Of a stretch of 64,000 nucleotides of DNA, positions 1-64,000 are shown in pieces. Location: positions 310,001 to 374,000 of the forward strand of contig JAKMXF010000144.1 in the NCBI GenBank assembly GCA_024704765.1, in the 5' to 3' direction. Below the pieces are notes generated by a model that was given only the letters and a program-made list of their open reading frames with translations, searched no databases and was not told the DNA's origin. Position 1 is the stretch's first letter. Each line of letters starts with the position of its first letter. The DNA comes from Oopsacas minuta. Its lineage: Eukaryota; Animalia; Porifera. A program made the position numbers and the translations under genes.

Positions 1-400
1 ATAATTTATAGTAACCCTGATACAGCTGTTTATTTAAAGGACATGACATCTCCATGTCATTTTCAATCACAGAGCAGAGATCCACGTATTTCGAATATCG
101 AATGAATCCGAAATTAAACGTTACAACGAGTGTAGCTGGGTACACGAGGGTTTTACGTAAAGCTATTTTGTAGTCAATCTTCATATACCGCGTGAAGTCT
201 AAGGGATACGGGGTAACGTTCAAGTATATGATGTTAGCTGGGTATGTGTAGTTAAACGCACAATCTTGGTATTGAAAAGTCTCATTACGCTCCAGCTGGA
301 TTCCATCGTTAAGATCTAAATCGAACTCTCCGTAAGAGTTTTTATCAATCGCAAATGAACAGATGCCTGTTACGAATAATATCCACAAAATCAACTTCAT
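1..400 (-). CDS. ML (MD-2-related lipid recognition, NPC2/GM2A-like) secreted protein, 3' end outside window
   Basis: Not in the ORF track because it runs off the window. ATG at 400, open to position 1: MKLILWILFVTGICSFA (signal peptide) ... FQYQDC ... YPANIIYLNVTPYPLDF ... DLCSVIENDMEMSCPLNKQLY. The Cys spacing and V-T-P-x-P motif fit the ML fold. Confidence 0.8.
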   Translation of the reverse strand, partial: MKLILWILFVTGICSFAIDKNSYGEFDLDLNDGIQLERNETFQYQDCAFNYTYPANIIYLNVTPYPLDFTRYMKIDYKIALRKTLVYPATLVVTFNFGFIRYSKYVDLCSVIENDMEMSCPLNKQLYQGYYKL

Positions 401-607
401 GATTATCAATAATACAGCCCAAAAGCTGTCGAAATAATTTATATGTAACGAAATGTGACTATACCGTATCATGTGTAGTGACAGCTGATTGTAATATTGT
501 ATTGCGTATGAGTTAAACTGTGTGTTGTGTCATAATTAGGTAAATTAGATAATAACTCTACAATCGATATCATAACTAATATTCCTTACATTATTAATTA
601 AAAACTT

Positions 608-3574
608 TTATTTGTTCCACTTGAGCTGAAGCTTAGCACTCTTATTGGGTGCTAAGCATAGTCCAGAGGTTGTCACACACTGTACAACCGCGAAAATAGC
701 AAATTGGTCTTGCTTGCTTTGTTGAATAGTTATGTTTTTGAGGTAGAAATAATTCGTATGAGACTGCCCGATAAAATCCGTGTATTGTCTAGACACATTC
801 TTGTCGGTTGTCAGGTAAATATTGTAATGAGAAGCTGGATCAGAGGGGGGCAAATTGGGCTGGTCCCATTTGAGGAGGAAAGATACGTTTAAGGTGTTAG
901 TTTTCGCGTTAGACCAATCAAAATCAGAGGCTTTCAAGTTATTAACAGGGATAGAGAATGAGTTTAAACAGGCTGGATCAATTATCCGTATTTCCCCAAC
1001 TGAGAATGAAAATTTGAACCTATTTCCTATGTCAGGTGGTTGAATAGGTGGCAGGAGATTAAGCCTAACTTCACGGATACTCGCTTTATCGATGTCTTTA
1101 CTGGCTATTAAGAAATACGAAGTACGCCATTGTTCAGGTGTTTTATCTAGAGTCATAGTATCTATTTTATCCATGTACTCTGGGTATAATGGTGCATAAG
1201 CTAGGTGTTGATCCTCTTTCCCTGCTTGTATACCAACATCAACTAGAGGTATGTCAGGGGATCGTCTGAGATGATATTTCTCCACGAGACGCTCATCAAT
1301 CCGATCCAGCTGTTCAGATCCCTCTACACTAGCTGTGGGGTCTAATGTGATATATTTTGGTCCTTTAGGGTTTGATAAATTTAGCTCCAAAAGGTGTCTG
1401 ACGTGTCCCTCGTATTCAGGTTGCTCTCTGAATGTATACGTCACAAGGATAGTTGAGTATATAGGAATCTCAGTCACGAATAAACGAATAATTAATCTAG
1501 AATCAGATCCGATTGCTTCTTTAAATACTTCTCCGTTACAGACGAGATTCTGAGCACCGTTATAAGCTTCACTATTCCCAGTCACGTACAGGTTGTTAAC
1601 TAGGATATTAAGTCCTGATTTACCAGGGTGATAATACTCGTCTAAGAAGTGTGGTTGTAGCTGTTGAGAGCTATGATTAGTCCAGTCTGTATTCAGTACT
1701 CTCCTGCCTTGATGGTAACCTCGTGGCCCAATGCCACGACAGAATGACGTCACGAATTGGCGCGTAACGTAGGGGTGTGGTCGCGTGAACGGTTTCAGTT
1801 TATCCCAGAATAAAGTTTGGTTCTTAATGAAGTTTTCTTTCGGAAGATTCTCATATACCCAGCCTGGAGCGAATATAGCCGCGGACAGCTGATGTTTGCG
1901 GATCATTTTCATAGCGAAGTCACAGTTCCACCCCCCGTCTCCTGGTACACCCCTCCCAAACACGTCTATACCCACGTACACATCCGTGGCTCGGGCACCC
2001 GACAGGTGTTTTGTGTCCTGTAGGGCCAAATCGGACCAATGGTAGTTGAGGAAGATACCATCACATGCATCAAAGAATATTTTATTGAGTTGATTGAGTT
2101 TGTTCTGCCAACGGAGCTCTCCTCTCACTGTCACAGCATCGTACCATATGACAGCTCCTTCTGGGTTAATACGCTTTACACCAAAAGTCAGCTAAATAGA
2201 ATGAATAGTCAAATGATATTATACATACCGTCAACTCCCATTACATCGAAGCTCAAGGGAAAGTCATAATAACGTCGATATAACTGATGAGGTATTCGAT
2301 ATCCCGTCTTCGATGTAACTGGAATTGACTGTAACATTTCTACCAACTTACTTGTTTTAAGAACTCCACCATTCTATCTATAAGGCTTGGAGGTAGCGGA
2401 TTTTCTATGTTCACAAGCCATCCATCGAATCCGTAATATCTAGTAATGCTCAATATAAGATCAACACTTCTGTTCAATGAGGCTTGGTTTCTTAAAATCT
2501 CTAGACAGATCCCGTATCCCTTCTCCCCCTCTGTTATGAGGGTACCCAGAGATAGAACACCGTGTTTATGAGCAGAGTTGGTCCAGCAAGAAGGAGGAAT
2601 TGTTAGAAAACTAAAAACAAACTACAATTAGTACTTAAGAACCCTGTACGTGTGGACGAGTAGTCCGGACACACGATTTTTCGCAAAAAAGGACACTCTG
2701 ACCTACATTTTTGTAATTTTGATGATATAAAACGAAAATTTCCATGCTAAGTGGTTGAGTTACAATCTATTCTTATGTACCTGTGTGAGAAATACACAAA
2801 ACTGTCAATATAAGCCCAATGATAGAAGCAATAGTTATTAGAGTCCCAGTGCCCCTGAGGGTACTTATCGTAATGATAACCTCCCATCATATCGTGACAG
2901 AACAGGGTCTTAGGCTCTCCCAGCTGTTTATGCTTCTCTGATACTCTGAGGGGGACTGTTGAGACGTTCCATGGGTCATGTCCTTTTTGCCAGAAGTTGA
3001 GCTCCTCTAAGGACTCTATGGGGGAGATACATGGGAGTCCGGTGTTACGACATAGAGTGAGGTTACTGTTGGGGGGTCTGGATTTGAGGAATATTTCCTG
3101 GGAGTCTTGAGAAGCAGGTCTATATTTGGGAGGAGGGAGATCAGTAATGGAGTTGGACTTTACAGCTGGTAGGGATTTAGAAACATTGTCCTTATGGATG
3201 ATCTGTCTCTTCACTACCCCTCTATCTGACAGGGGTAATATCTCTGGGATATCACAATGGACAACTTCTATTCCCTCGGAGGAAGATTCCCCCGTGTGTA
3301 TTCGGGTATTGAATGATCTTATCCTCTTATTACGGAGATCATCTACCGAGTCACACGGCTCTTCGCTGGATTCTATCCAATCTGGATTACGTCCTGGCCT
3401 CCTATTTCTCTCAGATCGTTTCATAAGTACTATAACCGCCAATACTAGCAGAGATACCATGAGTATAGTTAGAAGAACAGTCCAGTCGGAAAAAGAATTC
3501 GAAACAGGAGATGGAGGGAAAGAGCTCTCTTCTATCTCAATAACTACATCAACATCTTCATCCACTGGATCCAT
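608..3574 (-). CDS. ENGASE: Endo-beta-N-acetylglucosaminidase (GH85) with N-terminal hydrophobic anchor
   Basis: Exons 3574-2781, 2610-2352, 2191-608 with GT-AG introns and consistent phases. Motifs LFCHDMMGGY, FVYFSH, GFDGWLVNIEN (catalytic N-x-E), VIWYDAV, FLNYHW, DVYVGIDVFGRG. Confidence 0.93.
2228..2331. mobile_element. MITE family A (Tc1/mariner-pogo type) in ENGASE intron 2
   Basis: TIRs CCGTCAACTCCCATTACATCGAAG / CTTCGATGTAACTGGAATTGACTG, TA on both sides. Confidence 0.8.
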
Positions 3575-3783
3575 TGTGTTAGAGAAGAATTTAGCACTTG
3601 TCACCCTAGTTACCAGTAATTAGTTCAAGTATTCAGCAATTAGTAACGCTATTTTTGAGTTTAGCAATACAGAAATGAAATATACATATACGGTAAGGAG
3701 ACAAAATTACTATTACATTGTGTCTGTGGATTTACAATTATACTAGGGTTACAGCTGTTTATGCTTTCTTTCTTCCTTGCAAT

Positions 3784-3954
3784 CATCACTACTAACCTTT
3801 ACAACTGTTTGCAAATAATGGCGACATATATGTTATGACTTTTCATAAACTGGAGCCATCGGGGATAACGGGGGAATGCAATAGATCTTGTAGACCCCCT
3901 GATGTCCTCCGTGGACCACCAAGGGCCCCATATACCCAAGGTTGACACCCGCTG
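3784..3954 (-). mobile_element. MITE family D (hAT/Charlie-like) copy
   Basis: Minus strand starts CAGCGGGTGTCAACC and contains CCCTTGGTGGTCCACGGA...CAGGGGGT, shared with 16367 and 50024. Right end degenerate. Confidence 0.6.
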
Positions 3955-4763
3955 CAGTAAATAAAATGCTATTTCCCATGAAAATTCAATTCCCTTTTTT
4001 GTCAGCTCATAAACATAATGAGTTTCAAAAATATCCATTTATGTCACTGTTCTAACCCCTAATTTGTCTCTATCATCGCATACACAGGTTGCAGTATATT
4101 CTGTCAGATAGAAGTCCTGTATGTTTGTAATTATGTAATGGGAAACTTGATAATCAATGATTTAATCATATGACACGTTCCATGCATAATTACAGACTCT
4201 TTGTTGACTCAATATTTGCAAAATAGCATCACTACATTATGTGACAGTTCGGACTGTACTATGTATTTACATTGGACATGGTACAGATTCAGATTTCTTC
4301 CAAAAACGAAACCAAATTGTAGAATTATATTTCTTTATAATCGTCGCTACATGATGTTATGTCCCATTCGCACTTTAGCTCTGTTTCATTGATAATTTAC
4401 CATTTCAGGAGCTTCGCTATTAAGAGGAATCATCTTCATAACAAGGGCTACAGCGATTGCAATTAAGTTTCCCTTATTTAGCCGATTAATAAACGAAAGC
4501 CATATTTGTAAATCAAGTGAAATTCCCGGAACCTTCGCTATAGACCGCTGAATCAAGAGAAATCATACAAACTTAATATATTTCGAGAATCCTTTGCAAG
4601 TAGAGGCAAGCAACTACTCTAATTAATTGCAATATCTTACATCTTACATAGTTTATATGTATAAGCCACCTGAGCCAGTATTTAAGCATAGAGCACTACC
4701 TCGTGGTTTGTTTTACATTTAAATTGAACGAATATCCAATTTTTGTTGATCCTTTTTAGAGAA

Positions 4764-7700
4764 ATGACTTCCGTAAGACAAGCAGAAACGTTGAATGGTA
4801 TAGGATTACAAAATGATCAACTGTTCAGAAGTTTGCAAAAACAGCCTTCTGAACGGACCCGCAAGGATTACGATGCGATTGTTGATGCGCTTTTCCAATT
4901 TCCCGCTTTCCAGGGCTGTGAAGTTAAAATGTTATATTCAATTATACCTTGCGCACATTTTGAATTATTAGCGAAAGGTGACGAACTAGGAAAATCGGCT
5001 AAAAAACTAAAACGTAGAATCAGTTTTCAACGCAGTGATCCAAAAGTGAAAGATGGCTCTTTCCGTTCAAATTCGACACGACAGAAACACGAGAGCATTT
5101 GGTATATGTTAGTCTCTGGCAGTATTATCTATGAGTTGGAGAGACTTGAGAAAGGGAGTGTTTTCGAGGTGAGTAAGGAAGCCCTGAAAGGACACAATCA
5201 TCGCTGGGGTAAAAAGAAAGATATGCAGATACCTGTAGCGATAACTAATAGTTCTCTAGTCAGGTTTACTTACCTACCGGAAGAGGTAAAGGAGTCCGGT
5301 CACGCGTACCGATCGTCATTTACCGCCCACTTGGAAAGTATTGAATCTGTTAAGCAAGTCCCGATTGGTAAGAGACTATCAATCTCATATTCTCAAGATT
5401 GTATATACCCCAATTCCGCAGAGCAACGCAGCAGGAATTTGAGTAGTTTGGTTGATCCTAAGTCTCAGTTAACGAACAGCACAGAGAGTGAATTGATACC
5501 AAAAGACCCTCTAATAGTTTATACAGGTCCTAGTCCTCAGAAAAAAATGCTAAGCAACAATTCCGACGGTCTTTTAAGTCCCAGTTTAACGGAGGGTAGT
5601 ACGGGTCATAGTTTCCCATTCGGTGTATCACCCAGTCCGGCATGGCCTAGACACAGTCAGTGTTCAGTTGGCAGTGAATCTGCTCACTCCCAGAACTCTT
5701 CTACTGATTACTCTCTTGGGAGTAACGGTGATAAAGGAAAATCTGATCCTAAACCTCCGTCGATTACAAACGATATGTCATTATTCTCCATAGACAAATT
5801 CCTGCCAGACTTTATAACTGAGACTGTTAGTAAACTGCCACAAGACAGGACTGAAGAAGAGATTTCTAATATTTCAACTTGCCTCAAGAACGCTCCAGCA
5901 TTTACATCATTCTCTGACCCGGTTAGATGGCGGATTTGTTCTAAAATGAGATATAAATCTGTACCGAGTATTGGTATGGTTGTCCTGAAGCAGGGAGAGA
6001 CGGTAGACTGCTGGTATGTGATACTCAGTGGGAGTGTAGAGATGTTTATTGACGGTCAGTCACCTTTCAAGCTACAGATTGGCAGTTCATTCGGTCTAGG
6101 TCCAAAGCTCACCCCACTAACATGTAAGGGTAACATGATGACAGCTGAAGCTAACTGTATATTCGGTTATCTCCCTCTCGAACAACTCAAATCGATCTTG
6201 GAGGAGAACCAGCAGAAACGAGTCACACAATTTGAAGGGGATAAGCCTATATCAGTGCAGGAGCTGAGACAAGGATCTGGCGGGCAGTATGGTTACGTCA
6301 TTCTACAAGCTACCCCTGACATGCTACTCAGTCAGCTGGTGGAGACTAGCATAGATGAGAAGTACATTGAATACTTCCTCCTTACATATCGTGTATTTCT
6401 TCCACAACCTTCTGGCGTATCCTACAGGATAGAGCATTGGTTCTCTACACCCAACCATTCTATTAAAGCTGTACAGGTATTACTCATTTGGCTACGTAAT
6501 CACTATACTGACTTTGAGCACGATAACGAAATGCAGGATTTTCTAGACAAGTTTATACATATGTTGAAGGTGTCGGGTCGTGAGATGGCAGGATATGCTG
6601 ATAGTATTAGGGAGCTACGCGCAATAAAGTCATCCCTCAGATATGTGTCTATGTCCGCACTACACGAGCAGGTCTCTCCTATCGCTATAGGGGGTGGAGC
6701 TGAAATTGGATTTCCTATTCTAGTTACTAAAGTTACAAAGACTCGTCTCTTAAATATTGCATTGCTACAAGGTGATGAGTTGGTTTCTATAAATGGAAAT
6801 TCTTGTACAAACAAAACTTCAAATTGGGCGAGAAAGCTCCTCTTCTCAGGTATAGAATTGGAAGTTGGAGTTAAATATTCTAGAGACACTTTTGATAGGT
6901 TTATGAGTCTCCCGCGCGAATTCCATGTGACAGGATTCAACCCCGGGTACATAACACCTAACGCCATCAGTTCTCCTGACCTCTCCTCTCTCAACTGTGA
7001 ATCTGACTCACAACCCAATTCATCACACAAACGATCTCCAGGTGGTCTTCTAAGACGGAGTTTCAGGTTAAAACCTGCCAGTAGTAATGAAGATAAGTCG
7101 AAGAGTCTGGGTTCTAGCAGTCAGTTAGATAAGCAATACGATAGATTCTTAAAGAGGAGAGGGAGTCTCCCGAAGAACTTTGTTAGCAAATCTCGTAAGA
7201 ATTTCCTCGCTAGACCTGTGAGAAATGAGAGAGCAGCTACTGTCACCCCAGATTCCTCTGTATTCGGAGAAGAGGACTCTGCTTCTAGCTCAAACGAGCG
7301 TCACTCTGACCAGAACTCACGCTATCCATCGGGTACCTATACACTTCGCCCCACACGTGCTAATTCCGGTATAGCGCTCAAGAAACATATTCTTAAGCTA
7401 TACTATGTAGACCATTCATTCCGTTATATACTCATATCTCTACTAACCAGATCCTGTGACGTCATACAATTGGGTTTACAAGAGTATAACGCTGATTCTG
7501 CAACTTTTTACACCTCTCATGAACACCATCATCTCTGCCTAGCAACGGTCGATGCCAATGGAATTGTAAAGACATCTATTCTCCCACCAACTCTATCTAA
7601 TCTCCCATCAAAATACCTTCCCGGCTGTAGATTCTATGTTAAACCGAGTTTTATTGTAGGAAGTATTTGTCATGACGAAGTGGCTAAAGAAATGTTCCAG

Positions 7701-8741
7701 GAATCCCTCGATCTTGTAAAATTGACTAATTTAGACTCAGAAAGGTTGGCCAGGAGAGTTACACTACGAGATTCTACCATGTTTAGATCTATTCCATCTA
7801 CTGATTACATTTCTGACATTTTCAAATGCTACTCTCCTAACAACCGGAAGCAGCTACAGGAATTTATTGATCTATCAAATGCAGAGCGTTGGTGGGTGTG
7901 TACTGAGGTTGTGAATGAACGCAATATATCTGTACGTGCTAAGATAATCAAAATGTTTATAAAGCTAGCCAGCTCCTGTCGACAACTCAACAACTTCAAT
8001 GCAATGTTCTCTGTCATAAGCGGGCTAGATCATAATAGTGTAAGTAGACTCAAGACAACTTGGGATAGAGTGTCTGGAAAATACAAACGAATCCTGAACG
8101 ACCTCAAAGTCTACCTAAACCCCATGCGTAACATGGGAGAGTACAGGTCTCTCCTTAGGACCGTGTCCCAATCAGGCGTACCATGTATCCCAATGTTCCC
8201 TATTGTACAGAAAGACCTTACAGTTATTCATATGAGTAACAGTACACACATCGATGGAATGGTTAATTTTGATAAACTCAGATTGTTAAGTGAGAAAATA
8301 TACATACTGAGTGCTCTATGTCCTAAACCTTATCAAAGCTTGGAGCAAGACGTCACTAACACGACACATAACACGACAACTGATAAGCCCAAATACGTCG
8401 CAATAACATCTCCCATTAAGAGACAACGAAAGAGCAGTAGTTACTCAAACAATATGGAATACAGATTACGCTATGAAGATGAACTAATGAACGTTTGTAT
8501 AGAGTATTACATTGACACGATAAACAGTCGTATCATAGATGACGAGGTGCAGTTAGAAGTTCTCTCTCAACTTTGTGAATTCACTCTAACAGGCTCGCGT
8601 AGAACCAGCCAGCAGAAACGAACAACATCTTTATCTCGTATAAGTAGCTTCAGTGTCAAAGCAGGTTCCTCTACCCATCTTATTGTCCCTGAGAAGAAAC
8701 CTCTCTCAAGTACACGGTCTTTCGAATTCCTTTCCAAATAG
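4764..8741 (+). CDS. RAPGEF2: Rap guanine nucleotide exchange factor, PDZ-GEF type (cNMP-like, REM, PDZ, RA, RasGEF); single coding exon
   Basis: 1332-codon ORF, first ATG 4764. cNMP-like (QGETVDCWYVILSGSV), REM (YIEYFLLTYRVF), PDZ (IGGGAEIGFPI...GDELVSING), CDC25 domain (NNFNAMFSVISGL, PCIPMFPIVQKDL). RAPGEF2 versus RAPGEF6 not resolvable. Confidence 0.9.
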   Translation: MTSVRQAETLNGIGLQNDQLFRSLQKQPSERTRKDYDAIVDALFQFPAFQGCEVKMLYSIIPCAHFELLAKGDELGKSAKKLKRRISFQRSDPKVKDGSFRSNSTRQKHESIWYMLVSGSIIYELERLEKGSVFEVSKEALKGHNHRWGKKKDMQIPVAITNSSLVRFTYLPEEVKESGHAYRSSFTAHLESIESVKQVPIGKRLSISYSQDCIYPNSAEQRSRNLSSLVDPKSQLTNSTESELIPKDPLIVYTGPSPQKKMLSNNSDGLLSPSLTEGSTGHSFPFGVSPSPAWPRHSQCSVGSESAHSQNSSTDYSLGSNGDKGKSDPKPPSITNDMSLFSIDKFLPDFITETVSKLPQDRTEEEISNISTCLKNAPAFTSFSDPVRWRICSKMRYKSVPSIGMVVLKQGETVDCWYVILSGSVEMFIDGQSPFKLQIGSSFGLGPKLTPLTCKGNMMTAEANCIFGYLPLEQLKSILEENQQKRVTQFEGDKPISVQELRQGSGGQYGYVILQATPDMLLSQLVETSIDEKYIEYFLLTYRVFLPQPSGVSYRIEHWFSTPNHSIKAVQVLLIWLRNHYTDFEHDNEMQDFLDKFIHMLKVSGREMAGYADSIRELRAIKSSLRYVSMSALHEQVSPIAIGGGAEIGFPILVTKVTKTRLLNIALLQGDELVSINGNSCTNKTSNWARKLLFSGIELEVGVKYSRDTFDRFMSLPREFHVTGFNPGYITPNAISSPDLSSLNCESDSQPNSSHKRSPGGLLRRSFRLKPASSNEDKSKSLGSSSQLDKQYDRFLKRRGSLPKNFVSKSRKNFLARPVRNERAATVTPDSSVFGEEDSASSSNERHSDQNSRYPSGTYTLRPTRANSGIALKKHILKLYYVDHSFRYILISLLTRSCDVIQLGLQEYNADSATFYTSHEHHHLCLATVDANGIVKTSILPPTLSNLPSKYLPGCRFYVKPSFIVGSICHDEVAKEMFQESLDLVKLTNLDSERLARRVTLRDSTMFRSIPSTDYISDIFKCYSPNNRKQLQEFIDLSNAERWWVCTEVVNERNISVRAKIIKMFIKLASSCRQLNNFNAMFSVISGLDHNSVSRLKTTWDRVSGKYKRILNDLKVYLNPMRNMGEYRSLLRTVSQSGVPCIPMFPIVQKDLTVIHMSNSTHIDGMVNFDKLRLLSEKIYILSALCPKPYQSLEQDVTNTTHNTTTDKPKYVAITSPIKRQRKSSSYSNNMEYRLRYEDELMNVCIEYYIDTINSRIIDDEVQLEVLSQLCEFTLTGSRRTSQQKRTTSLSRISSFSVKAGSSTHLIVPEKKPLSSTRSFEFLSK

Positions 8742-10249
8742 ATCCAAATATTTAAGGGTCTATTTTTATCCTATTTTAACTTGGAAATACTTTGAGTTGC
8801 TATAATGTATATTTTGCTATGTATCTCTGCTATAAAATATTCCGTTTGTAATTAATTTTTCACCAACTATATATGTACGTATTTATTGGAATCTCATGTC
8901 CTAGCTATTTAACGGGACAGGAGGTTATATTTTGATGTAGAGTGTTGTGTTAGTCTCATATGCTGAATCGAGGATGATTAGACAACAAAACTAGCTACTG
9001 CTCACCAAATTTAGTTTCTGTGGACACTTATCTTTGCATTTTAATGTCTAAGCCAACACCTGTTGTCATATGAGAGCTTAGTTGCAGATTTATTTCCTTA
9101 CGGTTTATCAAATATTTCATCATAGCCATCGGCTACTAGACTAGACCGTAGGCAGGAAAATCTGGGTACTAACTATATGAAATATTATTATTCATTCTGA
9201 AATCGAATTGCATATTGGCTCTGCGTATGTTATTTTAAACTGTCTATTCATGCAAAGTTTGAACTCTCCATGTCGTGACTTGATGTCCATTTAATTACTT
9301 AACCTACATTTTATCCTAATTTCTAATAGATTAATCATATAACACCTTCTCGCTTGCCCTATTGATAAGCGTTTCTCAAAATGAAAGATTATTAGAGACT
9401 TTAAAAGGCAAATTATGTTAGATAATTACAAACATTGGAATCTGTTAAGGATGTAAGTAAGAGTGTAGCTGAGTATTCAACTTCAGTTTCATCAATTCCT
9501 AATCTTGAATTCGAACTATGAGACGGAAGGCTCCTCATTGTATGGGCATTATCTGCCTCTTTAACTTTGTGTGAGAAATGAAGAGCGATTCTAATAGTTT
9601 GTTTATTGAATTGAGAGAAGCACGTCGTAATCATAAGTTCTTTGGATAATTGTCCAGTTTATTCAAAGATATTTGTATGGACTGAAAATGTCTCATTTGT
9701 GGAATTGTTAGGAGTTCTCTTTCTACTTCAAAAGCTGTCCTGGAACTTTTTCCAAAGTTCTATTAAACTTTTCTTGTTAGTGAATATTGTTATTCTCATT
9801 CAAAGTTTAATTTTCGACAAGTTTTGGACTTCATTCTATTGATAAAGTGTTCAGAATTCCCTCAAGTTCGAAATAAGTTTGTGTAGACGAATAGCTATTA
9901 TAATAATATTGTGTGTTGTTTAATAGACCCTTTAATTATTCTTAAGCCATCAATCAACACATCTATGCCAAGTTGTTCATGTTATAACCTTTTCTAGACT
10001 GTATTATAGACCTATGGCGCTATGTTGTTACCACTTTATTTATATTCAAACTATACCTATTTACAAGAAAGCTTTTTGCTTACTTGTGTTGCGCGGTTCG
10101 CAAGCACTTCGTGTCTGATTCCATTGTATGCTGGCTATAAGAACAACTATTGCTACTCCCAAGGGGGTTCTTATAACCGGCATCCACTGTACATGTATGC
10201 CCTTCATGCTTCATGTTCCAGTTCTGATGCCATTAGCAACATACAACAG

Positions 10250-12282
10250 ATGATCTTACAAAGAGAAATCATACTTGATATACTCCTATTCATTATTTTC
10301 ATGTATGTTGGAAGAACTTATATTTCTGAGGTACGTAGGACTAATGAATTAAGAGAGGAAATGTCGAATGAGATTTTGCTGGGAGTAGATAGACAGGAAT
10401 ATGAGAGTAATGTCAGTAGGGAGGAGGAATTAGCCTTGAAAGTATGTAAAGAAGAGATTCAAAGGAAACGTGCTTACCTTGATAAATGCATTGATTACAA
10501 TGTAAAACAGGAACAATATAAGGAACAGATTGAACTCACTGAAGGAAGGAAGGAAGAAGGTAGTTAAGGATTTGATAATTATAGTCTCTTTATCTAAATT
10601 CCTATTTATAGGTTTACAAGAAATCTTAAAGATAGGACAGTTAGAGTTAGACGAATGCTTTAAGGACAGGTGAGTATAGAGTGTAGGTGGTATACTACAA
10701 CTGACTGTCTACGTAACCTTTCTATTCAACTCCTTTTTTCTTTATGTATATTTGTCCGAGTTGAATAAGAAACTGGCATAATAGCAACAAAATTGATTTT
10801 TCACATGTGTGTGGAATATTATCTTGTAAATTGATTTGTTCTGTCAAATATATGTTTTCCAATCGATTCTGACGCATAACTCTATGAATAATTGTTCTAG
10901 AGGGCACTTTCGGCGGACACGAAGTATCCACGGTTCGCATAGGGCAAGCAAGTGAAGCGTGTTTATTTCAATTATGATTTTTATAGAAATGGTTTGAAGG
11001 ACAAACATCCAGATTGTTTTCCGAAAGTTTCAAAGAGTCCTAATGAAAAGAATATATTCAGAAACAGTTCAGTGAATAAGATAAAATACTTCATACTGTT
11101 CTTAGGACATCCACGGTGTGGTAGCAGTATTATAAAGGCTGTATTAGACGCTCATCCACACGTGATTATAGCTACTGAATCAAATGCTGTACAAATATGG
11201 ACGAATCATGTAAAGAAACAAATTAAATTTGATAGATACGATTTGTTCAATATTCTCAGAAATAGATCTATATTTATAGCAGATAAAATTGGTAGAAATG
11301 TACCCGCAATAGAGAAGTACTATACACTACAGTTGCCGGGTCTGTATATGGGAGAGTACAAGGACTACATACACGTCATTGGAGACAAAGGTAGAGAATT
11401 ATACTAACTGTAAATCCTGGGATAAGTCCCGTAAGCTCATTCAGGGATTTTCTGTATTTTAAAAGATTTACAGTTTGTGTAGTGAATAGATAATTGGGTG
11501 ATATGTAGTTACATTTATTCATATATGAAGCAAACTGTAGCTATTAATAACTACCGTGTAATCTCCACAAACGAGTTACCATGGATGCAGAAAAATGCAA
11601 CCCCCGTTTCCCTGATTCTGCCAAAATCCACGTTTGTGTATGTTCATTTGTATGGGAATAGGAATTCGCTCAATTTATTTTCACTCCGTTTCCAGAGGCC
11701 TCGTTAGTGGAAGTTATACTGTAATTTTATTGCTTCCATTTTATATCTATAGAGGGACTTTTGATGAATATTGATAGAGGTTTTGATGATTCGGAGGAAT
11801 TTTTCCGATTGTTGGATAGATTCCAGAGTTTCGTCGGCTATCCTCTCAAATTTTTTTACATCGTCCGGAATCCCTACGATCTCATAGCAACCATGTACCT
11901 CTATTCTATTTCCGCAGAATTACGGCAAGAACTGTTTACGAATAATAGAACATTAAAGTCAACTCAAAGTCTAAGTAACATGGTTAGAAATCACGTAGCT
12001 TCTTTCAAGAAGCTACAAAGACACATAAACCACTACGGAGAAAGATTACTGACTCTATATAACGAAGATCTGATCTCAAATCCTAAACTGTTCATTAGAA
12101 GAATGTGTAATCACATGGGAATATACTGTAACGATTATTATATAGAAAAAACCTCTGCGAAAGCGTTCTCTAGCGTTACAAGGAGTAGATACAGTGTAGA
12201 ATGGAAACAAGACGCAAAGAACCTTGTAGATACTGCTATTAGGAATTATCCATTTCTAAACAGATATTCATTTGAAGATTGA
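10250..12282 (+). CDS. Type II membrane sulfotransferase (TPST/Sulfotransfer_3-like) with coiled-coil stem
   Basis: Exons 10250(or 10022)-10559, 10612-10669, 10987-11390, 11753-12282, all GT-AG and in phase. TM IILDILLFIIFMYVG; 5'-PSB loop GHPRCGSS; 3'-PB motif YIVRNPYDLIATM. Confidence 0.8.
11554..11721. mobile_element. MITE family B in sulfotransferase intron 3
   Basis: TA-flanked TIRs CCGTGTAATCTCCACAAACGAG / CTCGTTAGTGGAAGTTATACTG; internal TAGGAATTCGCTCAATTTAT-TTCACTCCGTTTCCA shared with 52063-52206. Confidence 0.75.
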
Positions 12283-12532
12283 ATTTTGTATATATAGCAC
12301 TATGGATTTGTAGATTTTCATATACCTCTTATCTCTTATTATATCTGTTATATTTTGTACATCAAACTCACTTATTTGTTTGTTGTTTGTTTGTTTATTT
12401 GTTTGCATATTTGTATATATTTGTAGTTTATTTATTGATGAATTGAGTTAGCATATGGCATATGTACAGAATTATTAATTTGGTATAACATTTCCTTGTT
12501 TTGACAAAGTATAGAAATATATTTGACGTCAC

Positions 12533-15454
12533 ATGAGTCAGCTGTTCTCTCCCTACCATGCAATTGGCTTGTACAGTCAAGATATTCCATTCTCAGTCCT
12601 CTCCAGCGGAAATCAGCAATTACTCGCTACTGCCATAGACGAATCCTTTCATTTATATTCTCTAAGAGATCTACAGCTGATGTTTGTGGGATATGTTGAT
12701 GGTAAGAGTGAAGACTCTGAATCTAATTATATACAGAGTATGCTCTTCCATAACGGGAGACTGTACATAGCACAAGGTGATAATATCCGTGTGTGGAATA
12801 ACGGCCGTATTATGCAAAGCCACCGGACTGAATTCCCTGCTAGCTTGCTCTTGGGGTGTGGAAAGAGGATGTTATCTGTAGAAGAAGGATCTGTCAGAGT
12901 ATGGGAGTGTGAAAATGAGGATAGATTAGGTGAAGAATATCTCCAGATAGAATTTGATTCATCTATCTTCAAGATAACATCCATAGTCCATCCTACTACA
13001 TATGTTAACAAGGTTTGTCAATGATTTATTTTGCTACTAACAATTCTTATTATTAAATACGTAGGTGCTATTCGGGAGTCACCAGGGATCGTTACAATTA
13101 TGGAATATTTGTAAGAACATTCTAGTCTATGAGTTCAGAGGCTGGAGCTCTCCTGTCCTTGCTCTGGAGCAATCTCCATCTCTTGACGTCATAGCTATAG
13201 GACTGATGGATGGGACTATACACTTACATGACATAAAGTTTGACCAACCGGTGCTCCGCTTCTCACAGGATTCTCCAGTAACTTGTCTCAGTTTCAGACA
13301 GGACGGAGAGTCTGTACTCGTGTCAGGTAGCAAAGAAGGTCAGCTATCTGTGTGGGACCTGGAGAAGGAGAGATTGAAAGGAGTTGTGTGTGATGCTCAC
13401 CTAGGGTCAGTGATATCTCTATCATTCATTGGAGCACGAGAAGTAGCTGTATCCGCTAGCAACGATAACACCATAAAGGTATGTATGTATTTATATTGGT
13501 AGTGGTATTTTAGTATATTCTATAGATGTGGGTGTTTGATGAGCCTGATGGCCTCCCTCGTCTGTTGAGATCCAGATCCGGACACGCCGCTCCTCCCTCG
13601 CGTATCCGGTTCTTCTCCCCAGGGGGTCTTGCTCTCCTTTCTGCCTCACAGGACGGGACCTTCCGTCTCTTCTCATTGGTCAGATCCTCTTCAGTGGAGT
13701 TGTCACAGGGTCACACCCTCAGTCAGTCGCGTAAGAAAGGTGTGAGTATTGAGAGTCTGAGACTTCCTGCTATTACAGAATTCTCAGTAGAGATGTCACG
13801 AGCTGATGACTGGGACTGTATAGCTAGTGTACATTCCAATCTACCATGGATACAGACTTGGCATTTATTCAGGAAATCTGTTGGACAACATAGAATCAAA
13901 TCACCACATAATCCTCAAATAATACCTACATGTGTATGCTCTAGTCCGTGTGGGAATTACATAGTCGTTGGAGATAGCTCTGGACATGTAGAGCTGTTTA
14001 ATATACAATCTGGACAACATAGAGGTTGTTACGCGAGAGAAGAAGGAGTAGGAGCTCATAACGGTGACGTCAGAGGGGTGGCAATCAATTCCACCTGTAG
14101 TGTACTGTTCTCCCTGGGTACAGATGGGGTACTAAGATTCTGGAATCTGACAAGACACGAATTGGTCTGGCAGCTCCCTTTTAAGATGACAGCATCCCGG
14201 CTAATATTACACAGGTATATATACGTCTTCATAACAATTTGTATTACAGAATTATTTGTATTTCTTCTGTAGAGATTCTGGCCTCATTGCAATAGTTTTA
14301 GATGATTTCTCTATCCAGATAGTAGATGCAGATAATCATAAAGTAGTTAGGACATTCCATACGACCAGTCAAACAACAGACCTTGTATTCTCTCCAGATG
14401 CTCGCTGGCTAATCGTCAGTCTATTCGACTCAACAATTCGTGTCTGGGACATTCCTACTGGTAGAATGATCGACTGTTTTAGAGTGGGATCCCTTGTTAC
14501 GTCCCTAGCTATATCTCCTACAGGAGAGGCACTAGCAACTGCCCATGCAGATAGTCCTGGAGTGTATCTCTGGAGCAATAGGACTCTGTATGGAAGAGTT
14601 TCTCTCAAGGCGATAGATGAACTAGCGCCTATTCCTGCTATCCAGCTGCCTAGGAGCATTCCTGAGGAGGGAAGTGGTTGCCTGGTTGAAGAAGGAGTGA
14701 CTAGTGAGAATAGATTAGATGGAATGGAAGAAATGGATTATGGAGAGTACTGTAGTCCCAATATATTAGGTAAGCTAATCAACTGTTATTAGTCGAACGT
14801 GTTTATTGTACTATTGACTGCTAATTGTATTTAGATGCAGAACTACTTAGCTTAGCTGGTCTCTCCCGTTCCCACTGGTATTCTCTATCGAAGTTAGATA
14901 TTATAAAGGAACGAAATAAACCCACAGACCCTCTAGCTAAGCCTAAGCTCGCTCCTTTCTTCCTACCCACTCAAGCTGATACTAAATCATTCAGTTTCTT
15001 AACATCAGAAAATGGAGATAGTAGTGAAACGAAATCAAGAGTTATGACACGACATACTCAAGAGAAGAGTACCTTCCTTACTCTACTAACATCCTGTAAT
15101 AAATCAGGGGACTATTCTAACTATATAAATCTTATTAAAGAGATGGGCCCAGCTGCTATCGACGTTGAAATCCGTCTACTAGGACCAGACATAGGAGGTA
15201 GCGTTGAAGAATTGGATACATTTCTAGATTTCCTACTCAAATCTCTGGAAATGAAAACTAACTACGAGCTAGTTCAGGCACTTATGGATGTATTTCTCCG
15301 TGTACATAGTTCTGAGTTGATGAAACACGGAGATATCCTTGGTTCAAAGACAGAGCGATTATGTGATTTACAGGAGAATAGTTGGTCAGAGGCTGCTAAC
15401 CTGATGAGGTTCAGTTTGTGTTTGATCGAGCTTTTTAAAAAGCCGACTCTTTGA
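12533..15454 (+). CDS. WDR36: WD repeat protein 36 / Utp21 (SSU processome)
   Basis: Exons 12533-13012, 13065-13478, 13526-14214, 14273-14769, 14835-15454; introns 52, 47, 58, 65 nt. N-term SQLFSPYHAIG, HPTTYVNK, C-terminal Utp21 domain (IKERNKP...APFFLPT). Confidence 0.93.
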
Positions 15455-15774
15455 GTTTATTTCTCATTACTGAGTCATAGCTTCAATTACAAGATTTTAT
15501 GTCCAAAAGTAAGTTAGAATTTTAAGTTTGAAAATATAGAAATTTATCAATTTTAGTCTTTCATATGTTTTAAGAATTTTATTTTGTATTCTATGAGCAG
15601 GCTATAAGTGATCGCTTATACGTTATCCCAAAAAGTGTTTTCCGTTACAGGAACCATTTTATATCTTTCAGAAATCTGCCTTGCATAGTGTTTCACGTAA
15701 ACCTTTGCTCATGGCTATTCAGATAGTTACGGCAATTAAGTTTTGGCTTGTTAGTGTATAGAGCTAGGTATCAA

Positions 15775-16275
15775 ATGAAAAGACAACAGAACAATAAAAA
15801 TATTTCCAAAATAACAACTTTTGAGTTTCTACAACCTAAGAAGAGCGTAGAAAGCACTACTATCATCCGTCGAATGATAGATATCCTAATTGGCCGTGAG
15901 GGCATACTCGCTATGAATACACGTAGTCATTTGCTAATCTTCTATTCGGTATTTGCTATTACAGCTACTGGCTGGTGGTACTTCCTGAAACAGCTAGACA
16001 GATATAGGATAGAGACCATGTTAGAACAAGGATTATACGAGTATAATCATAAAGGGAAAGTTGTAGCGACTGAAGAGTTTAAAGAAGCAATCGCAGATAA
16101 AGTTATGGTTACTAGAGTTAGGAATTTGTTGGTTAAGAAGAAGGTTGAACAGTTAGAGAAAGATATTTGTCAGTTTAAAGAAGAGAAAGAGTTAATGAGA
16201 GAAATATTAGATAATCAGAAGAGAATAGAAATTAAGCTCCAGTCTCTTGAGGATAAATTGAATTCTAGAAATTGA
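15775..16275 (+). CDS. Uncharacterised protein, single TM followed by coiled coil
   Basis: ORF with ATG at 15775 (later ATGs possible). Hydrophobic LLIFYSVFAITATGWWYFL, then heptad-rich KKVEQLEKDI...LQSLEDKL. Confidence 0.65.
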   Translation: MKRQQNNKNISKITTFEFLQPKKSVESTTIIRRMIDILIGREGILAMNTRSHLLIFYSVFAITATGWWYFLKQLDRYRIETMLEQGLYEYNHKGKVVATEEFKEAIADKVMVTRVRNLLVKKKVEQLEKDICQFKEEKELMREILDNQKRIEIKLQSLEDKLNSRN

Positions 16276-16366
16276 TTATTTGATATATTTAAGGTCAGTT
16301 CATTTAATATATTACTTATATATTATTGTGAGGGTCTGTTTTCGGTATTTGAGTAATTCCTTTGAG

Positions 16367-16510
16367 CAGCGGCTCCCAACTTATGATCCCGGACCCCTTG
16401 GTGGTCCACTGACGACGGCAGGGGGTATACACTCTATGGGATCTCAAAATTTGTATTGCAGTATGGGGAAAGGATCCACATAATATATGTAAAATCTTGT
16501 TATAGCAATG
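16367..16510 (+). mobile_element. MITE family D (hAT/Charlie-like) copy
   Basis: Starts CAGCGGCTCCCAAC, contains GGACCCCTTGGTGGTCCAC...CAGGGGGT. Right end approximate. Confidence 0.55.
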
Positions 16511-17304
16511 ACTATATCTTTAATAATATATGGAGAATACCTTATTGACAGAATGAGCTAATCTAGTCAATCTCCTTATATTCAGTGTTCCTGAGTAGCT
16601 AATTTGTTTTTGAATTGGTTTACAGTTATCCTTCCACCTTGTTCAAATTCCAATGAATTATATAATCAATTCATGAAATGATGAGTAAATCAGGTTACGC
16701 ACTATAATTATTTCAATTCTTATCTATCCGAATTGTCTGTTGGATCAATTATTTCATGACAGGGGAGTCTAATGTATTCCTTCACTCTAAATAGCTCCAT
16801 ACATAGCATTAAGTTCATGCCTGTGAGGAATTTATCTATGAACCATTTTGACAATTTTTTTCCAATTTTTCCAGGGGACTTAATTATTGTTGGTTTCTGA
16901 ATCTCTATTGTGTCTGTCTCAATTACTGTTTATGATTTTTAAACTTGTAATCGTCATCTCGCCATTGTACACAAATGTCTCCATCGATGTCCTCACGCGG
17001 GCAATGCTAAATATGCAAACTTTAAGATTGCTATTTTGTGTATTCTTTATACTAATGGGTTGTACTTGTACCTAGCGCTACAAAGTATGAAATATGACAG
17101 CTGTACTCTTACATTCTTTAATGTATTATTAGCTCTTGTCCACGGAGATAATAAATTGAATGCGTGTTGACAGAATTTATTGTCTTCTCAAACAAGTGAT
17201 AAATCTATAATTTGGATATAAACACTACAAGCCATATCTTAATATAGATCGCATTATCATAGCATTAGGCAACAGCATGTATAATTATCACAAATATTGG
17301 CCAG

Positions 17305-20300
17305 ATGTTATGTAATAATTCTCAAAATATAATACATAGCAGAATAGAAATTAATTCAGTTATGGATACAGAACCATCTTCAATACCAATTGAACCTTAC
17401 TCAGATTCCACTCGGCCAAGCACAGGGTCTAGCTTCTATTCAGGAATAACCTCACCCTCTGGGAGCAGTGAGGATGAATTCTTCGACGCTCCGGAGAGTC
17501 TGGGTTCTCACGGACACACTCGAGAGGACTCAGTCTCTGAACCCCGCATTTCTACCCCTCTGGTCTCTACTGATATTCTCCCTATTCTCCATCCAGATGA
17601 AATCCCTCACAATCCCCCTTCTATCCCGAATGTATCAGATTCTGTGATTCCACTCCCGACTACTATTTCAGTTCTAGACCAATTTAATAGAGCTAATGTT
17701 CCCTTGAAGGAAGAAGATTTTAGTTCTCTTGAGAGCTTAGAAAATCCGTCTGAGACTGAGACAGTCACAGCTTCATTCAACCAACGATGGACATCTTCTC
17801 CTAACATAGAGACATACCCTATTACTGAGGAGAGGGTTATTCCAGGATTTAACGGGACTACTACTAATATTCTCACATTTCTAAGCCCGAATTCTGACTC
17901 AGCAAATAAGGAATTTACCTTCAAACCAATTGAACAGGTCAGTAGTACTATATTTTCAGTCTGTATCTGACTGTCACTAATTGATTGAGATATCTCGCAT
18001 TGCTGTGATTCCGCTATCAGCTGGCATTTTATAAAGGTTAAATACTCATTTTATTTCTAGAATTTTTCATCAAATTCCATTATAATGCAAATATTTAATT
18101 ATATGACAAGCCATAACATCATTTGACCCTATTGTTGCTACAAACATCAACTGATAATTATCCCTAATTGAAAGGTAAATACCTAGAATTTGTAGATACT
18201 AACTGCCTGCTGGCTATATGCACCGTATACCTGGCTTCACGCTTAATTAGGATAAGATTATGAATTCAAAGTTATGTGTTTCTACTCTTGGCTCGACAAG
18301 GAGCAGTGTGTTAACTGTGAGGATTAGGGCTCATTGTTACAGATACATGAATTCATAGATTCAATTATCAGTCTTGAGACCTGGCATGCTCCCTTATGGA
18401 CATGATCTTAATTGAATCATTAATAGGATATATTTGTATGCAAATCTACCAGTAGCTCAGTATTTATTTGATTGTACGATTATTCAGAATAATTCTCCAT
18501 CTTATGCTTTATCTTCAGAGTACAGACTAATCTCACTTACTTTTCTACTCTTATTTCTCCCAAAACAGAAATAATCCGAACTGGAATTTGAAGATATCTG
18601 AATATGCCAAATCTAAGCACCTACTAGCTCTAGTTAATATGTAAAATAGACAAAAACACTTGAGTTCATTGTTTTGAAGCTTTCCTATCAACCGATATGA
18701 GATACTACCCCTAAGAGTAGTATTAACACCTTTTAGATATTTGCATTAATCTATTGTGAATAGAACCAGCTTTTTCCATTCGTCCCGCATAGTTTGATTG
18801 GTTAATCTCAGCTATAGGCTCTGTTAATTATTTAACAAGCAAGCTTTGCTTTATTGCTCTGCGCTGCTGCGCCGTTCGTCCGTTTCGATTTCAAATATTT
18901 GTTTACCCGTATACCACCATATTCCGTATGTGTTAAAATTTTCATACTTTTCTAGCTCTTAATTCGTCCAAAAACAAACAAACAACAAAACAAATTATAC
19001 AAACATTAGTTAAGAACCAATCATTATTTTTCCATACTGACAGCAGATATTGATTGGTTGTTGGCGCCTATAGGCCATCTAGTAAACCTACAAAACTGTA
19101 GTTAGCTGTATTTCCTATTAGTCCCATGCACTTACTGAATTTGGCTGCATATAAGGCTTTGTTTGAATACATCCATAAACACAGCTGCCTGCCGAGCTAC
19201 TGAACCCGTATACCTATAAATTGCAGTTATCGTGTCGATTCTGAAACTCCCTGACATGACTAGTTATTTGATTGACGAATCTTTGGGTCAGAGAGTCCCC
19301 CTCATCCTTCCCAATGAAGATGAGGAAGTTTTCATTGCAACAGCTCCGATAGTGAAAGTAGTTCCAATTTCGAGTCGAACCGGAGAGGATATTCCCAGAA
19401 ACTTACACAAATACTCAGATTCTCATTTATTCTCCAGTAATTCTGATCTTTCTCTCGAAGAGAAGACACAGCAACATTTTAATACTCTTCAACAACTTCT
19501 GACTCACGTTCCTAACCGTGTTATAAAGCTAACACAGAATCACTACGCTAACAAACTTCCTATAACTCTCTCTTCCAATCATGCTGTATTCATGTTCATA
19601 GACGTGTCAGGCTTCACTGCACTCTGTGAGAAATATTGTTCCGATATTACTGCTGGGAAGAGAGGGATAGACGCTCTCACAAATATTCTTAACCAATATC
19701 TCGGGAAACTTGTCCAGCATATTATAGAGTCGAATGGAGACGTGTTAAAATTCGCAGGAGACGCTGTATTAGCCATGTGGCCGTGTAACGTATCCGAAGC
19801 TTACGAGGTTCTAATGTGGGTGACAAAAACCGCACTTTTGCTGCAGACAAAGCATGACAACTTCCAAGCAGATGAAGAATCAATACTAAGAGTTAAGGTT
19901 GCCATTAGTGTGGGAGAGTATAGCACACATATTTTCGGTTGTAACACTCTGCTACAATTCGCTGTTTGTGGAGCAGCTGTAGCCTCGGTTAATCGTGCTC
20001 AAAATGTAGCAACTTCTGGGTCTGTTATTCTATCCCCTGAGGCCTGGAGCATATGTAATCCTGCAGACCTGGATTATACTAATGTTTCCGGGGGATTCTA
20101 CCATGTTACCGCGGTTCATCTAACATTTGACCCTCAATGGATGCAAAATTACTTACAGACCAATTCTGAGGATCCACCATTAATGCACAATATATTCTTG
20201 AGTATGTTGAAGAATGAAACAGACAGACAGTCAAGGAATCAAAAGAAAAACAAGAAAATTAAAACAGACGTCTGCAATGAAGCTGATGCTAAGAGAGGGA

Positions 20301-23300
20301 AGCGAATGAGTGCTGTTGAGAATATAAAGAATGGATTTAGAAGATTGTCTACTTTTCAATTCAGGAATAATAATATTCGTGTTATGAAAGACACAGATTT
20401 GAATAAGGCTACTTCTTCCTTCAACGATTCTATGAGTCAGAGATCTGCTCACGCCAGCAGCACAGATACAATTTCTCGCGAGATATCACGCCTTAGCTCG
20501 ATAGGGGGGAGTATAAGTCGAAATTCATCCAAGAGTAATCTCAAACTCTACCGCAATAGGAAATCAACTGTGAATAACATACTACAAGAACAGCTGTCTA
20601 TTTCTAAACAGCTGACTCCCAACATGCTAGACACAATTAAGAAGTTCCTACCTGAAGCTGTACGCTCCAAAATAGAATCTGGACAGTCCCTGGAGTGGAT
20701 GTCAGAGTTGAGAACGATTTCGGTTTTATTCATAAATCTTGATGTTTGCATTCAGAAATTGACTGATGAGAAAATCAATTTGATTCAAGAGGCTCTAGTA
20801 TACGTACAAGAGATAATGAATGCATTTGATGGAGTTGTCAACAAGATATTTATGTTCGATAAAGGTTGTACTATCCTCGCTCTATTCGGATTACCACACG
20901 CTAAACATGAAGATGATTCAACACGTGCATTACAAGCATCTTCAAAGATATATTCACATTTGAGTTTGCACTTAAAAGTCCATACTTCTATCGGTATAAC
21001 AACTGGACAAGCTTTCTGTGGTGTAGTAGGACATAATCTACGTCACGAGTACACGGCTATAAGTGCAAAGGTCAACATGGCAGCTAGACTAATGATGAAC
21101 TTCCGTGATAAGATAACATGTGATCATTCCACAAAACTAAGGTCTGGAGTTACAGAAGCAAACTTCAGTGAAGTACCAGCTATTCCTTTGAAAGGGATTG
21201 AAAAACCTGAACAAATATACACATTTTCCATCAGAGATAATTCCCAATTAGAACACTATGCAATACACTGTGAGACCTATAATACACACGATAATAACGG
21301 ATGTAGAGAGCTAATAGGTCGAGAAGAAGAGATGGATATTCTACTGGGAATGCTGAATCAGATTACTTTAGATGAAAACCCTGAGAGTCATATACTTATA
21401 ATCACTGGAGACACTGGAATAGGCAAAACTTTATTATTGAAATCTATGAAGCATTTAGCCAGAGTTCGTTCATTCCGTGTTCTATCGTGTCGAGCTGGTC
21501 TTATGGAAATGAGTAGTCACTACCATACAGTTAGAATTCTGATAGAACGTTTATTGCAGTTAGAAACTTGTTATTCTCTTCATGAGAGAGAGCAAGCTAT
21601 TCTTACTCAGTTTCAAGATGCATGTGACGATGACATCCTAGAATACCTCCCTCTACTCAATGACCTATTGATGCTAAAATACACACAAACAGATAGGGTA
21701 TCACATCTAACAGCTGATCAGAGACACACACATCTCCATCGTCTACTCTTTAACATTGTAGAGCAAGAGACATCCAATCAGAGTTGTGTGTTTGTAGTAG
21801 ATGATGCTCATTATATGGATAACAATTCTTGGGAGTTTCTACAAGATCTATCTAACCATCAAAAGGTTATATTAATATTAGCAATGAAAGAACTGACTAG
21901 CTCTAAATACCAAGAGCATCTCAGGACTATAGTTAAGTGTAAGAATGCTCGTGTGTGCTATTTAAAAGGATTGGATCATGAATGTATCTTAGAACTCGCG
22001 ACACGTCTTCTTAATGTGGACACACTTGGAGAAGATTTCGCGAGATTTCTTAAAGAGAGACTCGGTACTCATGGTAATCCTATGTGGTGTAAAGAAGCGC
22101 TAGACACAATGCTTAACCTGGGTCTGTTTCATATTGAACCGGTTACTAAGCAGAAGTGTAGCAGTATGGAAGCTGGATCAGTGTTTAGTAAAGATTTCAG
22201 ATCGGATTTAAAGGCTACAACTAGCTATGAGTACAGGAGTTCTACCATGACAGCTAGGAGGCAATCAAAGATACAGTTTGCTGCACACGTTAATACAGAC
22301 GCTATTAACCTCCCTCTTCCCGAGTCTCTGAATGATCTCATTCTAGCCAGACTCGACAAGCTCAGTGCTAGTTCTCAGCTGGTGTTGAAGTCTGCTGCAA
22401 TCGTAGGCACTGCTTTCTCAAAGAGTATTTTGAAGCGAATAACCCCCAATAACATCAAGGACACTACCCTAGATCAAGCTATAGAGAAGTTAATCCAGGC
22501 TGGCATGATAGAGTGTGCATATGCTAGTGCTTTTCTAAGCAGTACTACAAAGAATCTGGCAAAATACAGTCAGCTCTGTTCATGCATTCAACACTTAGCT
22601 TACCGAGATCAGATGCAATCACACAGCTTACTTAATCTCCATACACATGATCATACACATGATCATATTTACTACAAGTGTGATATGTTGAAATTCACAC
22701 ATAATTATATACAAGAAATAGTATACGAATTGTGGACCAGTAACCAGAAGAGATTGCTCCATGAGACAGGAGCTAAATGTTTGGAATCAGAGGCACATAA
22801 GTGCAGTAACTGTGGAGGAGGTGCGTTTTTTAACGGAATACATCAACTTGAAACTGCTCTGAATGAGCTTAAAGAAGAAGATGCAACAAATACCTTTGAT
22901 GATGATTTTGTAGACAATAGTACCATTGCTAATCACAGACAAATTAACAAACGGAAACGGACAAGTTCGGCCTACATGCGAAATGGTAGATACGGCCTTA
23001 CCCTCACCTCCAACAAAAACTCCTCCCACAATCTACATAGTCCAATACAAAGAGACAGTACCTCCACTATTGACCTCAGTCATTGTACATGTAGTGAAGT
23101 ATTAGCTACTGTATACCCACAACTTGTACGTCACTGGAAAGCAGCTTGCAATTATGATAAGATCTTCCATTATCTGTTAGAAGCAGCGCTAGCTAGTACT
23201 CAAGTACACGCTACATTAGAAGCACAGTCCTTATTGGAGGAAGCTGGGGAGCTGATAAAACTAGGAAAAGTTAAACCTACTCTATTACAGCAATCTCGCT

Positions 23301-26300
23301 TCGCTTTAATCAAAGGACAATCTTTCTATAACGGACACCATTACAGTGAAGCTCAGCTACACTTCTTAGAAGGGCTTTCAATACTCAATAGTCCCTTACC
23401 TTCCTCACTTATCTCATTCTTTACTTCTCTAGTTAAGCAGGCTACCCCTCAAATATGTTCTATCTTCAATCACGGATATGTATTACAACAACAGCAATTA
23501 AGTCAGAGAGAAAAACACCTATTGAATGAACGATTAGCCTTCTTATCGTTTCTAATCAACACATATTATTTCACTAACCAGAGATATCGTATGCTCTACA
23601 CTACACTAACTATGTTGAATCAAGCACAATCCTCTCGTATCAACAACAAAGCTCTATTGGACTCTTACCGTATGATGCTGAAGTGTTGTGAGCTATTTAA
23701 CTTCCAGAGGGGAATAGCTCATTACCAGAGTCAGACTGCACTAGCTATAACACTATGTGAGACTAGTGGTAATGATAATATCACAGAGCTAATAGCTTAC
23801 ATAGAGCTGATATCTACATTAGTTAACGAACAGTTATATAGCGGTAACCTCAGCTCTGCTAAGAACTATGCTAAGCGAGCTATCCGTCTCAGTCACTCCA
23901 TCAATGCATTAGACCTATTGCTAGACATATTGCCCTTATGGTGTTATATACAGCTGCATAGCTTAGAACTGAGTGATGTGCAGAGTACACTAGAAGAGTT
24001 GAAAGTTTGTGCTTTTGATTCAGATGACCTACAGCAACAAGCTCTATACTTCAGCTACTGTTTTGATATTATACTAGAAACTGGTATCAGTGAAGGATTC
24101 ATTGACGTGTTAGAATGTGAAAGCTATGCACGTACATGCACATCTCATGATGTATTCCATTTTAATAATGAAGAGAGATTCTTTCTTTTATCTTGTCTCA
24201 CACTATGGTATGCTAGGAAAGAGATCGAAATGGATGCTAAGATACATTTTGCTATCACGCTAAAAATTCTTCCAAATAAGATAGAATCATTCTTCGCTGC
24301 AAAAGGATTAGTCCGATTCACAGAATGTGCGTTAATCCTATGGGCACGTGATAGATGTTATGAGCGACGGAAATTGGCACTAAATGCCCTAGATCAGCTG
24401 ACTCAAGCATGCCATACGTTCACAGTATTAAAACCTCGTATGTTACTACTCAAGAGTTATTTTAATGTAATCAAGAGAGGGTCTAGATCTAAGAGTCAAA
24501 AGTTAATGTCTGAAGCAAAGAGAGAAGCAAATAATTTGAACTCTGATCTCGAGATTCTATGGATACAACATCAGATTGATTTCTGGAGCAAGAGCTATGG
24601 AGGAAATGTGATTGAAGTATTCAGTGATACAAAACTCTGGCAAGAGAGTAGATACGATAGGATGAGATTAGAAATATACTCACTGCAGAGAGAACGAAAA
24701 AGTCGAAAGCCTAACTCGTAATTGACTCTGTCTTTCCTATGATTCCAAGATTCCTATTCATTATATGAAATGGTGTTAATATTAATGTCTTTTAGCCCTT
24801 TTGTTGATTTACACCCAGGGTTCCATCCAACATTTCTAAACCATACGTCTAAAAATTTCCCCCCCCCATTTTACGCGCGTCTAGAGTATACATATGGTAT
24901 TACGGTATGGGGTCTTGCTCGAATTTTGACGCGCCTAGATCTATATTCGCTGAAATTTACGCGCTTGTTGGCGCGTCGCATACGCCTGAATAAAACCCTG
25001 TAATTACACCTACGAGGACTAGTCCGTATTAGTTTCAAACAAACAATAATACACATTCACTTTAAACATATAACTTCTAGCAATTATTTCACTATTTCCT
25101 AGTCCATTTTCTACCCTTAACACCCGCGCTTTTTTGATATGTTTCATTTTACATTCAGCCTAATTGGTTATCCGTGATAGTATATCATTACTTAATTGGA
25201 TTATTGGCTATTTATCTATTGTTTGTGAGACTTGACTCTTTGTTTACAGGTTTGTATGAGAATATAATTATTTATTTCTTCTTATAAAGCTAATAAATCT
25301 ATATAAGATCTTATATATATTTCTGAATCTATTTCTAGCCGACGAATTGTGAATTTTCACAGGATCCAAATCTGACACCCCCTCTCCCAGAAAGCGAGCT
25401 ATTAGACGAGACCCTCCAAAACAGACCCCTCACCCCTGACCTCCCTCCCCCTCCTAGTCTCATCCTAGCCGGTGAGTAATTCATTCAGATTCAATTATCT
25501 TTCCTTCACACAGGTTTCCCTTTATTTCCATATTATTTGTGACTTCCCTTATCAAATCATTTGTTTAGGGCTCCTTACTTCTTATTCTCCTACTATCTGC
25601 TAGCATCAACTGCTATGATATAATTCTAACTATTTAGGTAATATTACCCAAGGACAAATGGAGCATACACAGTCTAACCCTCAGAAGTTATACCCTGAGT
25701 TAGATACACTATCTCCTCCTCCTCCGTTATGGGATCAGAAAGAGACTCTCTCTCAGCTCCCTCAGTTCCCTCTCACGCCCCCATCCCCTCCCCCTGCTGA
25801 ATATTTCCTTACCCCTTCAGACCGTCAGCCTGTACCCATTCCTGAAATGGAGCACAACCCATTATTCGTCCCTGATCCGACCCCCTCACCCCTAAAAACA
25901 GAACTCCTCATGCTAGGTTCCATCCCCCCAGCTGCCGCCAGTCTAGTAATGAACCCTCTCAATCAGATCATCCTAGCACAACAACAAGCACTAAGTCAAC
26001 ACTTCTCTGCCAACATTCCTCACATTCCTTTAACACAACAGGTAACCAACATATCATACATCAAATTAATGACATATTGTCACTTTATCAAGATAATAAT
26101 GCAATATTTACTAATAACAGCTCTATACTACATTAATACAATAGAAGTTAGGGCAATTAATAAATACCACCTACTTATACTCGTTGTTAGGCAATTTGGA
26201 TTCAATATTCGAAGCCCTAATTTCAATTTTGTGGCAAGAAAATGGTTCCTTGGCAGTCTATTACATCCTTGCCACTTGTCTATTTAAACTATTTTAGTTT

Positions 26301-28203
26301 CTAAAGTTTGAAGTTTTCTAAATTCTAAAATGGAAATTCTACATTTTACTTATGAACATATTCAATTACAGATCCACCCGAATTACTTAACTGCATTCCA
26401 GAACTATTCCTCACAGAATCATTACAATCTATCTCCAGGGGCGTTTGGTAATATCAGTGAGGTACAATCCAACTTGAATGGTAAGCAAATTTATTCTTAT
26501 ATATTTGCAGATCATCTCTGTGTATTTTTAATATTTACTAAATAGTTTCGGATTATTAAGAAGATCTATAAACTCGTTCGCATACTTGTGTACTAATTCT
26601 CTCTGCCTGTTTATTATACTCATCAGCTATTCCTGTATACAGATAGCATTGTCAGACAGATGGCGTATAATCTAATATTGATAAGATTAATGAGGTCTAG
26701 GAAATGTGGATTGTTTGGCTTGCTAAGTAAATCAATTTCTTAACTAGGAAATGATGATGATTGCATAGCTGAATGGAAGAGGGATTTAATTTTGAAAGAG
26801 AAGAGAATTCTAAAAGATAAATTTGGAGATAATTATGTTAATATTGTAACTGAAAGTTATCCAATTATACAACCTCCTCAATTTCAATGTGACCCAGAGG
26901 AGATCGAAAATATGTTCCCTGCTCCCCCTTACCCCCAGTCACCCTCTGAATTTCATTCAATACAGACAAACGGGGACTCTACGGAGGACATAAGCACTGT
27001 ACAGAGGTGTGAAGAGGATCAGACCCCACTCCCTGATAGAATATCATATCCCTCCCTCAATTCATCTGATGAAGACTCTGTTCCTATCAATATCAACCAA
27101 CAAATCAAAAGTAGGACTTATTGAAATATTATATGTATTAATTTAGCTCAATCTTAAATCACTCCTATTTATAGATGAGCACATCCTTCCTGGCTTTATA
27201 TCACGAATGAAAGACCGGAATAGTCCTCAGATGATCTCACAGGACTGGGTTATCCCTCCCTCAGAAGCTGGATACATCTCCCCTATACCGATACCTATGA
27301 CCTATTATGATATACAAGCACAAACTTCAACATTATTTCAAGAAGATATTCCATCTTTACAGCAACAAACTATCAGATATGATAACACTCAATTCGTGGT
27401 TAAGGATAAGCCAATTCATCGTACACAGACAGAACTTGTACCTAGATCTGATAGAGCAATACTGTACCCTCCAGTAGAGCATCCCCCCACTCATCAGTTA
27501 CCTACAGGCCCCATGATCAAGCCACCCTCCTACGACACTACACCACCCAGAGAGATCAAGAGGCCCCCTGGTGACACCTCTGGCCTCAACTCTACCCCCT
27601 CTCCTTACAAACCAGCAAACAGAGAAATATCCTATCCTCCAGGACTGGAATCTAGTGTATCGCCTAAGAAGCAAGTGATTTATCCTCCTAGTTCTACCAA
27701 GAAGATCTGCTACCCACCCAGTAAAGAGATTCTTAGACCACCTGTATCTCTCAATAAGACTTGTGTCTCTAATTCTAATAACGATATCAGTTACTCAGCG
27801 GAGAGAGAAATCCTCTATCCTCACTCCTGGACAGAGGCCCCTCCCTCCTCTCCTAGCTCCTCTCCTTTTTGGGAAATACATTATCCTCCTAAATCAGCTG
27901 TTCCACAACCAGATGAGAATAAGATAGAGGATATCCCAGAGATTCCCCGGGAGATTTCGACGATAGATGGAGACATAACTCCACCGATTGTTGACAGCTC
28001 GGGAGAAGAGGATAATTCACAGGTAGCAGCAATTCCCCGTGAGAGCACACCCAAGAAACAGCCTCTCCCCTCACAGAAGGACGATAAAATAGAGTAAGTC
28101 CCACTTTTTCTAATTCCATCTGGGACTATTTCAATTTATTCCTCCTTCCTCTAGCTCAGAAACTGAGAATTGTGGATTTGAAACTCCTACTGAGGTAGAC
28201 TAA
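17305..28203 (+). CDS. Multi-exon Pro/Ser-rich disordered protein with FFAT motif (host gene model spanning ADCY10)
   Basis: Proposed exons 17305/17362-17937, 25353-25451, 25638-26041, 26372-26480, 26748-27110, 27175-28093, 28155-28203. All junctions GT-AG and phase-compatible (0,1,0,1,1,2). The 17937->25353 junction is inferred. Confidence 0.6.
19256..24721 (+). CDS. ADCY10: Soluble adenylyl cyclase (two cyclase domains, P-loop NTPase, helical C-terminus); single coding exon
   Basis: 1829-codon ORF, first ATG 19256. MFIDVSGFT, KFAGDA, NKIFMFDKGC, GQAFCGVVG, KVNMAARLM; Walker A GDTGIGKT. Confidence 0.95.
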   Translation: MTSYLIDESLGQRVPLILPNEDEEVFIATAPIVKVVPISSRTGEDIPRNLHKYSDSHLFSSNSDLSLEEKTQQHFNTLQQLLTHVPNRVIKLTQNHYANKLPITLSSNHAVFMFIDVSGFTALCEKYCSDITAGKRGIDALTNILNQYLGKLVQHIIESNGDVLKFAGDAVLAMWPCNVSEAYEVLMWVTKTALLLQTKHDNFQADEESILRVKVAISVGEYSTHIFGCNTLLQFAVCGAAVASVNRAQNVATSGSVILSPEAWSICNPADLDYTNVSGGFYHVTAVHLTFDPQWMQNYLQTNSEDPPLMHNIFLSMLKNETDRQSRNQKKNKKIKTDVCNEADAKRGKRMSAVENIKNGFRRLSTFQFRNNNIRVMKDTDLNKATSSFNDSMSQRSAHASSTDTISREISRLSSIGGSISRNSSKSNLKLYRNRKSTVNNILQEQLSISKQLTPNMLDTIKKFLPEAVRSKIESGQSLEWMSELRTISVLFINLDVCIQKLTDEKINLIQEALVYVQEIMNAFDGVVNKIFMFDKGCTILALFGLPHAKHEDDSTRALQASSKIYSHLSLHLKVHTSIGITTGQAFCGVVGHNLRHEYTAISAKVNMAARLMMNFRDKITCDHSTKLRSGVTEANFSEVPAIPLKGIEKPEQIYTFSIRDNSQLEHYAIHCETYNTHDNNGCRELIGREEEMDILLGMLNQITLDENPESHILIITGDTGIGKTLLLKSMKHLARVRSFRVLSCRAGLMEMSSHYHTVRILIERLLQLETCYSLHEREQAILTQFQDACDDDILEYLPLLNDLLMLKYTQTDRVSHLTADQRHTHLHRLLFNIVEQETSNQSCVFVVDDAHYMDNNSWEFLQDLSNHQKVILILAMKELTSSKYQEHLRTIVKCKNARVCYLKGLDHECILELATRLLNVDTLGEDFARFLKERLGTHGNPMWCKEALDTMLNLGLFHIEPVTKQKCSSMEAGSVFSKDFRSDLKATTSYEYRSSTMTARRQSKIQFAAHVNTDAINLPLPESLNDLILARLDKLSASSQLVLKSAAIVGTAFSKSILKRITPNNIKDTTLDQAIEKLIQAGMIECAYASAFLSSTTKNLAKYSQLCSCIQHLAYRDQMQSHSLLNLHTHDHTHDHIYYKCDMLKFTHNYIQEIVYELWTSNQKRLLHETGAKCLESEAHKCSNCGGGAFFNGIHQLETALNELKEEDATNTFDDDFVDNSTIANHRQINKRKRTSSAYMRNGRYGLTLTSNKNSSHNLHSPIQRDSTSTIDLSHCTCSEVLATVYPQLVRHWKAACNYDKIFHYLLEAALASTQVHATLEAQSLLEEAGELIKLGKVKPTLLQQSRFALIKGQSFYNGHHYSEAQLHFLEGLSILNSPLPSSLISFFTSLVKQATPQICSIFNHGYVLQQQQLSQREKHLLNERLAFLSFLINTYYFTNQRYRMLYTTLTMLNQAQSSRINNKALLDSYRMMLKCCELFNFQRGIAHYQSQTALAITLCETSGNDNITELIAYIELISTLVNEQLYSGNLSSAKNYAKRAIRLSHSINALDLLLDILPLWCYIQLHSLELSDVQSTLEELKVCAFDSDDLQQQALYFSYCFDIILETGISEGFIDVLECESYARTCTSHDVFHFNNEERFFLLSCLTLWYARKEIEMDAKIHFAITLKILPNKIESFFAAKGLVRFTECALILWARDRCYERRKLALNALDQLTQACHTFTVLKPRMLLLKSYFNVIKRGSRSKSQKLMSEAKREANNLNSDLEILWIQHQIDFWSKSYGGNVIEVFSDTKLWQESRYDRMRLEIYSLQRERKSRKPNS
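24816..25000. mobile_element. MITE family E, CpG-rich, CAGGGTT termini
   Basis: TIRs CAGGGTTCCATCCA / TGAATAAAACCCTG; flanks GATTTACACC and TAATTACACC (8/10 identical). Confidence 0.55.
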
Positions 28204-28546
28204 GCAGCTATCAGCTTTAATTTAATATTTCATACTATTTTCGTATGTCATGTTCTCTCTCTCTCTTGTTTATTTGTTTTTGCACATGCACTTTATTAAT
28301 TCCTATAATAATATGATATACTAATTCCCGGGAAGAGAATGTTTACAAGTTCGATGTCATTTTATACCCAAAATATTGGTGATGTGAATATAGATTGCTC
28401 AAACAGCTGTTCAATACATCTACGTATGCTATTCAATGATTGTGGTATTTAGTTAACAAAGTGTTGGGTTTGTCTGTAACAAAATTAATTGTTATTAAGA
28501 TTCACGAATTTACCATTTGAATGTAGTTTTGCAAGTTCTTATAGAG

Positions 28547-29332
28547 ATGCCATACGTCAAGGTACTGCAATCAATCGAGCATCAATTCGATTTCATTGGT
28601 ACTTTCGAATTCACCAAGGTATACTGGTGGACCTCATTTATCCTGTCCTTTGTGTATCTTGCGATTATATACTTCGGGACAATGTACATGAAAAACAGAC
28701 CCCCTTTTGAGTTGAGACGTGTCCTATATTGTTGGAATCTTTTCCTAGCAGTTTTCAGTATAATTGGAGCGATAAAAACTACTCCACGTATAGTGGAAAT
28801 AGCCCTGAACACTGGCTATATTTCTTCTGTCTGTTTTACAGACGGCCATATCCATCCAGAGGTCGCTCTCTGGTCTTATCTATTCGTCTTCTCGAAGGTA
28901 TGGGAATTCATGGACACGGTCTTCCTCGTATTACGTAAGCGAGAAGTTATATTCCTTCACTGGTACCACCACATAACTGTACTGATATTTACTTGTTACT
29001 TATTCAAAGATGAGATTGCTCTTGGTCACTATTTTGGAGTTATGAACTACTGGGTACATACTTGTATGTATTCTTACTACGCGTATTGTGCTTCTGGCAG
29101 GAGACTTCCTGGGTTTATATCCAAGTTAGTAACACGCTTACAGCTACTCCAGATGTTTGGTGGCCTCTTCTTCACCTTCTCATCTTATTACGGACTTAAA
29201 TCTGGGATATATCCAAACTGTATGTTCAATGATCGTGCTTTCTGGGTTGCAATGGGAATCTACGGGAGTTACGCGGTTCTGTTCGCGAATTTTTACATCC
29301 AACGATACTTGTCCAAATCTAAGAAAGAATAA
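28547..29332 (+). CDS. ELOVL6: Fatty acid elongase, ELOVL3/6 type; single exon
   Basis: SKVWEFMDTVFLVLRK, FLHWYHH histidine box, MNYWVHTCMYSYY, C-terminal KSKKE ER-retrieval signal. Confidence 0.88.
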   Translation: MPYVKVLQSIEHQFDFIGTFEFTKVYWWTSFILSFVYLAIIYFGTMYMKNRPPFELRRVLYCWNLFLAVFSIIGAIKTTPRIVEIALNTGYISSVCFTDGHIHPEVALWSYLFVFSKVWEFMDTVFLVLRKREVIFLHWYHHITVLIFTCYLFKDEIALGHYFGVMNYWVHTCMYSYYAYCASGRRLPGFISKLVTRLQLLQMFGGLFFTFSSYYGLKSGIYPNCMFNDRAFWVAMGIYGSYAVLFANFYIQRYLSKSKKE

Positions 29333-29658
29333 TTTCTAGTTTGTGTGTTTGGTTATCTAAGTAGACTGCATTTCGAATTTTTAGAAATAGGAACTATTTG
29401 TAATAATTCTTGTATTTATCTATCAAATCTAATTTTATAAGATGTATGGTAGTGTTGTTGTCATAACTTTATTTTGGAATATTATGGATTGTAGTAGAGT
29501 GGGGAATGTCCAGATTTCTATCACCGAAGCGTGAGCAGTCGATCGAGACGAGCAAGAGTTTATAATATTTGAATTGGAATATCTGCCATAACTCAAAGTC
29601 GAAAACGACATTTACGCTCTTTCTGTAATGTAATTAACATTAGCGTTTGACTTTTACA

Positions 29659-29934
29659 ATGGCAACTGTAACAATGAATCCCAAACCTTTCCTAAAGGGA
29701 CTGACAGGTAAACCAGTAGCTGTCAAGCTAAAATGGGGTATGGAGTATAGGGGGTACTTGGTCTCTACTGACGGTTATATGAACCTACAGCTAGCTAGCA
29801 CTGAGGAATGGGTAGGTGATAAGATGGCGGGTATGTTGGGAGAAGTGCTCATCCGCTGTAACAATGTGTTATACATACGAGGCCTGGAAGAGGATGAAGA
29901 GGATAAGGATCATACTATGGATATCAAGAACTAA
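29659..29934 (+). CDS. SNRPF: Small nuclear ribonucleoprotein F (SmF)
   Basis: [39 protein letters not shown]...[14 protein letters not shown]. Confidence 0.96.
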
Positions 29935-30339
29935 TTATAATTGCATTTCTTCTAGTTTTGAAATATTTCCTTTGTAATCTGTGAATCTGAACTCCCGAGC
30001 TCTTACATCAGCTCGAGGCCACGAGGTCATTTGCAAATTACTCGCTACTCCGTAATTATCCATCTCAACAGCATATGGTGTTGAGATGATATTAATATAG
30101 TCCTGTGTTTCATTTCCTACCACCGTTATCAAACCGCTAACCAATTCTCTGGCTAGCAATTAATCTCCATAGTTACTAATTCAAGTTTCATTTTCAATGA
30201 AATATGGAGAATATTATCCTCCACACAACCTACACAATTGTAATAAGATATAAACTAAGGAGCTGTTCCATAGTATGCACTCGTTAGAAGACATATATTT
30301 ACTGCTACAACAGTCCCCTGCCAACTATTTGTGTTTGAG

Positions 30340-33300
30340 ATGAAGTTTACATTAATATTTTTCATTTTGGTGTTGGTTATACATTCAGGTTATCCATCTG
30401 GTATTTGTGATGAGGAATATTGTCTGCCTCAAAACGGTGATTTGTCAGTAGGGAGAGTACTCCAGGTCGAAGGCTCCTGTGAGATTTCTCTCTTATGTAC
30501 AAGTGATGATTCTTATCTTAACGACAGAAATGCTAGTACGGACTGGGTTTCTGAGCCAGGAATGCAGAATGCTACTATCCAGGTAAGCTTCTTGTTCAGT
30601 AAGTTTAGTTTAATATGAATAGAGTAAGCTCCCGTTATATCGAACACGGATATATCGAGGTCTGTAATTGTACAAATATGATCCCAAACCAAAGTATAAC
30701 ATATTTCATCGGGTACATCGGATTAATTATCGCGGTTCCTTGAGCTTCGATATAATGGGAGTTGACTGCAATTTTAAACTGAATATTTGTAGCTCAACCT
30801 AGAGACTAATTTCAGATTTGTTGGAGTTAGAATCAGCTTCACGTCATTCCTCCCAGCTGCTGTTGTATTAGAAGTGTCAAGTGACAATGCAAACAGCTGG
30901 AGAGCTGTACAATACTATTCTACAGATTGTCCTTGGTATTTCCAAATGAATGATCAATCACCTAACAACAGGAAGGAGATTACAGATGTAATATGTACTC
31001 CTGCATTTACTAGTATGTGATAAATACTAATATTATTAATTGTAATGTTTATATTTATATTTGTAGAAAATAATCAAGCAATAGGAGATCTCCTTTTCGA
31101 TCTGATCCTCCCACATCACTTCCCTGTCTGGGCAACAGACCCTTTACACATGTCTCTACCAGAATCAGTATTGACCATAACTAATCTGAGACTTCGTCTG
31201 CTCGCCTTACAGCCAATACAATCACTAGCACCTATCAGCTATGAAATTCATAGTTTTGAAGTATACGGTGCTTGTCACTGTTTCGGACACGCTAGTACTT
31301 GTGTAGCTTTAGAGGGTTATGAAGATGCTCTTGTTCCTGGTCTATGTGAGTGTAGACATAATACAGGGGGAGACCACTGTGAGGTGTGTCCGCAGGGGTA
31401 CAATAGGAGGAGATGGGGACCCGCTACTCCTGATTACACCGCGTTCTGTGAACGTTGTTCTTGTAACTCTCATTCAGATAAGTGTCATTATGAAACCGAC
31501 AGAGAGACACAGGTATATAATTCATAATACCCGATTCAATTACTAACTAAATATGAGCTTTAACTAATATTATTAACTAATCTCATCTAAACTGAGTATT
31601 AATATTATACTACTGTAATCTGTAGTTTAATGAACCTCAAGATTACATCGTTAGGAGTTTAATTATTTTCAGAATTATCGGTTTGTGAGTATTAAGTTAC
31701 TATCTGCATTCCTGTCATGCTTTCTATCTTATTTGTACATTTATTAGTAGGAATTAGGGAGGTACAGCATAGCGGGTACCAGAGGGATTTGATAATTTCT
31801 TAATTGATCGGCAGATGTTCATTTTAAGGCAATTATTCACATATTAGGTTGTGATTAACCGCTAATCAGTATTGAACTTAGTTCTCATTATTCGGAGGTT
31901 TATAAATCTATATACATTAATTTTAGGAATCTTTTGTCAATTATTAACCACTAACTATGATATAATTACCCAATGTTTAGGTATGTGACGATTGCTTGGA
32001 TAATACAACAGGAGATAGCTGTGAGCTCTGTGAGACAGGATTCTTTCAGAACCCGGTGTATTTATCTAAGGGATTGTTATTCCATCCTGAAATATGTACA
32101 GATTGTGAATGTGATGCTGGTGGCTCTACCAGTTTACAATGTAACCCAATCGGTGAATGTCCTTGCAAGAGTAACGTAATGGGAGCTCAGTGTAACAAAT
32201 GTAAGCCAGGGTTCTTCGGTTTAGGTCCTGATGGTTGTCAGCCCTGTGTCTGTGAAAATGGTGCTATGGGGTGTGATCCTATAACAGGAAAGTGTCTCTG
32301 TAAGAAGTATGCTGATGGTCAGTTATGTCAGACCTGCGTTAACGGGTATTACGGTCCCTTCCTAGAGGACAGGTTTGGGTGTAGGTTCTGTGGATGTACC
32401 CCTGGTACTACTTTGTTACCCAGGAAGTGTGATCCAGACACTGGTATATGTCTCTGTAGGGAAGGAGTAGAAGGCGAGACCTGTTCTCTTGTAACCGACG
32501 GTTACTATGTAGAAGAGATTACGCAATATGACGTAGATAACAAAGTACAGCCTATGTGTAATAGAGGAGATCAGGTAGCTTGTGATTTAACTGGTATTTG
32601 GTTTGATGAAAGTACACAAGTTAAGAGGTAAGACCATTAATATTCTTATCTCGTATCCACGATAATTAATTCGATATTACCGATGGAATATACGTTACTT
32701 TGACGGTTTGTGACCATATTTGTACAATTTTAGAAGTCGACATAAGCGGGTATTTTGATATATCCATGTATAACCGGAGTTGACTGTATCTATACTTTTA
32801 GGTGTCAGGAAGATATTTCTGGAGAGAAATGCTGCAGTTACTCTCAGAAGATTATTTCTATTTTTCTAAACAACGGGGGGTTGACTTGCAGTTGCCACCC
32901 TAACGGATCTGAATCCATTGCTCTATGCGATAAGTGTGGCGGTCAGTGTGATTGTAAGAGCTATACAACTGGTAGAGATTGTAGTCAGTGTTCTGGGATA
33001 GAAGAAGTGTGTAAAATGTGTCCCAGAGCTACACCCATGATTGGTGACTGTATCAACTGTTTCTGTAACGGATTCTCTCAGGAATGCACCGTTGCCAGTG
33101 GCTGGTCCCAACAGCTGACTTCCATTGATCTCCTGTCTCAGGATTGGATAAGGGATCTTGCTGGACAAATTCAGGTATGCTAACTTCATAAAATTCTATT
33201 TCTCTGTTTCTGGTCATGTGACCCGATTAACTGTATTCGTATTTCTGAATTGTCTATATTTCTAGATAGTAGATGGCTATAATCCATTTCTTAACATGAC

Positions 33301-35914
33301 AGAATCTCACATAATTTACAAACTTGACAGCAATGAGGCTATAATATCTATAACATTCCCTACTCAATATCTAGGCAACAGGAGACATACCTATTCATCA
33401 CTACTATCTCTAAGTATGAGTTTAAACTTTAACCCTGACACTGTATCCATTCTAGTCGGGAGCAGTGACTCTACAATCCTTACCAAAAACATCAGCAATT
33501 CATTCACTTCTCTTCTCCCTAGTTTTAGTCTTAATCTTGTCGAGGAAGGATTTTTCATAAATTCCCAACAAGCTTCAGAATTCGACCTGAGGAGACTGCT
33601 ATCTGAGCTATCTACCTTACAGCTGATATTTGATACTACGAGTAGTTTAGGTGTTGACGACAGGTTCATAAGTCTGTTCATGGCAGATCTGTGGGATTCT
33701 GTGATAGATAACACAGGAGAGGTGGCAGGAAATGTGGAGGTCTGTGATTGTCCTGATGGATTAATGGGACAATTCTGTGAGATGTGTTCCCCTGGTAATA
33801 CTCGGTTCCCTAATAACGGGGGACAGTTCGCACCCTGTCAGCCATGTTTCTGTTTCGGACACTCCACCAGCTGTGATCCAGAGGAAGGTACTTGTGTAGA
33901 CTGTCAGCAGAATACACAAGGAAGGTTCTGTGACGAGTGTAGAGAGGGGTTTTACGGAGACCCTAGTTCCTCTCTCGGTTGTCTCCCCTGTATGTGTCCA
34001 ACTGGCCCATCCTCTCCCTTCCAAGTGTCCAACTCTTGTGTAGCTATTAACCCCACACAACCAGAGGCTGGACACCAATGCAGCTGTCCCACTAGATACG
34101 AAGGACTGAACTGTGAGAATTGTGCAGAGGGACACAGAGGAGACCCTGTTAATGGAGTAGCATGTGAGAGATGTGACGTATGTTATGATCAATACATAGA
34201 ACTAACGGATGTTATACCAACAGAGATAGCAGTATTAGAAGAATTCGTACAATCCTGTCAGGACTGGCAAGATGGATTCGATTTCTTTGACAGATTACAA
34301 GCAAATATAACTCAACTAAGACAGCTGATTTCTCAAGATAAATTATCTAACAGTTCTACTGTCTGTCAGATTAAAGAATCGTTACTCGAAACTCGCGAAT
34401 TGTTGGATGAAATATCTCAAATTTTGATTACAATTCAATCACTGGACTTCTCTGAAACTGTACAAGGCACACAGCAACTGATCGAATTCGCTACATTTAC
34501 ATTCCAATCCAGTCTTCAAAATATTTCTCTTAATAACTTCATAGGCCCGCTGCTTAATAGCGATTTCCTAGATAATCCGTTTACTCAGTTCAATCAGTCC
34601 ATCGCTCTTCTTAGCACTAGCAATACATTCTACCAGACAGCTATACAATTACAAGCGGTTATATTTAGAGTAGATGCATTAATTGGTAGAATTATACAGC
34701 TGTATCTGTCTATCGATCTTACAAGGTTTCCTAATCAGCTGGAAGTGCTAGAGGAATATAATAATGTTATTTCTGAGGTGTCAATAACCGCACGTGCTTC
34801 TCTATGTGGTGATAGTCAAGAATGTGAAGATGGTACGTTCCAACGTCTCTTTGTGGTTGCTAACCTATTCCAGTCACATATCACGAACTTAACTGAACGC
34901 AGAAGTAACCTGTTAGAACCTCTAAATGCTCTCATCACTAACAGGTCTAATTTTGAGGATTTACTGACTCGACTGAATGACGTAAGAGGTATTCTAATCC
35001 CTCTTAACACTACTGTCTGTGAATTGGTACCACTGGTATATGACAGTATCACTCGTGTTAATATTAGTATAGAGCAATCAGCTAATGTTAGCGAACTGAG
35101 TCGAGTATCCTCAGAGATCCTACAACTGTCAATATCTCTAACGGTTGAAGAGGTGATGGAAATAGTTGTATTCATAAACATCACGTTTGCGGAGGTGATA
35201 GCTAATAATGCGTATTTGAGTCAAGGAGCTATTCGCTTGCAGTTGCCCGAACAATTCCTTAGGGATCTTATCAATCATTATGATCTTTTGGATGGGTCAT
35301 ACACTGAGTTACTTGCTCTCTCTCCCTTCGTTACTACAGATAATCTATCGGGTAGGACACAGATAGAAGAGCTCCAGCTGCTTAGAAATCATGTAGCTGA
35401 CCTCAGTGCTATCGTAGAGCAGATCATTATAGATATAACTATGATATCTGAGCAATCATCTATCATAACTGTACAAGTTGACAATGTTACGAATATTGTA
35501 GAAGAGACCCTTACACTGAGAGAAGAGAATCAAAAGAGATTGGTTGATATCAACGAGAGAGCGATTGAAGTGACGAGAGATATTGAAACCCTTGCTGATA
35601 AGGCAACGTCTCTCACCACCCAGGGAGCTGAAATAGTAGAACAGACACGTAATATTGGCAATACAGTTATTGGGAGGTTCAATAGACTGAATGAGAGTTA
35701 TCCACGTCTCCAAGCTTTGAGGGCTACGCTAGAAATACAAATATTAAAAGTTAGAGAGCTTGAAGCCCTTGCAGATAGCATAACCATGAGACAAGATGCG
35801 TTAGAAACTCTACTGATGACAACTGAAGAACATTTAGACGTTCACGTCCTATCCGGACAGCTACAGGAAATTGATGCTACAGGGAAATGTCTTAAATACA
35901 TCGGAGAGACTTAG
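30340..35914 (+). CDS. Laminin beta/gamma-like chain (signal peptide, LN, LE repeats, L4, LE, coiled coil)
   Basis: Exons 30340-30582, 30793-31012, 31067-31512, 31981-32627, 32802-33174, 33266-35914, phases consistent. LN motif FLPAAVVLEVSSDNANSWRAVQYYSTDC; 8-Cys LE repeats; L4 YLGNRRHTYSSLL; long heptad C-terminus. Confidence 0.88.
30622..30768. mobile_element. MITE family A in laminin intron 1
   Basis: Right TIR CTTCGATATAATGGGAGTTGACTG; core TAATTATCGCGGTTCCTTGAGC shared with other copies; left TIR degenerate. Confidence 0.8.
32648..32786. mobile_element. MITE family A (inverted, left end eroded) in laminin intron 4
   Basis: Ends GGAGTTGACTG-TA; contains reverse complements of CCCGCTTAT and CCGTCAAAGTA seen at 46948 and 53705. 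Confidence 0.75.
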
Positions 35915-36099
35915 TATTATTTCTTCTCTCATAATCACTTTATGCTCAACTCCTATCTACATGATTTCTGTAACTATTAATAACTGTAATAGATTATTTT
36001 GTTGTTTATGTATCATATTTTGTTTCCATATTATTATTCAATTATATATTAATAGTGTGTATTCTGAAGTTACTGATTCATATTTAAGTTCTTGTTAGA

Positions 36100-36585
36100 A
36101 TGAAGAAAAGCCTCCGTAAGAAGCAAACATCTGATCGGAATGCAGACTTGTTTCACATACAGAAACCTAAAATAAACAACATTAAAGATGAACTACCGAA
36201 TACACGGATTGCATTTCAAAAGGACTTGAATTTGATTATGAATGAGATACATTGCATGAACATGAAAAGTCTGTTAGGTCAGAAGAGGAGAGATTATATC
36301 AAAGAGAGGGTGAGGGGATTAGGGGGAAAAGAGCCCAAAAGAAAATACATAAACTACAAGGATTATATGGTTCAGCAAAAAGTTAAACGCGAAGAAGAAA
36401 CGAAGAGGAAGGAAGAAGATCGGATTCTTGGAGCTCAAATATTTAAAAAGAAAAATGTCATCAAGGGGAGGGGGAGATGGATTGACGGGAAGGTTAAATT
36501 CGGGCCTAACGTAGGTAGGCTTAAGAGGGGAGTCTTGGAAGTTAGTCAAAAAGATATACACGTAGTCATAAAGAATAAAACTTAA
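36100..36585 (+). CDS. FSAF1: 40S SSU processome assembly factor 1 (C1orf131/DUF4602)
   Basis: ERVRGLGGKEPKRKYINYK and GPNVGRLKRGVLEVSQKDI match the C1orf131 pattern (LGAKPPKKSYVNYK; GQVGKFKNGTLILS..DI). Confidence 0.8.
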   Translation: MKKSLRKKQTSDRNADLFHIQKPKINNIKDELPNTRIAFQKDLNLIMNEIHCMNMKSLLGQKRRDYIKERVRGLGGKEPKRKYINYKDYMVQQKVKREEETKRKEEDRILGAQIFKKKNVIKGRGRWIDGKVKFGPNVGRLKRGVLEVSQKDIHVVIKNKT

Positions 36586-36671
36586 TTGTATTTGTAACAA
36601 ATAAATGCAAGTAAATTGTTATTTTTGTCAAAAATATAATTCCAATATTAGCACATTCCAGTTTGGTTGCT

Positions 36672-37722
36672 ATGGTAGATGAGATAGACGAGCCTGTATG
36701 GCTGAAACAGCTGGAGCATCTGTGTGAGCTAGGTCTACCACAGGCACACTTCCAGATGGGACAGTATCTCTGTGATAATGGAAGTTTCTCTGAGGCATTC
36801 GATTCATTCTCAAAAGGAACAGATCTAGGAAGTAAGGATAGTGAGTATCAGGTCGGAGTAATGCTGTTTGAAGGATTAGGAACTGAACAAAACTCTAAAA
36901 GAGGAATAGAACTTATGAAACGAATAGCAGACACAGCTGACTCCACAACAGATCATCTCCGTCCTAATGCTCAATTCCATATAGGAAAGGCTTACTACGA
37001 GGGCTACGGAGTCTGGCCTGATCACAAAAGGTTAGTAATTAACTCAACTCAAATACAAACTATACATTTATTAATATATTTCCTATAGAGCTGCTGAGTA
37101 TTGGCTATTGGCTTCTGAGGCTGGGAATGTTGAAGCAATGAATATGCTAGGATTTTTCTACACACGACCAGACACATTTGATATTAAGAAAGCATTCCAT
37201 TGGCATAGACTGGCTGCTAGGGGCGGATCAGTTGAGTCATTGTCAGTATTAGGGGTGTTCCTTACAGAAGGACAGGGATCCAGTCGGGACTTGGCCCAGG
37301 CCTTCCGCTGTCTGGAGAGTGCAGCTGATCAGGGAAGTGCGTACGCTAAAGGACAGCTGGTATACGCATACTATATAGGCCAATTTTACCAAAAAACTAA
37401 AGAGAAAGCTTTGGAAATGTTAAAGTTCGTATATTAATAGTTTAATACGTAATGAAATATGTATTCAAATGAATGTATTAGATTTGAAAGTAAGGAAGAA
37501 GTGATAGAAGAAGCAAGGAAATTAAAATTCAGGACACATCTAGCTTGTTCTGGAGTATCTTTAGCATACTTCCTTCTGGCTAGATGTCTGTCGCGGGGTA
37601 TAGCTAAACCAGAGGGAGAATTCGAAAACTTGAGTTCAGAAAAACTCTACTCTAAAGCTCATCACTTTGACAGGGAAATGGCAGCTCAATTGCAAAAGCT
37701 TGTTACACACGGAAAGATATAA
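36672..37722 (+). CDS. LRP2BP: SEL1-like repeat protein, LRP2-binding protein
   Basis: Exons 36672-37030, 37089-37424, 37482-37722. YQVGVMLFEGLGT, FHIGKAYYEGYGV, KAFHWHRLAA, AYFLLARCL, C-terminal ...KLVTHGKI parallel LRP2BP. Confidence 0.85.
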
Positions 37723-37896
37723 CAAACTGGTCACTTATTAACATTAAATGTACTCTATTTAACATAACTGTATCAGATAGATATATATATTCTCCAAACG
37801 CGGTCTGTCTGGTAGTTTCATATAATATCCTTGTATCACATACCCAAGTATTGTATTTAATATGTCAATAAGATGGTTAGATGTACCATGCTATAA

Positions 37897-38484
37897 ATGG
37901 GCAACAGGTTACCAACTCATAGACCCAAGCCGAATCTCAGACCTCCATCATACCCAGGTGTACAAAATTATCATAGTAACCGCGGAGGCAGTAAGGTATT
38001 CTTTCCAACAGAAGATCCTGATAGTTGTAGACAAGAGGCAACTCAGTCTAGAGAGGAATCGATTTTACCCCGAAAAGATATATCTCATCCCAGAGAAAAT
38101 AGAAGACGGATTAGTCTGAAAGCTACTGCACCTTCTTTACCAGTGAGTACTACCATATTAATACAATAGTATGTTAATTGCAAACTCACTAATATCTGTT
38201 GTCAAAATTGCAATTGTAATTCCTCCTCATAGATATATTTGTAATTCAATCCTTTAATAAGCATGGAAGGATAATTATCTATAGAATGCGTCAGATGATT
38301 GGGAAGTGTCGGAAGAACCAAGGTATGGAGAGCTCATCTGATTACTAATATGATGAACTATATTACAAAGCCTTTTGATATCAGATATATATAAACCATT
38401 TACCCTAGTGTAGTGAATCAGGCAGACAGAATAACGTCACGCGGTATATTTATTTCTGTCTCGAGGACAGATAGGCCGATTTAA
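37897..38484 (+). CDS. Putative small disordered protein with N-terminal MG (possible myristoylation)
   Basis: ORF 37897-38169 has a good donor CCA|GTGAGT; candidate exons near 38285-38322 (NASDDWEVSEEPR) and 38409-38484 are in phase. No recognised domain. Confidence 0.4.
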
Positions 38485-38528
38485 TAATCAAATAAAATGA
38501 GATAAATATTGATTTGAAATAATCTCAA

Positions 38529-39935
38529 ATGAGTTGTGATAGATTTCTACGAATTTCTACATTTTTGGTATTTTGCAGTTATAATTTCCTGTGTGGAGTC
38601 GAGTATGCAGTTGTTATACCAACTCTATGGAACTATATATCAAGCTATGGAGCTAGCGAGGCATTCTACGGACTGTCTCTGTCGATATTCAGTATGTCTC
38701 GCTTGTTATTCGGCCCCTTATTCGGTTATTGGTATGATAAGACACATGGATTAAAGCTGATCGTTTGTTTTGCAACCTTATTCGAGATAGGAGGTAACAT
38801 ACTATACTTCATGGGTTTCTCTAAGTACTCAATACTAGCAGCTAGGTTTATTAACGGTATGGGTGCATCTGCTGGAGGTATTCTAGTTAGCGAGCTAGCG
38901 TGGACAATTCCGAAGGAAAAGCAGACACGAATATTTTCACTCTTCTTTGCTTGTTTCCAGTTGGGACTGCTATTGGGTCCTGGTCTAAATTTCTTCTTAG
39001 AGAACTTTGATTTCTATATCGGTCCGTTCCTAATCAACGCTCTATCAGTCCCGGGTCTTGTCATGGCGTCTTTTTGGACATGTCTGCTATTAGCTTTCAT
39101 CATTTTCGTAAGATCATACGTTAAACGGAAGATTAATTCTGATAATAGTAACAATCTCTTAGGTGTTAAGAAGCTTAATGTCAATACAGAAGGTACTCCT
39201 CTCATCAGGACAAAAGCTCTAACAGACTCATACAAACAGAATCTCACATCCACACAGACTACAGCAGCTTCTCTTGCTGAGTCTGGTATTCATCCTTACT
39301 TCTCCTGGAGGACAGTAGGCAATACTTTATTCAGAGACGAGTTTATCCTTCTGCTAGCTCTCACATTTGTTACTATGTTTAATCAAACTTGTATTGAAAC
39401 ATTCATTGTACCTTGGGCACAAAATAACCTATATTGGGATGAGAGCTATCTCAGTGTATTCTACATAATTGCTTCAATACAGGGACTAATATCATATTTA
39501 TTCGTTAGTATTCTAAGCCAGTGTCTAGGAGATAGATGGCTAATGGTTATAGGTCTAGGAGGGAATGCATTAGCTTATATTGTATTGCTGTCTGTGTTTC
39601 CTACGATTATTCCTAGCAAGATAGGGACACATGAAGGTAATGTTAATCTTATAAAGGTATACGGGACTTCTTCTATGATTATTATCTTTCTGCCTTTTTT
39701 CTTTGTTGGTGCTTCGTCTATCTTCTCTAAACTCGTTCCTCCTGAGATCCAAGGGGTATCTCAAGGGATCCGTCGCTCCTTCCTATGTCTTGGTACCATC
39801 ATGGGTCCGCTATGGGCTGGAGGTAACGTGAAGCGGCCTATGGTCATGGGTATTGTTTTGGAAATTTTATTTATTGTTGTTTTGATTATGACGTTTTTAT
39901 CTTGGAAGAAATTGAAAATGAATTTTAGGAAGTGA
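38529..39935 (+). CDS. MFSD8: Major facilitator superfamily transporter, MFSD8/CLN7-like; single exon
   Basis: 468 aa, ~12 hydrophobic segments; GVEYAVVIPTLWNYI, ARFINGMGA, SSIFSKLVP...QGVSQG...GTIMGPLWAG. Confidence 0.82.
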   Translation: MSCDRFLRISTFLVFCSYNFLCGVEYAVVIPTLWNYISSYGASEAFYGLSLSIFSMSRLLFGPLFGYWYDKTHGLKLIVCFATLFEIGGNILYFMGFSKYSILAARFINGMGASAGGILVSELAWTIPKEKQTRIFSLFFACFQLGLLLGPGLNFFLENFDFYIGPFLINALSVPGLVMASFWTCLLLAFIIFVRSYVKRKINSDNSNNLLGVKKLNVNTEGTPLIRTKALTDSYKQNLTSTQTTAASLAESGIHPYFSWRTVGNTLFRDEFILLLALTFVTMFNQTCIETFIVPWAQNNLYWDESYLSVFYIIASIQGLISYLFVSILSQCLGDRWLMVIGLGGNALAYIVLLSVFPTIIPSKIGTHEGNVNLIKVYGTSSMIIIFLPFFFVGASSIFSKLVPPEIQGVSQGIRRSFLCLGTIMGPLWAGGNVKRPMVMGIVLEILFIVVLIMTFLSWKKLKMNFRK

Positions 39936-40296
39936 AGATTTGCAGATTTGCAGATTTCATACATCTAATAATCCAATATTATAATTTTATCATAGAAATG
40001 CAATTATGTAATAGACTTGTATTGTCTACAATACTCACAATACAATCATTATAGCAAACTTTAGTTTTTCCTAGACAAGACGTAGTAACTTAGAGTACTA
40101 CGGGTGATAATTATAACCGCTATAGAACACAAACCTATTAACCCATCGAAAATAATAACAATCTAATATTTGTTTGTTTACTAATGCTCCAGTCTAATCA
40201 TAACAAGTTCCCTAATCAAGAGCATTTATACAAATCATAACACACAGATTAATTATACATAGCTGAATTAGGCATAGCAAGCAGCCACTTTATATT

Positions 40297-43200
40297 ATGT
40301 CAGATGTATTGCCAATGGACCCGCCCCTCTCCGAGACCAATAATAACACGTCACCACATCAACCAATTCACAACTCTGCTAACAACACAAGTCCGAACAG
40401 AAGCGAGATATCACAAGTGTACTCAGAACCAGGGATAGCAGATAAGCATGATATTATTGCTAATCAGTTGGCATTTTCTAAGAATAATACAACACTCTCT
40501 AAGCATGAAACTTTGACAATTCCATTCCTTCCTGATTCAATTGATGATTCCATAGAAACAGAAACGGGTTCATGGAATGGTGCAAACCCTCCTGTAGCTA
40601 AGTTAGAATCCAGAGGCTCTGGTGTCATCTGTGATCACTGTTACTGTCCCTCCTCTCCGAATACTCTCAGTCCTACACTCAAGAAACAGAGACAGGCGCG
40701 GCAGCAGGACAACACGGCCCTGAGTGCTGCCATCCCTCCATTCCGACTTGCATACGCTCCAGCAGTCCCTACATCTTTCGTCATGTTACAAAGACTCCTA
40801 CAACTGAACCCCTCAAGACCTAGTCCGCTCCATTCCCCCAGGAGCATGTTCTCATCCGACAGAGCTCATCTCTCCCGGATTGCCCCCCGTCCTTTCCAGA
40901 GGACTCTCTTCCCTCAACGCCCCATCCTCAAACCTACCTTCTATTCTCAAACAAGAGATCCTATCCTCTCTCCTATCAGACTACATAACCGTGGAGTAAA
41001 GAGGAGAGGTAAGGGAGGTAGACATCTCATACTCAATAAGAAATCTCTGAAAAGGAAACTCGCAGATAGCTCTGGTGTATCTACAGACACAGATGAGGAT
41101 GCTAATCATCTCTTGTGTCGCCGATCTGACAGGAATATCGGTAAGAGTCAAAAGTACCGCTACGAAGTAGACCTAAACCTCAGTGATTCAGAGGACGACA
41201 GGCCCTCTAAAAAGACAAAAGAGAACATAATCTTCCGTCCCTCTGAAGTATTCGACCGTAAACCTACTCTAATGACAAACACGAGTGAGTTATTCGAACA
41301 GTGGCCGAGTGAGGAGGAATACGTTATTGATAAAGTACTTGGAACTCGTGTCATAGATGGAGATGATACAAATACAGATGCTGAACAGTTCTATGTTAAA
41401 TTCAAAGGATACTCTTATCTACATGCCAAATGGTCTACTCTATCCCTACTCAACCAGGTAGACAAGAGAGCTGTACAGAAGATTAACAGATACAGACAGA
41501 AGCAGCAGTCAGAGTTCGGTTTGCTAGACGAAGAGCCTTTTAACCCAGACTACATCCAGGTAGATCGTATCTTAGACGTGGAGAGAGTAAAGGATACACA
41601 CGGCACTGTATCTATATATTATCTGGTTAAATGGTGTTCTTTATCATACGATGAGGTTACTTGGGAGTTAAAAGATAATATACTAGACGAGGATAAAGTG
41701 AGACTATACGAGAAGATTAATACTCCTCCTCCTATCTCCTCTCTTGTACACAAGCCACGGCCTTCAACAGAGGTTCCTGTTACAAACTCTGATAAAGAGT
41801 ATAAAAATAAAAATTATCTGAGACAGTATCAGCAAGTTGGGCTGAATTGGCTCGTTATGAAATGGTTTTCAAGAAAGAATTGTATTCTAGCAGATGAAAT
41901 GGGTCTAGGGAAGACAATACAAACAATCACATTCCTCAAAACAGTCCTTGACTACGGGATTAGGGGACCATTTCTAATAATAGCCCCTCTCTCTACAATC
42001 CAAAATTGGTACAGAGAGTTTCAGAGTTGGACCTCTATGAATGTTATTGTATATCATGGGACTTCTATGAGTAGGAAAATAATCGAAGAGTTTGAATTTT
42101 ATTTCAAATCAATTGGCGATAAGAGAGGATATTTCAAATTTAATGCTGTTATCACTACGTACGAGGCTGTAATGGTTGAGGGAGGTGAATTGATTAATAT
42201 TCCATGGAGGGTTACTGTCATAGACGAGGGACATAGGTTGAAAAACACGCGGGGGAAATTAACTTCACACTTGAAGGCTTTTGACATGGAGCACAAACTG
42301 CTGCTGACTGGTACACCTCTTCAGAACTCTGTGGAAGAGCTGTGGTCCCTCTTAAACTTCCTGGATCCGATTAAGTTCGATTCGGATCAGGAATTCCTGG
42401 CGAAATTCGGTCAACTCCAATCAGAGGACCAGGTGGTCGATTTACAGCGGGTACTAAAACCAATGATGCTCCGTAGATTGAAAGAGGACGTTGAGAAGAA
42501 CTTAGCTCCTAAAGAAGAGACCATTATAGAAGTTGAATTAACATCTATTCAGAAGAAATATTACAGAGCAATTATGGAGAGGAATTTCTCTTTTATAGTT
42601 GCCAAGGCAACCTCAAGGAATGTACCTAATTTAATGAATTTGTTTATGGAACTACGCAAGTGCTGTAACCATCCCTTCCTAATCAAAGGAGCTGAGACTC
42701 ATATAACTGAGGACTGGCAGAAGTTCCATCCGCATGATCCCGCGTGGCGGTCACTAGTCCAGGCTTCTGGGAAACTTGTCCTCGTGGATAAACTCCTCCC
42801 GAAGTTAAGAGAGGGAGACCACAAGGTGTTGATATTTTCACAAATGGTAAAGTGTCTAGACCTCCTAGAGGACTATCTCATCTGGATGAGGTACCCATAC
42901 GAGAGGATCGATGGACAGATCCGCGGGAATTTGAGACAAGCAGCGATAGACCGATTCTCAAAACCTGGTTCAGATCGGTTCGTGTTTCTCCTCTGTACAC
43001 GAGCTGGAGGTCTGGGTATAAATCTCACTGCAGCTGATACAGTTATAATATACGATTCAGACTGGAACCCTCAGAACGACCTACAGGCTCAAGCTAGATG
43101 TCACAGAATAGGACAAGATAAAGCCGTTAAGGTATACAGACTACTAACACGTAACTCCTATGAAAGACAGATGTTTGACAAAGCTAGCATGAAACTTGGA

Positions 43201-45588
43201 CTAGACAAGGCTGTACTACAGTCCGTTAATAATGGATTAAAGGATAACACTGGACAACTGAGCAAGGGTGAAGTAGAGGATCTGTTGAGACGTGGAGCGT
43301 ACGGGGCTATATTTGATGATGATGATAATGCAGCTAAGTTTTGTAACGAAGACATAGAGGTTATCCTAGAGAGGAGGACACAGGTTGTTACTATAGATAC
43401 TGTAGGGAATAATACATCAACATTTGCTAAAGCTAGCTTCAATTCTGGAGAAGATTCTGAGATATCTATGGATGACCCAGAGTTTTGGAAAAAATGGGCC
43501 CTCAAAGCTGAAGTTGATCTAGCTAAATTGGAGAAGAAGAACGGATTAATACTCAGTGAGCCGAGAGAGAGACGACAAACAAAGAGATTTGAAATCAATG
43601 ACCCTTCATTTGACGTAGCGGCTATAGAACCGGATTCTAACACCTCCACAGGGGAGGAGGAGGAAATAGAAGTCCCCCTGTCTGACACACAGTGTCTCCT
43701 ATTTAGGGGTGTGTGTATGAAAATAGAGACTGCATTGATGACGTATGGCTGGGGAAGATGGAGCATGATGTTACGTAACTCTGATCTAAAATGTACATTC
43801 AAGTCCCGTGACCTAGAGCATATCTGCAGACAGATATTAGTATTCAGTCTGCATTATTTCAAAGGAGATGATAAAGTCAAATCCACGATTAATTCTCTGT
43901 TAGACCCAGAACAGCCTGGAGAAGAGGCTACTGAGTACGGGAAGGAAGAATTTGAACAAATGCTCTCACAACCCGTGGATTCTCTCTTTACTGATTCAGC
44001 CTATAAGAGACATCTACAGCGGGTGAGTGGACGAGTGTTACAGCGTGTTCGTGTACTTCACCACATCAGAGAATATATTATAGCTGAGAACTACGATAAG
44101 TTAATGAATGGTGAGCTAACCGTAGAACAGTTCGATGCTGATCTCCCTGATATAGAGAATCCCCCTGCTACTTGGTGGAGCCCATTAGCTGATAAATCAC
44201 TAATATTGGGTACAATAAAACACGGTTATGAGAACTATCACCTCATGGCTGAGGACCCAGCTCTGCAGATTGGACCTCCCGCAAACTTCTCTCCAGAAAA
44301 TGAGCCCTCTACTATCCCCAAGAAATGCTCTGTCAGTGACCTAGACGATAGTCTAATGGATCTGTCTGATACAGAGGACAAACGTCCGTTGAAGGATTGG
44401 CCGTCTGCCTCCGAGCTGAATAACCGTCTAAAGAAGATGGTAACAGAATCAGATCGTAATCTTAAGAAGATAATCCTCCGTTCTGCGAGAAAAGCTCTCA
44501 AAGCTAAGAAACAGAAAATCCATCAGAATGCAAAGAGAAGACGGTCATATGAAGACGGACACTCCAGTAATCACCCCTCTACCTGGAGCAGGCGAGAGGA
44601 ACATGACTTCGCTAAAGCCCTCTACTCACACGGGGTAGAATGGGACACAGATTCAGAGAGTCATGACTGGAGTAAAATAAAACTCGTCGCTAAACTAAGG
44701 AAGGATATAAATCAGATAGAATCTTTCTATACTGAATATATTTGTATGTGTTATTCTGTATTGAATAAGGAGCATAACTCCATCACTAGTGGAGTAACAA
44801 TTGTTAAACAGGAAAGAGCTCAGAAATTTATTAAGCGATTACATCTCCTGTCACTTGTGAGAGAGGTTCTAACTATTCCTGATATCCAGGAGAGGTTACA
44901 GCTGTCCGAGGGGTCAGGAGAGGTTCCTGTCTGGTGGAAGATACCTTCTCATGACCTAGACCTCATGCGGGGGGTAGCTAAACACGGATTAACTCGCAGT
45001 GACCTCAAGATATACCTGGACCCAGATTTATCATTCTCACAAACAGTACCGACCAATCAACACGCAGCTATTTCCGGCAAGAAGTTAGTACAGAGTCTCC
45101 CAACTAACTGGCCAAGTTATAAATCTATTTTCCGGCGTTTAACAAAACTCGTGCATCTCCTGAAAAACTCATTCTGGTCTAAATCCCTCCCTCCTCTCCC
45201 TGTTCTAGAAAACGATCTTTCCGTGTATGGACCCCACGCATATGAACAACAACACAAACAGGAAGTAGACGACATTCCTCTAGAATTAATTGTCAGAATC
45301 CCTCTAGAAAGAGGAGAACAAATTGACAGTTCTGACAGTGACACTTCAAGTTCCAGTGGTAGCTGTAACTCCAGTCAGACAGACCTGTCATCAGACAACT
45401 CCGATTCCTCAGATTCTGAACCCTCTCTCTCTGACGTTATGAGTCCAGGGTGTATGTCTCCCTGTCAAAGAATTGACCAATCAGAAGAGATGCTCGTTTC
45501 GATTCCACTCACGAATTGTGGGAAAATTCTAGCTAACACCACACATTCCAGTGCGGTATTAGCGTTGTCAGGCTTGGTTCATAACTGA
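40297..45588 (+). CDS. CHD7: Chromodomain helicase DNA-binding protein, CHD6-9 (kismet) subfamily; single exon
   Basis: Two chromodomains (FYVKFKGYSYLHAKW; YLVKWCSLSYDEVTWE), SNF2 ATPase (ILADEMGLGKT, DEGHRLKN, SDWNPQNDLQAQARCHRIGQ), MDDPEFWKKWA. Specific paralogue not resolvable. Confidence 0.9.
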   Translation: MSDVLPMDPPLSETNNNTSPHQPIHNSANNTSPNRSEISQVYSEPGIADKHDIIANQLAFSKNNTTLSKHETLTIPFLPDSIDDSIETETGSWNGANPPVAKLESRGSGVICDHCYCPSSPNTLSPTLKKQRQARQQDNTALSAAIPPFRLAYAPAVPTSFVMLQRLLQLNPSRPSPLHSPRSMFSSDRAHLSRIAPRPFQRTLFPQRPILKPTFYSQTRDPILSPIRLHNRGVKRRGKGGRHLILNKKSLKRKLADSSGVSTDTDEDANHLLCRRSDRNIGKSQKYRYEVDLNLSDSEDDRPSKKTKENIIFRPSEVFDRKPTLMTNTSELFEQWPSEEEYVIDKVLGTRVIDGDDTNTDAEQFYVKFKGYSYLHAKWSTLSLLNQVDKRAVQKINRYRQKQQSEFGLLDEEPFNPDYIQVDRILDVERVKDTHGTVSIYYLVKWCSLSYDEVTWELKDNILDEDKVRLYEKINTPPPISSLVHKPRPSTEVPVTNSDKEYKNKNYLRQYQQVGLNWLVMKWFSRKNCILADEMGLGKTIQTITFLKTVLDYGIRGPFLIIAPLSTIQNWYREFQSWTSMNVIVYHGTSMSRKIIEEFEFYFKSIGDKRGYFKFNAVITTYEAVMVEGGELINIPWRVTVIDEGHRLKNTRGKLTSHLKAFDMEHKLLLTGTPLQNSVEELWSLLNFLDPIKFDSDQEFLAKFGQLQSEDQVVDLQRVLKPMMLRRLKEDVEKNLAPKEETIIEVELTSIQKKYYRAIMERNFSFIVAKATSRNVPNLMNLFMELRKCCNHPFLIKGAETHITEDWQKFHPHDPAWRSLVQASGKLVLVDKLLPKLREGDHKVLIFSQMVKCLDLLEDYLIWMRYPYERIDGQIRGNLRQAAIDRFSKPGSDRFVFLLCTRAGGLGINLTAADTVIIYDSDWNPQNDLQAQARCHRIGQDKAVKVYRLLTRNSYERQMFDKASMKLGLDKAVLQSVNNGLKDNTGQLSKGEVEDLLRRGAYGAIFDDDDNAAKFCNEDIEVILERRTQVVTIDTVGNNTSTFAKASFNSGEDSEISMDDPEFWKKWALKAEVDLAKLEKKNGLILSEPRERRQTKRFEINDPSFDVAAIEPDSNTSTGEEEEIEVPLSDTQCLLFRGVCMKIETALMTYGWGRWSMMLRNSDLKCTFKSRDLEHICRQILVFSLHYFKGDDKVKSTINSLLDPEQPGEEATEYGKEEFEQMLSQPVDSLFTDSAYKRHLQRVSGRVLQRVRVLHHIREYIIAENYDKLMNGELTVEQFDADLPDIENPPATWWSPLADKSLILGTIKHGYENYHLMAEDPALQIGPPANFSPENEPSTIPKKCSVSDLDDSLMDLSDTEDKRPLKDWPSASELNNRLKKMVTESDRNLKKIILRSARKALKAKKQKIHQNAKRRRSYEDGHSSNHPSTWSRREEHDFAKALYSHGVEWDTDSESHDWSKIKLVAKLRKDINQIESFYTEYICMCYSVLNKEHNSITSGVTIVKQERAQKFIKRLHLLSLVREVLTIPDIQERLQLSEGSGEVPVWWKIPSHDLDLMRGVAKHGLTRSDLKIYLDPDLSFSQTVPTNQHAAISGKKLVQSLPTNWPSYKSIFRRLTKLVHLLKNSFWSKSLPPLPVLENDLSVYGPHAYEQQHKQEVDDIPLELIVRIPLERGEQIDSSDSDTSSSSGSCNSSQTDLSSDNSDSSDSEPSLSDVMSPGCMSPCQRIDQSEEMLVSIPLTNCGKILANTTHSSAVLALSGLVHN

Positions 45589-45847
45589 ACTCTGCTTTCA
45601 TTAGTAAATAAATTTATAATTAATTATTTGTCAATTGTTGTGTCATCTCTTATCTCAATGAATGCTAGAATATTTCTATGTTTATACCGGCTCTAATCAG
45701 CTGTTTTAAATATTTGTCTAAATTCCCGGGGGTCGGGACACATTGTCCTAGAGAGTGTCAAAAATCTAACATTTAGGTAAAAAGTATTTTTTCAAAGTTA
45801 CGATTGTCATTTGATATTTTTGCATGTAATAACGCGGTTATATAATT

Positions 45848-47673
45848 ATGACCGGAATATGTTTATGGCCAACAAGTGTATTATACGCATTCCATTTACT
45901 CATTGCTATCACTAGGTTAGTTTGCTATATATTAAGCTGATTCTTATTGGTTAGATAAGAGAAAAACAAGACCCACCAAAAGACCCTAAACCTTCACATT
46001 TACACATTTCTGAGTTAAAGGAATATCACCGATTTCAAAAGAGACAACAATCCAATACAACCAATATTAATCTCACTGAACAGCCTGTAGTTATACCTAC
46101 AGACACGAGAGATAGAACTCATACAGCACATTTAGAGGTACCAAATTTTGTGTGATTAACCACTAAGTTATCTCATTTCATTGTGCCATACAATTACCAT
46201 AAATATCTATGCACCATTAAAGGCTTCTGTAAACATCTCTATAAATATTAATATATGTAGTTTATGGGTTGTTAAACACTTCGTTTGGTGAGATTCTAAT
46301 ATTTTTGAGTTAGGTAATACAAGAGAATAATAGCATGGAAGTGCCTAATCAACTGGCGATAGATAATCTGGTAGATCAGCTAGTGACGTCAGATGAGGAG
46401 CAGAGAATAGCTGGAGATATTAAGCTACAAGTTGGAATGATGTTCCAGTCACTGAGAAGTAAGTATATCAGCTGATTTTAATTGTTCTTTTATTTATTTT
46501 GTAACAGGATTGGATCAGGAGAATGCTGCTCTGAGACGAGCAGGAGGAGGAGGAGGTGGGAGTAGAGGACTAGGTCCTGATGCTATGGGGGACATAGCAA
46601 CTCTACAAGAAGAGATAGCTAACTACCAGGGACAAGTAAAGAGCCTTGAAGATAAGAACAACGAGGTATTACATCAATAATAACATATTCTATCTATTTA
46701 ATAGTACTACTCCTTTTAGCTGTATAAAGTAAACCATGAATGGTCAGAAGAGTATAAGAACATGAGGAAGTCTCTGACTGATCAGATCAAGAAACTGGAG
46801 GAAGAGAGAGATGCTCTAGAGAGACAGATAGCTAAGCTGGATGCTGAGCTGAATGAGGATGATACTGCTAGTAATCTGTTGATTAAGAAACTCAAGCACA
46901 CTAATGGATTACTTGCACAGGAAAAACTGGTGTGTATAAGATACATACAGTCAACTTCCGTTATCAAACACGGATATATCGTAATACCCGCTTATATCGA
47001 AGCCTGAAATTGTACAAATCCCAAACCGTCAAAGTATCACATAATTCATCGGGTATATCCAAGTAATTATCGCGGTCCCTTGAGCATGGATAAAACAGGA
47101 ATTGAATGTATTTATAAACATTTCAGGGTAATTGAATTACATCAGTCGATGTATTTAGAGGATATAATTGTATTTAGCTAGCAGAACAGAGGAGTGAAGA
47201 TCTAGAATCAGAGAGGACTAAACTAGCTAAACGTCTGAATACTCTTGAGAAACTATACGAGGAAGATGTGAATGAGGAGCTAGCTGCTAAGGAACAGATA
47301 CGGGACTTGGCTATTACTGTCAGAGAGATGAAGGACAAAGAAAAGAAGCACATTAACGAGTATAGAGTACTAGATGATAGAGTTACTGACCTACAAGAAC
47401 AGGTAGATATAATAATAACAAACATTTAAATAAATACATATTCTCTCCTATTTATAGTTGAGGAAGTCTAAGAATCAAACCAAAGCCGAGAAAGATCAAC
47501 GAGAAAAAGCTGAAAAAGAATTGAAGAAGGCAAACAGAGCTTTCAAAGAAATCAAAAAGGTCTACACGCCCTCACGTCTTAGAGAATTCCCCCCTCCTCC
47601 TTTTGATTCCTACTGTCCCATTGACCCGTATGACATATATGACCCATACGAGCGCGTATATAAGTACAAATAG
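45848..47673 (+). CDS. TNIP/ABIN-like coiled-coil protein
   Basis: Exons (45848-45915 tentative), 45955/45960-46137, 46314-46458, 46508-46665, 46720-46929, 47178-47402, 47458-47673, in phase. VKSLEDKNNELYKVNHEWSEEYKNM aligns with TNIP1 VKMLEQQRSELLEVNKQWDQHFRSM. Confidence 0.65.
46948..47108. mobile_element. MITE family A in intron of TNIP-like gene
   Basis: TA-CAGTCAACTTCCGTTATC ... TAATTATCGCGGTCCCTTGAGC ... GGAATTGAATG-TA. Confidence 0.82.
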
Positions 47674-48026
47674 CTACATACCAGATACCAAAATGGTTGT
47701 TAAGTACTCCCTATTTCTTGTGTATAATAACAGTTTTACTGAGCTCTTTGATATATGTTATGTATTCTGTATTTGTAATTAATAATTATATCAATCAACT
47801 GTCTTAATGTTTGACATCTTGAAATGATATACATGGGATTTTGAGATAAATTCGAGCACATTTTGAGGCTTAAACCATCAATCGCGGGCGTCCGATTCTC
47901 CCCAAAGTTACGATACTTTGATTCAAATTTTATACAAGTACCCCTCTGTAAATAATGACGTCAACCAGTATCTGAACTGCCTTGAATTCTATCCTGAAAT
48001 ACGTAGTATTAAAGGGAAGCACTAAC

Positions 48027-48423
48027 ATGGTAAAATTACACTAGTCTAACTTGGATAAAATCTTTTATTTGAATCCACAGTTTTATAGTTCATGTTGTTG
48101 ATATTTATCCTTGTCTTTTAGGAGATTTTTGAGCAGCTGAGCAAGGAGCACTACTCACCCCCTATCAGCTCAAAGGACAGGAAGAAAGTACCCAAATACC
48201 CTCCTAGATATGGGTTCGGGCCTTCTGAACTAGCCGCGGAGAAGAAACTTAGTAAACGACTAGCTAGTCTCGCACCTTGGGACGAGGTAAGAAATTTAAA
48301 ATCTAAAATTTACATGTCTTTATAGTTGAATAATACTGGTAGGACTTTTCAGTTTTAGAGGACTGTATCCCTAGCAAGGAGGGATACACTTATTCAGAGA
48401 CGAGTGAGGATGAATTCTATTAG
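48027..48423 (+). CDS. Small spliced ORF (~82 aa), or alternative 3' exons of the upstream TNIP-like gene
   Basis: ATG|GTAAAA at 48027-48029; exon 48122-48286 (55 open codons, TTTTAG acceptor, GAG|GTAAG donor); exon 48343-48423 ending SETSEDEFY*. Confidence 0.5.
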
Positions 48424-48550
48424 AAAATTTTTGAGGCATACTTTTCACTTCCACACAATCCCTCGCATTCTTACATTAGTGTTCGTATTGCTAGATTGTA
48501 ATTCTGCTCACTAACTAATCACTTCGATTTTGTTATTTTAATTAATACTT

Positions 48551-48570
48551 GTGCGTGTGTGTGTGTGTGT
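48551..48570. repeat. (GT)n microsatellite
   Basis: GTGCGTGTGTGTGTGTGTGT. Confidence 0.8.
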
Positions 48571-48663
48571 TGTACAATCAATAAATCACTTATAATTGTC
48601 TTGACAACGGAGGAATGCAAAAGGAATGCATGCATTTAATTTGTTTGTTAGTCAGCTGTTATA

Positions 48664-49937
48664 ATGGCTGATTGGCAGAGAATACAGTCACGTAAAATGT
48701 TACAAGACCACGACAGAAGAGACCCCCTCACAGGTGAGAAGAACCACAGGGAACATCTCTTAAGACTACAACAGGATATAGATCATGCTATCACAGATTC
48801 TTTGATCTCTGCTCCGACAGACGATGATATGGATATTCTCAGGCATCTTACACGTCAAAACAAACGAGTAAGTTATGAAAAAAACCTTTTATTTATTATA
48901 ATGTGTTAGAATTGGCATGGGTATCCACTGGTGAAAAGGTTGGAAACAGCTGATTTAACTATTCTGTCTAATAGCTGAGAGAGCATGGATTGACTCTAAG
49001 AGAACAAGTTCACAGGAAGGAACAGATCTACAGACTGAGGATAGCAGACAAGAGACACGAGACCAGAGCATTTGAGGAGATGATTGATGATCTAGAGAAG
49101 TCTAACGAGAGATTGAAGGATTACTACGAGCTGTATAAAGGTACAGGTATGCATCTAGATATTGATGGCATCAGGAAACAGAGAGAAAATGAACCAGCTA
49201 ACATCCCTCACTACCGAAAGAATGTGTATGATAAATATAAACAGGCTTATCCATCCATTAGACCAGAGATTAGTAAGAAAACGCTGGCAGAGATGGTGCA
49301 ACTGAAGACAAGTTTGAGGGACAAGGCGAGCAGAGGGGAACTCCTCTTGGGAGGGGGGGACGAGACAAAGAAAATGAGAGATCAGATGCAGAGACTGAAA
49401 ATGGAGAAAGAGAAAATGTTGAAAGGTATTTCAGCTCTTACAGGAAGGAGAGGAACAGATATTAGCTTACCTAAAGGAGCTACTGATATCTCTAAAGATA
49501 AACTGAAGGAAATAGCTATGATGAAATTACTAGCTCAGAAGAAAGGTAGGAAAATGGATCTTGACCTGTCAAGCAGTGACAGTGACAGTAACGTGTTTGA
49601 GAGCAGTAGTGAGACTGATGATGATGAAGATATAGCTGAAAAATGGAAGAGAATGAAAGAGGAAAAATACAAGAAACTCAGAAAAATGTCAGATGCAGTT
49701 GAGAGCTTACACGGCGACTCTCCTAAGGAATACAGAGATAGACGTAAAAGACGACAGAACATAGAGATTAGTAAGAAGCAAAGAAATGCAGGAGCAGCAG
49801 CTGGACAAGTTGAAGAGATCACTCAGAGACTGAAAGAGTTGGAAGAGAGATCTGCTAAAGTTTTCGCACAGAAATCAAAAATAGATTCTTTGATAGAACA
49901 GCACAAACAGGAAGCAGAAGATATTTCTGATGATTAG
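48664..49937 (+). CDS. Uncharacterised charged coiled-coil protein
   Basis: Exons 48664-48867 and 48975-49937 (CGA|GTAAGT ... TAATAG|CTG); K/E/R-rich heptads and an acidic Ser tract SSSDSDSNVFESSSETDDDED. Confidence 0.75.
48911..48952 (+). mobile_element. MITE family D right-end fragment in intron
   Basis: GGGTATCCACTGGTGAAAAGGTTGGAAACAGCTG matches the right end of 50024-50110. Confidence 0.55.
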
Positions 49938-50023
49938 CATTCACTTAAATATTATTTTGAGAATGATACTATCCTTACTATTCATTACAACTTTAACTGA
50001 CAATCATATAATTATGTGTACAG

Positions 50024-50110
50024 CAACGGTTCTCAACTGGGAGCCACGGACCCGTTGGTGATCCTCAGCCGACAGCAGGGGTCCACGGGTGGAAATGTTG
50101 GGAACAGCTG
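50024..50110 (+). mobile_element. MITE family D (hAT/Charlie-like), complete short copy
   Basis: TIRs CAACGGTTCTCAAC / GTTGGGAACAGCTG; internal GGGGTCCACGG. Confidence 0.7.
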
Positions 50111-50181
50111 GTATAGAACATTTCGTGGAGTTACTAGTATAATTTCTCGTTACAAATAATACTACATAAATTTTGCTAGCC

Positions 50182-50826
50182 ATGAATATTCGTAATTGCA
50201 CTATTGACGATATGATAAACATGCAGAACTGCAATCAACTGTGTCTGCCCGAGAACTACCAGCTAAAGTACTACCTGTACCATGGATTATCCTGGCCACA
50301 ACTCTCCTACGTAGCTGAGGACGAGAGCGGTAAGATAATCGGCTACGTCCTGGGTAAAATGGAGGAGGAATCAGAGGACGTGCCACACGGACACATTACT
50401 TCACTAGCTACACGTCGTACTTACAGACGTTTAGGTTTAGCTAGGAAGCTCATGGACCAAACATCACAAGCTATGATAGATAATTTCGGAGCTGAATTCT
50501 GCTCACTACATGTGAGAGTTAGTAACAGGGCTGCTCTGCAGCTCTACGCAAGGAATCTCGGATTTACACAAACAGGGATAGAACCTAAATACTATGCAGA
50601 TGGGGAGGATGCTTACGCCATGAGGAAGGATTTTAAAGGATGGAAACGAAGATCTGATAAGGATATTATAGTCCCTAAAGTCGGTGAGATTGCTATTACC
50701 AAACAGGTGGAGCAGTTATCGATAGATGGAACTTGTGGGGGACCAGATGACGTCATTAAGGGAGCTGAAGGTGTGAAAAATGTAGTGGATAATAATAGGA
50801 AATTAGAAAATAGTAAAAATGAATGA
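50182..50826 (+). CDS. NAA10: N-alpha-acetyltransferase 10 (NatA catalytic subunit); single exon
   Basis: MNIRNC...[62 protein letters not shown]. Confidence 0.97.
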
Positions 50827-51080
50827 GATAACTTTCTAGAATTATTTCAATTTAATAGTGTTCTTTGTGTTAGAATCTTATTACTAATGCTATTAGGGGC
50901 AATTTCATAAACATCCACTGTTCTCAGGCCAAAATAACTTTAAAATTCATGTCTGTAATATCGATACAGTATCGTGTTATTTGAAATTGATCTCCTAACA
51001 TTTGTAATTAACCCAAAAGATAATAGTCGATTGGCTTCATAAACCTACAAAGAATACAAATATATAGAATATTTATTGTT

Positions 51081-51971
51081 CTACATTTCTTTAGTAAGAG
51101 TTTGTAATGAGTTAGTGTAGAATTTAGGTTTGCATTCAGAGGCAGGTTTAGCAAGCTCCTTGTCCAGCTGTTCTCTACTTGTTACCCCAGAGAGTGTCAG
51201 AACTGTTTTTAACCCATTTCTATTCCCGAATGCGATATCAGTTCCCAATCTATCTCCTACCATTACTGTTCTATCTTGATCAATATTTGCCATGCTCTTT
51301 AGACATTCAAATATAGGAGAGTGTGGCTTCCCGATAACTACAGGTTCCCTCTGACTCACAAACTTAACGGCTTCTAGCAAACTCCCAGACCCCGGCAATA
51401 TAACCTTAGTACCAGTTGGCAGTATATTATCCTCATTAGTAGCTATGAATTTACAATTAGGATCTGAGAGATAGGTAGCAGCTAGTGTCATTTTCTTGTA
51501 ATTGAAATATTCGTCAAATCCCACGATTACGCCTGTTATATCAGGATCTAAAGGAATACTGCTCCAAGCGTCCAGCTCACCAGAGGTCAAATCAGGCCCC
51601 ACCTTCGAGGTGTTAATCCCGAGCTCATTTAGTTCCTGTTTGAACCCGGGCCTGCCCATTAAGTAAGCCTTTCCTTCGAAATTTAGAACATTCTTCATGT
51701 AGTATCCCGTTGCGAAGGCAGTGCATATTATCTGTTCGAATTCAACCGGGTATCCAAGTGTAGTGAATTTCTTTACATACTCAACACGGGATTTTGTGCT
51801 ATTATTAGTAACAAAGAATATTCTCTTGTTACGGGATTTTAGATAAGTTATAGCCTCAACACCTCCTGGAATTATGGTGTTACCTTCCCATAGAACTCCG
51901 TCACAATCGAATAGGAAATTGTCAATATTAGAGATCAGTAGTTCCCAATCTTTACCATTTAAAAGCTCCAT
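51081..51971 (-). CDS. PGP: HAD-IIA phosphatase (phosphoglycolate/glycerol-3-phosphate phosphatase, PGP/PDXP-like); single exon
   Basis: FLFDCDGVLW (DxD), VTNNSTKSR, IGKP, MVGDRLGTDI. Confidence 0.9.
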   Translation of the reverse strand: MELLNGKDWELLISNIDNFLFDCDGVLWEGNTIIPGGVEAITYLKSRNKRIFFVTNNSTKSRVEYVKKFTTLGYPVEFEQIICTAFATGYYMKNVLNFEGKAYLMGRPGFKQELNELGINTSKVGPDLTSGELDAWSSIPLDPDITGVIVGFDEYFNYKKMTLAATYLSDPNCKFIATNEDNILPTGTKVILPGSGSLLEAVKFVSQREPVVIGKPHSPIFECLKSMANIDQDRTVMVGDRLGTDIAFGNRNGLKTVLTLSGVTSREQLDKELAKPASECKPKFYTNSLQTLTKEM

Positions 51972-52062
51972 AGAAAACTAACAAATCTGTGTAACAGAAA
52001 TTTAGTTATTTTCATTCATTAATATTTGTATAAGCTTGGACAAATTCCCGTGATTCATATTA

Positions 52063-52206
52063 CAGTGTAACCCCCAAAAAGGAGGTGACAGGAACGTCAA
52101 AAATGCTCCCCCGCGGCCCGTTTGTGGAGGTTGATTTATTTGGGACTAGGAATTCGCTCAATTTATCTTCACTCCGTTTCCACAGGCCTGTTTGTGGAGT
52201 ACATTG
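52063..52206. mobile_element. MITE family B between the PGP and NPEPPS start codons
   Basis: TA-CAGTGTAACCCCCAAAAA ... TTTGTGGAGTACATTG-TA; internal block shared with 11554-11721. Confidence 0.72.
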
Positions 52207-52235
52207 TAATCGAATTAATTCTCCTAATTAGTAAA

Positions 52236-55200
52236 ATGGCTGCGGTAGAGAAGAAACCTTTTCAACGTCTACCCACAAAGGTTATACCTAAGAATTACGA
52301 CCTACACATAACACCTGATCTAACTGCTCTCACATTCCTGGGTAAGGTATCCGTTACTGTGACAGTTAAGGAACAGACTAACGTCATCAAACTAAACTCA
52401 GTTGACATAAAGGTGTCAACATGCCACTTTAAATCTGCAAGTGGCACACTAGAGGGTAAAGTGGAATATGACGAAACAGCTGAGACGATAAGTGTTATAT
52501 TCACTCAACAGCTGGCCATAGGAGAAGGTAGCCTCCTACTGGAGTATGCTGGGAACCTTAATGACCTCATGAAAGGATTCTATAGGTAATTATAATCATG
52601 ACGTCACTGTACTATCTTATAGTGTATTATATTTACAGGTCAAAATACACCACCCCTTCAGGAGAGGAGAGATACGCGGGTGTGACTCAATTCGAACCTA
52701 CTGACGCTAGGAGGGCCTTACCCTGTTGGGATGAACCAGCCCTGAAGGCCACTTTTGATGTAACACTATGTGTCCCCAAGGACAGGACTGCCCTCTCTAA
52801 CATGCCAGAAAAATCTGTGAAAGATCTCGGAGATAAACGCGAAATTGTATTTGAGAGAACTCCAATAATGTCTACATACCTATTGGCATTCATCGTTGGT
52901 AAGCTAGTCGCTATCCTATAGTTCTATACAATAGTTTAACATATTTGTGCAGGTGAATATGAGTTCGTAGAAGAGAAGGATAAATACGGAGTGCTACACA
53001 GAGTATACACACCGCTCGGTAAGAAAGAACAGGGAAAATGGGCTCTAGAGGTCTCTGTAAAAGCTCTCACGTTCTACAGAGAATATTTTGACATTCCATA
53101 TCCTCTATTAAAGATGGATCTTATCGCTATAGCTGATTTCGCAGCAGGAGCAATGGAAAATTGGGGACTAGTAACCTATAGAGAAAGACTCTTGCTTATC
53201 GATCCTCTCCAGTCCTCTCTCATGACCAAGAGACGAGTAGCACTCGTGGTGGCTCATGAATTGGCTCATCAGTGGTTCGGCAATCTGGTGACAATGGAAT
53301 GGTGGACACATTTATGGCTGAATGAAGGATTCGCTACTTTTATGCAATACCACTTCACACATATTGCTTACCCTGAGTATGATATATGGACCCTATTCGT
53401 AGATGAGACCCTTTCCTCTGCCCTCGCTCTAGATGGGATGGCATCTAGTCACCCAATAGAGGTTCCCGTAGGACACCCTTCAGAAATAGATGAGATATTC
53501 GATATAATATCCTACCACAAAGGATCGTCTGTTCTTAGAATGCTACATGATTATATTGGTGATGATGACTTCAAGAAGGGACTGAATCAATACCTGACGA
53601 AGTATAGCTACAAGAATGCAGAGACAGAAGATCTCTGGGCTAGTTTAGAGAAAGCTTCTGGCAAGCCAATTCAAAAAGTGAGTTATTTCCCTGCTTATGT
53701 AGTACAGTCAACTCCCATTATATCGAATACCCGCTTATATAGAAGTCTGAAATTGTATAAATTTGGTCCCAAGCCGTCAAAGTAACATAAATTCAATCGG
53801 TTTTATCGAACTCCGCTTATAGTAATTATCGCGGTCCCTTGAGCTTGGATATGACGAGAGTTGCCTGTAGTAATTTTATTCGTAAACACAAAAAACTAAA
53901 TATCCTTCTCAGCTTTTCTCTTTTGCTGTTGCTTCCTTATCCATTGTCTGTAGTCACTCAGTGTATAAATCTTCTCTCCATGGTAGTCATCCTCCCAGGA
54001 CTGTTGAGTAGTCCCCTTGAATCTGTAGGCAGCTATTCTCTGCATGAGATCTTTGTCTCTCTGTGAGAGCTCCTTTGATATTTCGGGGTGAGTTAGATGC
54101 CATATGGCAGAAGTTCCATGATTCATTGCCAGGTAACCAATCAGGAGCGAAGATATGCCTCCCATTCCCAATATGATAAGTGGGTCTATTCCTAGAATAG
54201 GCTTAACTTCCTCCTGAGACATCGTGAATAGATCTGGTTGATATCGAATGAACATTTCGATAAACCCATACATTGACACTATCCCACCCAGCATTCCCAT
54301 GCCTAAATCACGCCATTTCATACGCCTACGAATAGACCTGTATTCCTTGAATGTCAGAGCGAACGGAGGCTTGCTTGTGGGGTTATTGGGTGTGGAGGAG
54401 AGGGATCGCTTGTTGTATGGATTATGGTTGTATGACGTCAGTCTGAGGGAGGTAGTGCTTAGCATGCGGTAAGCCATTCTAATACTAAAGTACACAGTGG
54501 AACCCCGTTAATAAGAACACCAACGGAAGTGATATTGTAGAGACGTAATATGTGAAAATATTTGTTCATCTTATCCCAGAAATTCGTATATTAACGAGTT
54601 CCATTGTATACTGTATTAGAGAAGTATGGAAACCATTTACATCACATTTAAATAAGCTTACGCGCACTAATAAATGAATTAAAATGGCTTCCTTTTGAAA
54701 ATATTATTAGCGGACATAATCATTACAAATATGTCTGTGAGAATTTTCGCAATATTTTAATCTCTTCTAATTAGAGCAAGTTTGTAATAAAGTACATATG
54801 ATAAAGATCTGTTAATATGACCTCATAGCTCATAGAAAAATTTTGCGGAATGTTTTCACTAATTTACCCCTTTTGATCCCAACAGACAGGTCATAGGCTT
54901 TGGACAGGTTTATTTTATTTAAATAAGTTTGAATTTTTTATTTATTGGAAGAATAATTTTAATTCAGAAACACAGATTAAATATTCGCTGAATCCATAAG
55001 AGATTTCTGTTTGTTTGGGAGATTTGATTTGATTTATTAGTTGCGACTGAGGATACTAGCCATATGGTTGTTTCCCTGGATACGGAATCTCTGTAAGGAA
55101 TTCTGTCTCTTTGATAAAATAGAGTCTTCTTCCCATCGCTTGCTCCCTTGTCGCACCAAATACTGATATGTCCTACCTGTGAATCTGAATTTTGAGCCTC

Positions 55201-58200
55201 TTTTTAGAAAGCTCAGCTTTTTAGGAGGTAACATAGTTTTGCTGCATCGAAAAAATCCATGATGCTCAATACAAATCTTCCAAACCTTAGAAATAATAAA
55301 TATAAGCATATTTGTTCACTGATGGTTGCTATGCTAATAATTACCTGTTTGGCTATTCTCTTATTCTCCAGTTTGAATACTATAATATCTCTATGACCAT
55401 CTCCGTCACTATGTAATCGTGATAAAATCGGCACTAGATGGATCAATAGTTTATTTTTCCTGTATTCTATACGAGATATTCGTAGCCATGGGATCTCGTG
55501 TAGTTTTATGAAGTTCGGCCATTCTCCTGTGTAGGTCGTTATACCCTTGCTGGAAATACCAACTAATAACGGAGGACCTGAAAGGATAGGTAATAATTCA
55601 AATAGAAGATTGATTAGAAATACTTTGACCATAATAATGTCTATTCCGCTAATCTCTACATATATCACTTATTCTATAGTTCATGTAATCGCTGACTCTT
55701 TAGAGATTACAGAGACAAATTTATACTTAGTGTACGAACTGATTAACAACCGCCTCCCTCTCTAGGAATGTGGTTAAATCAGTTTATACATAAATTCACA
55801 CATTGTACAAAAAGGTTCTGGTAACATGCTTGTATCAGCCTTGTGGTTAATTTATACGATTACTTTATGGATAAATCATTACCTCCAGATTGAACCATAG
55901 AAAAATGGATGCCATAGTATTGTAGCCTAGTAGCTCTGTCTAAAAATAGCTCGTCAGTCTCTGCTGGAGTTAAAGTCTTCTGTTCTTGATGTAATGTCCT
56001 GACATAACCCAGAATTGTGCTATCTTGATTCTGTAGTAGAGATAGCTTCTCTAGATAATCTAATGGACATACATAATGTAAACCCTTGGACTTGGACATG
56101 ATATATGATACAATGAACTTCCATATCCTGTTTTTGTGACTTTAAGTTATGCCCATTTTCATAGTTAGCTCGTTGGCATTCGGTTACACTCCTTAGCAAG
56201 GGAGGAGATTGCCGAGATGAATTTCTTAAATATAATTATTTGCTGACAATCAAAAATTAGTGAGTAACTAGTGACAAAAACGTAGATCATTTAGAGTATG
56301 TTGTCGGTATACGTATAATACCATGTCTGTTACACGTATAATCAAGCAATCACCAAATATGCTAATTTGTTTATTCCTTAATTGTTCTTCATGCTCCATT
56401 CCATATGGTATACTGTTTATGAGATATTCTCCAACAATTATCTGTTATTGTTAGACGTAATAATAAACTAGAAATTAGAGCTACACTCTATAGATATGAT
56501 CATAGAAAGGTCAGGTATTCTGAGATTGTACAGAATTAAGTAAATTTTGGTCAAATATGCGAAAGAACCTATTTGAGATATATTACATGAATAATTAAGT
56601 TGTATCTTACCAGTGTTAGGGTGTTCCTCTTCATTAAAGTCTCCTATCTCTGCCTGGGCTATGAGACTAGCCAGATAGACGGCGCTAGCAAAACTACAGG
56701 GCAGCTGTCCAGAGAACACATCTTGTCTTAGCTGTAATACTAAATAGTAACGTGTTATCTCATTGAAGATCTGCCGACTGTCTGGCGGGAACAATTTTAC
56801 CTATAATTAACATGAATTAATATATCCAAAAACGTATCTAATTACACTGCCAAGTGCATTAGAAATACAATTCAAATTGGATGAGAGTTATTTGTGTATC
56901 TTAAAAGTGTAAAATATTAATTACCTTGAGTGTGAATACGTAAACTTTATCGTTCGCCTTTTTATTAAAGTCAATTTGTTTCCTCAGAAGTTTGTTTGGT
57001 TCGATCCACTGACTCAATTCATTCGTAACAGTCAATAAACCGAAAAAATCGCATTCTTCGATCCCAAGAAACATGAAAACTCTTCTCAACAAATCTTGTC
57101 CCTTTGCATCATAATCTACTTGTGTTGTATATTCCTGACCCTCGTAATAATCGATTCGACATTTAATCTGTGTCTTTAAAGATTGATTACTCAAAATATC
57201 TGATCTACTTTTAAAACTCATATTAATCTTATTCAAATAATTATTGCAATAATTCAAAGCTTTTATATAAATCATTGGTATATTGCGTAGACACTTTTGT
57301 ATATGATTCTAGTCCACATTACTAGCAAGTCAATACACGCTATTGATAATGCGTATAATTCAAGCTAAGTACTCGACAGGATTCGATTCGATTAAAACAG
57401 CCATAAAGTCATTTCAAAGGTTCCTTATGAGTGTTTGCATTTTTAGGTGATGCCGTCATGGACTAGACAGATGGGCTATCCTGTTATTTCTATCTCAGCT
57501 AACGGAGATGGTGACGATCTGTTGATTGATGTTTCACAGAGAAAGTTCAATTTGGATGGTACAGAATCTGATCCAAAGGACCAATGGGTTGTACCTATTG
57601 GTGTGGCGACAGATACAAATCCTATCGTATGTAAGTTCTTACTCGACACTCCCAAATCCCAGCAGAGACTGAAAAATGTGGTTAAAGAGGCGAATCATGT
57701 CAAATTGAATCCTAATCACAACGGATTTTATAGAGTTAGTTACTCTGAAGGAACATTTGAAAGGATCCTACAGGACCTGCTTAAAATGAGTCCGTCTGAC
57801 CGTCTGGGAGTCTTGAATGATCAGATGGCGTTGGCTAGAGGGGCGATAGCTAACACGACACAATGTCTAGACCTGATTAAAGTGATTGGGAGTCAAGAGG
57901 AGAATTATGTCGTATGGGCGGCGGTGGATAAATCGGTGGGGACATTCGAGGCAATATTCGAACAGCTGGGACAGAAAAAAGAGTTCAGTAAATTCGTGCA
58001 GGAACTTTATGATAGAATATACAAGAGTTTAGGATTCGATGCAAAGGAGGGAGAGAGCATTCTCAATTCTATGCTCAGGCCTCTCGTATTGAGCCGTCTG
58101 GGTAAACACGGACATTCTGAAGTACTCGCTAAATTCAGGTTAGTCATGACTCGATAAATTTGGCGTTTTGAATCCACTGGTTTAGCGCCTTATTCGCAAT

Positions 58201-59320
58201 TTGTAAAACGTTATTTAACATATTAATAATACATAGTTACGGTTCCAGATTCTACAAAGTCGACATTTGATTGAACCCAATTAACCTAGCAGTATTTATT
58301 GTTATGATTGCCACTAAAATGCTATATTGCTAATTATATGCAACAGTCTTAATACATTAATTCTTCATGATATAAATCAGCTGATTAGCAACAAGATTCT
58401 CTCTTATCTCCAAAACTGGCCTGAAATAATGTAAATTCCAATTGGTTACTAGGCTATTAATAATTTATATTATTAACTCACTATTATGATTATAATGTGC
58501 TATTGTAACAGAGTACAGTCACGTAAATACGTAGTCCTTCCCTCTAAAGAGTACCGCCTACGGTAGTAATATGATAAGTTAATTGTAAGGATATACTCTA
58601 CAATAGTTTGGCCGTATCATTTCAAATTAATCACTACGTCCTAACCTAACGAAACAATTAATTTTGCTATAGAAACTCAAAAGTTTGAACCATAGTAACA
58701 CTGATATCCTTATTGATATCAAATATCATACAAAACAATTCATTTCATATAGAGAGAAGTTTCAGCATCACTGCTCAGGAGCTGCTCCCATTCAAGCAGA
58801 CCTTAGAGCTTGTATATACTCAGCTATAGCTAGACATGGTGGAGAGGAGGCTTACAGTAATCTTATCAAGCTATACGAAGCTGGAGATTTAGCAGAAGAG
58901 AGGGTAAGATTATTGCAATGTGCTTCACAAACTGGAGATCGCTCTCTACTCTTAAGATTACTTGACTACTCAAGAAGTGATAAAGTACGTCATCAAGATC
59001 TGGTCAGTGTTCTATGGGGAGGTAGTGACACTCAAGAGGGTCTAAGCGTCTGTTATGACTACTTAAAGAGTAACTATCAATGGTACTACGATAATTTCAA
59101 AGGGATATTCCTAATGTCTTCTATCATTGGAGCATGCACTGGAGGATTCATGACATTAGAGAGAGCGGATGATGTAAAAAAATTCTTCGACTCTCACCCC
59201 TGCGAGGGTGCAGAGAGGAAAGTTCTACAAAGCATAGAGCAGATACAAATACGAGCTAAATGGGTGGAGAGAGACGGTGATAAGATGAAGGAATGGTTAG
59301 CTGGTCAGGGAAGCAAGTGA
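52236..59320 (+). CDS. NPEPPS: Puromycin-sensitive aminopeptidase (M1 family)
   Basis: Exons 52236-52585, 52639-52898, 52953-53677, 57447-58138, 58753-59320, phases consistent. QFEPTDARRALPCWDEP, GAMENWG, HELAHQWFGNLVTMEWWTHLWLNEG; exon 3/4 join gives KPIQK-VMPSWTRQMGYP. Confidence 0.95.
53705..53867. mobile_element. MITE family A in NPEPPS intron 3
   Basis: TA-CAGTCAACTCCCATTATATCGAA ... GAGAGTTGCCTG-TA. Confidence 0.85.
53896..54477 (-). CDS. PAM17: Pam17-like mitochondrial import motor subunit, nested antisense in NPEPPS intron 3
   Basis: Arg/Ser/Thr-rich, acid-free N-terminus; LTFKEYRSIRRR; two TM segments separated by ILGIDPLII; DDYHGEKIYTLSDYRQWIRK, compared with yeast Pam17 DYYGEKIGSLKEYKQWLRD (recalled). 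Confidence 0.85.
   Translation of the reverse strand: MAYRMLSTTSLRLTSYNHNPYNKRSLSSTPNNPTSKPPFALTFKEYRSIRRRMKWRDLGMGMLGGIVSMYGFIEMFIRYQPDLFTMSQEEVKPILGIDPLIILGMGGISSLLIGYLAMNHGTSAIWHLTHPEISKELSQRDKDLMQRIAAYRFKGTTQQSWEDDYHGEKIYTLSDYRQWIRKQQQKRKAEKDI
54495..54606. mobile_element. MITE family C just upstream of PAM17
   Basis: TIRs CAGTGGAACCCCGTTAATA / TATTAACGAGTTCCATTG-TA. Confidence 0.72.
55037..57221 (-). CDS. FERM + FERM-adjacent domain protein (band 4.1/FRMD3-5-like), nested antisense in NPEPPS intron 3
   Basis: Exons 57221-56925, 56800-56611, 56059-55883, 55577-55345, 55285-55037, in phase. ECDFFGL, VKLFPPD...TRYYLVLQLRQD, LQYYGIH, WLRISRIEYRK, VWKICIEHHGFFR, GSKFRFTGRT. Confidence 0.87.
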
Positions 59321-59634
59321 GTGCTGTAGAATTATTTAGTAGAGTTTGTTTGTTAGTTTTGATAGAATTCGTATTTCGAGTTTATTAGTAGCTGAGTTTG
59401 TTACAGGAATGAATCCACTAGCCTTATAATTAGAATCAATTAGAATAAATATCTATTACCCTTATTCGTATCTATGTTACTGCAGTAGGGTGGTGAATAG
59501 TTCTTGTGTATTATGTGTAGATAAAATAAGTGTTATATGCCATACAAACAAACAAACAACAGAGAGTAACTAGATAATCTGAGGTCACAAATCAAAGAAT
59601 TTTAATGTATTTGTATGCGAAAATAAAATAGAGT

Positions 59635-60756
<1,122 letters not shown>

Positions 60757-61090
60757 CTAAAAAACTTTTTAGGTCAAATTACTTACGCCACCTGCATCGT
60801 GTATAATTACAAATATTTGGTATAATTAATAGAAATTAGCAAGGGTTAGTCTATCAGGTAAACTTGATGAATGCCAATTGTAAGACAATCAAAGGAAGGA
60901 ATTCAACTTTCTTATTTCAGTTATTATCACCATACCAATGATGATGCAATCTGATTGCGTTTCACAATAGAGAACATCCATATGGTTATTTTAATCAAAA
61001 TATTGACACCTGTATGTATTGTCAATATAATCAGTATATTTCAAAATAATTAATAAACAACAATATACTACTAATTAGAATTGATAAACT

Positions 61091-61792
61091 TCAATCACAA
61101 TCATCTAAGTCTAGTCCTCCTAAATCTTGAAACAAGGACTCATCAATTTCTACTGCCGGTTCATCCAAGTCCTCTCCGTCCGCATCTTCAAAGAATTGAA
61201 TATCAGATAGAAATAATTTCTCATCTCTCTCAAATAACTGTCTACCTGTCAGTTTCGCTGGATCTATTTCAGATTTCTTTTTAATATTTAAATCTGTTAT
61301 CTCTGCTAGGAACTCTTTATTCCATTCCATAAACGTTTCCACCGTAACCATGGTACCATAGATCTCAGCTGGCGCCTCCTCTTTCGTAGTACAATCCCCT
61401 TCAGAGAGATCCGTAACCCTCCCCAAGGCATCAGACAGTATCTGCTGTATTTCACTACACACATCATATATCATAACCTGACCAGTATAGTTAGCTAGGA
61501 GTGTCTCCATTGCGTTACTGATACTATTAACAACATCCTCTGGTGTAGAGTATGCAGATCGGAGCTCGTACAAGGGAGGAACGAATGGGTATGCAGGTTT
61601 GTATGTGAATTGAATTATCAGTCCGTAACGACCAGCATTACTATACTCGTCTACTTCATCTAGTTCTGAGGTGAGTTTTATCTCAAAAGTGTTTTCATCT
61701 AAATTGGTGAACTCGTCTGAGGAATAAATGCATTTTAGAGTTTCTATTTCTCCTTCTTGCTCAAGCCTGCAGGTGTCAATATCCACTGCCAT
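61091..61792 (-). CDS. RWDD1: RWD domain-containing protein 1 (DFRP2); single exon
   Basis: EQEGEIETLKCIY, YPFVPP, GQVMIY, YGTMVTVETFMEW, LTGRQLFE, VEIDESLFQDL. Confidence 0.92.
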   Translation of the reverse strand: MAVDIDTCRLEQEGEIETLKCIYSSDEFTNLDENTFEIKLTSELDEVDEYSNAGRYGLIIQFTYKPAYPFVPPLYELRSAYSTPEDVVNSISNAMETLLANYTGQVMIYDVCSEIQQILSDALGRVTDLSEGDCTTKEEAPAEIYGTMVTVETFMEWNKEFLAEITDLNIKKKSEIDPAKLTGRQLFERDEKLFLSDIQFFEDADGEDLDEPAVEIDESLFQDLGGLDLDDCD

Positions 61793-62431
61793 TCTGCTTT
61801 AATTTATAATCTATATTCTGAAAGTTATCTTAGACCTGAGAACTTTTGAATACATTTAAAAGTAGCAATTTTACTAACACTTAAGTGCTAGACAGTTCGT
61901 CTGCATCTTTGCATAAAATAAACTCAATAAAAGATATGAAATGCAAATTATTTCACAAACTAACAGAATACGCAGATTACACCCAAGTTTGAATAATTAG
62001 AATCTATGACTCTGAGTATATAGTCGGGTTTATCCGTGGGTAAATTAACGAGTAATACCCTTCCTACTCCACGATTCACCCTCTCTATACACCACATTAT
62101 TAAGACTACACATTATTTAAAAGTATTGGTCGTGTGTGGGTAGTAAATGTATTACCTACACCAGCTGCAGTAAAATTATATCTATTCTTTATCATTATTA
62201 GAAATCTGCCGTCAAACAAGAAATTGCTTGACCTATTCCAGTGGTACTTACAGTCTTTTTGTCTGCTAAAAACAACTAAAATTGCTAATGATTTTTGAGA
62301 TATCACGGGTGTTCAATTGCATGCAACCTTTGAACAAGTTCAAACTCAAGGCAGTGTGTATTTTAAGAATACAATAAAGTTAATAATTAGAAAGTGAAAA
62401 AATTGATAAAAATTCCAGTCTATAAGCTATG

Positions 62432-64000
62432 TTATACATCACTTTCGAAAATGAATTTCTGCCTTAGAAGTGTAATCTTAGGAGCTCTTATTGGAGCAGG
62501 TTCAATAGGAAATTCTGTAATAGAAGCTAATGCTGTAGATGTATATGAATGTTTAAGAGATCGCACGGAGAGTTTTCGTCTAGGTTCTGCAGGGTGTATA
62601 TCTTCGAAATCTCCAATTAATTCACTTTCTCCTGTACTCGCCTCATCCTCATTGTCTGAATTCTCAATAGTTACATATTTCCGCATGTAATCTCTAAGCT
62701 TTAACAAGACCTGGATCATTTTAAGTGCGTGAATTAGAGAAGTTTGAATGTGTTCGTCAACATTAAGGGTGTCATGCTCATTCCAATTCTTATCGCGAGC
62801 ATGTTTCATTTTTTCTTGAAAAAACTTACATTTCACAGTATCCATGTTTTTCTTCATTTGCTTAGTGTCAGTCTCTGATAGATAAGTTTTGGTAATTATG
62901 TCTAGATCTCTTCTCAAGATAACTAGGCAATGGACAAAGCCAATAGTCTTTGCGTCGCCTGTACGCCTCCTCTCATCCACATCTGCAAATAGCTCCTTAA
63001 ACCCAAACGATTCACCTTTCCTAATTATTGTTGGAAATATTTGTCTCTTCTCACTTCCCAGCTGCTCCAAAATAGTAACAGAACCTTTGGTAATAATAAA
63101 CATTTCTTTAGCAACTTCATTATACTGGTAGATGTATTCTCCAGGCAAAAAGTATTGATTTTCCATTCTAGGTATGAGATAGTTGAAGAAACTATGAGTC
63201 ATCTTCTTAAATATTTCCGGTTTGGTTACGATAGCGTAGTAGCTCTCCTTGTAGACATTCAGGCCAAGTTTTTTGGGGAAATATGTCAAAATTGTTTTCT
63301 CCAAAACATCAATTCGGTTATCGTATCCGTACTCGAAATAATCAGCGGCTTTTTCTTGTGAAGGATCTGAAGACGGAATTTTAGATAATCTAAATATTTG
63401 TTTTGCACGCTGGGACTTCACAAGAAATTGATTTCTTTGCCAATTCTTTATTCTAAGTGTTGATACAAACACTGCATAGAGATACGCCATATTCAATGCA
63501 GCAACAAAATGTGTTATAATCATGAAGAGGTATTGACTACTGTTAGTTGGCCTTCCTTGGTTGTGAATGTTTGTAATCATTACGAATCCCCAGTAGAAAG
63601 AGAACAAGATAGGATGAGTTTGAAATTTTCCTTCTATCACTTCAAAGTTTTGGAATATTCCGTTGGTTTCGTAACCTTGAATTCGATAGAAGGAATAGAA
63701 CGCAGAGCCGACGAGGTTAGAGAGTAGGAGAATTTGAAAGAGGGCCTTGAATTGTCGGAATCTTTGAGCAAAAGAAAATTTGCGTTCAATGAGAGAGCCA
63801 AACTGCAAAACTCTCCATATCTTCAAAAGTCTAAGAATTCGGAAATAAGGGTACGTGAAATCAGGAAAGAAGTACCGGACAACATCCACGAAAGGGACTA
63901 TTATCGAAAGTAGATCCACCCAGAAGGAATAAGTTTTGATATATCGTCTCAGCGTTTCTTTGAAGCTATCAATTCTATGTCCATCTGCTTTAGAAACGAA
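62432..64000 (-). CDS. Cyclic nucleotide-gated (CNG-like) channel, 5' end outside window
   Basis: Frame open from 64000 (FVSKADGHRIDSFKETLRRYIKTYSFWVDLLSII, S2-S3 like); S4 FRILRLLKIWR; pore helix FSFYWGFVMIT; C-linker; CNBD YFLPGEYIYQYNEVAKEMFIITKG...GESFG. Confidence 0.85.
   Translation of the reverse strand, partial: FVSKADGHRIDSFKETLRRYIKTYSFWVDLLSIIVPFVDVVRYFFPDFTYPYFRILRLLKIWRVLQFGSLIERKFSFAQRFRQFKALFQILLLSNLVGSAFYSFYRIQGYETNGIFQNFEVIEGKFQTHPILFSFYWGFVMITNIHNQGRPTNSSQYLFMIITHFVAALNMAYLYAVFVSTLRIKNWQRNQFLVKSQRAKQIFRLSKIPSSDPSQEKAADYFEYGYDNRIDVLEKTILTYFPKKLGLNVYKESYYAIVTKPEIFKKMTHSFFNYLIPRMENQYFLPGEYIYQYNEVAKEMFIITKGSVTILEQLGSEKRQIFPTIIRKGESFGFKELFADVDERRRTGDAKTIGFVHCLVILRRDLDIITKTYLSETDTKQMKKNMDTVKCKFFQEKMKHARDKNWNEHDTLNVDEHIQTSLIHALKMIQVLLKLRDYMRKYVTIENSDNEDEASTGESELIGDFEDIHPAEPRRKLSVRSLKHSYTSTALASITEFPIEPAPIRAPKITLLRQKFIFESDV

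Follow-up and report, generated by a model that had tools for sequence, protein, structure and literature searches.

Background

Nematodes, tunicates, flatworms and a small number of other groups have operons whose transcripts are resolved by a spliced leader. Those of C. elegans are resolved with SL2, have an intercistronic distance of about 100 nt and usually hold 2-8 genes, while tunicate operons (Ciona, Oikopleura dioica) use one leader, with intercistronic gaps that mostly amount to a few tens of bases, if there is a gap at all. The polycistronic units of kinetoplastids extend over tens of kb and consist of strictly co-oriented, unrelated genes lying between strand switches. We know of no specialised second leader in sponges, unlike the SL2 of C. 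elegans.

Spliced-leader trans-splicing has been reported in hexactinellids, the animal class to which Oopsacas minuta belongs (Douris et al. 2010, as cited in a passage of PMC7986045; Francis et al. 2023, PMC10282587), and the leader of Aphrocallistes vastus is about 37 nt long (PMC10282587). Such trans-splicing would explain acceptor-like sites just upstream of start codons; the reports describe the leader, not gene order (PMC7986045, PMC10282587). Operons were stated not to have been reported in hexactinellids in a 2021 survey (PMC7986045), and the O. minuta genome paper makes no mention of trans-splicing or operons (PMC10280926). Neither glass-sponge genome paper (PMC10282587, PMC10280926) mentions a same-strand bias, or that strand and gene order are conserved in six glass-sponge assemblies.

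A run of about 17 co-oriented genes

The window, by which we mean the whole 64,000-nucleotide stretch of DNA that was analysed, lies on contig C144 of O. minuta. From position 4764 (RAPGEF) to 50826 (NAA10) it carries about 17 functionally unrelated genes, all on the plus strand (Table 1). Within the window, this strand is supported by Pfam matches for RAPGEF, the sulfotransferase, WDR36, the soluble adenylyl cyclase, ELOVL, the LSM-domain gene, laminin, FSAF1, the Sel1-repeat gene LRP2BP, the MFS transporter, CHD6-9 and NAA10, and by same-strand conservation in relatives for the TM/coiled-coil gene, the Pro-rich host gene, the two coiled-coil genes and the small ORF. Co-orientation is unbroken from a divergent strand switch at the ENGase-like gene to a convergent one at PGP. 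The run is thus a real block of plus-strand genes in a compact genome, mostly conserved in related species.

The original prediction had placed 16 confident and 2 tentative genes on the plus strand. Their orientation and coordinates are borne out by Pfam and conservation, and the recount comes to about 17, because ORF 10022-10567 is probably an exon of the sulfotransferase gene and ORF 17305-17970 forms one gene with the Pro-rich exons; an LSM-domain gene, which we take to be SmF-like, was missing from the earlier list and has been added. The assignment of ORF 10022-10567 as a TM/coiled-coil membrane-anchor exon is a probable one, made from the layout only, and this exon gave no BLAST match. 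Minus-strand genes at 9.4-9.9 and 16.6-17.2 kb, which would break the run, are not supportable: the minus-strand ORFs 9413-9634, 16723-16929 and 29935-30159 have no Pfam match and no conservation in relatives. The first laminin exon is signal-peptide-like. The top matches of NAA10 are on the long contigs that also carry the FSAF1 homologues.

Table 1. Genes and other features of the run and its flanks, in window coordinates (L numbers refer to relatives)
Feature	Position	Strand	Basis
ENGase-like gene, divergent neighbour of RAPGEF	608-3604	-	
RAPGEF (cNMP-binding domain + RasGEF), first gene of run	4764-8741	+	Pfam; 77% identity to L030:103-4092
Sulfotransferase	10022-12282	+	Pfam Sulfotransfer_1/3; catalytic exons 10952-11407 + 11761-12282
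TGACGTCA palindrome adjoining WDR36 ATG	12524-12531		Motif search
WDR36/UTP21, ~5 exons, tiny introns	12533-15454	+	Pfam; exons 70-87% identity to L030
Small TM/coiled-coil protein gene	15775-16275	+	52% identity to L030:10577-11044
Ser/Pro-rich host gene (putative exon set: 17362-17937, 25363-25471, Pro-rich exons to 28097)	17362-28097	+	
Promoter-like module before cyclase gene	19010-19230	+	CCAAT (19017), ATTGG (19053), TATAAATTGCAG (19215)
Soluble adenylyl cyclase (ADCY10-like), single exon	19256-24721	+	Pfam Guanylate_cyc, AAA_16; 80-83% identity to L030, L026
ELOVL fatty-acid elongase	28547-29332	+	Pfam ELO 6.6e-68; found at five relative loci
LSM-domain gene	29659-29934	+	Pfam LSM 2.4e-21; 90-97% identity in relatives
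TATA-like module before laminin	30186-30255	+	TTTCATTTTCA, CCACACAACCTAC, GATATAAAC; five-species alignment
Laminin chain gene, multi-exon	30340-35914	+	Pfam laminin EGF, Laminin_B; exons conserved in relatives
Laminin-FSAF1 spacer	35915-36099	+	Conserved AATCACTTT + AGTGTGT elements; acceptor TGTTAG 36093-36098
FSAF1 (40S processome assembly factor), single exon	36100-36585	+	Pfam; homologues 63-81% identity
FSAF1-LRP2BP spacer	36586-36671	+	AATAAA 36600-36605; acceptor TTCCAG 36656-36661
LRP2BP-like Sel1-repeat gene, 3 exons	36672-37722	+	Pfam Sel1; exons 69-84% identity, six loci
Small conserved ORF, 90 aa, starts MGN	37897-38169	+	44-47% identity, all relative species
MFS transporter	38529-39935	+	Pfam
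CHD6-9-type chromatin remodeller, single exon	40297-45588	+	Pfam; 72-81% identity in relatives
Coiled-coil gene 1, ~5 small exons, 5' end uncertain	46456-48322	+	Exons conserved in L025, L002, L028
Coiled-coil gene 2, 2 exons	48664-49937	+	67-68% identity to L025
NAA10 N-acetyltransferase, last gene of run	50182-50826	+	Pfam; top matches 75-88% identity
PGP, convergent with NAA10, 254 bp apart	51081-51971	-	

From the gene content, strands, spacers, conservation, inversion and promoter-like modules observed at this locus, we infer how it would be transcribed. The best explanation, to which we assign a probability of about 0.55, is that the genes are mostly separate units, with two exceptions, the laminin-FSAF1-LRP2BP cluster and a nested cyclase gene. 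Most of them would probably be driven by compact promoters of their own, located in the 244-1285-bp spacers, and the known glass-sponge spliced leader would probably be added to their mRNAs at an acceptor lying a few bases ahead of the start codon. There is about an even chance that laminin, FSAF1 and LRP2BP, perhaps with ORF 37897, are carried by one primary transcript; the host gene and the cyclase are probably a second place where a primary transcript carries more than one gene.

Same-strand neighbours beyond the run

The significance of the run had been estimated as (1/2)^15, about 3e-5. This is the wrong null, since strand-run statistics over 264 kb give a probability of about 0.72, and not 0.5, that neighbours share a strand. 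That value (33 strand blocks, about 115 genes; 0.64-0.78 depending on exon merging) comes from a single stretch, the window and the 200 kb that follow it on the right, scanned with a crude ORF caller, and would be only about 0.54 if the published genome-average gene density were used. With p(same) of about 0.72, the probability that 264 kb contain a run of the observed length is about 0.13, and the range of 0.64-0.78 predicts roughly 5-24 such runs genome-wide. The run is therefore one instance of a general tendency of the genome toward same-strand neighbours; being typical, it makes the window itself modest news.

It is highly improbable, on the other hand, that the run is a meaningless chance arrangement in a genome with random gene orientation. 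It is true that 16,413 genes at p = 0.5 give about 0.25 expected runs of at least 16 genes genome-wide, so that a single one would be unremarkable after all windows had been scanned. However, the same 264 kb hold further same-strand runs of about 15, 11 and 9 genes, three such runs being in the adjacent 200 kb, and under p = 0.5 both the longest run (P <= 0.0085 with every exon-merging rule) and the deficit of strand blocks (P <= 0.0064 in every case) are unexpected in this sample. In addition, other glass sponges keep the same gene orientation from the cyclase to NAA10.

Spacers, promoter-like modules and rearrangements

The spacers of 86, 185, 244 and 250 bp quoted previously are exact, but the statement that many spacers are short was too strong: only three of the 16 are below 200 bp, against a median of about 350 bp, while 13 measure 244-1285 bp, six of these about 0.9-1.3 kb. 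Four nearby divergent pairs accommodate two promoters each in the 264-307 bp that separate their start codons; the stops of convergent pairs lie 49-350 bp apart. About 150 bp should thus suffice for a promoter and 5' UTR, and the 86-bp spacer alone is plainly below this length. By O. minuta's own standard, most spacers are long enough for a putative promoter. A gap too small for a 3' end plus a promoter is found at FSAF1-LRP2BP and at none of the 13 longer junctions; laminin-FSAF1 (185 bp) and LRP2BP-small ORF (174 bp) are borderline when compared with the local divergent pairs.

Two conserved modules within the run are promoter-like and may be the own promoters of the genes that follow them: paired CCAAT boxes with a TATA-like element before the cyclase, in a region where 196 of 344 alignment columns are identical between the window and L030, and a TATA-like box before laminin. 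Both are recognised by conservation and motif resemblance only. Upstream of ELOVL and the LSM gene the sequence shows little conservation and is uninformative either way.

Gene order has also changed in relatives. The catalytic exons of the sulfotransferase match L030:6696-5637 on the opposite strand, which means that this gene is inverted within the run in the sister species; at least three separate assemblies show the inversion, their Pfam sulfotransferase calls being on the minus strand, and it places WDR36 behind a divergent 418-bp spacer. MRPS6 lies inside the run in the sister species and on contig C255 in O. minuta. Neither the inversion nor the gain or loss of MRPS6 was accompanied by loss of the neighbouring genes.

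These observations bear on the idea that transcription starting near the ENGase/RAPGEF spacer yields one very long precursor, or a few, covering the whole or most of the 46 kb, which polyadenylation and spliced-leader trans-splicing would then cut into mRNAs in the manner of kinetoplastids. The resemblance is real: the run spans tens of kb from a divergent to a convergent switch, about 17 consecutive genes lie on the plus strand with no supportable gene on the other, and almost every start codon has a YAG no more than about 30 nt away, in a position that is conserved in relatives. Yet a single unit would lack internal promoters and autonomous genes, whereas the 46 kb contain the CCAAT pair and the TATA-like module, and a gene inverted in the sister species. 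Unlike kinetoplastid units, the run has spliceosomal introns, and the leader is present on only 4% of A. vastus long cDNA reads (PMC10282587), a minority that argues against obligatory trans-splicing. The length of 13 of the 16 spacers, the absence of an acceptor-like site near the ATG of the O. minuta MFS transporter and a run length that p(same) of about 0.7 already predicts also argue against very long precursors, which we consider very unlikely. Hence, of the predicted long polycistronic unit, or several, the single unit is made unlikely by the long spacers, internal modules, inversion, movement of MRPS6 and acceptor-less MFS gene; "several" survives for laminin-FSAF1-LRP2BP-small ORF and for the nesting of the cyclase.

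Acceptor-like sites upstream of start codons

A strict test for acceptors, a pyrimidine tract plus YAG within 25 nt of the start codon, is satisfied by 7 of 16 start codons compared to 23% of all ATGs (P = 0.055). The first genes at divergent promoters, PGP, NPEPPS and RAPGEF (TTTTTAG 4 nt before its ATG), likewise have an acceptor-like site closely preceding the ATG; such acceptors therefore do not mark the downstream genes of operons. A search of the window against Rfam found nothing, and nothing was linked to the five 5S rRNA genes.

A tight laminin-FSAF1-LRP2BP cluster

The run contains only one operon candidate, a tight group of three or four genes. With spacers of 185, 86 and 174 bp, this group has hardly any space, if any, in which a promoter could follow the 3' end of the preceding gene, and on this ground the odds are about even that laminin, FSAF1 and LRP2BP, perhaps with the small ORF, form a small operon resolved by 3' end formation and trans-splicing. 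The 185- and 86-bp spacers carry conserved 3'-end-like elements and acceptors, and no recognisable promoter motif, an absence that is weak evidence; the small ORF is preceded by a conserved TTAG and ATGGGCAAC. The acceptor 10 nt before the LRP2BP ATG is conserved in six species, as are gene order and strand. The laminin-FSAF1 spacer measures 152-220 bp in four relatives with a secure FSAF1 start, and that of L028, first called 64 bp, becomes about 157 bp once the FSAF1 start is mapped. The FSAF1-LRP2BP spacer is 84, 93, 100, 161 and 1581 bp in five relatives, and hence 84-161 bp in four of them. In L029 it holds a 1.58-kb non-coding insert, showing that tight spacing is not obligatory, and in another relative a 75-bp palindromic insert. 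L004, the only contig bridging FSAF1 and LRP2BP, was considered as a transcript and rejected: it retains an intron and is genomic DNA.

Alternatively, polycistronic transcription may be absent altogether, with each gene, even FSAF1 and LRP2BP, being expressed from its own promoter, which in tight pairs would lie within the last exon or 3' UTR of the upstream gene; trans-splicing would just trim 5' ends, and co-orientation would reflect neutral history or, the genome being densely packed, selection against head-on interference. The acceptor-like sites of PGP, NPEPPS and RAPGEF and the inserts tolerated by relatives between FSAF1 and LRP2BP fit this proposal. So does the conservation of order and strand across the whole neighbourhood, which extends to PGP and NPEPPS, with nested Pam17 and FERM genes, outside the run and is therefore not specific to the tight pairs. 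However, the FSAF1 poly(A) signal (AATAAA at +15) must also fit into the 86-bp spacer, leaving about 50 nt before the acceptor, and the host of the cyclase has to be transcribed through a complete gene anyway. Moreover, p(same) of about 0.7 is, to our knowledge, unusually high for a genome without operons. We regard this proposal as a serious but rather doubtful one.

A bolder conclusion, which we put forward tentatively and somewhat short of even odds, is that glass sponges have true operons resolved by a spliced leader, represented here by laminin-FSAF1-LRP2BP, perhaps with the small ORF, conserved in six hexactinellid species, and that the genome-wide excess of same-strand neighbours is the footprint of widespread co-transcription. 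If true, these would be the first operons in Porifera and would add an early-branching animal phylum to those that have them. Co-transcription of the small cluster would be relevant to the question of whether trans-splicing opens a path to operons in any genome that becomes compact.

The likeness to C. elegans operons lies in the co-orientation of unrelated genes and, at FSAF1-LRP2BP, in a poly(A) signal followed after about 50 nt by an acceptor just before the next start codon. In contrast, operon-grade spacing occurs at only 1-3 of the 16 junctions, the run has 17 genes rather than 2-8, and the O. minuta arrangement is known from sequence alone. With tunicates it has in common the compactness of the genome, tiny introns, acceptors that adjoin start codons and the use of just one kind of leader, but its shortest gap is 86 bp and the median about 350 bp.

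A cyclase gene nested in a host intron

The cyclase gene lies inside a 7.4-kb intron of the Ser/Pro-rich host gene, on the same strand. The host donor CAG|GTCAGT is conserved in L030, and the next exon, with its acceptor and donor (25354-25477), is a conserved one too. Nested genes are common in glass sponges, 2,432 of them being described in A. vastus (PMC10282587), and the cyclase resembles these in lying within an intron of another gene; here, however, the guest is on the strand of its host, so that the host transcript must run through the cyclase gene and would contain it in sense.

Gene content of the run

The original prediction had read the DNA from RAPGEF to NAA10 as 16-18 co-oriented genes forming one or several long polycistronic domains. 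The co-orientation is borne out. About 17 plus-strand genes are supported by Pfam families or by conservation in relatives (see the table), in a window of ~39% G+C with tiny introns and very long open frames; exons of multi-exon genes were searched singly, not as joined protein models. The count settles at ~17 because two pairs of formerly separate genes merge, the ORF at 10022-10567 with the sulfotransferase and that at 17305-17970 with the Pro-rich exons. The former (TM plus coiled coil), for which BLAST returned no match, is probably the sulfotransferase's anchor exon, judging from the layout in a sister species. The small ORF between LRP2BP and MFS has no Pfam family and may represent an unannotated small gene whose product is possibly N-myristoylated. 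Minus-strand genes that would break the run were looked for as well, and the candidate frames (9413-9634, 16723-16929 and 29935-30159) have neither a family match nor conservation in relatives. On its left, the run is divergent from an ENGase-like gene, and on its right it meets a convergent PGP gene, 254 bp from NAA10.

Genes of the run and rearranged genes of the sister-species locus L030 (window positions unless prefixed; acceptor-like sites are relative to the ATG)
Feature	Position	Strand	Support or remark	Acceptor-like site
RAPGEF	4764-8741	+	Pfam	
Sulfotransferase, catalytic part	10952-12282	+	Pfam	
WDR36	12533-15454	+	Pfam	
TM/coiled-coil gene, family-less	15775-16275	+	conserved coding frame, translated comparison with relatives	
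Ser/Pro-rich gene, family-less	17362 onwards	+	conserved coding frame, translated comparison with relatives	
Soluble adenylyl cyclase	19256-24721	+	Pfam	YAG, -31
ELOVL	28547-29332	+	Pfam	
LSM/SmF-like gene	29659-29934	+	Pfam; absent from the original prediction	
Laminin	30340-35914	+	Pfam	
FSAF1	36100-36585	+	Pfam	YAG, 1 nt before
LRP2BP-like Sel1-repeat gene	36672-37722	+	Pfam	YAG, 10 nt before, in all six species
Small ORF, 90 aa, starts MGN	37897-38169	+	44-47% identical in all relatives	TTAG, ~-17, in all six species
MFS transporter	38529-39935	+	Pfam	none near the ATG
CHD6-9 remodeller	40297-45588	+	Pfam	
Coiled-coil gene 1, family-less	46456-48322	+	conserved coding frame, translated comparison with relatives	
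Coiled-coil gene 2, family-less	48664-49937	+	conserved coding frame, translated comparison with relatives	
NAA10	50182-50826	+	Pfam	YAG, 1-2 nt before
Inverted sulfotransferase, sister species	L030:5637-7124	-	10022-12282 (+) in the window	
MRPS6 after RAPGEF, sister species	L030:4809-5126	+	O. minuta counterpart on C255 (locus L031)	

Orientation statistics

The run had been given a chance of (1/2)^15. It does beat a coin-flip, but for this genome a coin-flip is not the right null. Orientation was sampled over the window and the 200 kb to its right, that is, over 264 kb in one stretch adjoining a window selected for its run, with coding frames assigned by a crude gene caller (a codon model with the confirmed genes as its training set). 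Under the exon-merging rule that recovers the manual count of 17, this stretch holds ~115 genes with a probability of 0.72 that neighbours share a strand (0.64-0.78 under other merging rules, and only ~0.54 if the published average gene density is used). It divides into 33 strand blocks, three of which (46, 39 and 28 kb) far exceed all others, and its longest same-strand runs comprise 17, 15, 11 and 9 genes. In the 264 kb, a probability of 0.5 is rejected by the length of the run and also by how few blocks there are. With the fitted value, a run this long appears in 12-14% of simulated 264-kb stretches, and ~5-24 such runs are predicted genome-wide for the 16,413 genes of O. minuta (PMC10280926). 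The run is typical of O. minuta genome architecture.

Probable independent units within the run

A single 46-kb polycistron is very improbable, given the internal promoter-like modules, an inversion in a sister species and the long spacers; tested as a kinetoplastid-type unit, from which it differs, the run as a whole fails. Most of its genes look autonomous.

The four short spacers quoted in the original prediction (86, 185, 244 and 250 bp) are exact. The 16 spacers of the run measure, in order, 1280, 250, 320, 1086, 1285 (host exon to cyclase), 449, 326, 405, 185, 86, 174, 359, 361, ~870 or less, ~340 and 244 bp. The room that an independent gene needs can be gauged from the same 264 kb, in which the start codons of four divergent pairs are just 264-307 bp apart and the stops of convergent pairs 49-350 bp apart. 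A promoter and 5' UTR can therefore be accommodated in ~150 bp, and a 3' UTR in 25-125 bp. By this measure, the 86-bp spacer alone clearly lacks the room for an independent unit, those of 185 and 174 bp being borderline. No common promoter motif was seen when the short divergent spacers were inspected by eye. The divergent PGP and NPEPPS start codons lie just 264 bp apart (51972-52235), and in each gene a TTAG resembling an acceptor precedes the ATG by 4-7 nt. Two spacers of the run (~16330-16400 and ~50020-50090) each hold a ~60-nt element, the two being weakly similar to each other (GC..CGG.TC.CAACT...GGACCC.TTGGTG.TCC). These may be copies of a dispersed repeat, although BLAST detected no other in the 264 kb.

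Homologues of FSAF1 and NAA10, 63-88% identical, share long contigs in several ENA assemblies, which from this identity and the shared gene order are taken as other hexactinellids. Five of these relatives have the same order and strand for ELOVL-LSM-laminin-FSAF1-LRP2BP-small ORF-MFS-CHD, and one, followed from the cyclase to NAA10, PGP (minus strand), and NPEPPS with the nested Pam17 and FERM genes, matches the window throughout. Since the part beyond the run (PGP, NPEPPS, Pam17 and FERM) is conserved too, this conservation is not specific to the run; it is in keeping with the extensive microsynteny of glass sponges (PMC10282587). In its left part, the sister species departs from the window, with the order RAPGEF(+), MRPS6(+), sulfotransferase(-) and WDR36(+). 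The order with the inverted sulfotransferase was found in several independent assemblies, in three of which Pfam places the sulfotransferase on the minus strand. Such an inversion implies that a gene within the run would work in either orientation, and by this layout the WDR36 of the sister species must have a promoter of its own, predicted to lie in the 418-bp divergent spacer. Next to WDR36 in the window, a perfect TGACGTCA palindrome, a CRE/ATF-type site, occupies 12524-12531, 1 nt before the start codon; in the sister species, TTTGACGT lies ~60 nt upstream of WDR36.

Promoter-like footprints are found upstream of two genes. Before the cyclase, an alignment of two species has identical bases in 196 of 344 columns, and the conserved region includes CCAAT (19017), ATTGG (19053), a TATAAGG block and TATAAATTGCAG (19215). 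Upstream of laminin, five species share three conserved blocks, among them GATATAAAC (30247). Between species whose proteins share 50-83% identity, non-coding conservation of this kind suggests that the run contains functional promoters. Upstream of ELOVL and LSM, conservation is poor and the sequence uninformative.

The single-exon cyclase gene is nested, in the same orientation, within a 7.4-kb intron of the Ser/Pro-rich gene. The host exon at 17362-17937, from the ORF at 17305-17970, closes with the donor CAG|GTCAGT (17937/17938), which a relative shares, and the host continues with a conserved exon at 25363-25471 and then with Pro-rich exons. In the sister species, the host donor and next exon are conserved, and the guest has its own conserved paired-CCAAT module. 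Same-strand nesting implies that the host polymerase reads through the entire cyclase gene, although the latter seems to be served by a promoter of its own.

A candidate co-transcribed cluster

What survives of the polycistronic reading is a small sub-cluster that is operon-like in its spacing. The three shortest spacers (185, 86 and 174 bp) are contiguous and join laminin, FSAF1, LRP2BP and the small ORF. This is the one place where co-transcription would be the simpler explanation, at about even odds, perhaps with the small ORF included. An AATAAA at 36600, after FSAF1, precedes the LRP2BP acceptor (36656-36661) by ~50 nt, and in the spacer between laminin and FSAF1 a conserved AGTGTGT element precedes the FSAF1 acceptor by 45-70 nt; we take it to resemble the GU-rich elements that follow poly(A) sites. 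The DNA layout of the tight cluster (a poly(A) signal, tens of bases and an acceptor) is like that of a nematode operon. Counting against co-transcription, one species has a 1.58-kb non-coding insert (L029:10481-12061, a relative's FSAF1-LRP2BP locus) in this otherwise tight FSAF1-LRP2BP spacer. The contigs found for the relatives' genes are all genomic, and the sole bridge between FSAF1 and LRP2BP, L004, keeps an intron. In another relative, the same spacer carries a palindromic insert of ~75 bp that resembles a miniature transposon (L027:10520-10680).

Acceptor and 3'-end signals

Spliced-leader trans-splicing has been published for hexactinellids (Douris et al. 2010, as cited in PMC7986045), and in A. 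vastus a leader of ~37 nt is present on 4% of long reads (PMC10282587). Operons are said to be unreported in hexactinellids (PMC7986045), and the O. minuta genome paper makes no mention of trans-splicing or operons (PMC10280926).

A YAG lies within ~30 nt of nearly every start codon, often at a conserved position. Under a strict test (pyrimidine tract and YAG within 25 nt), 7 of 16 genes have an acceptor, compared to 23% of all ATGs (P = 0.055), so that the putative acceptor signal from the window alone is marginal. Moreover, the first genes at divergent promoters (PGP, NPEPPS and RAPGEF) carry similar acceptor-type sites, and an acceptor is therefore no marker of a downstream cistron. Canonical AATAAA or ATTAAA signals occur within 250 nt of the stop in only 3 of 16 genes (FSAF1, LRP2BP and CHD) and are thus unusable for mapping 3' ends here; the 3'-end signals of O. 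minuta seem mostly non-canonical.

Rfam and tRNA scans of the window found nothing. No SL RNA gene was found beside the 5S rRNA genes of the O. minuta assembly, all five 5S copies sharing only the 5S gene itself. These five genes are dispersed rather than tandem, on C11, C321, C345 and C365 (loci L032-L036), and flanks of 0.5-1.5 kb are duplicated between some pairs.

Follow-up and report, generated by a model that had tools for sequence, protein, structure and literature searches.

A probable Pam17 orthologue nested in an aminopeptidase intron of the glass sponge Oopsacas minuta

Pam17 (Fmp18) of Saccharomyces cerevisiae is a subunit of the presequence translocase-associated motor that contains two transmembrane domains, with both termini located in the matrix (PMC8346121). 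The protein has been called 'yeast-specific' (PMC8346121) and 'fungal' (PMC7050145), as the preliminary description of the locus presented here also stated, and humans operate TIM23/PAM without it (table in PMC8346121). In yeast, Pam17 is non-essential, with a role described as 'yet to be clearly defined' (PMC5773037). Public databases already contain Pam17 orthologues from several unicellular holozoans and, among sponges, from two homoscleromorphs; these copies are not discussed in searchable papers. In the searchable literature, no paper linking Pam17 to choanoflagellates and no experimental study of a unicellular-holozoan Pam17 was found, and Pam17 and sponges appear together only in incidental co-mentions. 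The Oopsacas genome paper (PMC10280926) never mentions Pam17 or TIM23, and the main text of Fukasawa et al. 2017 contains no mention of Pam17.

The window, i.e., the whole 64,000-nucleotide stretch of O. minuta DNA analyzed, contains an open reading frame at 53896-54477 that had been proposed as a Pam17 homologue and that proves to be a real gene on the minus strand. Its intronless coding sequence (53899..54477, 193 amino acids, single exon) starts with the ATG at 54477 and is followed by a TAG stop at 53896-53898. This ATG was chosen over an upstream GTG at 54495, given in the mechanical list of reading frames, because three orthologues begin at the equivalent ATG with the N-termini MAYR, MAFR, and MVFR. 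On the same strand, 16 nt past the stop, the hexamer AATAAA (53875..53880) may serve as the polyadenylation signal. The match to the Pfam family PF08566 (Pam17), a check set beforehand as decisive, far exceeds the cut-off (E 3.1e-31, 108.9 bits versus 25.4), and aligns profile positions 6-163 (158 of 165) to residues 28-190. A six-frame search of the genome with the same profile gave an agreeing score of 108.6 bits, and a single copy was found in the whole assembly (61.46 Mb, 365 contigs). The sponge protein and S. cerevisiae Pam17 thus belong to the same family, are alike in size (about 190-200 amino acids), and share a layout in which a presequence-like N-terminus is followed by two predicted membrane helices and then by a domain carrying the C-terminal signature D-Y-x-G-E-K-I...Y-R-x-W. 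Other libraries added little, since the NCBIfam scan returned no match, as expected from a prokaryote-centered collection, and the ESM Atlas structure search returned only unrelated bacterial proteins with TM scores below 0.4; the ESM Atlas feature search, in turn, retrieved nine fungal Pam17 clusters. No solved Pam17 structure was found for comparison, as the PDB yielded nothing in either a sequence-profile search or a Foldseek search with the AF2 model (E <=0.001).

All the sequence motifs listed in the preliminary description are found in the protein, including L-T-F-K-E-Y-R-S-I-R. The N-terminus (codons 1-44, 54346..54477, minus strand) contains no acidic residues, six Lys or Arg, and 13 Ser or Thr, and its residues 1-30 are disordered in the AF2 model (pLDDT 45-53). 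This composition fits a mitochondrial presequence, and R24-S25-L26|S27 fits the R-3 cleavage motif and may be the site of the matrix processing peptidase. The first hydrophobic helix (codons 58-79, 54241..54306, minus strand) follows the basic segment LTFKEYRSIRRRMKWR, and the second is encoded together with the G-x-D-P motif by codons 96-122 (54112..54192, minus strand). Two transmembrane segments, as expected in the Pam17 family, are indicated both by hydropathy, with peaks centered near residues 68 and 105, a maximum of 2.0 in the second helix, and hydrophobic spans at about 58-79 and 99-122, and by the AF2 model (pLDDT 84, pTM 0.71), with long helices at 43-79 and 99-129 (pLDDT >90) and further helices on the predicted matrix side. 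The G-I-D-P sequence (residues 96-99) indeed exists; however, it opens the second helix rather than forming the linker between helices to which it had been assigned. By analogy with the yeast protein, both ends would face the matrix, where the C-terminal signature D-D-Y-H-G-E-K-I...D-Y-R-Q-W-I-R (codons 163-181, 53935..53991, minus strand) is predicted to lie in a domain. In an alignment of 30 sequences that includes the window protein, P99, R152, D164, G167, Y176, and W179 are invariant, while G96, D98, and R177 are conserved in at least 90%. The residues kept family-wide (G-x-D-P and D-[YF]-x-G-[ED]-x-[IV]...Y-R-x-W) are all retained.

The gene lies antisense within an intron of an NPEPPS-like M1 aminopeptidase, which confirms the intronless and nested arrangement reported earlier. 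This GT..AG intron (53678..57446, plus strand, phase 0, 3769 nt) has its donor, aaaaag|gtgagt, at 53677/53678 and its acceptor, ttttag|, at 57446, and the exon translations meet across it as ...GKPIQK|VMPSWTRQMGYPV. The exon upstream (52991..53677, plus strand) encodes the Peptidase_M1 catalytic domain (PF01433, E 4.3e-88), and that downstream (57447..58157, plus strand) the start of ERAP1_C (PF11838, E 8.8e-34). A FERM gene with several exons and FERM_N and FERM_C domains (55037..57275, minus strand) occupies the same intron upstream of Pam17, in the same antisense orientation. The metazoan context that had been noted is borne out by these two genes together with a CHD6-9-type helicase, a laminin-EGF protein, and an ADCY10-like cyclase. 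Moreover, the order HAD hydrolase, Peptidase_M1, [Pam17, FERM], ERAP1_C, and kinase is common to three other assemblies, whose Pam17 proteins are 53-66% identical to that of the window, and an RWD gene past the kinase falls within the examined stretch in two of these three. Pam17 and the FERM gene have been nested in the aminopeptidase intron since before the four sampled glass-sponge species split.

Many associated organisms live in sponges, and a gene free of introns could be regarded either as fungal or protist contamination of the assembly or as a dead retrocopy with a frame open by chance. Such an artefact is, however, extremely improbable, in line with the earlier judgment that contamination was unlikely. 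A sponge gene on a 796-kb contig harbors Pam17 in one of its introns, and the same nesting recurs in the other three assemblies. Pam17 DNA was found in four runs of one sample, straight-through contigs cover the gene in two DNA runs, and a separate study of another organism includes a run with DNA of ~94% identity. Furthermore, comparison of the window gene with its orthologues gave saturated pS values (0.69-0.83) against a pN of 0.19-0.30 and, therefore, a dN/dS of at most 0.10-0.19. The N-terminus (codons 1-44) evolves faster than the rest of the protein (pN 0.38-0.51 versus 0.14-0.25), and the mature part is under strong purifying selection, which excludes a pseudogene or functionless retrocopy. 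The nesting, the synteny, and a dN/dS not exceeding 0.2 together refute the artefactual origin, and RNA contigs over the reading frame also speak against it.

These contigs come from a sequencing run that was treated as RNA because contigs of the FERM gene show spliced CT..AC joints (55283/55343, 55575/55881, and 56796/56921). Contigs identical to the Pam17 reading frame reach a summed depth of 2300-5300, compared with about 30-230 in the rest of the intron, although these are assembled contigs that give neither strand nor ends, and their depth is a poor measure. The depth of the RNA contigs also climbs at the aminopeptidase exon 57447..58157. Intronic pre-mRNA of a highly expressed host gene was considered as the source of this coverage and discarded, since the rest of the intron has a summed depth more than 10-fold lower. 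The expression check proposed in the preliminary description yields a gene that is apparently transcribed.

Regarding the origin of the gene, the preliminary description had left the choice between an ancestral opisthokont gene and a horizontal acquisition, and the phylogeny it proposed, with fungi, ichthyosporeans, choanoflagellates, and sponges, favors the former and disfavors the latter. Contigs behind two rows of the tree carry the accessions ERZ27293408, ERR6349663, ERR4691637, and ERZ25073822, and the glass-sponge-like sources include ERZ25069837, ERZ25072730, and ERZ20067936. The maximum-likelihood tree separates Fungi from Holozoa with a support of 100/99 and places the window protein in a clade whose species-named members are all Holozoa (11 of 11), comprising two homoscleromorph sponges, choanoflagellates, ichthyosporeans, Pigoraptor, and Corallochytrium. 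The sequence signature follows the same split, since the window protein carries D-D-[YF] rather than P-D-[YF], and D-D-[YF] is found in all seven hexactinellid-like rows, in 23 of the 28 remaining holozoan rows, and in none of the 30 fungal rows. Fungal Pam17 proteins have P-D-[YF]-Y-G where the sponge protein has D-D-Y-H-G, with a longer loop ahead of this C-terminal motif, and the fungal alignment rows are 21-29% identical to the window protein; likeness to yeast was judged through the family and these fungal rows. The sister group of the homoscleromorph sequences is a clade of 12 rows, with Logan and JGI contigs among its sources, that is possibly, but not necessarily, animal.

The homoscleromorph proteins, one from Corticium candelabrum (LOC134189770, XP_062514126.1, annotated as 'uncharacterized protein') and the other from Oscarella pearsei (EukProt P003658), have 199-215 amino acids, belong to the same Holozoa clade, and share D-D-Y with the window protein, to which the Oscarella sequence shows an identity of about 32-33%. 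Unlike the O. minuta gene, that of C. candelabrum, located on a chromosome-scale record, contains two introns and is flanked by genes for PGK, a C12 peptidase, and a RabGAP; its neighborhood differs and, therefore, no synteny is shared with the window locus. Among protists, the Sphaeroforma arctica protein XP_014154443.1, named PAM17 in UniRef, belongs to the same family and clade, and the Pam17 proteins of Salpingoeca spp., Microstomoeca, Pigoraptor, Corallochytrium, and Chromosphaera share family, clade, and motif set. For the unicellular holozoans, identity to the window protein is 22-27% in the aligned rows and 23-32% over the matched stretches.

Acquisition by a glass-sponge ancestor from a fungus or another eukaryote, with the intronless gene in a foreign intron as the trace of the insertion, could draw on the long branch of the glass-sponge clade (stem 0.83), on its grouping in the maximum-likelihood tree with the long-branched ichthyosporean Chromosphaera and not with the homoscleromorph sponges, and on an AU test that does not reject its placement beside all fungi (p 0.105). 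However, the AU test does not reject a single clade of glass-sponge Pam17 and the other sponge rows either (p 0.29), whereas it rejects the placement of the window protein with crown fungi (p 0.00037). The position within Holozoa and the D-D-Y signature likewise oppose a fungal donor, the gene is also present in other sponges and unicellular holozoans, with two introns in Corticium, and intronless genes are common in the compact Oopsacas genome. Horizontal acquisition is, thus, very unlikely, and ancestral retention is the better-backed origin on the basis of these sequence comparisons.

Retention from an ancestor is also the origin assumed in the main interpretation of the locus, i.e., that the window gene is a vertically inherited, functional Pam17 orthologue in a hexactinellid sponge, to which we assign a probability of roughly 0.8. 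By homology with yeast, the sponge protein would be made in the cytosol, imported by means of its basic N-terminal presequence, and inserted in the inner membrane of the mitochondrion as a hairpin of two helices that leaves both termini in the matrix. [quoted passage not shown] The location in mitochondria, the membrane topology, the binding to TIM23, and the role in the motor are, thus, predictions drawn from the yeast system. The same genome contains two Tim44-family matches, four Tim17-family genes, and Tim21. Alternatively, a true orthologue might have changed its job and operate as an inner-membrane hairpin outside the TIM23/PAM motor, e.g., with altered animal motor partners. The operation of TIM23/PAM without Pam17 in animals such as humans, its non-essential and loosely defined role in yeast, and the long stem of the glass-sponge clade are compatible with such a change. 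A complex prediction that paired residues 1-150 of the reading frame for the sponge's own Tim17 with Pam17 residues 38-193 returned 'no answer' with a score of 0.00, which lends no support to the interaction but counts neither for nor against binding. Nevertheless, a change of function is rather unlikely, as all the family-wide invariant residues are retained, the mature part is under purifying selection (pN 0.14-0.25 with saturated pS), no extra domain has been gained, and the genes of the import machinery are present.

The closest relatives of the window protein occur in other sponges and in the unicellular kin of animals and, therefore, Pam17 would be old, with a probable loss in many animals, humans among them. 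The ancestor shared by fungi and animals would already have had Pam17, as would the earliest animals, and the gene would have been kept by unicellular holozoans and at least two classes of sponges but lost toward many other animals, including humans. Profile searches found no species-named Pam17 from cnidarians, ctenophores, placozoans, demosponges, calcareous sponges, or bilaterians. The earlier caution that novelty would diminish if orthologues were already widespread outside bilaterians, thus, holds in part, since orthologues from sponges and protists are in the databases, but none was identifiable in other animal phyla. It is possible, albeit doubtful, that only sponges (at least Hexactinellida and Homoscleromorpha) keep Pam17 among animals as a working TIM23 motor subunit. 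If so, the first animals would have possessed a 'fungal-type' motor, and Pam17 would have disappeared in the line or lines of descent to all the remaining animals. Pam17 would then constitute a rare discrete presence/absence character bearing on early animal branching and would also be relevant to how humans arrived at a motor without it.

The advance consists of a wider range for a known family, unremarked copies of which were already in sequence databases, rather than of a new mechanism. It corrects the textbook-level statement that Pam17 is a yeast or fungal peculiarity. The distribution of Pam17 points to an age of at least the opisthokont ancestor, a place in the import motor when animals first arose, and a later loss within animals. 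It also gives a date to an architectural change of the TIM23/PAM motor. Sponge Pam17, finally, offers natural material to ask what the role of Pam17 is and what replaced it after its loss.

The minus-strand reading frame of the sponge Pam17 gene (53899-54477), as read from the ORF list and the raw sequence, starts at 54495 (GTG) or 54477 (ATG) and ends in a TAG codon at 53896-53898, encoding 193 residues from the ATG, and an AATAAA hexamer on the same strand (53875-53880) begins 16 nt past the stop. In a Pfam-A scan, this ORF is a significant match to PF08566 (Pam17): the E-value is 3.1e-31, the score of 108.9 bits exceeds the gathering threshold of 25.4, and residues 28-190 align with profile positions 6-163 of 165. 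The genome has no other PF08566 match. The sole other Pfam-A match, Octopine_DH (E 0.13), lies far under its cut-off. The translation contains every element of the Pam17 layout listed in the preliminary description, namely a presequence-like N-terminus (residues 1-44, with no D/E, 6 K/R and 13 S/T), the motif L-T-F-K-E-Y-R-S-I-R, two hydrophobic stretches, G-I-D-P (residues 96-99) and D-D-Y-H-G-E-K-I-Y-T-L-S-D-Y-R-Q-W-I-R (residues 163-181). Moreover, an alignment of 30 diverse family members shows no variation at P99, R152, D164, G167, Y176 and W179. The AlphaFold2 model built on this alignment is confident (pLDDT 84.3, pTM 0.71). In it, the N-terminus is disordered, a short loop joins helix 43-79 to helix 99-129, and two more helices follow at 131-151 and 173-192. 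The modelled fold fits the published arrangement of Pam17, which crosses the membrane twice and has both termini in the matrix (PMC8346121). By every sequence-level criterion tested, the sponge protein belongs to the Pam17 family.

The source assembly comprises 61,460,524 bases in 365 contigs (the window being C144:310001-374000, with 38.6% G+C), and the glass sponge genome of Oopsacas minuta was published as 365 scaffolds of about 61 Mb with 36% G+C (PMC10280926). The genomic context is that of an animal, since the products of large ORFs in the window are a CHD6-9-type helicase, a laminin-EGF protein, an ADCY10-like cyclase, a RasGEF, an ENGase and a cyclic-nucleotide-binding protein. On the plus strand, an aminopeptidase exon carrying the Peptidase_M1 domain (E 4.3e-88) ends at 53677, and ERAP1_C exons (Pfam) follow from 57447 onward. 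The splice sites (donor aaaaag|gtgagt, acceptor ttttag|) and the joined exon translation, ...GKPIQK|VMPSWTRQMGYPV, whose junction resembles the matching stretch of puromycin-sensitive aminopeptidase, define a host intron at 53678-57446 and, therefore, Pam17 and a multi-exon FERM gene are both nested antisense within it. Neighbouring genes encode a HAD hydrolase (51084-51971), a protein kinase (59638-60732) and an RWD protein (61094-61792). An interspersed repeat of about 160 bp (53700-53860), which looks like a SINE- or MITE-type element, separates the aminopeptidase exon from the 3' end of Pam17: a search of the sponge genome gave 970 first-look candidates, of which 40 were scored, with full-length copies 77-84% identical on many contigs, and in all runs examined its depth is 50-100 times that of the flanking sequence, with many loose ends.

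A word search recovered seven relatives, each on a long ENA or Logan contig, that are 55-78% identical, and the loci of three were compared, namely L002 (ERZ25069837, 985-kb contig), L003 (ERZ25072730, 1.16 Mb) and L008 (ERZ20067936, 1.67 Mb). In all three, the HAD hydrolase is followed by the Peptidase_M1 exons, then by Pam17 and FERM on the opposite strand, and then by the ERAP1_C exons and the protein kinase; the RWD gene (RWD/DFRP protein) beyond the kinase falls within the examined stretch of L002 and L003 only. The nesting inside a host-gene intron and the same nested order in three other assemblies rule out contamination, and the animal neighbours bear out the metazoan setting proposed earlier. 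The order of this block of about 11 kb (51084-61792) is kept in four glass-sponge-like assemblies despite only 53-66% Pam17 protein identity. Among these four coding sequences, pS is saturated over the whole CDS (0.69-0.83; 0.59-0.78 in the N-terminal 48 alignment columns and 0.67-0.89 in the mature part), while pN is 0.19-0.30 (0.38-0.51 and 0.14-0.25, respectively). The low pN and the whole-CDS dN/dS of 0.10-0.19, where computable, rule out a dead copy. The faster evolution of the N-terminus is the pattern that a cleaved presequence would show. In L002, the first set is followed by second copies of Peptidase_M1, of Peptidase_M1_N and of a Hydrolase_6 fragment (12017-14894), which points to a tandem duplication of the local aminopeptidase/hydrolase pair; the window has no such duplication.

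Five public sequencing runs (X1-X5) contain the locus. In X1 and X3, single contigs run unbroken across 53823-57900, as DNA does. X4, from the same sample, behaves as RNA, since its FERM-gene contigs omit 59, 305 and 124 bases bounded by CT..AC, the mark of GT..AG introns on the minus strand. Its contigs are identical to the window across the Pam17 ORF (e.g., 53823-53965 and 53979-54121), so that the gene is covered by RNA-like sequence. Summed depth, a weak measure taken from contigs that carry neither strand nor ends, is 2300-5300 on the Pam17 ORF, about 30-230 on the rest of the host intron, and as much as about 120,000 on the aminopeptidase exons; this excess over the rest of the intron argues for Pam17 having its own transcript rather than being covered as intronic pre-mRNA. 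One spliced FERM contig in X4 (54457-56060) passes the FERM stop (55037) and reaches 21 nt inside the Pam17 CDS and, thus, the FERM 3' UTR or read-through overlaps the 5' end of Pam17. The two genes, 560 bp apart on the same strand, might share transcription. X5, from another study (2024) under another organism label, covers 52000-57900, including the Pam17 ORF, at about 94-95% nucleotide identity, its source being either closely related to the sponge of the window or a divergent population of that species.

An exhaustive phmmer search of 1.84 billion representatives yielded 180 matches at E 0.001 or better; among the matches listed, the best is the glass-sponge-like P0008 (54%) and the next are 29-37% identical. 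Names were obtained by cluster look-ups for part of the 150 matches listed, many matches coming from environmental or SRA assemblies. On the holozoan side, these include the sponges Oscarella pearsei and Corticium candelabrum (XP_062514126.1, 'uncharacterized protein LOC134189770'), Sphaeroforma arctica (PAM17 in UniRef), Chromosphaera perkinsii, Corallochytrium and Pigoraptor chileana, as well as Salpingoeca macrocollata, S. helianthica, S. infusionum and Microstomoeca roanoka, and on the fungal side Paraphysoderma, Entomophthora muscae and an Auriculariales species. No demosponge, calcareous sponge, ctenophore, placozoan, cnidarian or bilaterian Pam17 is among the named matches listed. In Corticium, Pam17 is carried on a chromosome record of 8.2 Mb, has two introns and has neighbours that differ from those of the glass-sponge locus and, therefore, is a normal resident animal gene. 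Its exons occupy about 10001-10283, 11491-11628 and 12579-12767 of the locus (L009 10001-12770), and one of its two RefSeq isoforms appears to continue past exon 1.

An IQ-TREE phylogeny (65 rows, 214 columns, LG+C20+F+G4 with PMSF; excluding fragments shorter than 170 aa and three long-branched sequences, P0035, P0077 and P0131) separates 30 fungal from 35 holozoan rows, ichthyosporeans, choanoflagellates and other sponges included, with support of 100/99. The window Pam17 clusters with six glass-sponge-like rows (100/98) on the holozoan side; the nearest neighbour of this clade is the long-branched Chromosphaera, a placement that we distrust. The split agrees with a discrete character, the residue that precedes the invariant Asp in the C-terminal motif, which is Asp in 7/7 glass-sponge-like, 23/28 other holozoan and 0/30 fungal rows, and Pro in 22/30 fungal rows. 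The preliminary description had left ancestral retention and horizontal acquisition side by side. In AU tests, grouping the glass-sponge clade with 21 crown-fungal rows is rejected (lnL difference 48.0, p-AU 0.00037), which excludes transfer from a crown fungus. Grouping with all fungi (18.2, p-AU 0.105) or with homoscleromorph sponges and their 12 sister rows (6.8, p-AU 0.29) is not rejected, and, with 214 alignment columns, a very old transfer from a stem lineage is unlikely rather than formally rejected. The best reading of the tree, the AU tests and the Asp signature is vertical inheritance since the opisthokont ancestor, other animals having lost the gene later, and the earlier interpretation is thereby supported and narrowed to ancestral retention.

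In yeast, Pam17 is a non-essential inner-membrane protein that cross-links to loop 1 of Tim17 and works at an early step of import into the matrix (PMC5773037). On the matrix side, the N-terminus of Tim50 recruits Pam17 to start motor assembly on TIM23, and Pam17 departs on arrival of a sorting signal (PMC8346121). The sponge genome encodes two Tim44-family matches, Tim21 and four Tim17-family members, one of them a clear Tim17. The Tim17 frame (L005 1252-1875, G000:C233) does not stop at the end of the conserved domain but continues beyond '...EMTFQQ' into sequence of low complexity, which looks like read-through into an intron, the real gene probably having a further exon. Complex prediction for sponge Pam17 and Tim17 returned no answer. 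Given the known yeast role and these partner genes, we infer the same role by homology: the sponge protein would be imported via its presequence, insert into the membrane as a hairpin, dock on Tim17/Tim23/Tim50 and support the Tim44-Pam16-Pam18-Hsp70 motor.

As the preliminary description held, Pam17 is usually described as 'fungal' (PMC7050145) or 'yeast-specific' (PMC8346121), and a table of import components shows no human counterpart (PMC8346121); the widest range given in the literature searched is 'found in opisthokonts' (PMC3097184). In the searchable literature, Pam17 is not mentioned together with choanoflagellates, and its co-mentions with sponges are incidental. Sponge copies already stand in databases (RefSeq, EukProt), as do copies from unicellular holozoans, one of which carries the automatic name PAM17, so that this is a range extension and not a new system. 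The caveat on novelty thus applies in part, through two homoscleromorph sponges and several unicellular holozoans; no other animal phylum is named among the matches listed. What is new here is the host of Pam17, an animal, and the finding corrects the common statement that Pam17 is yeast-specific or fungal.
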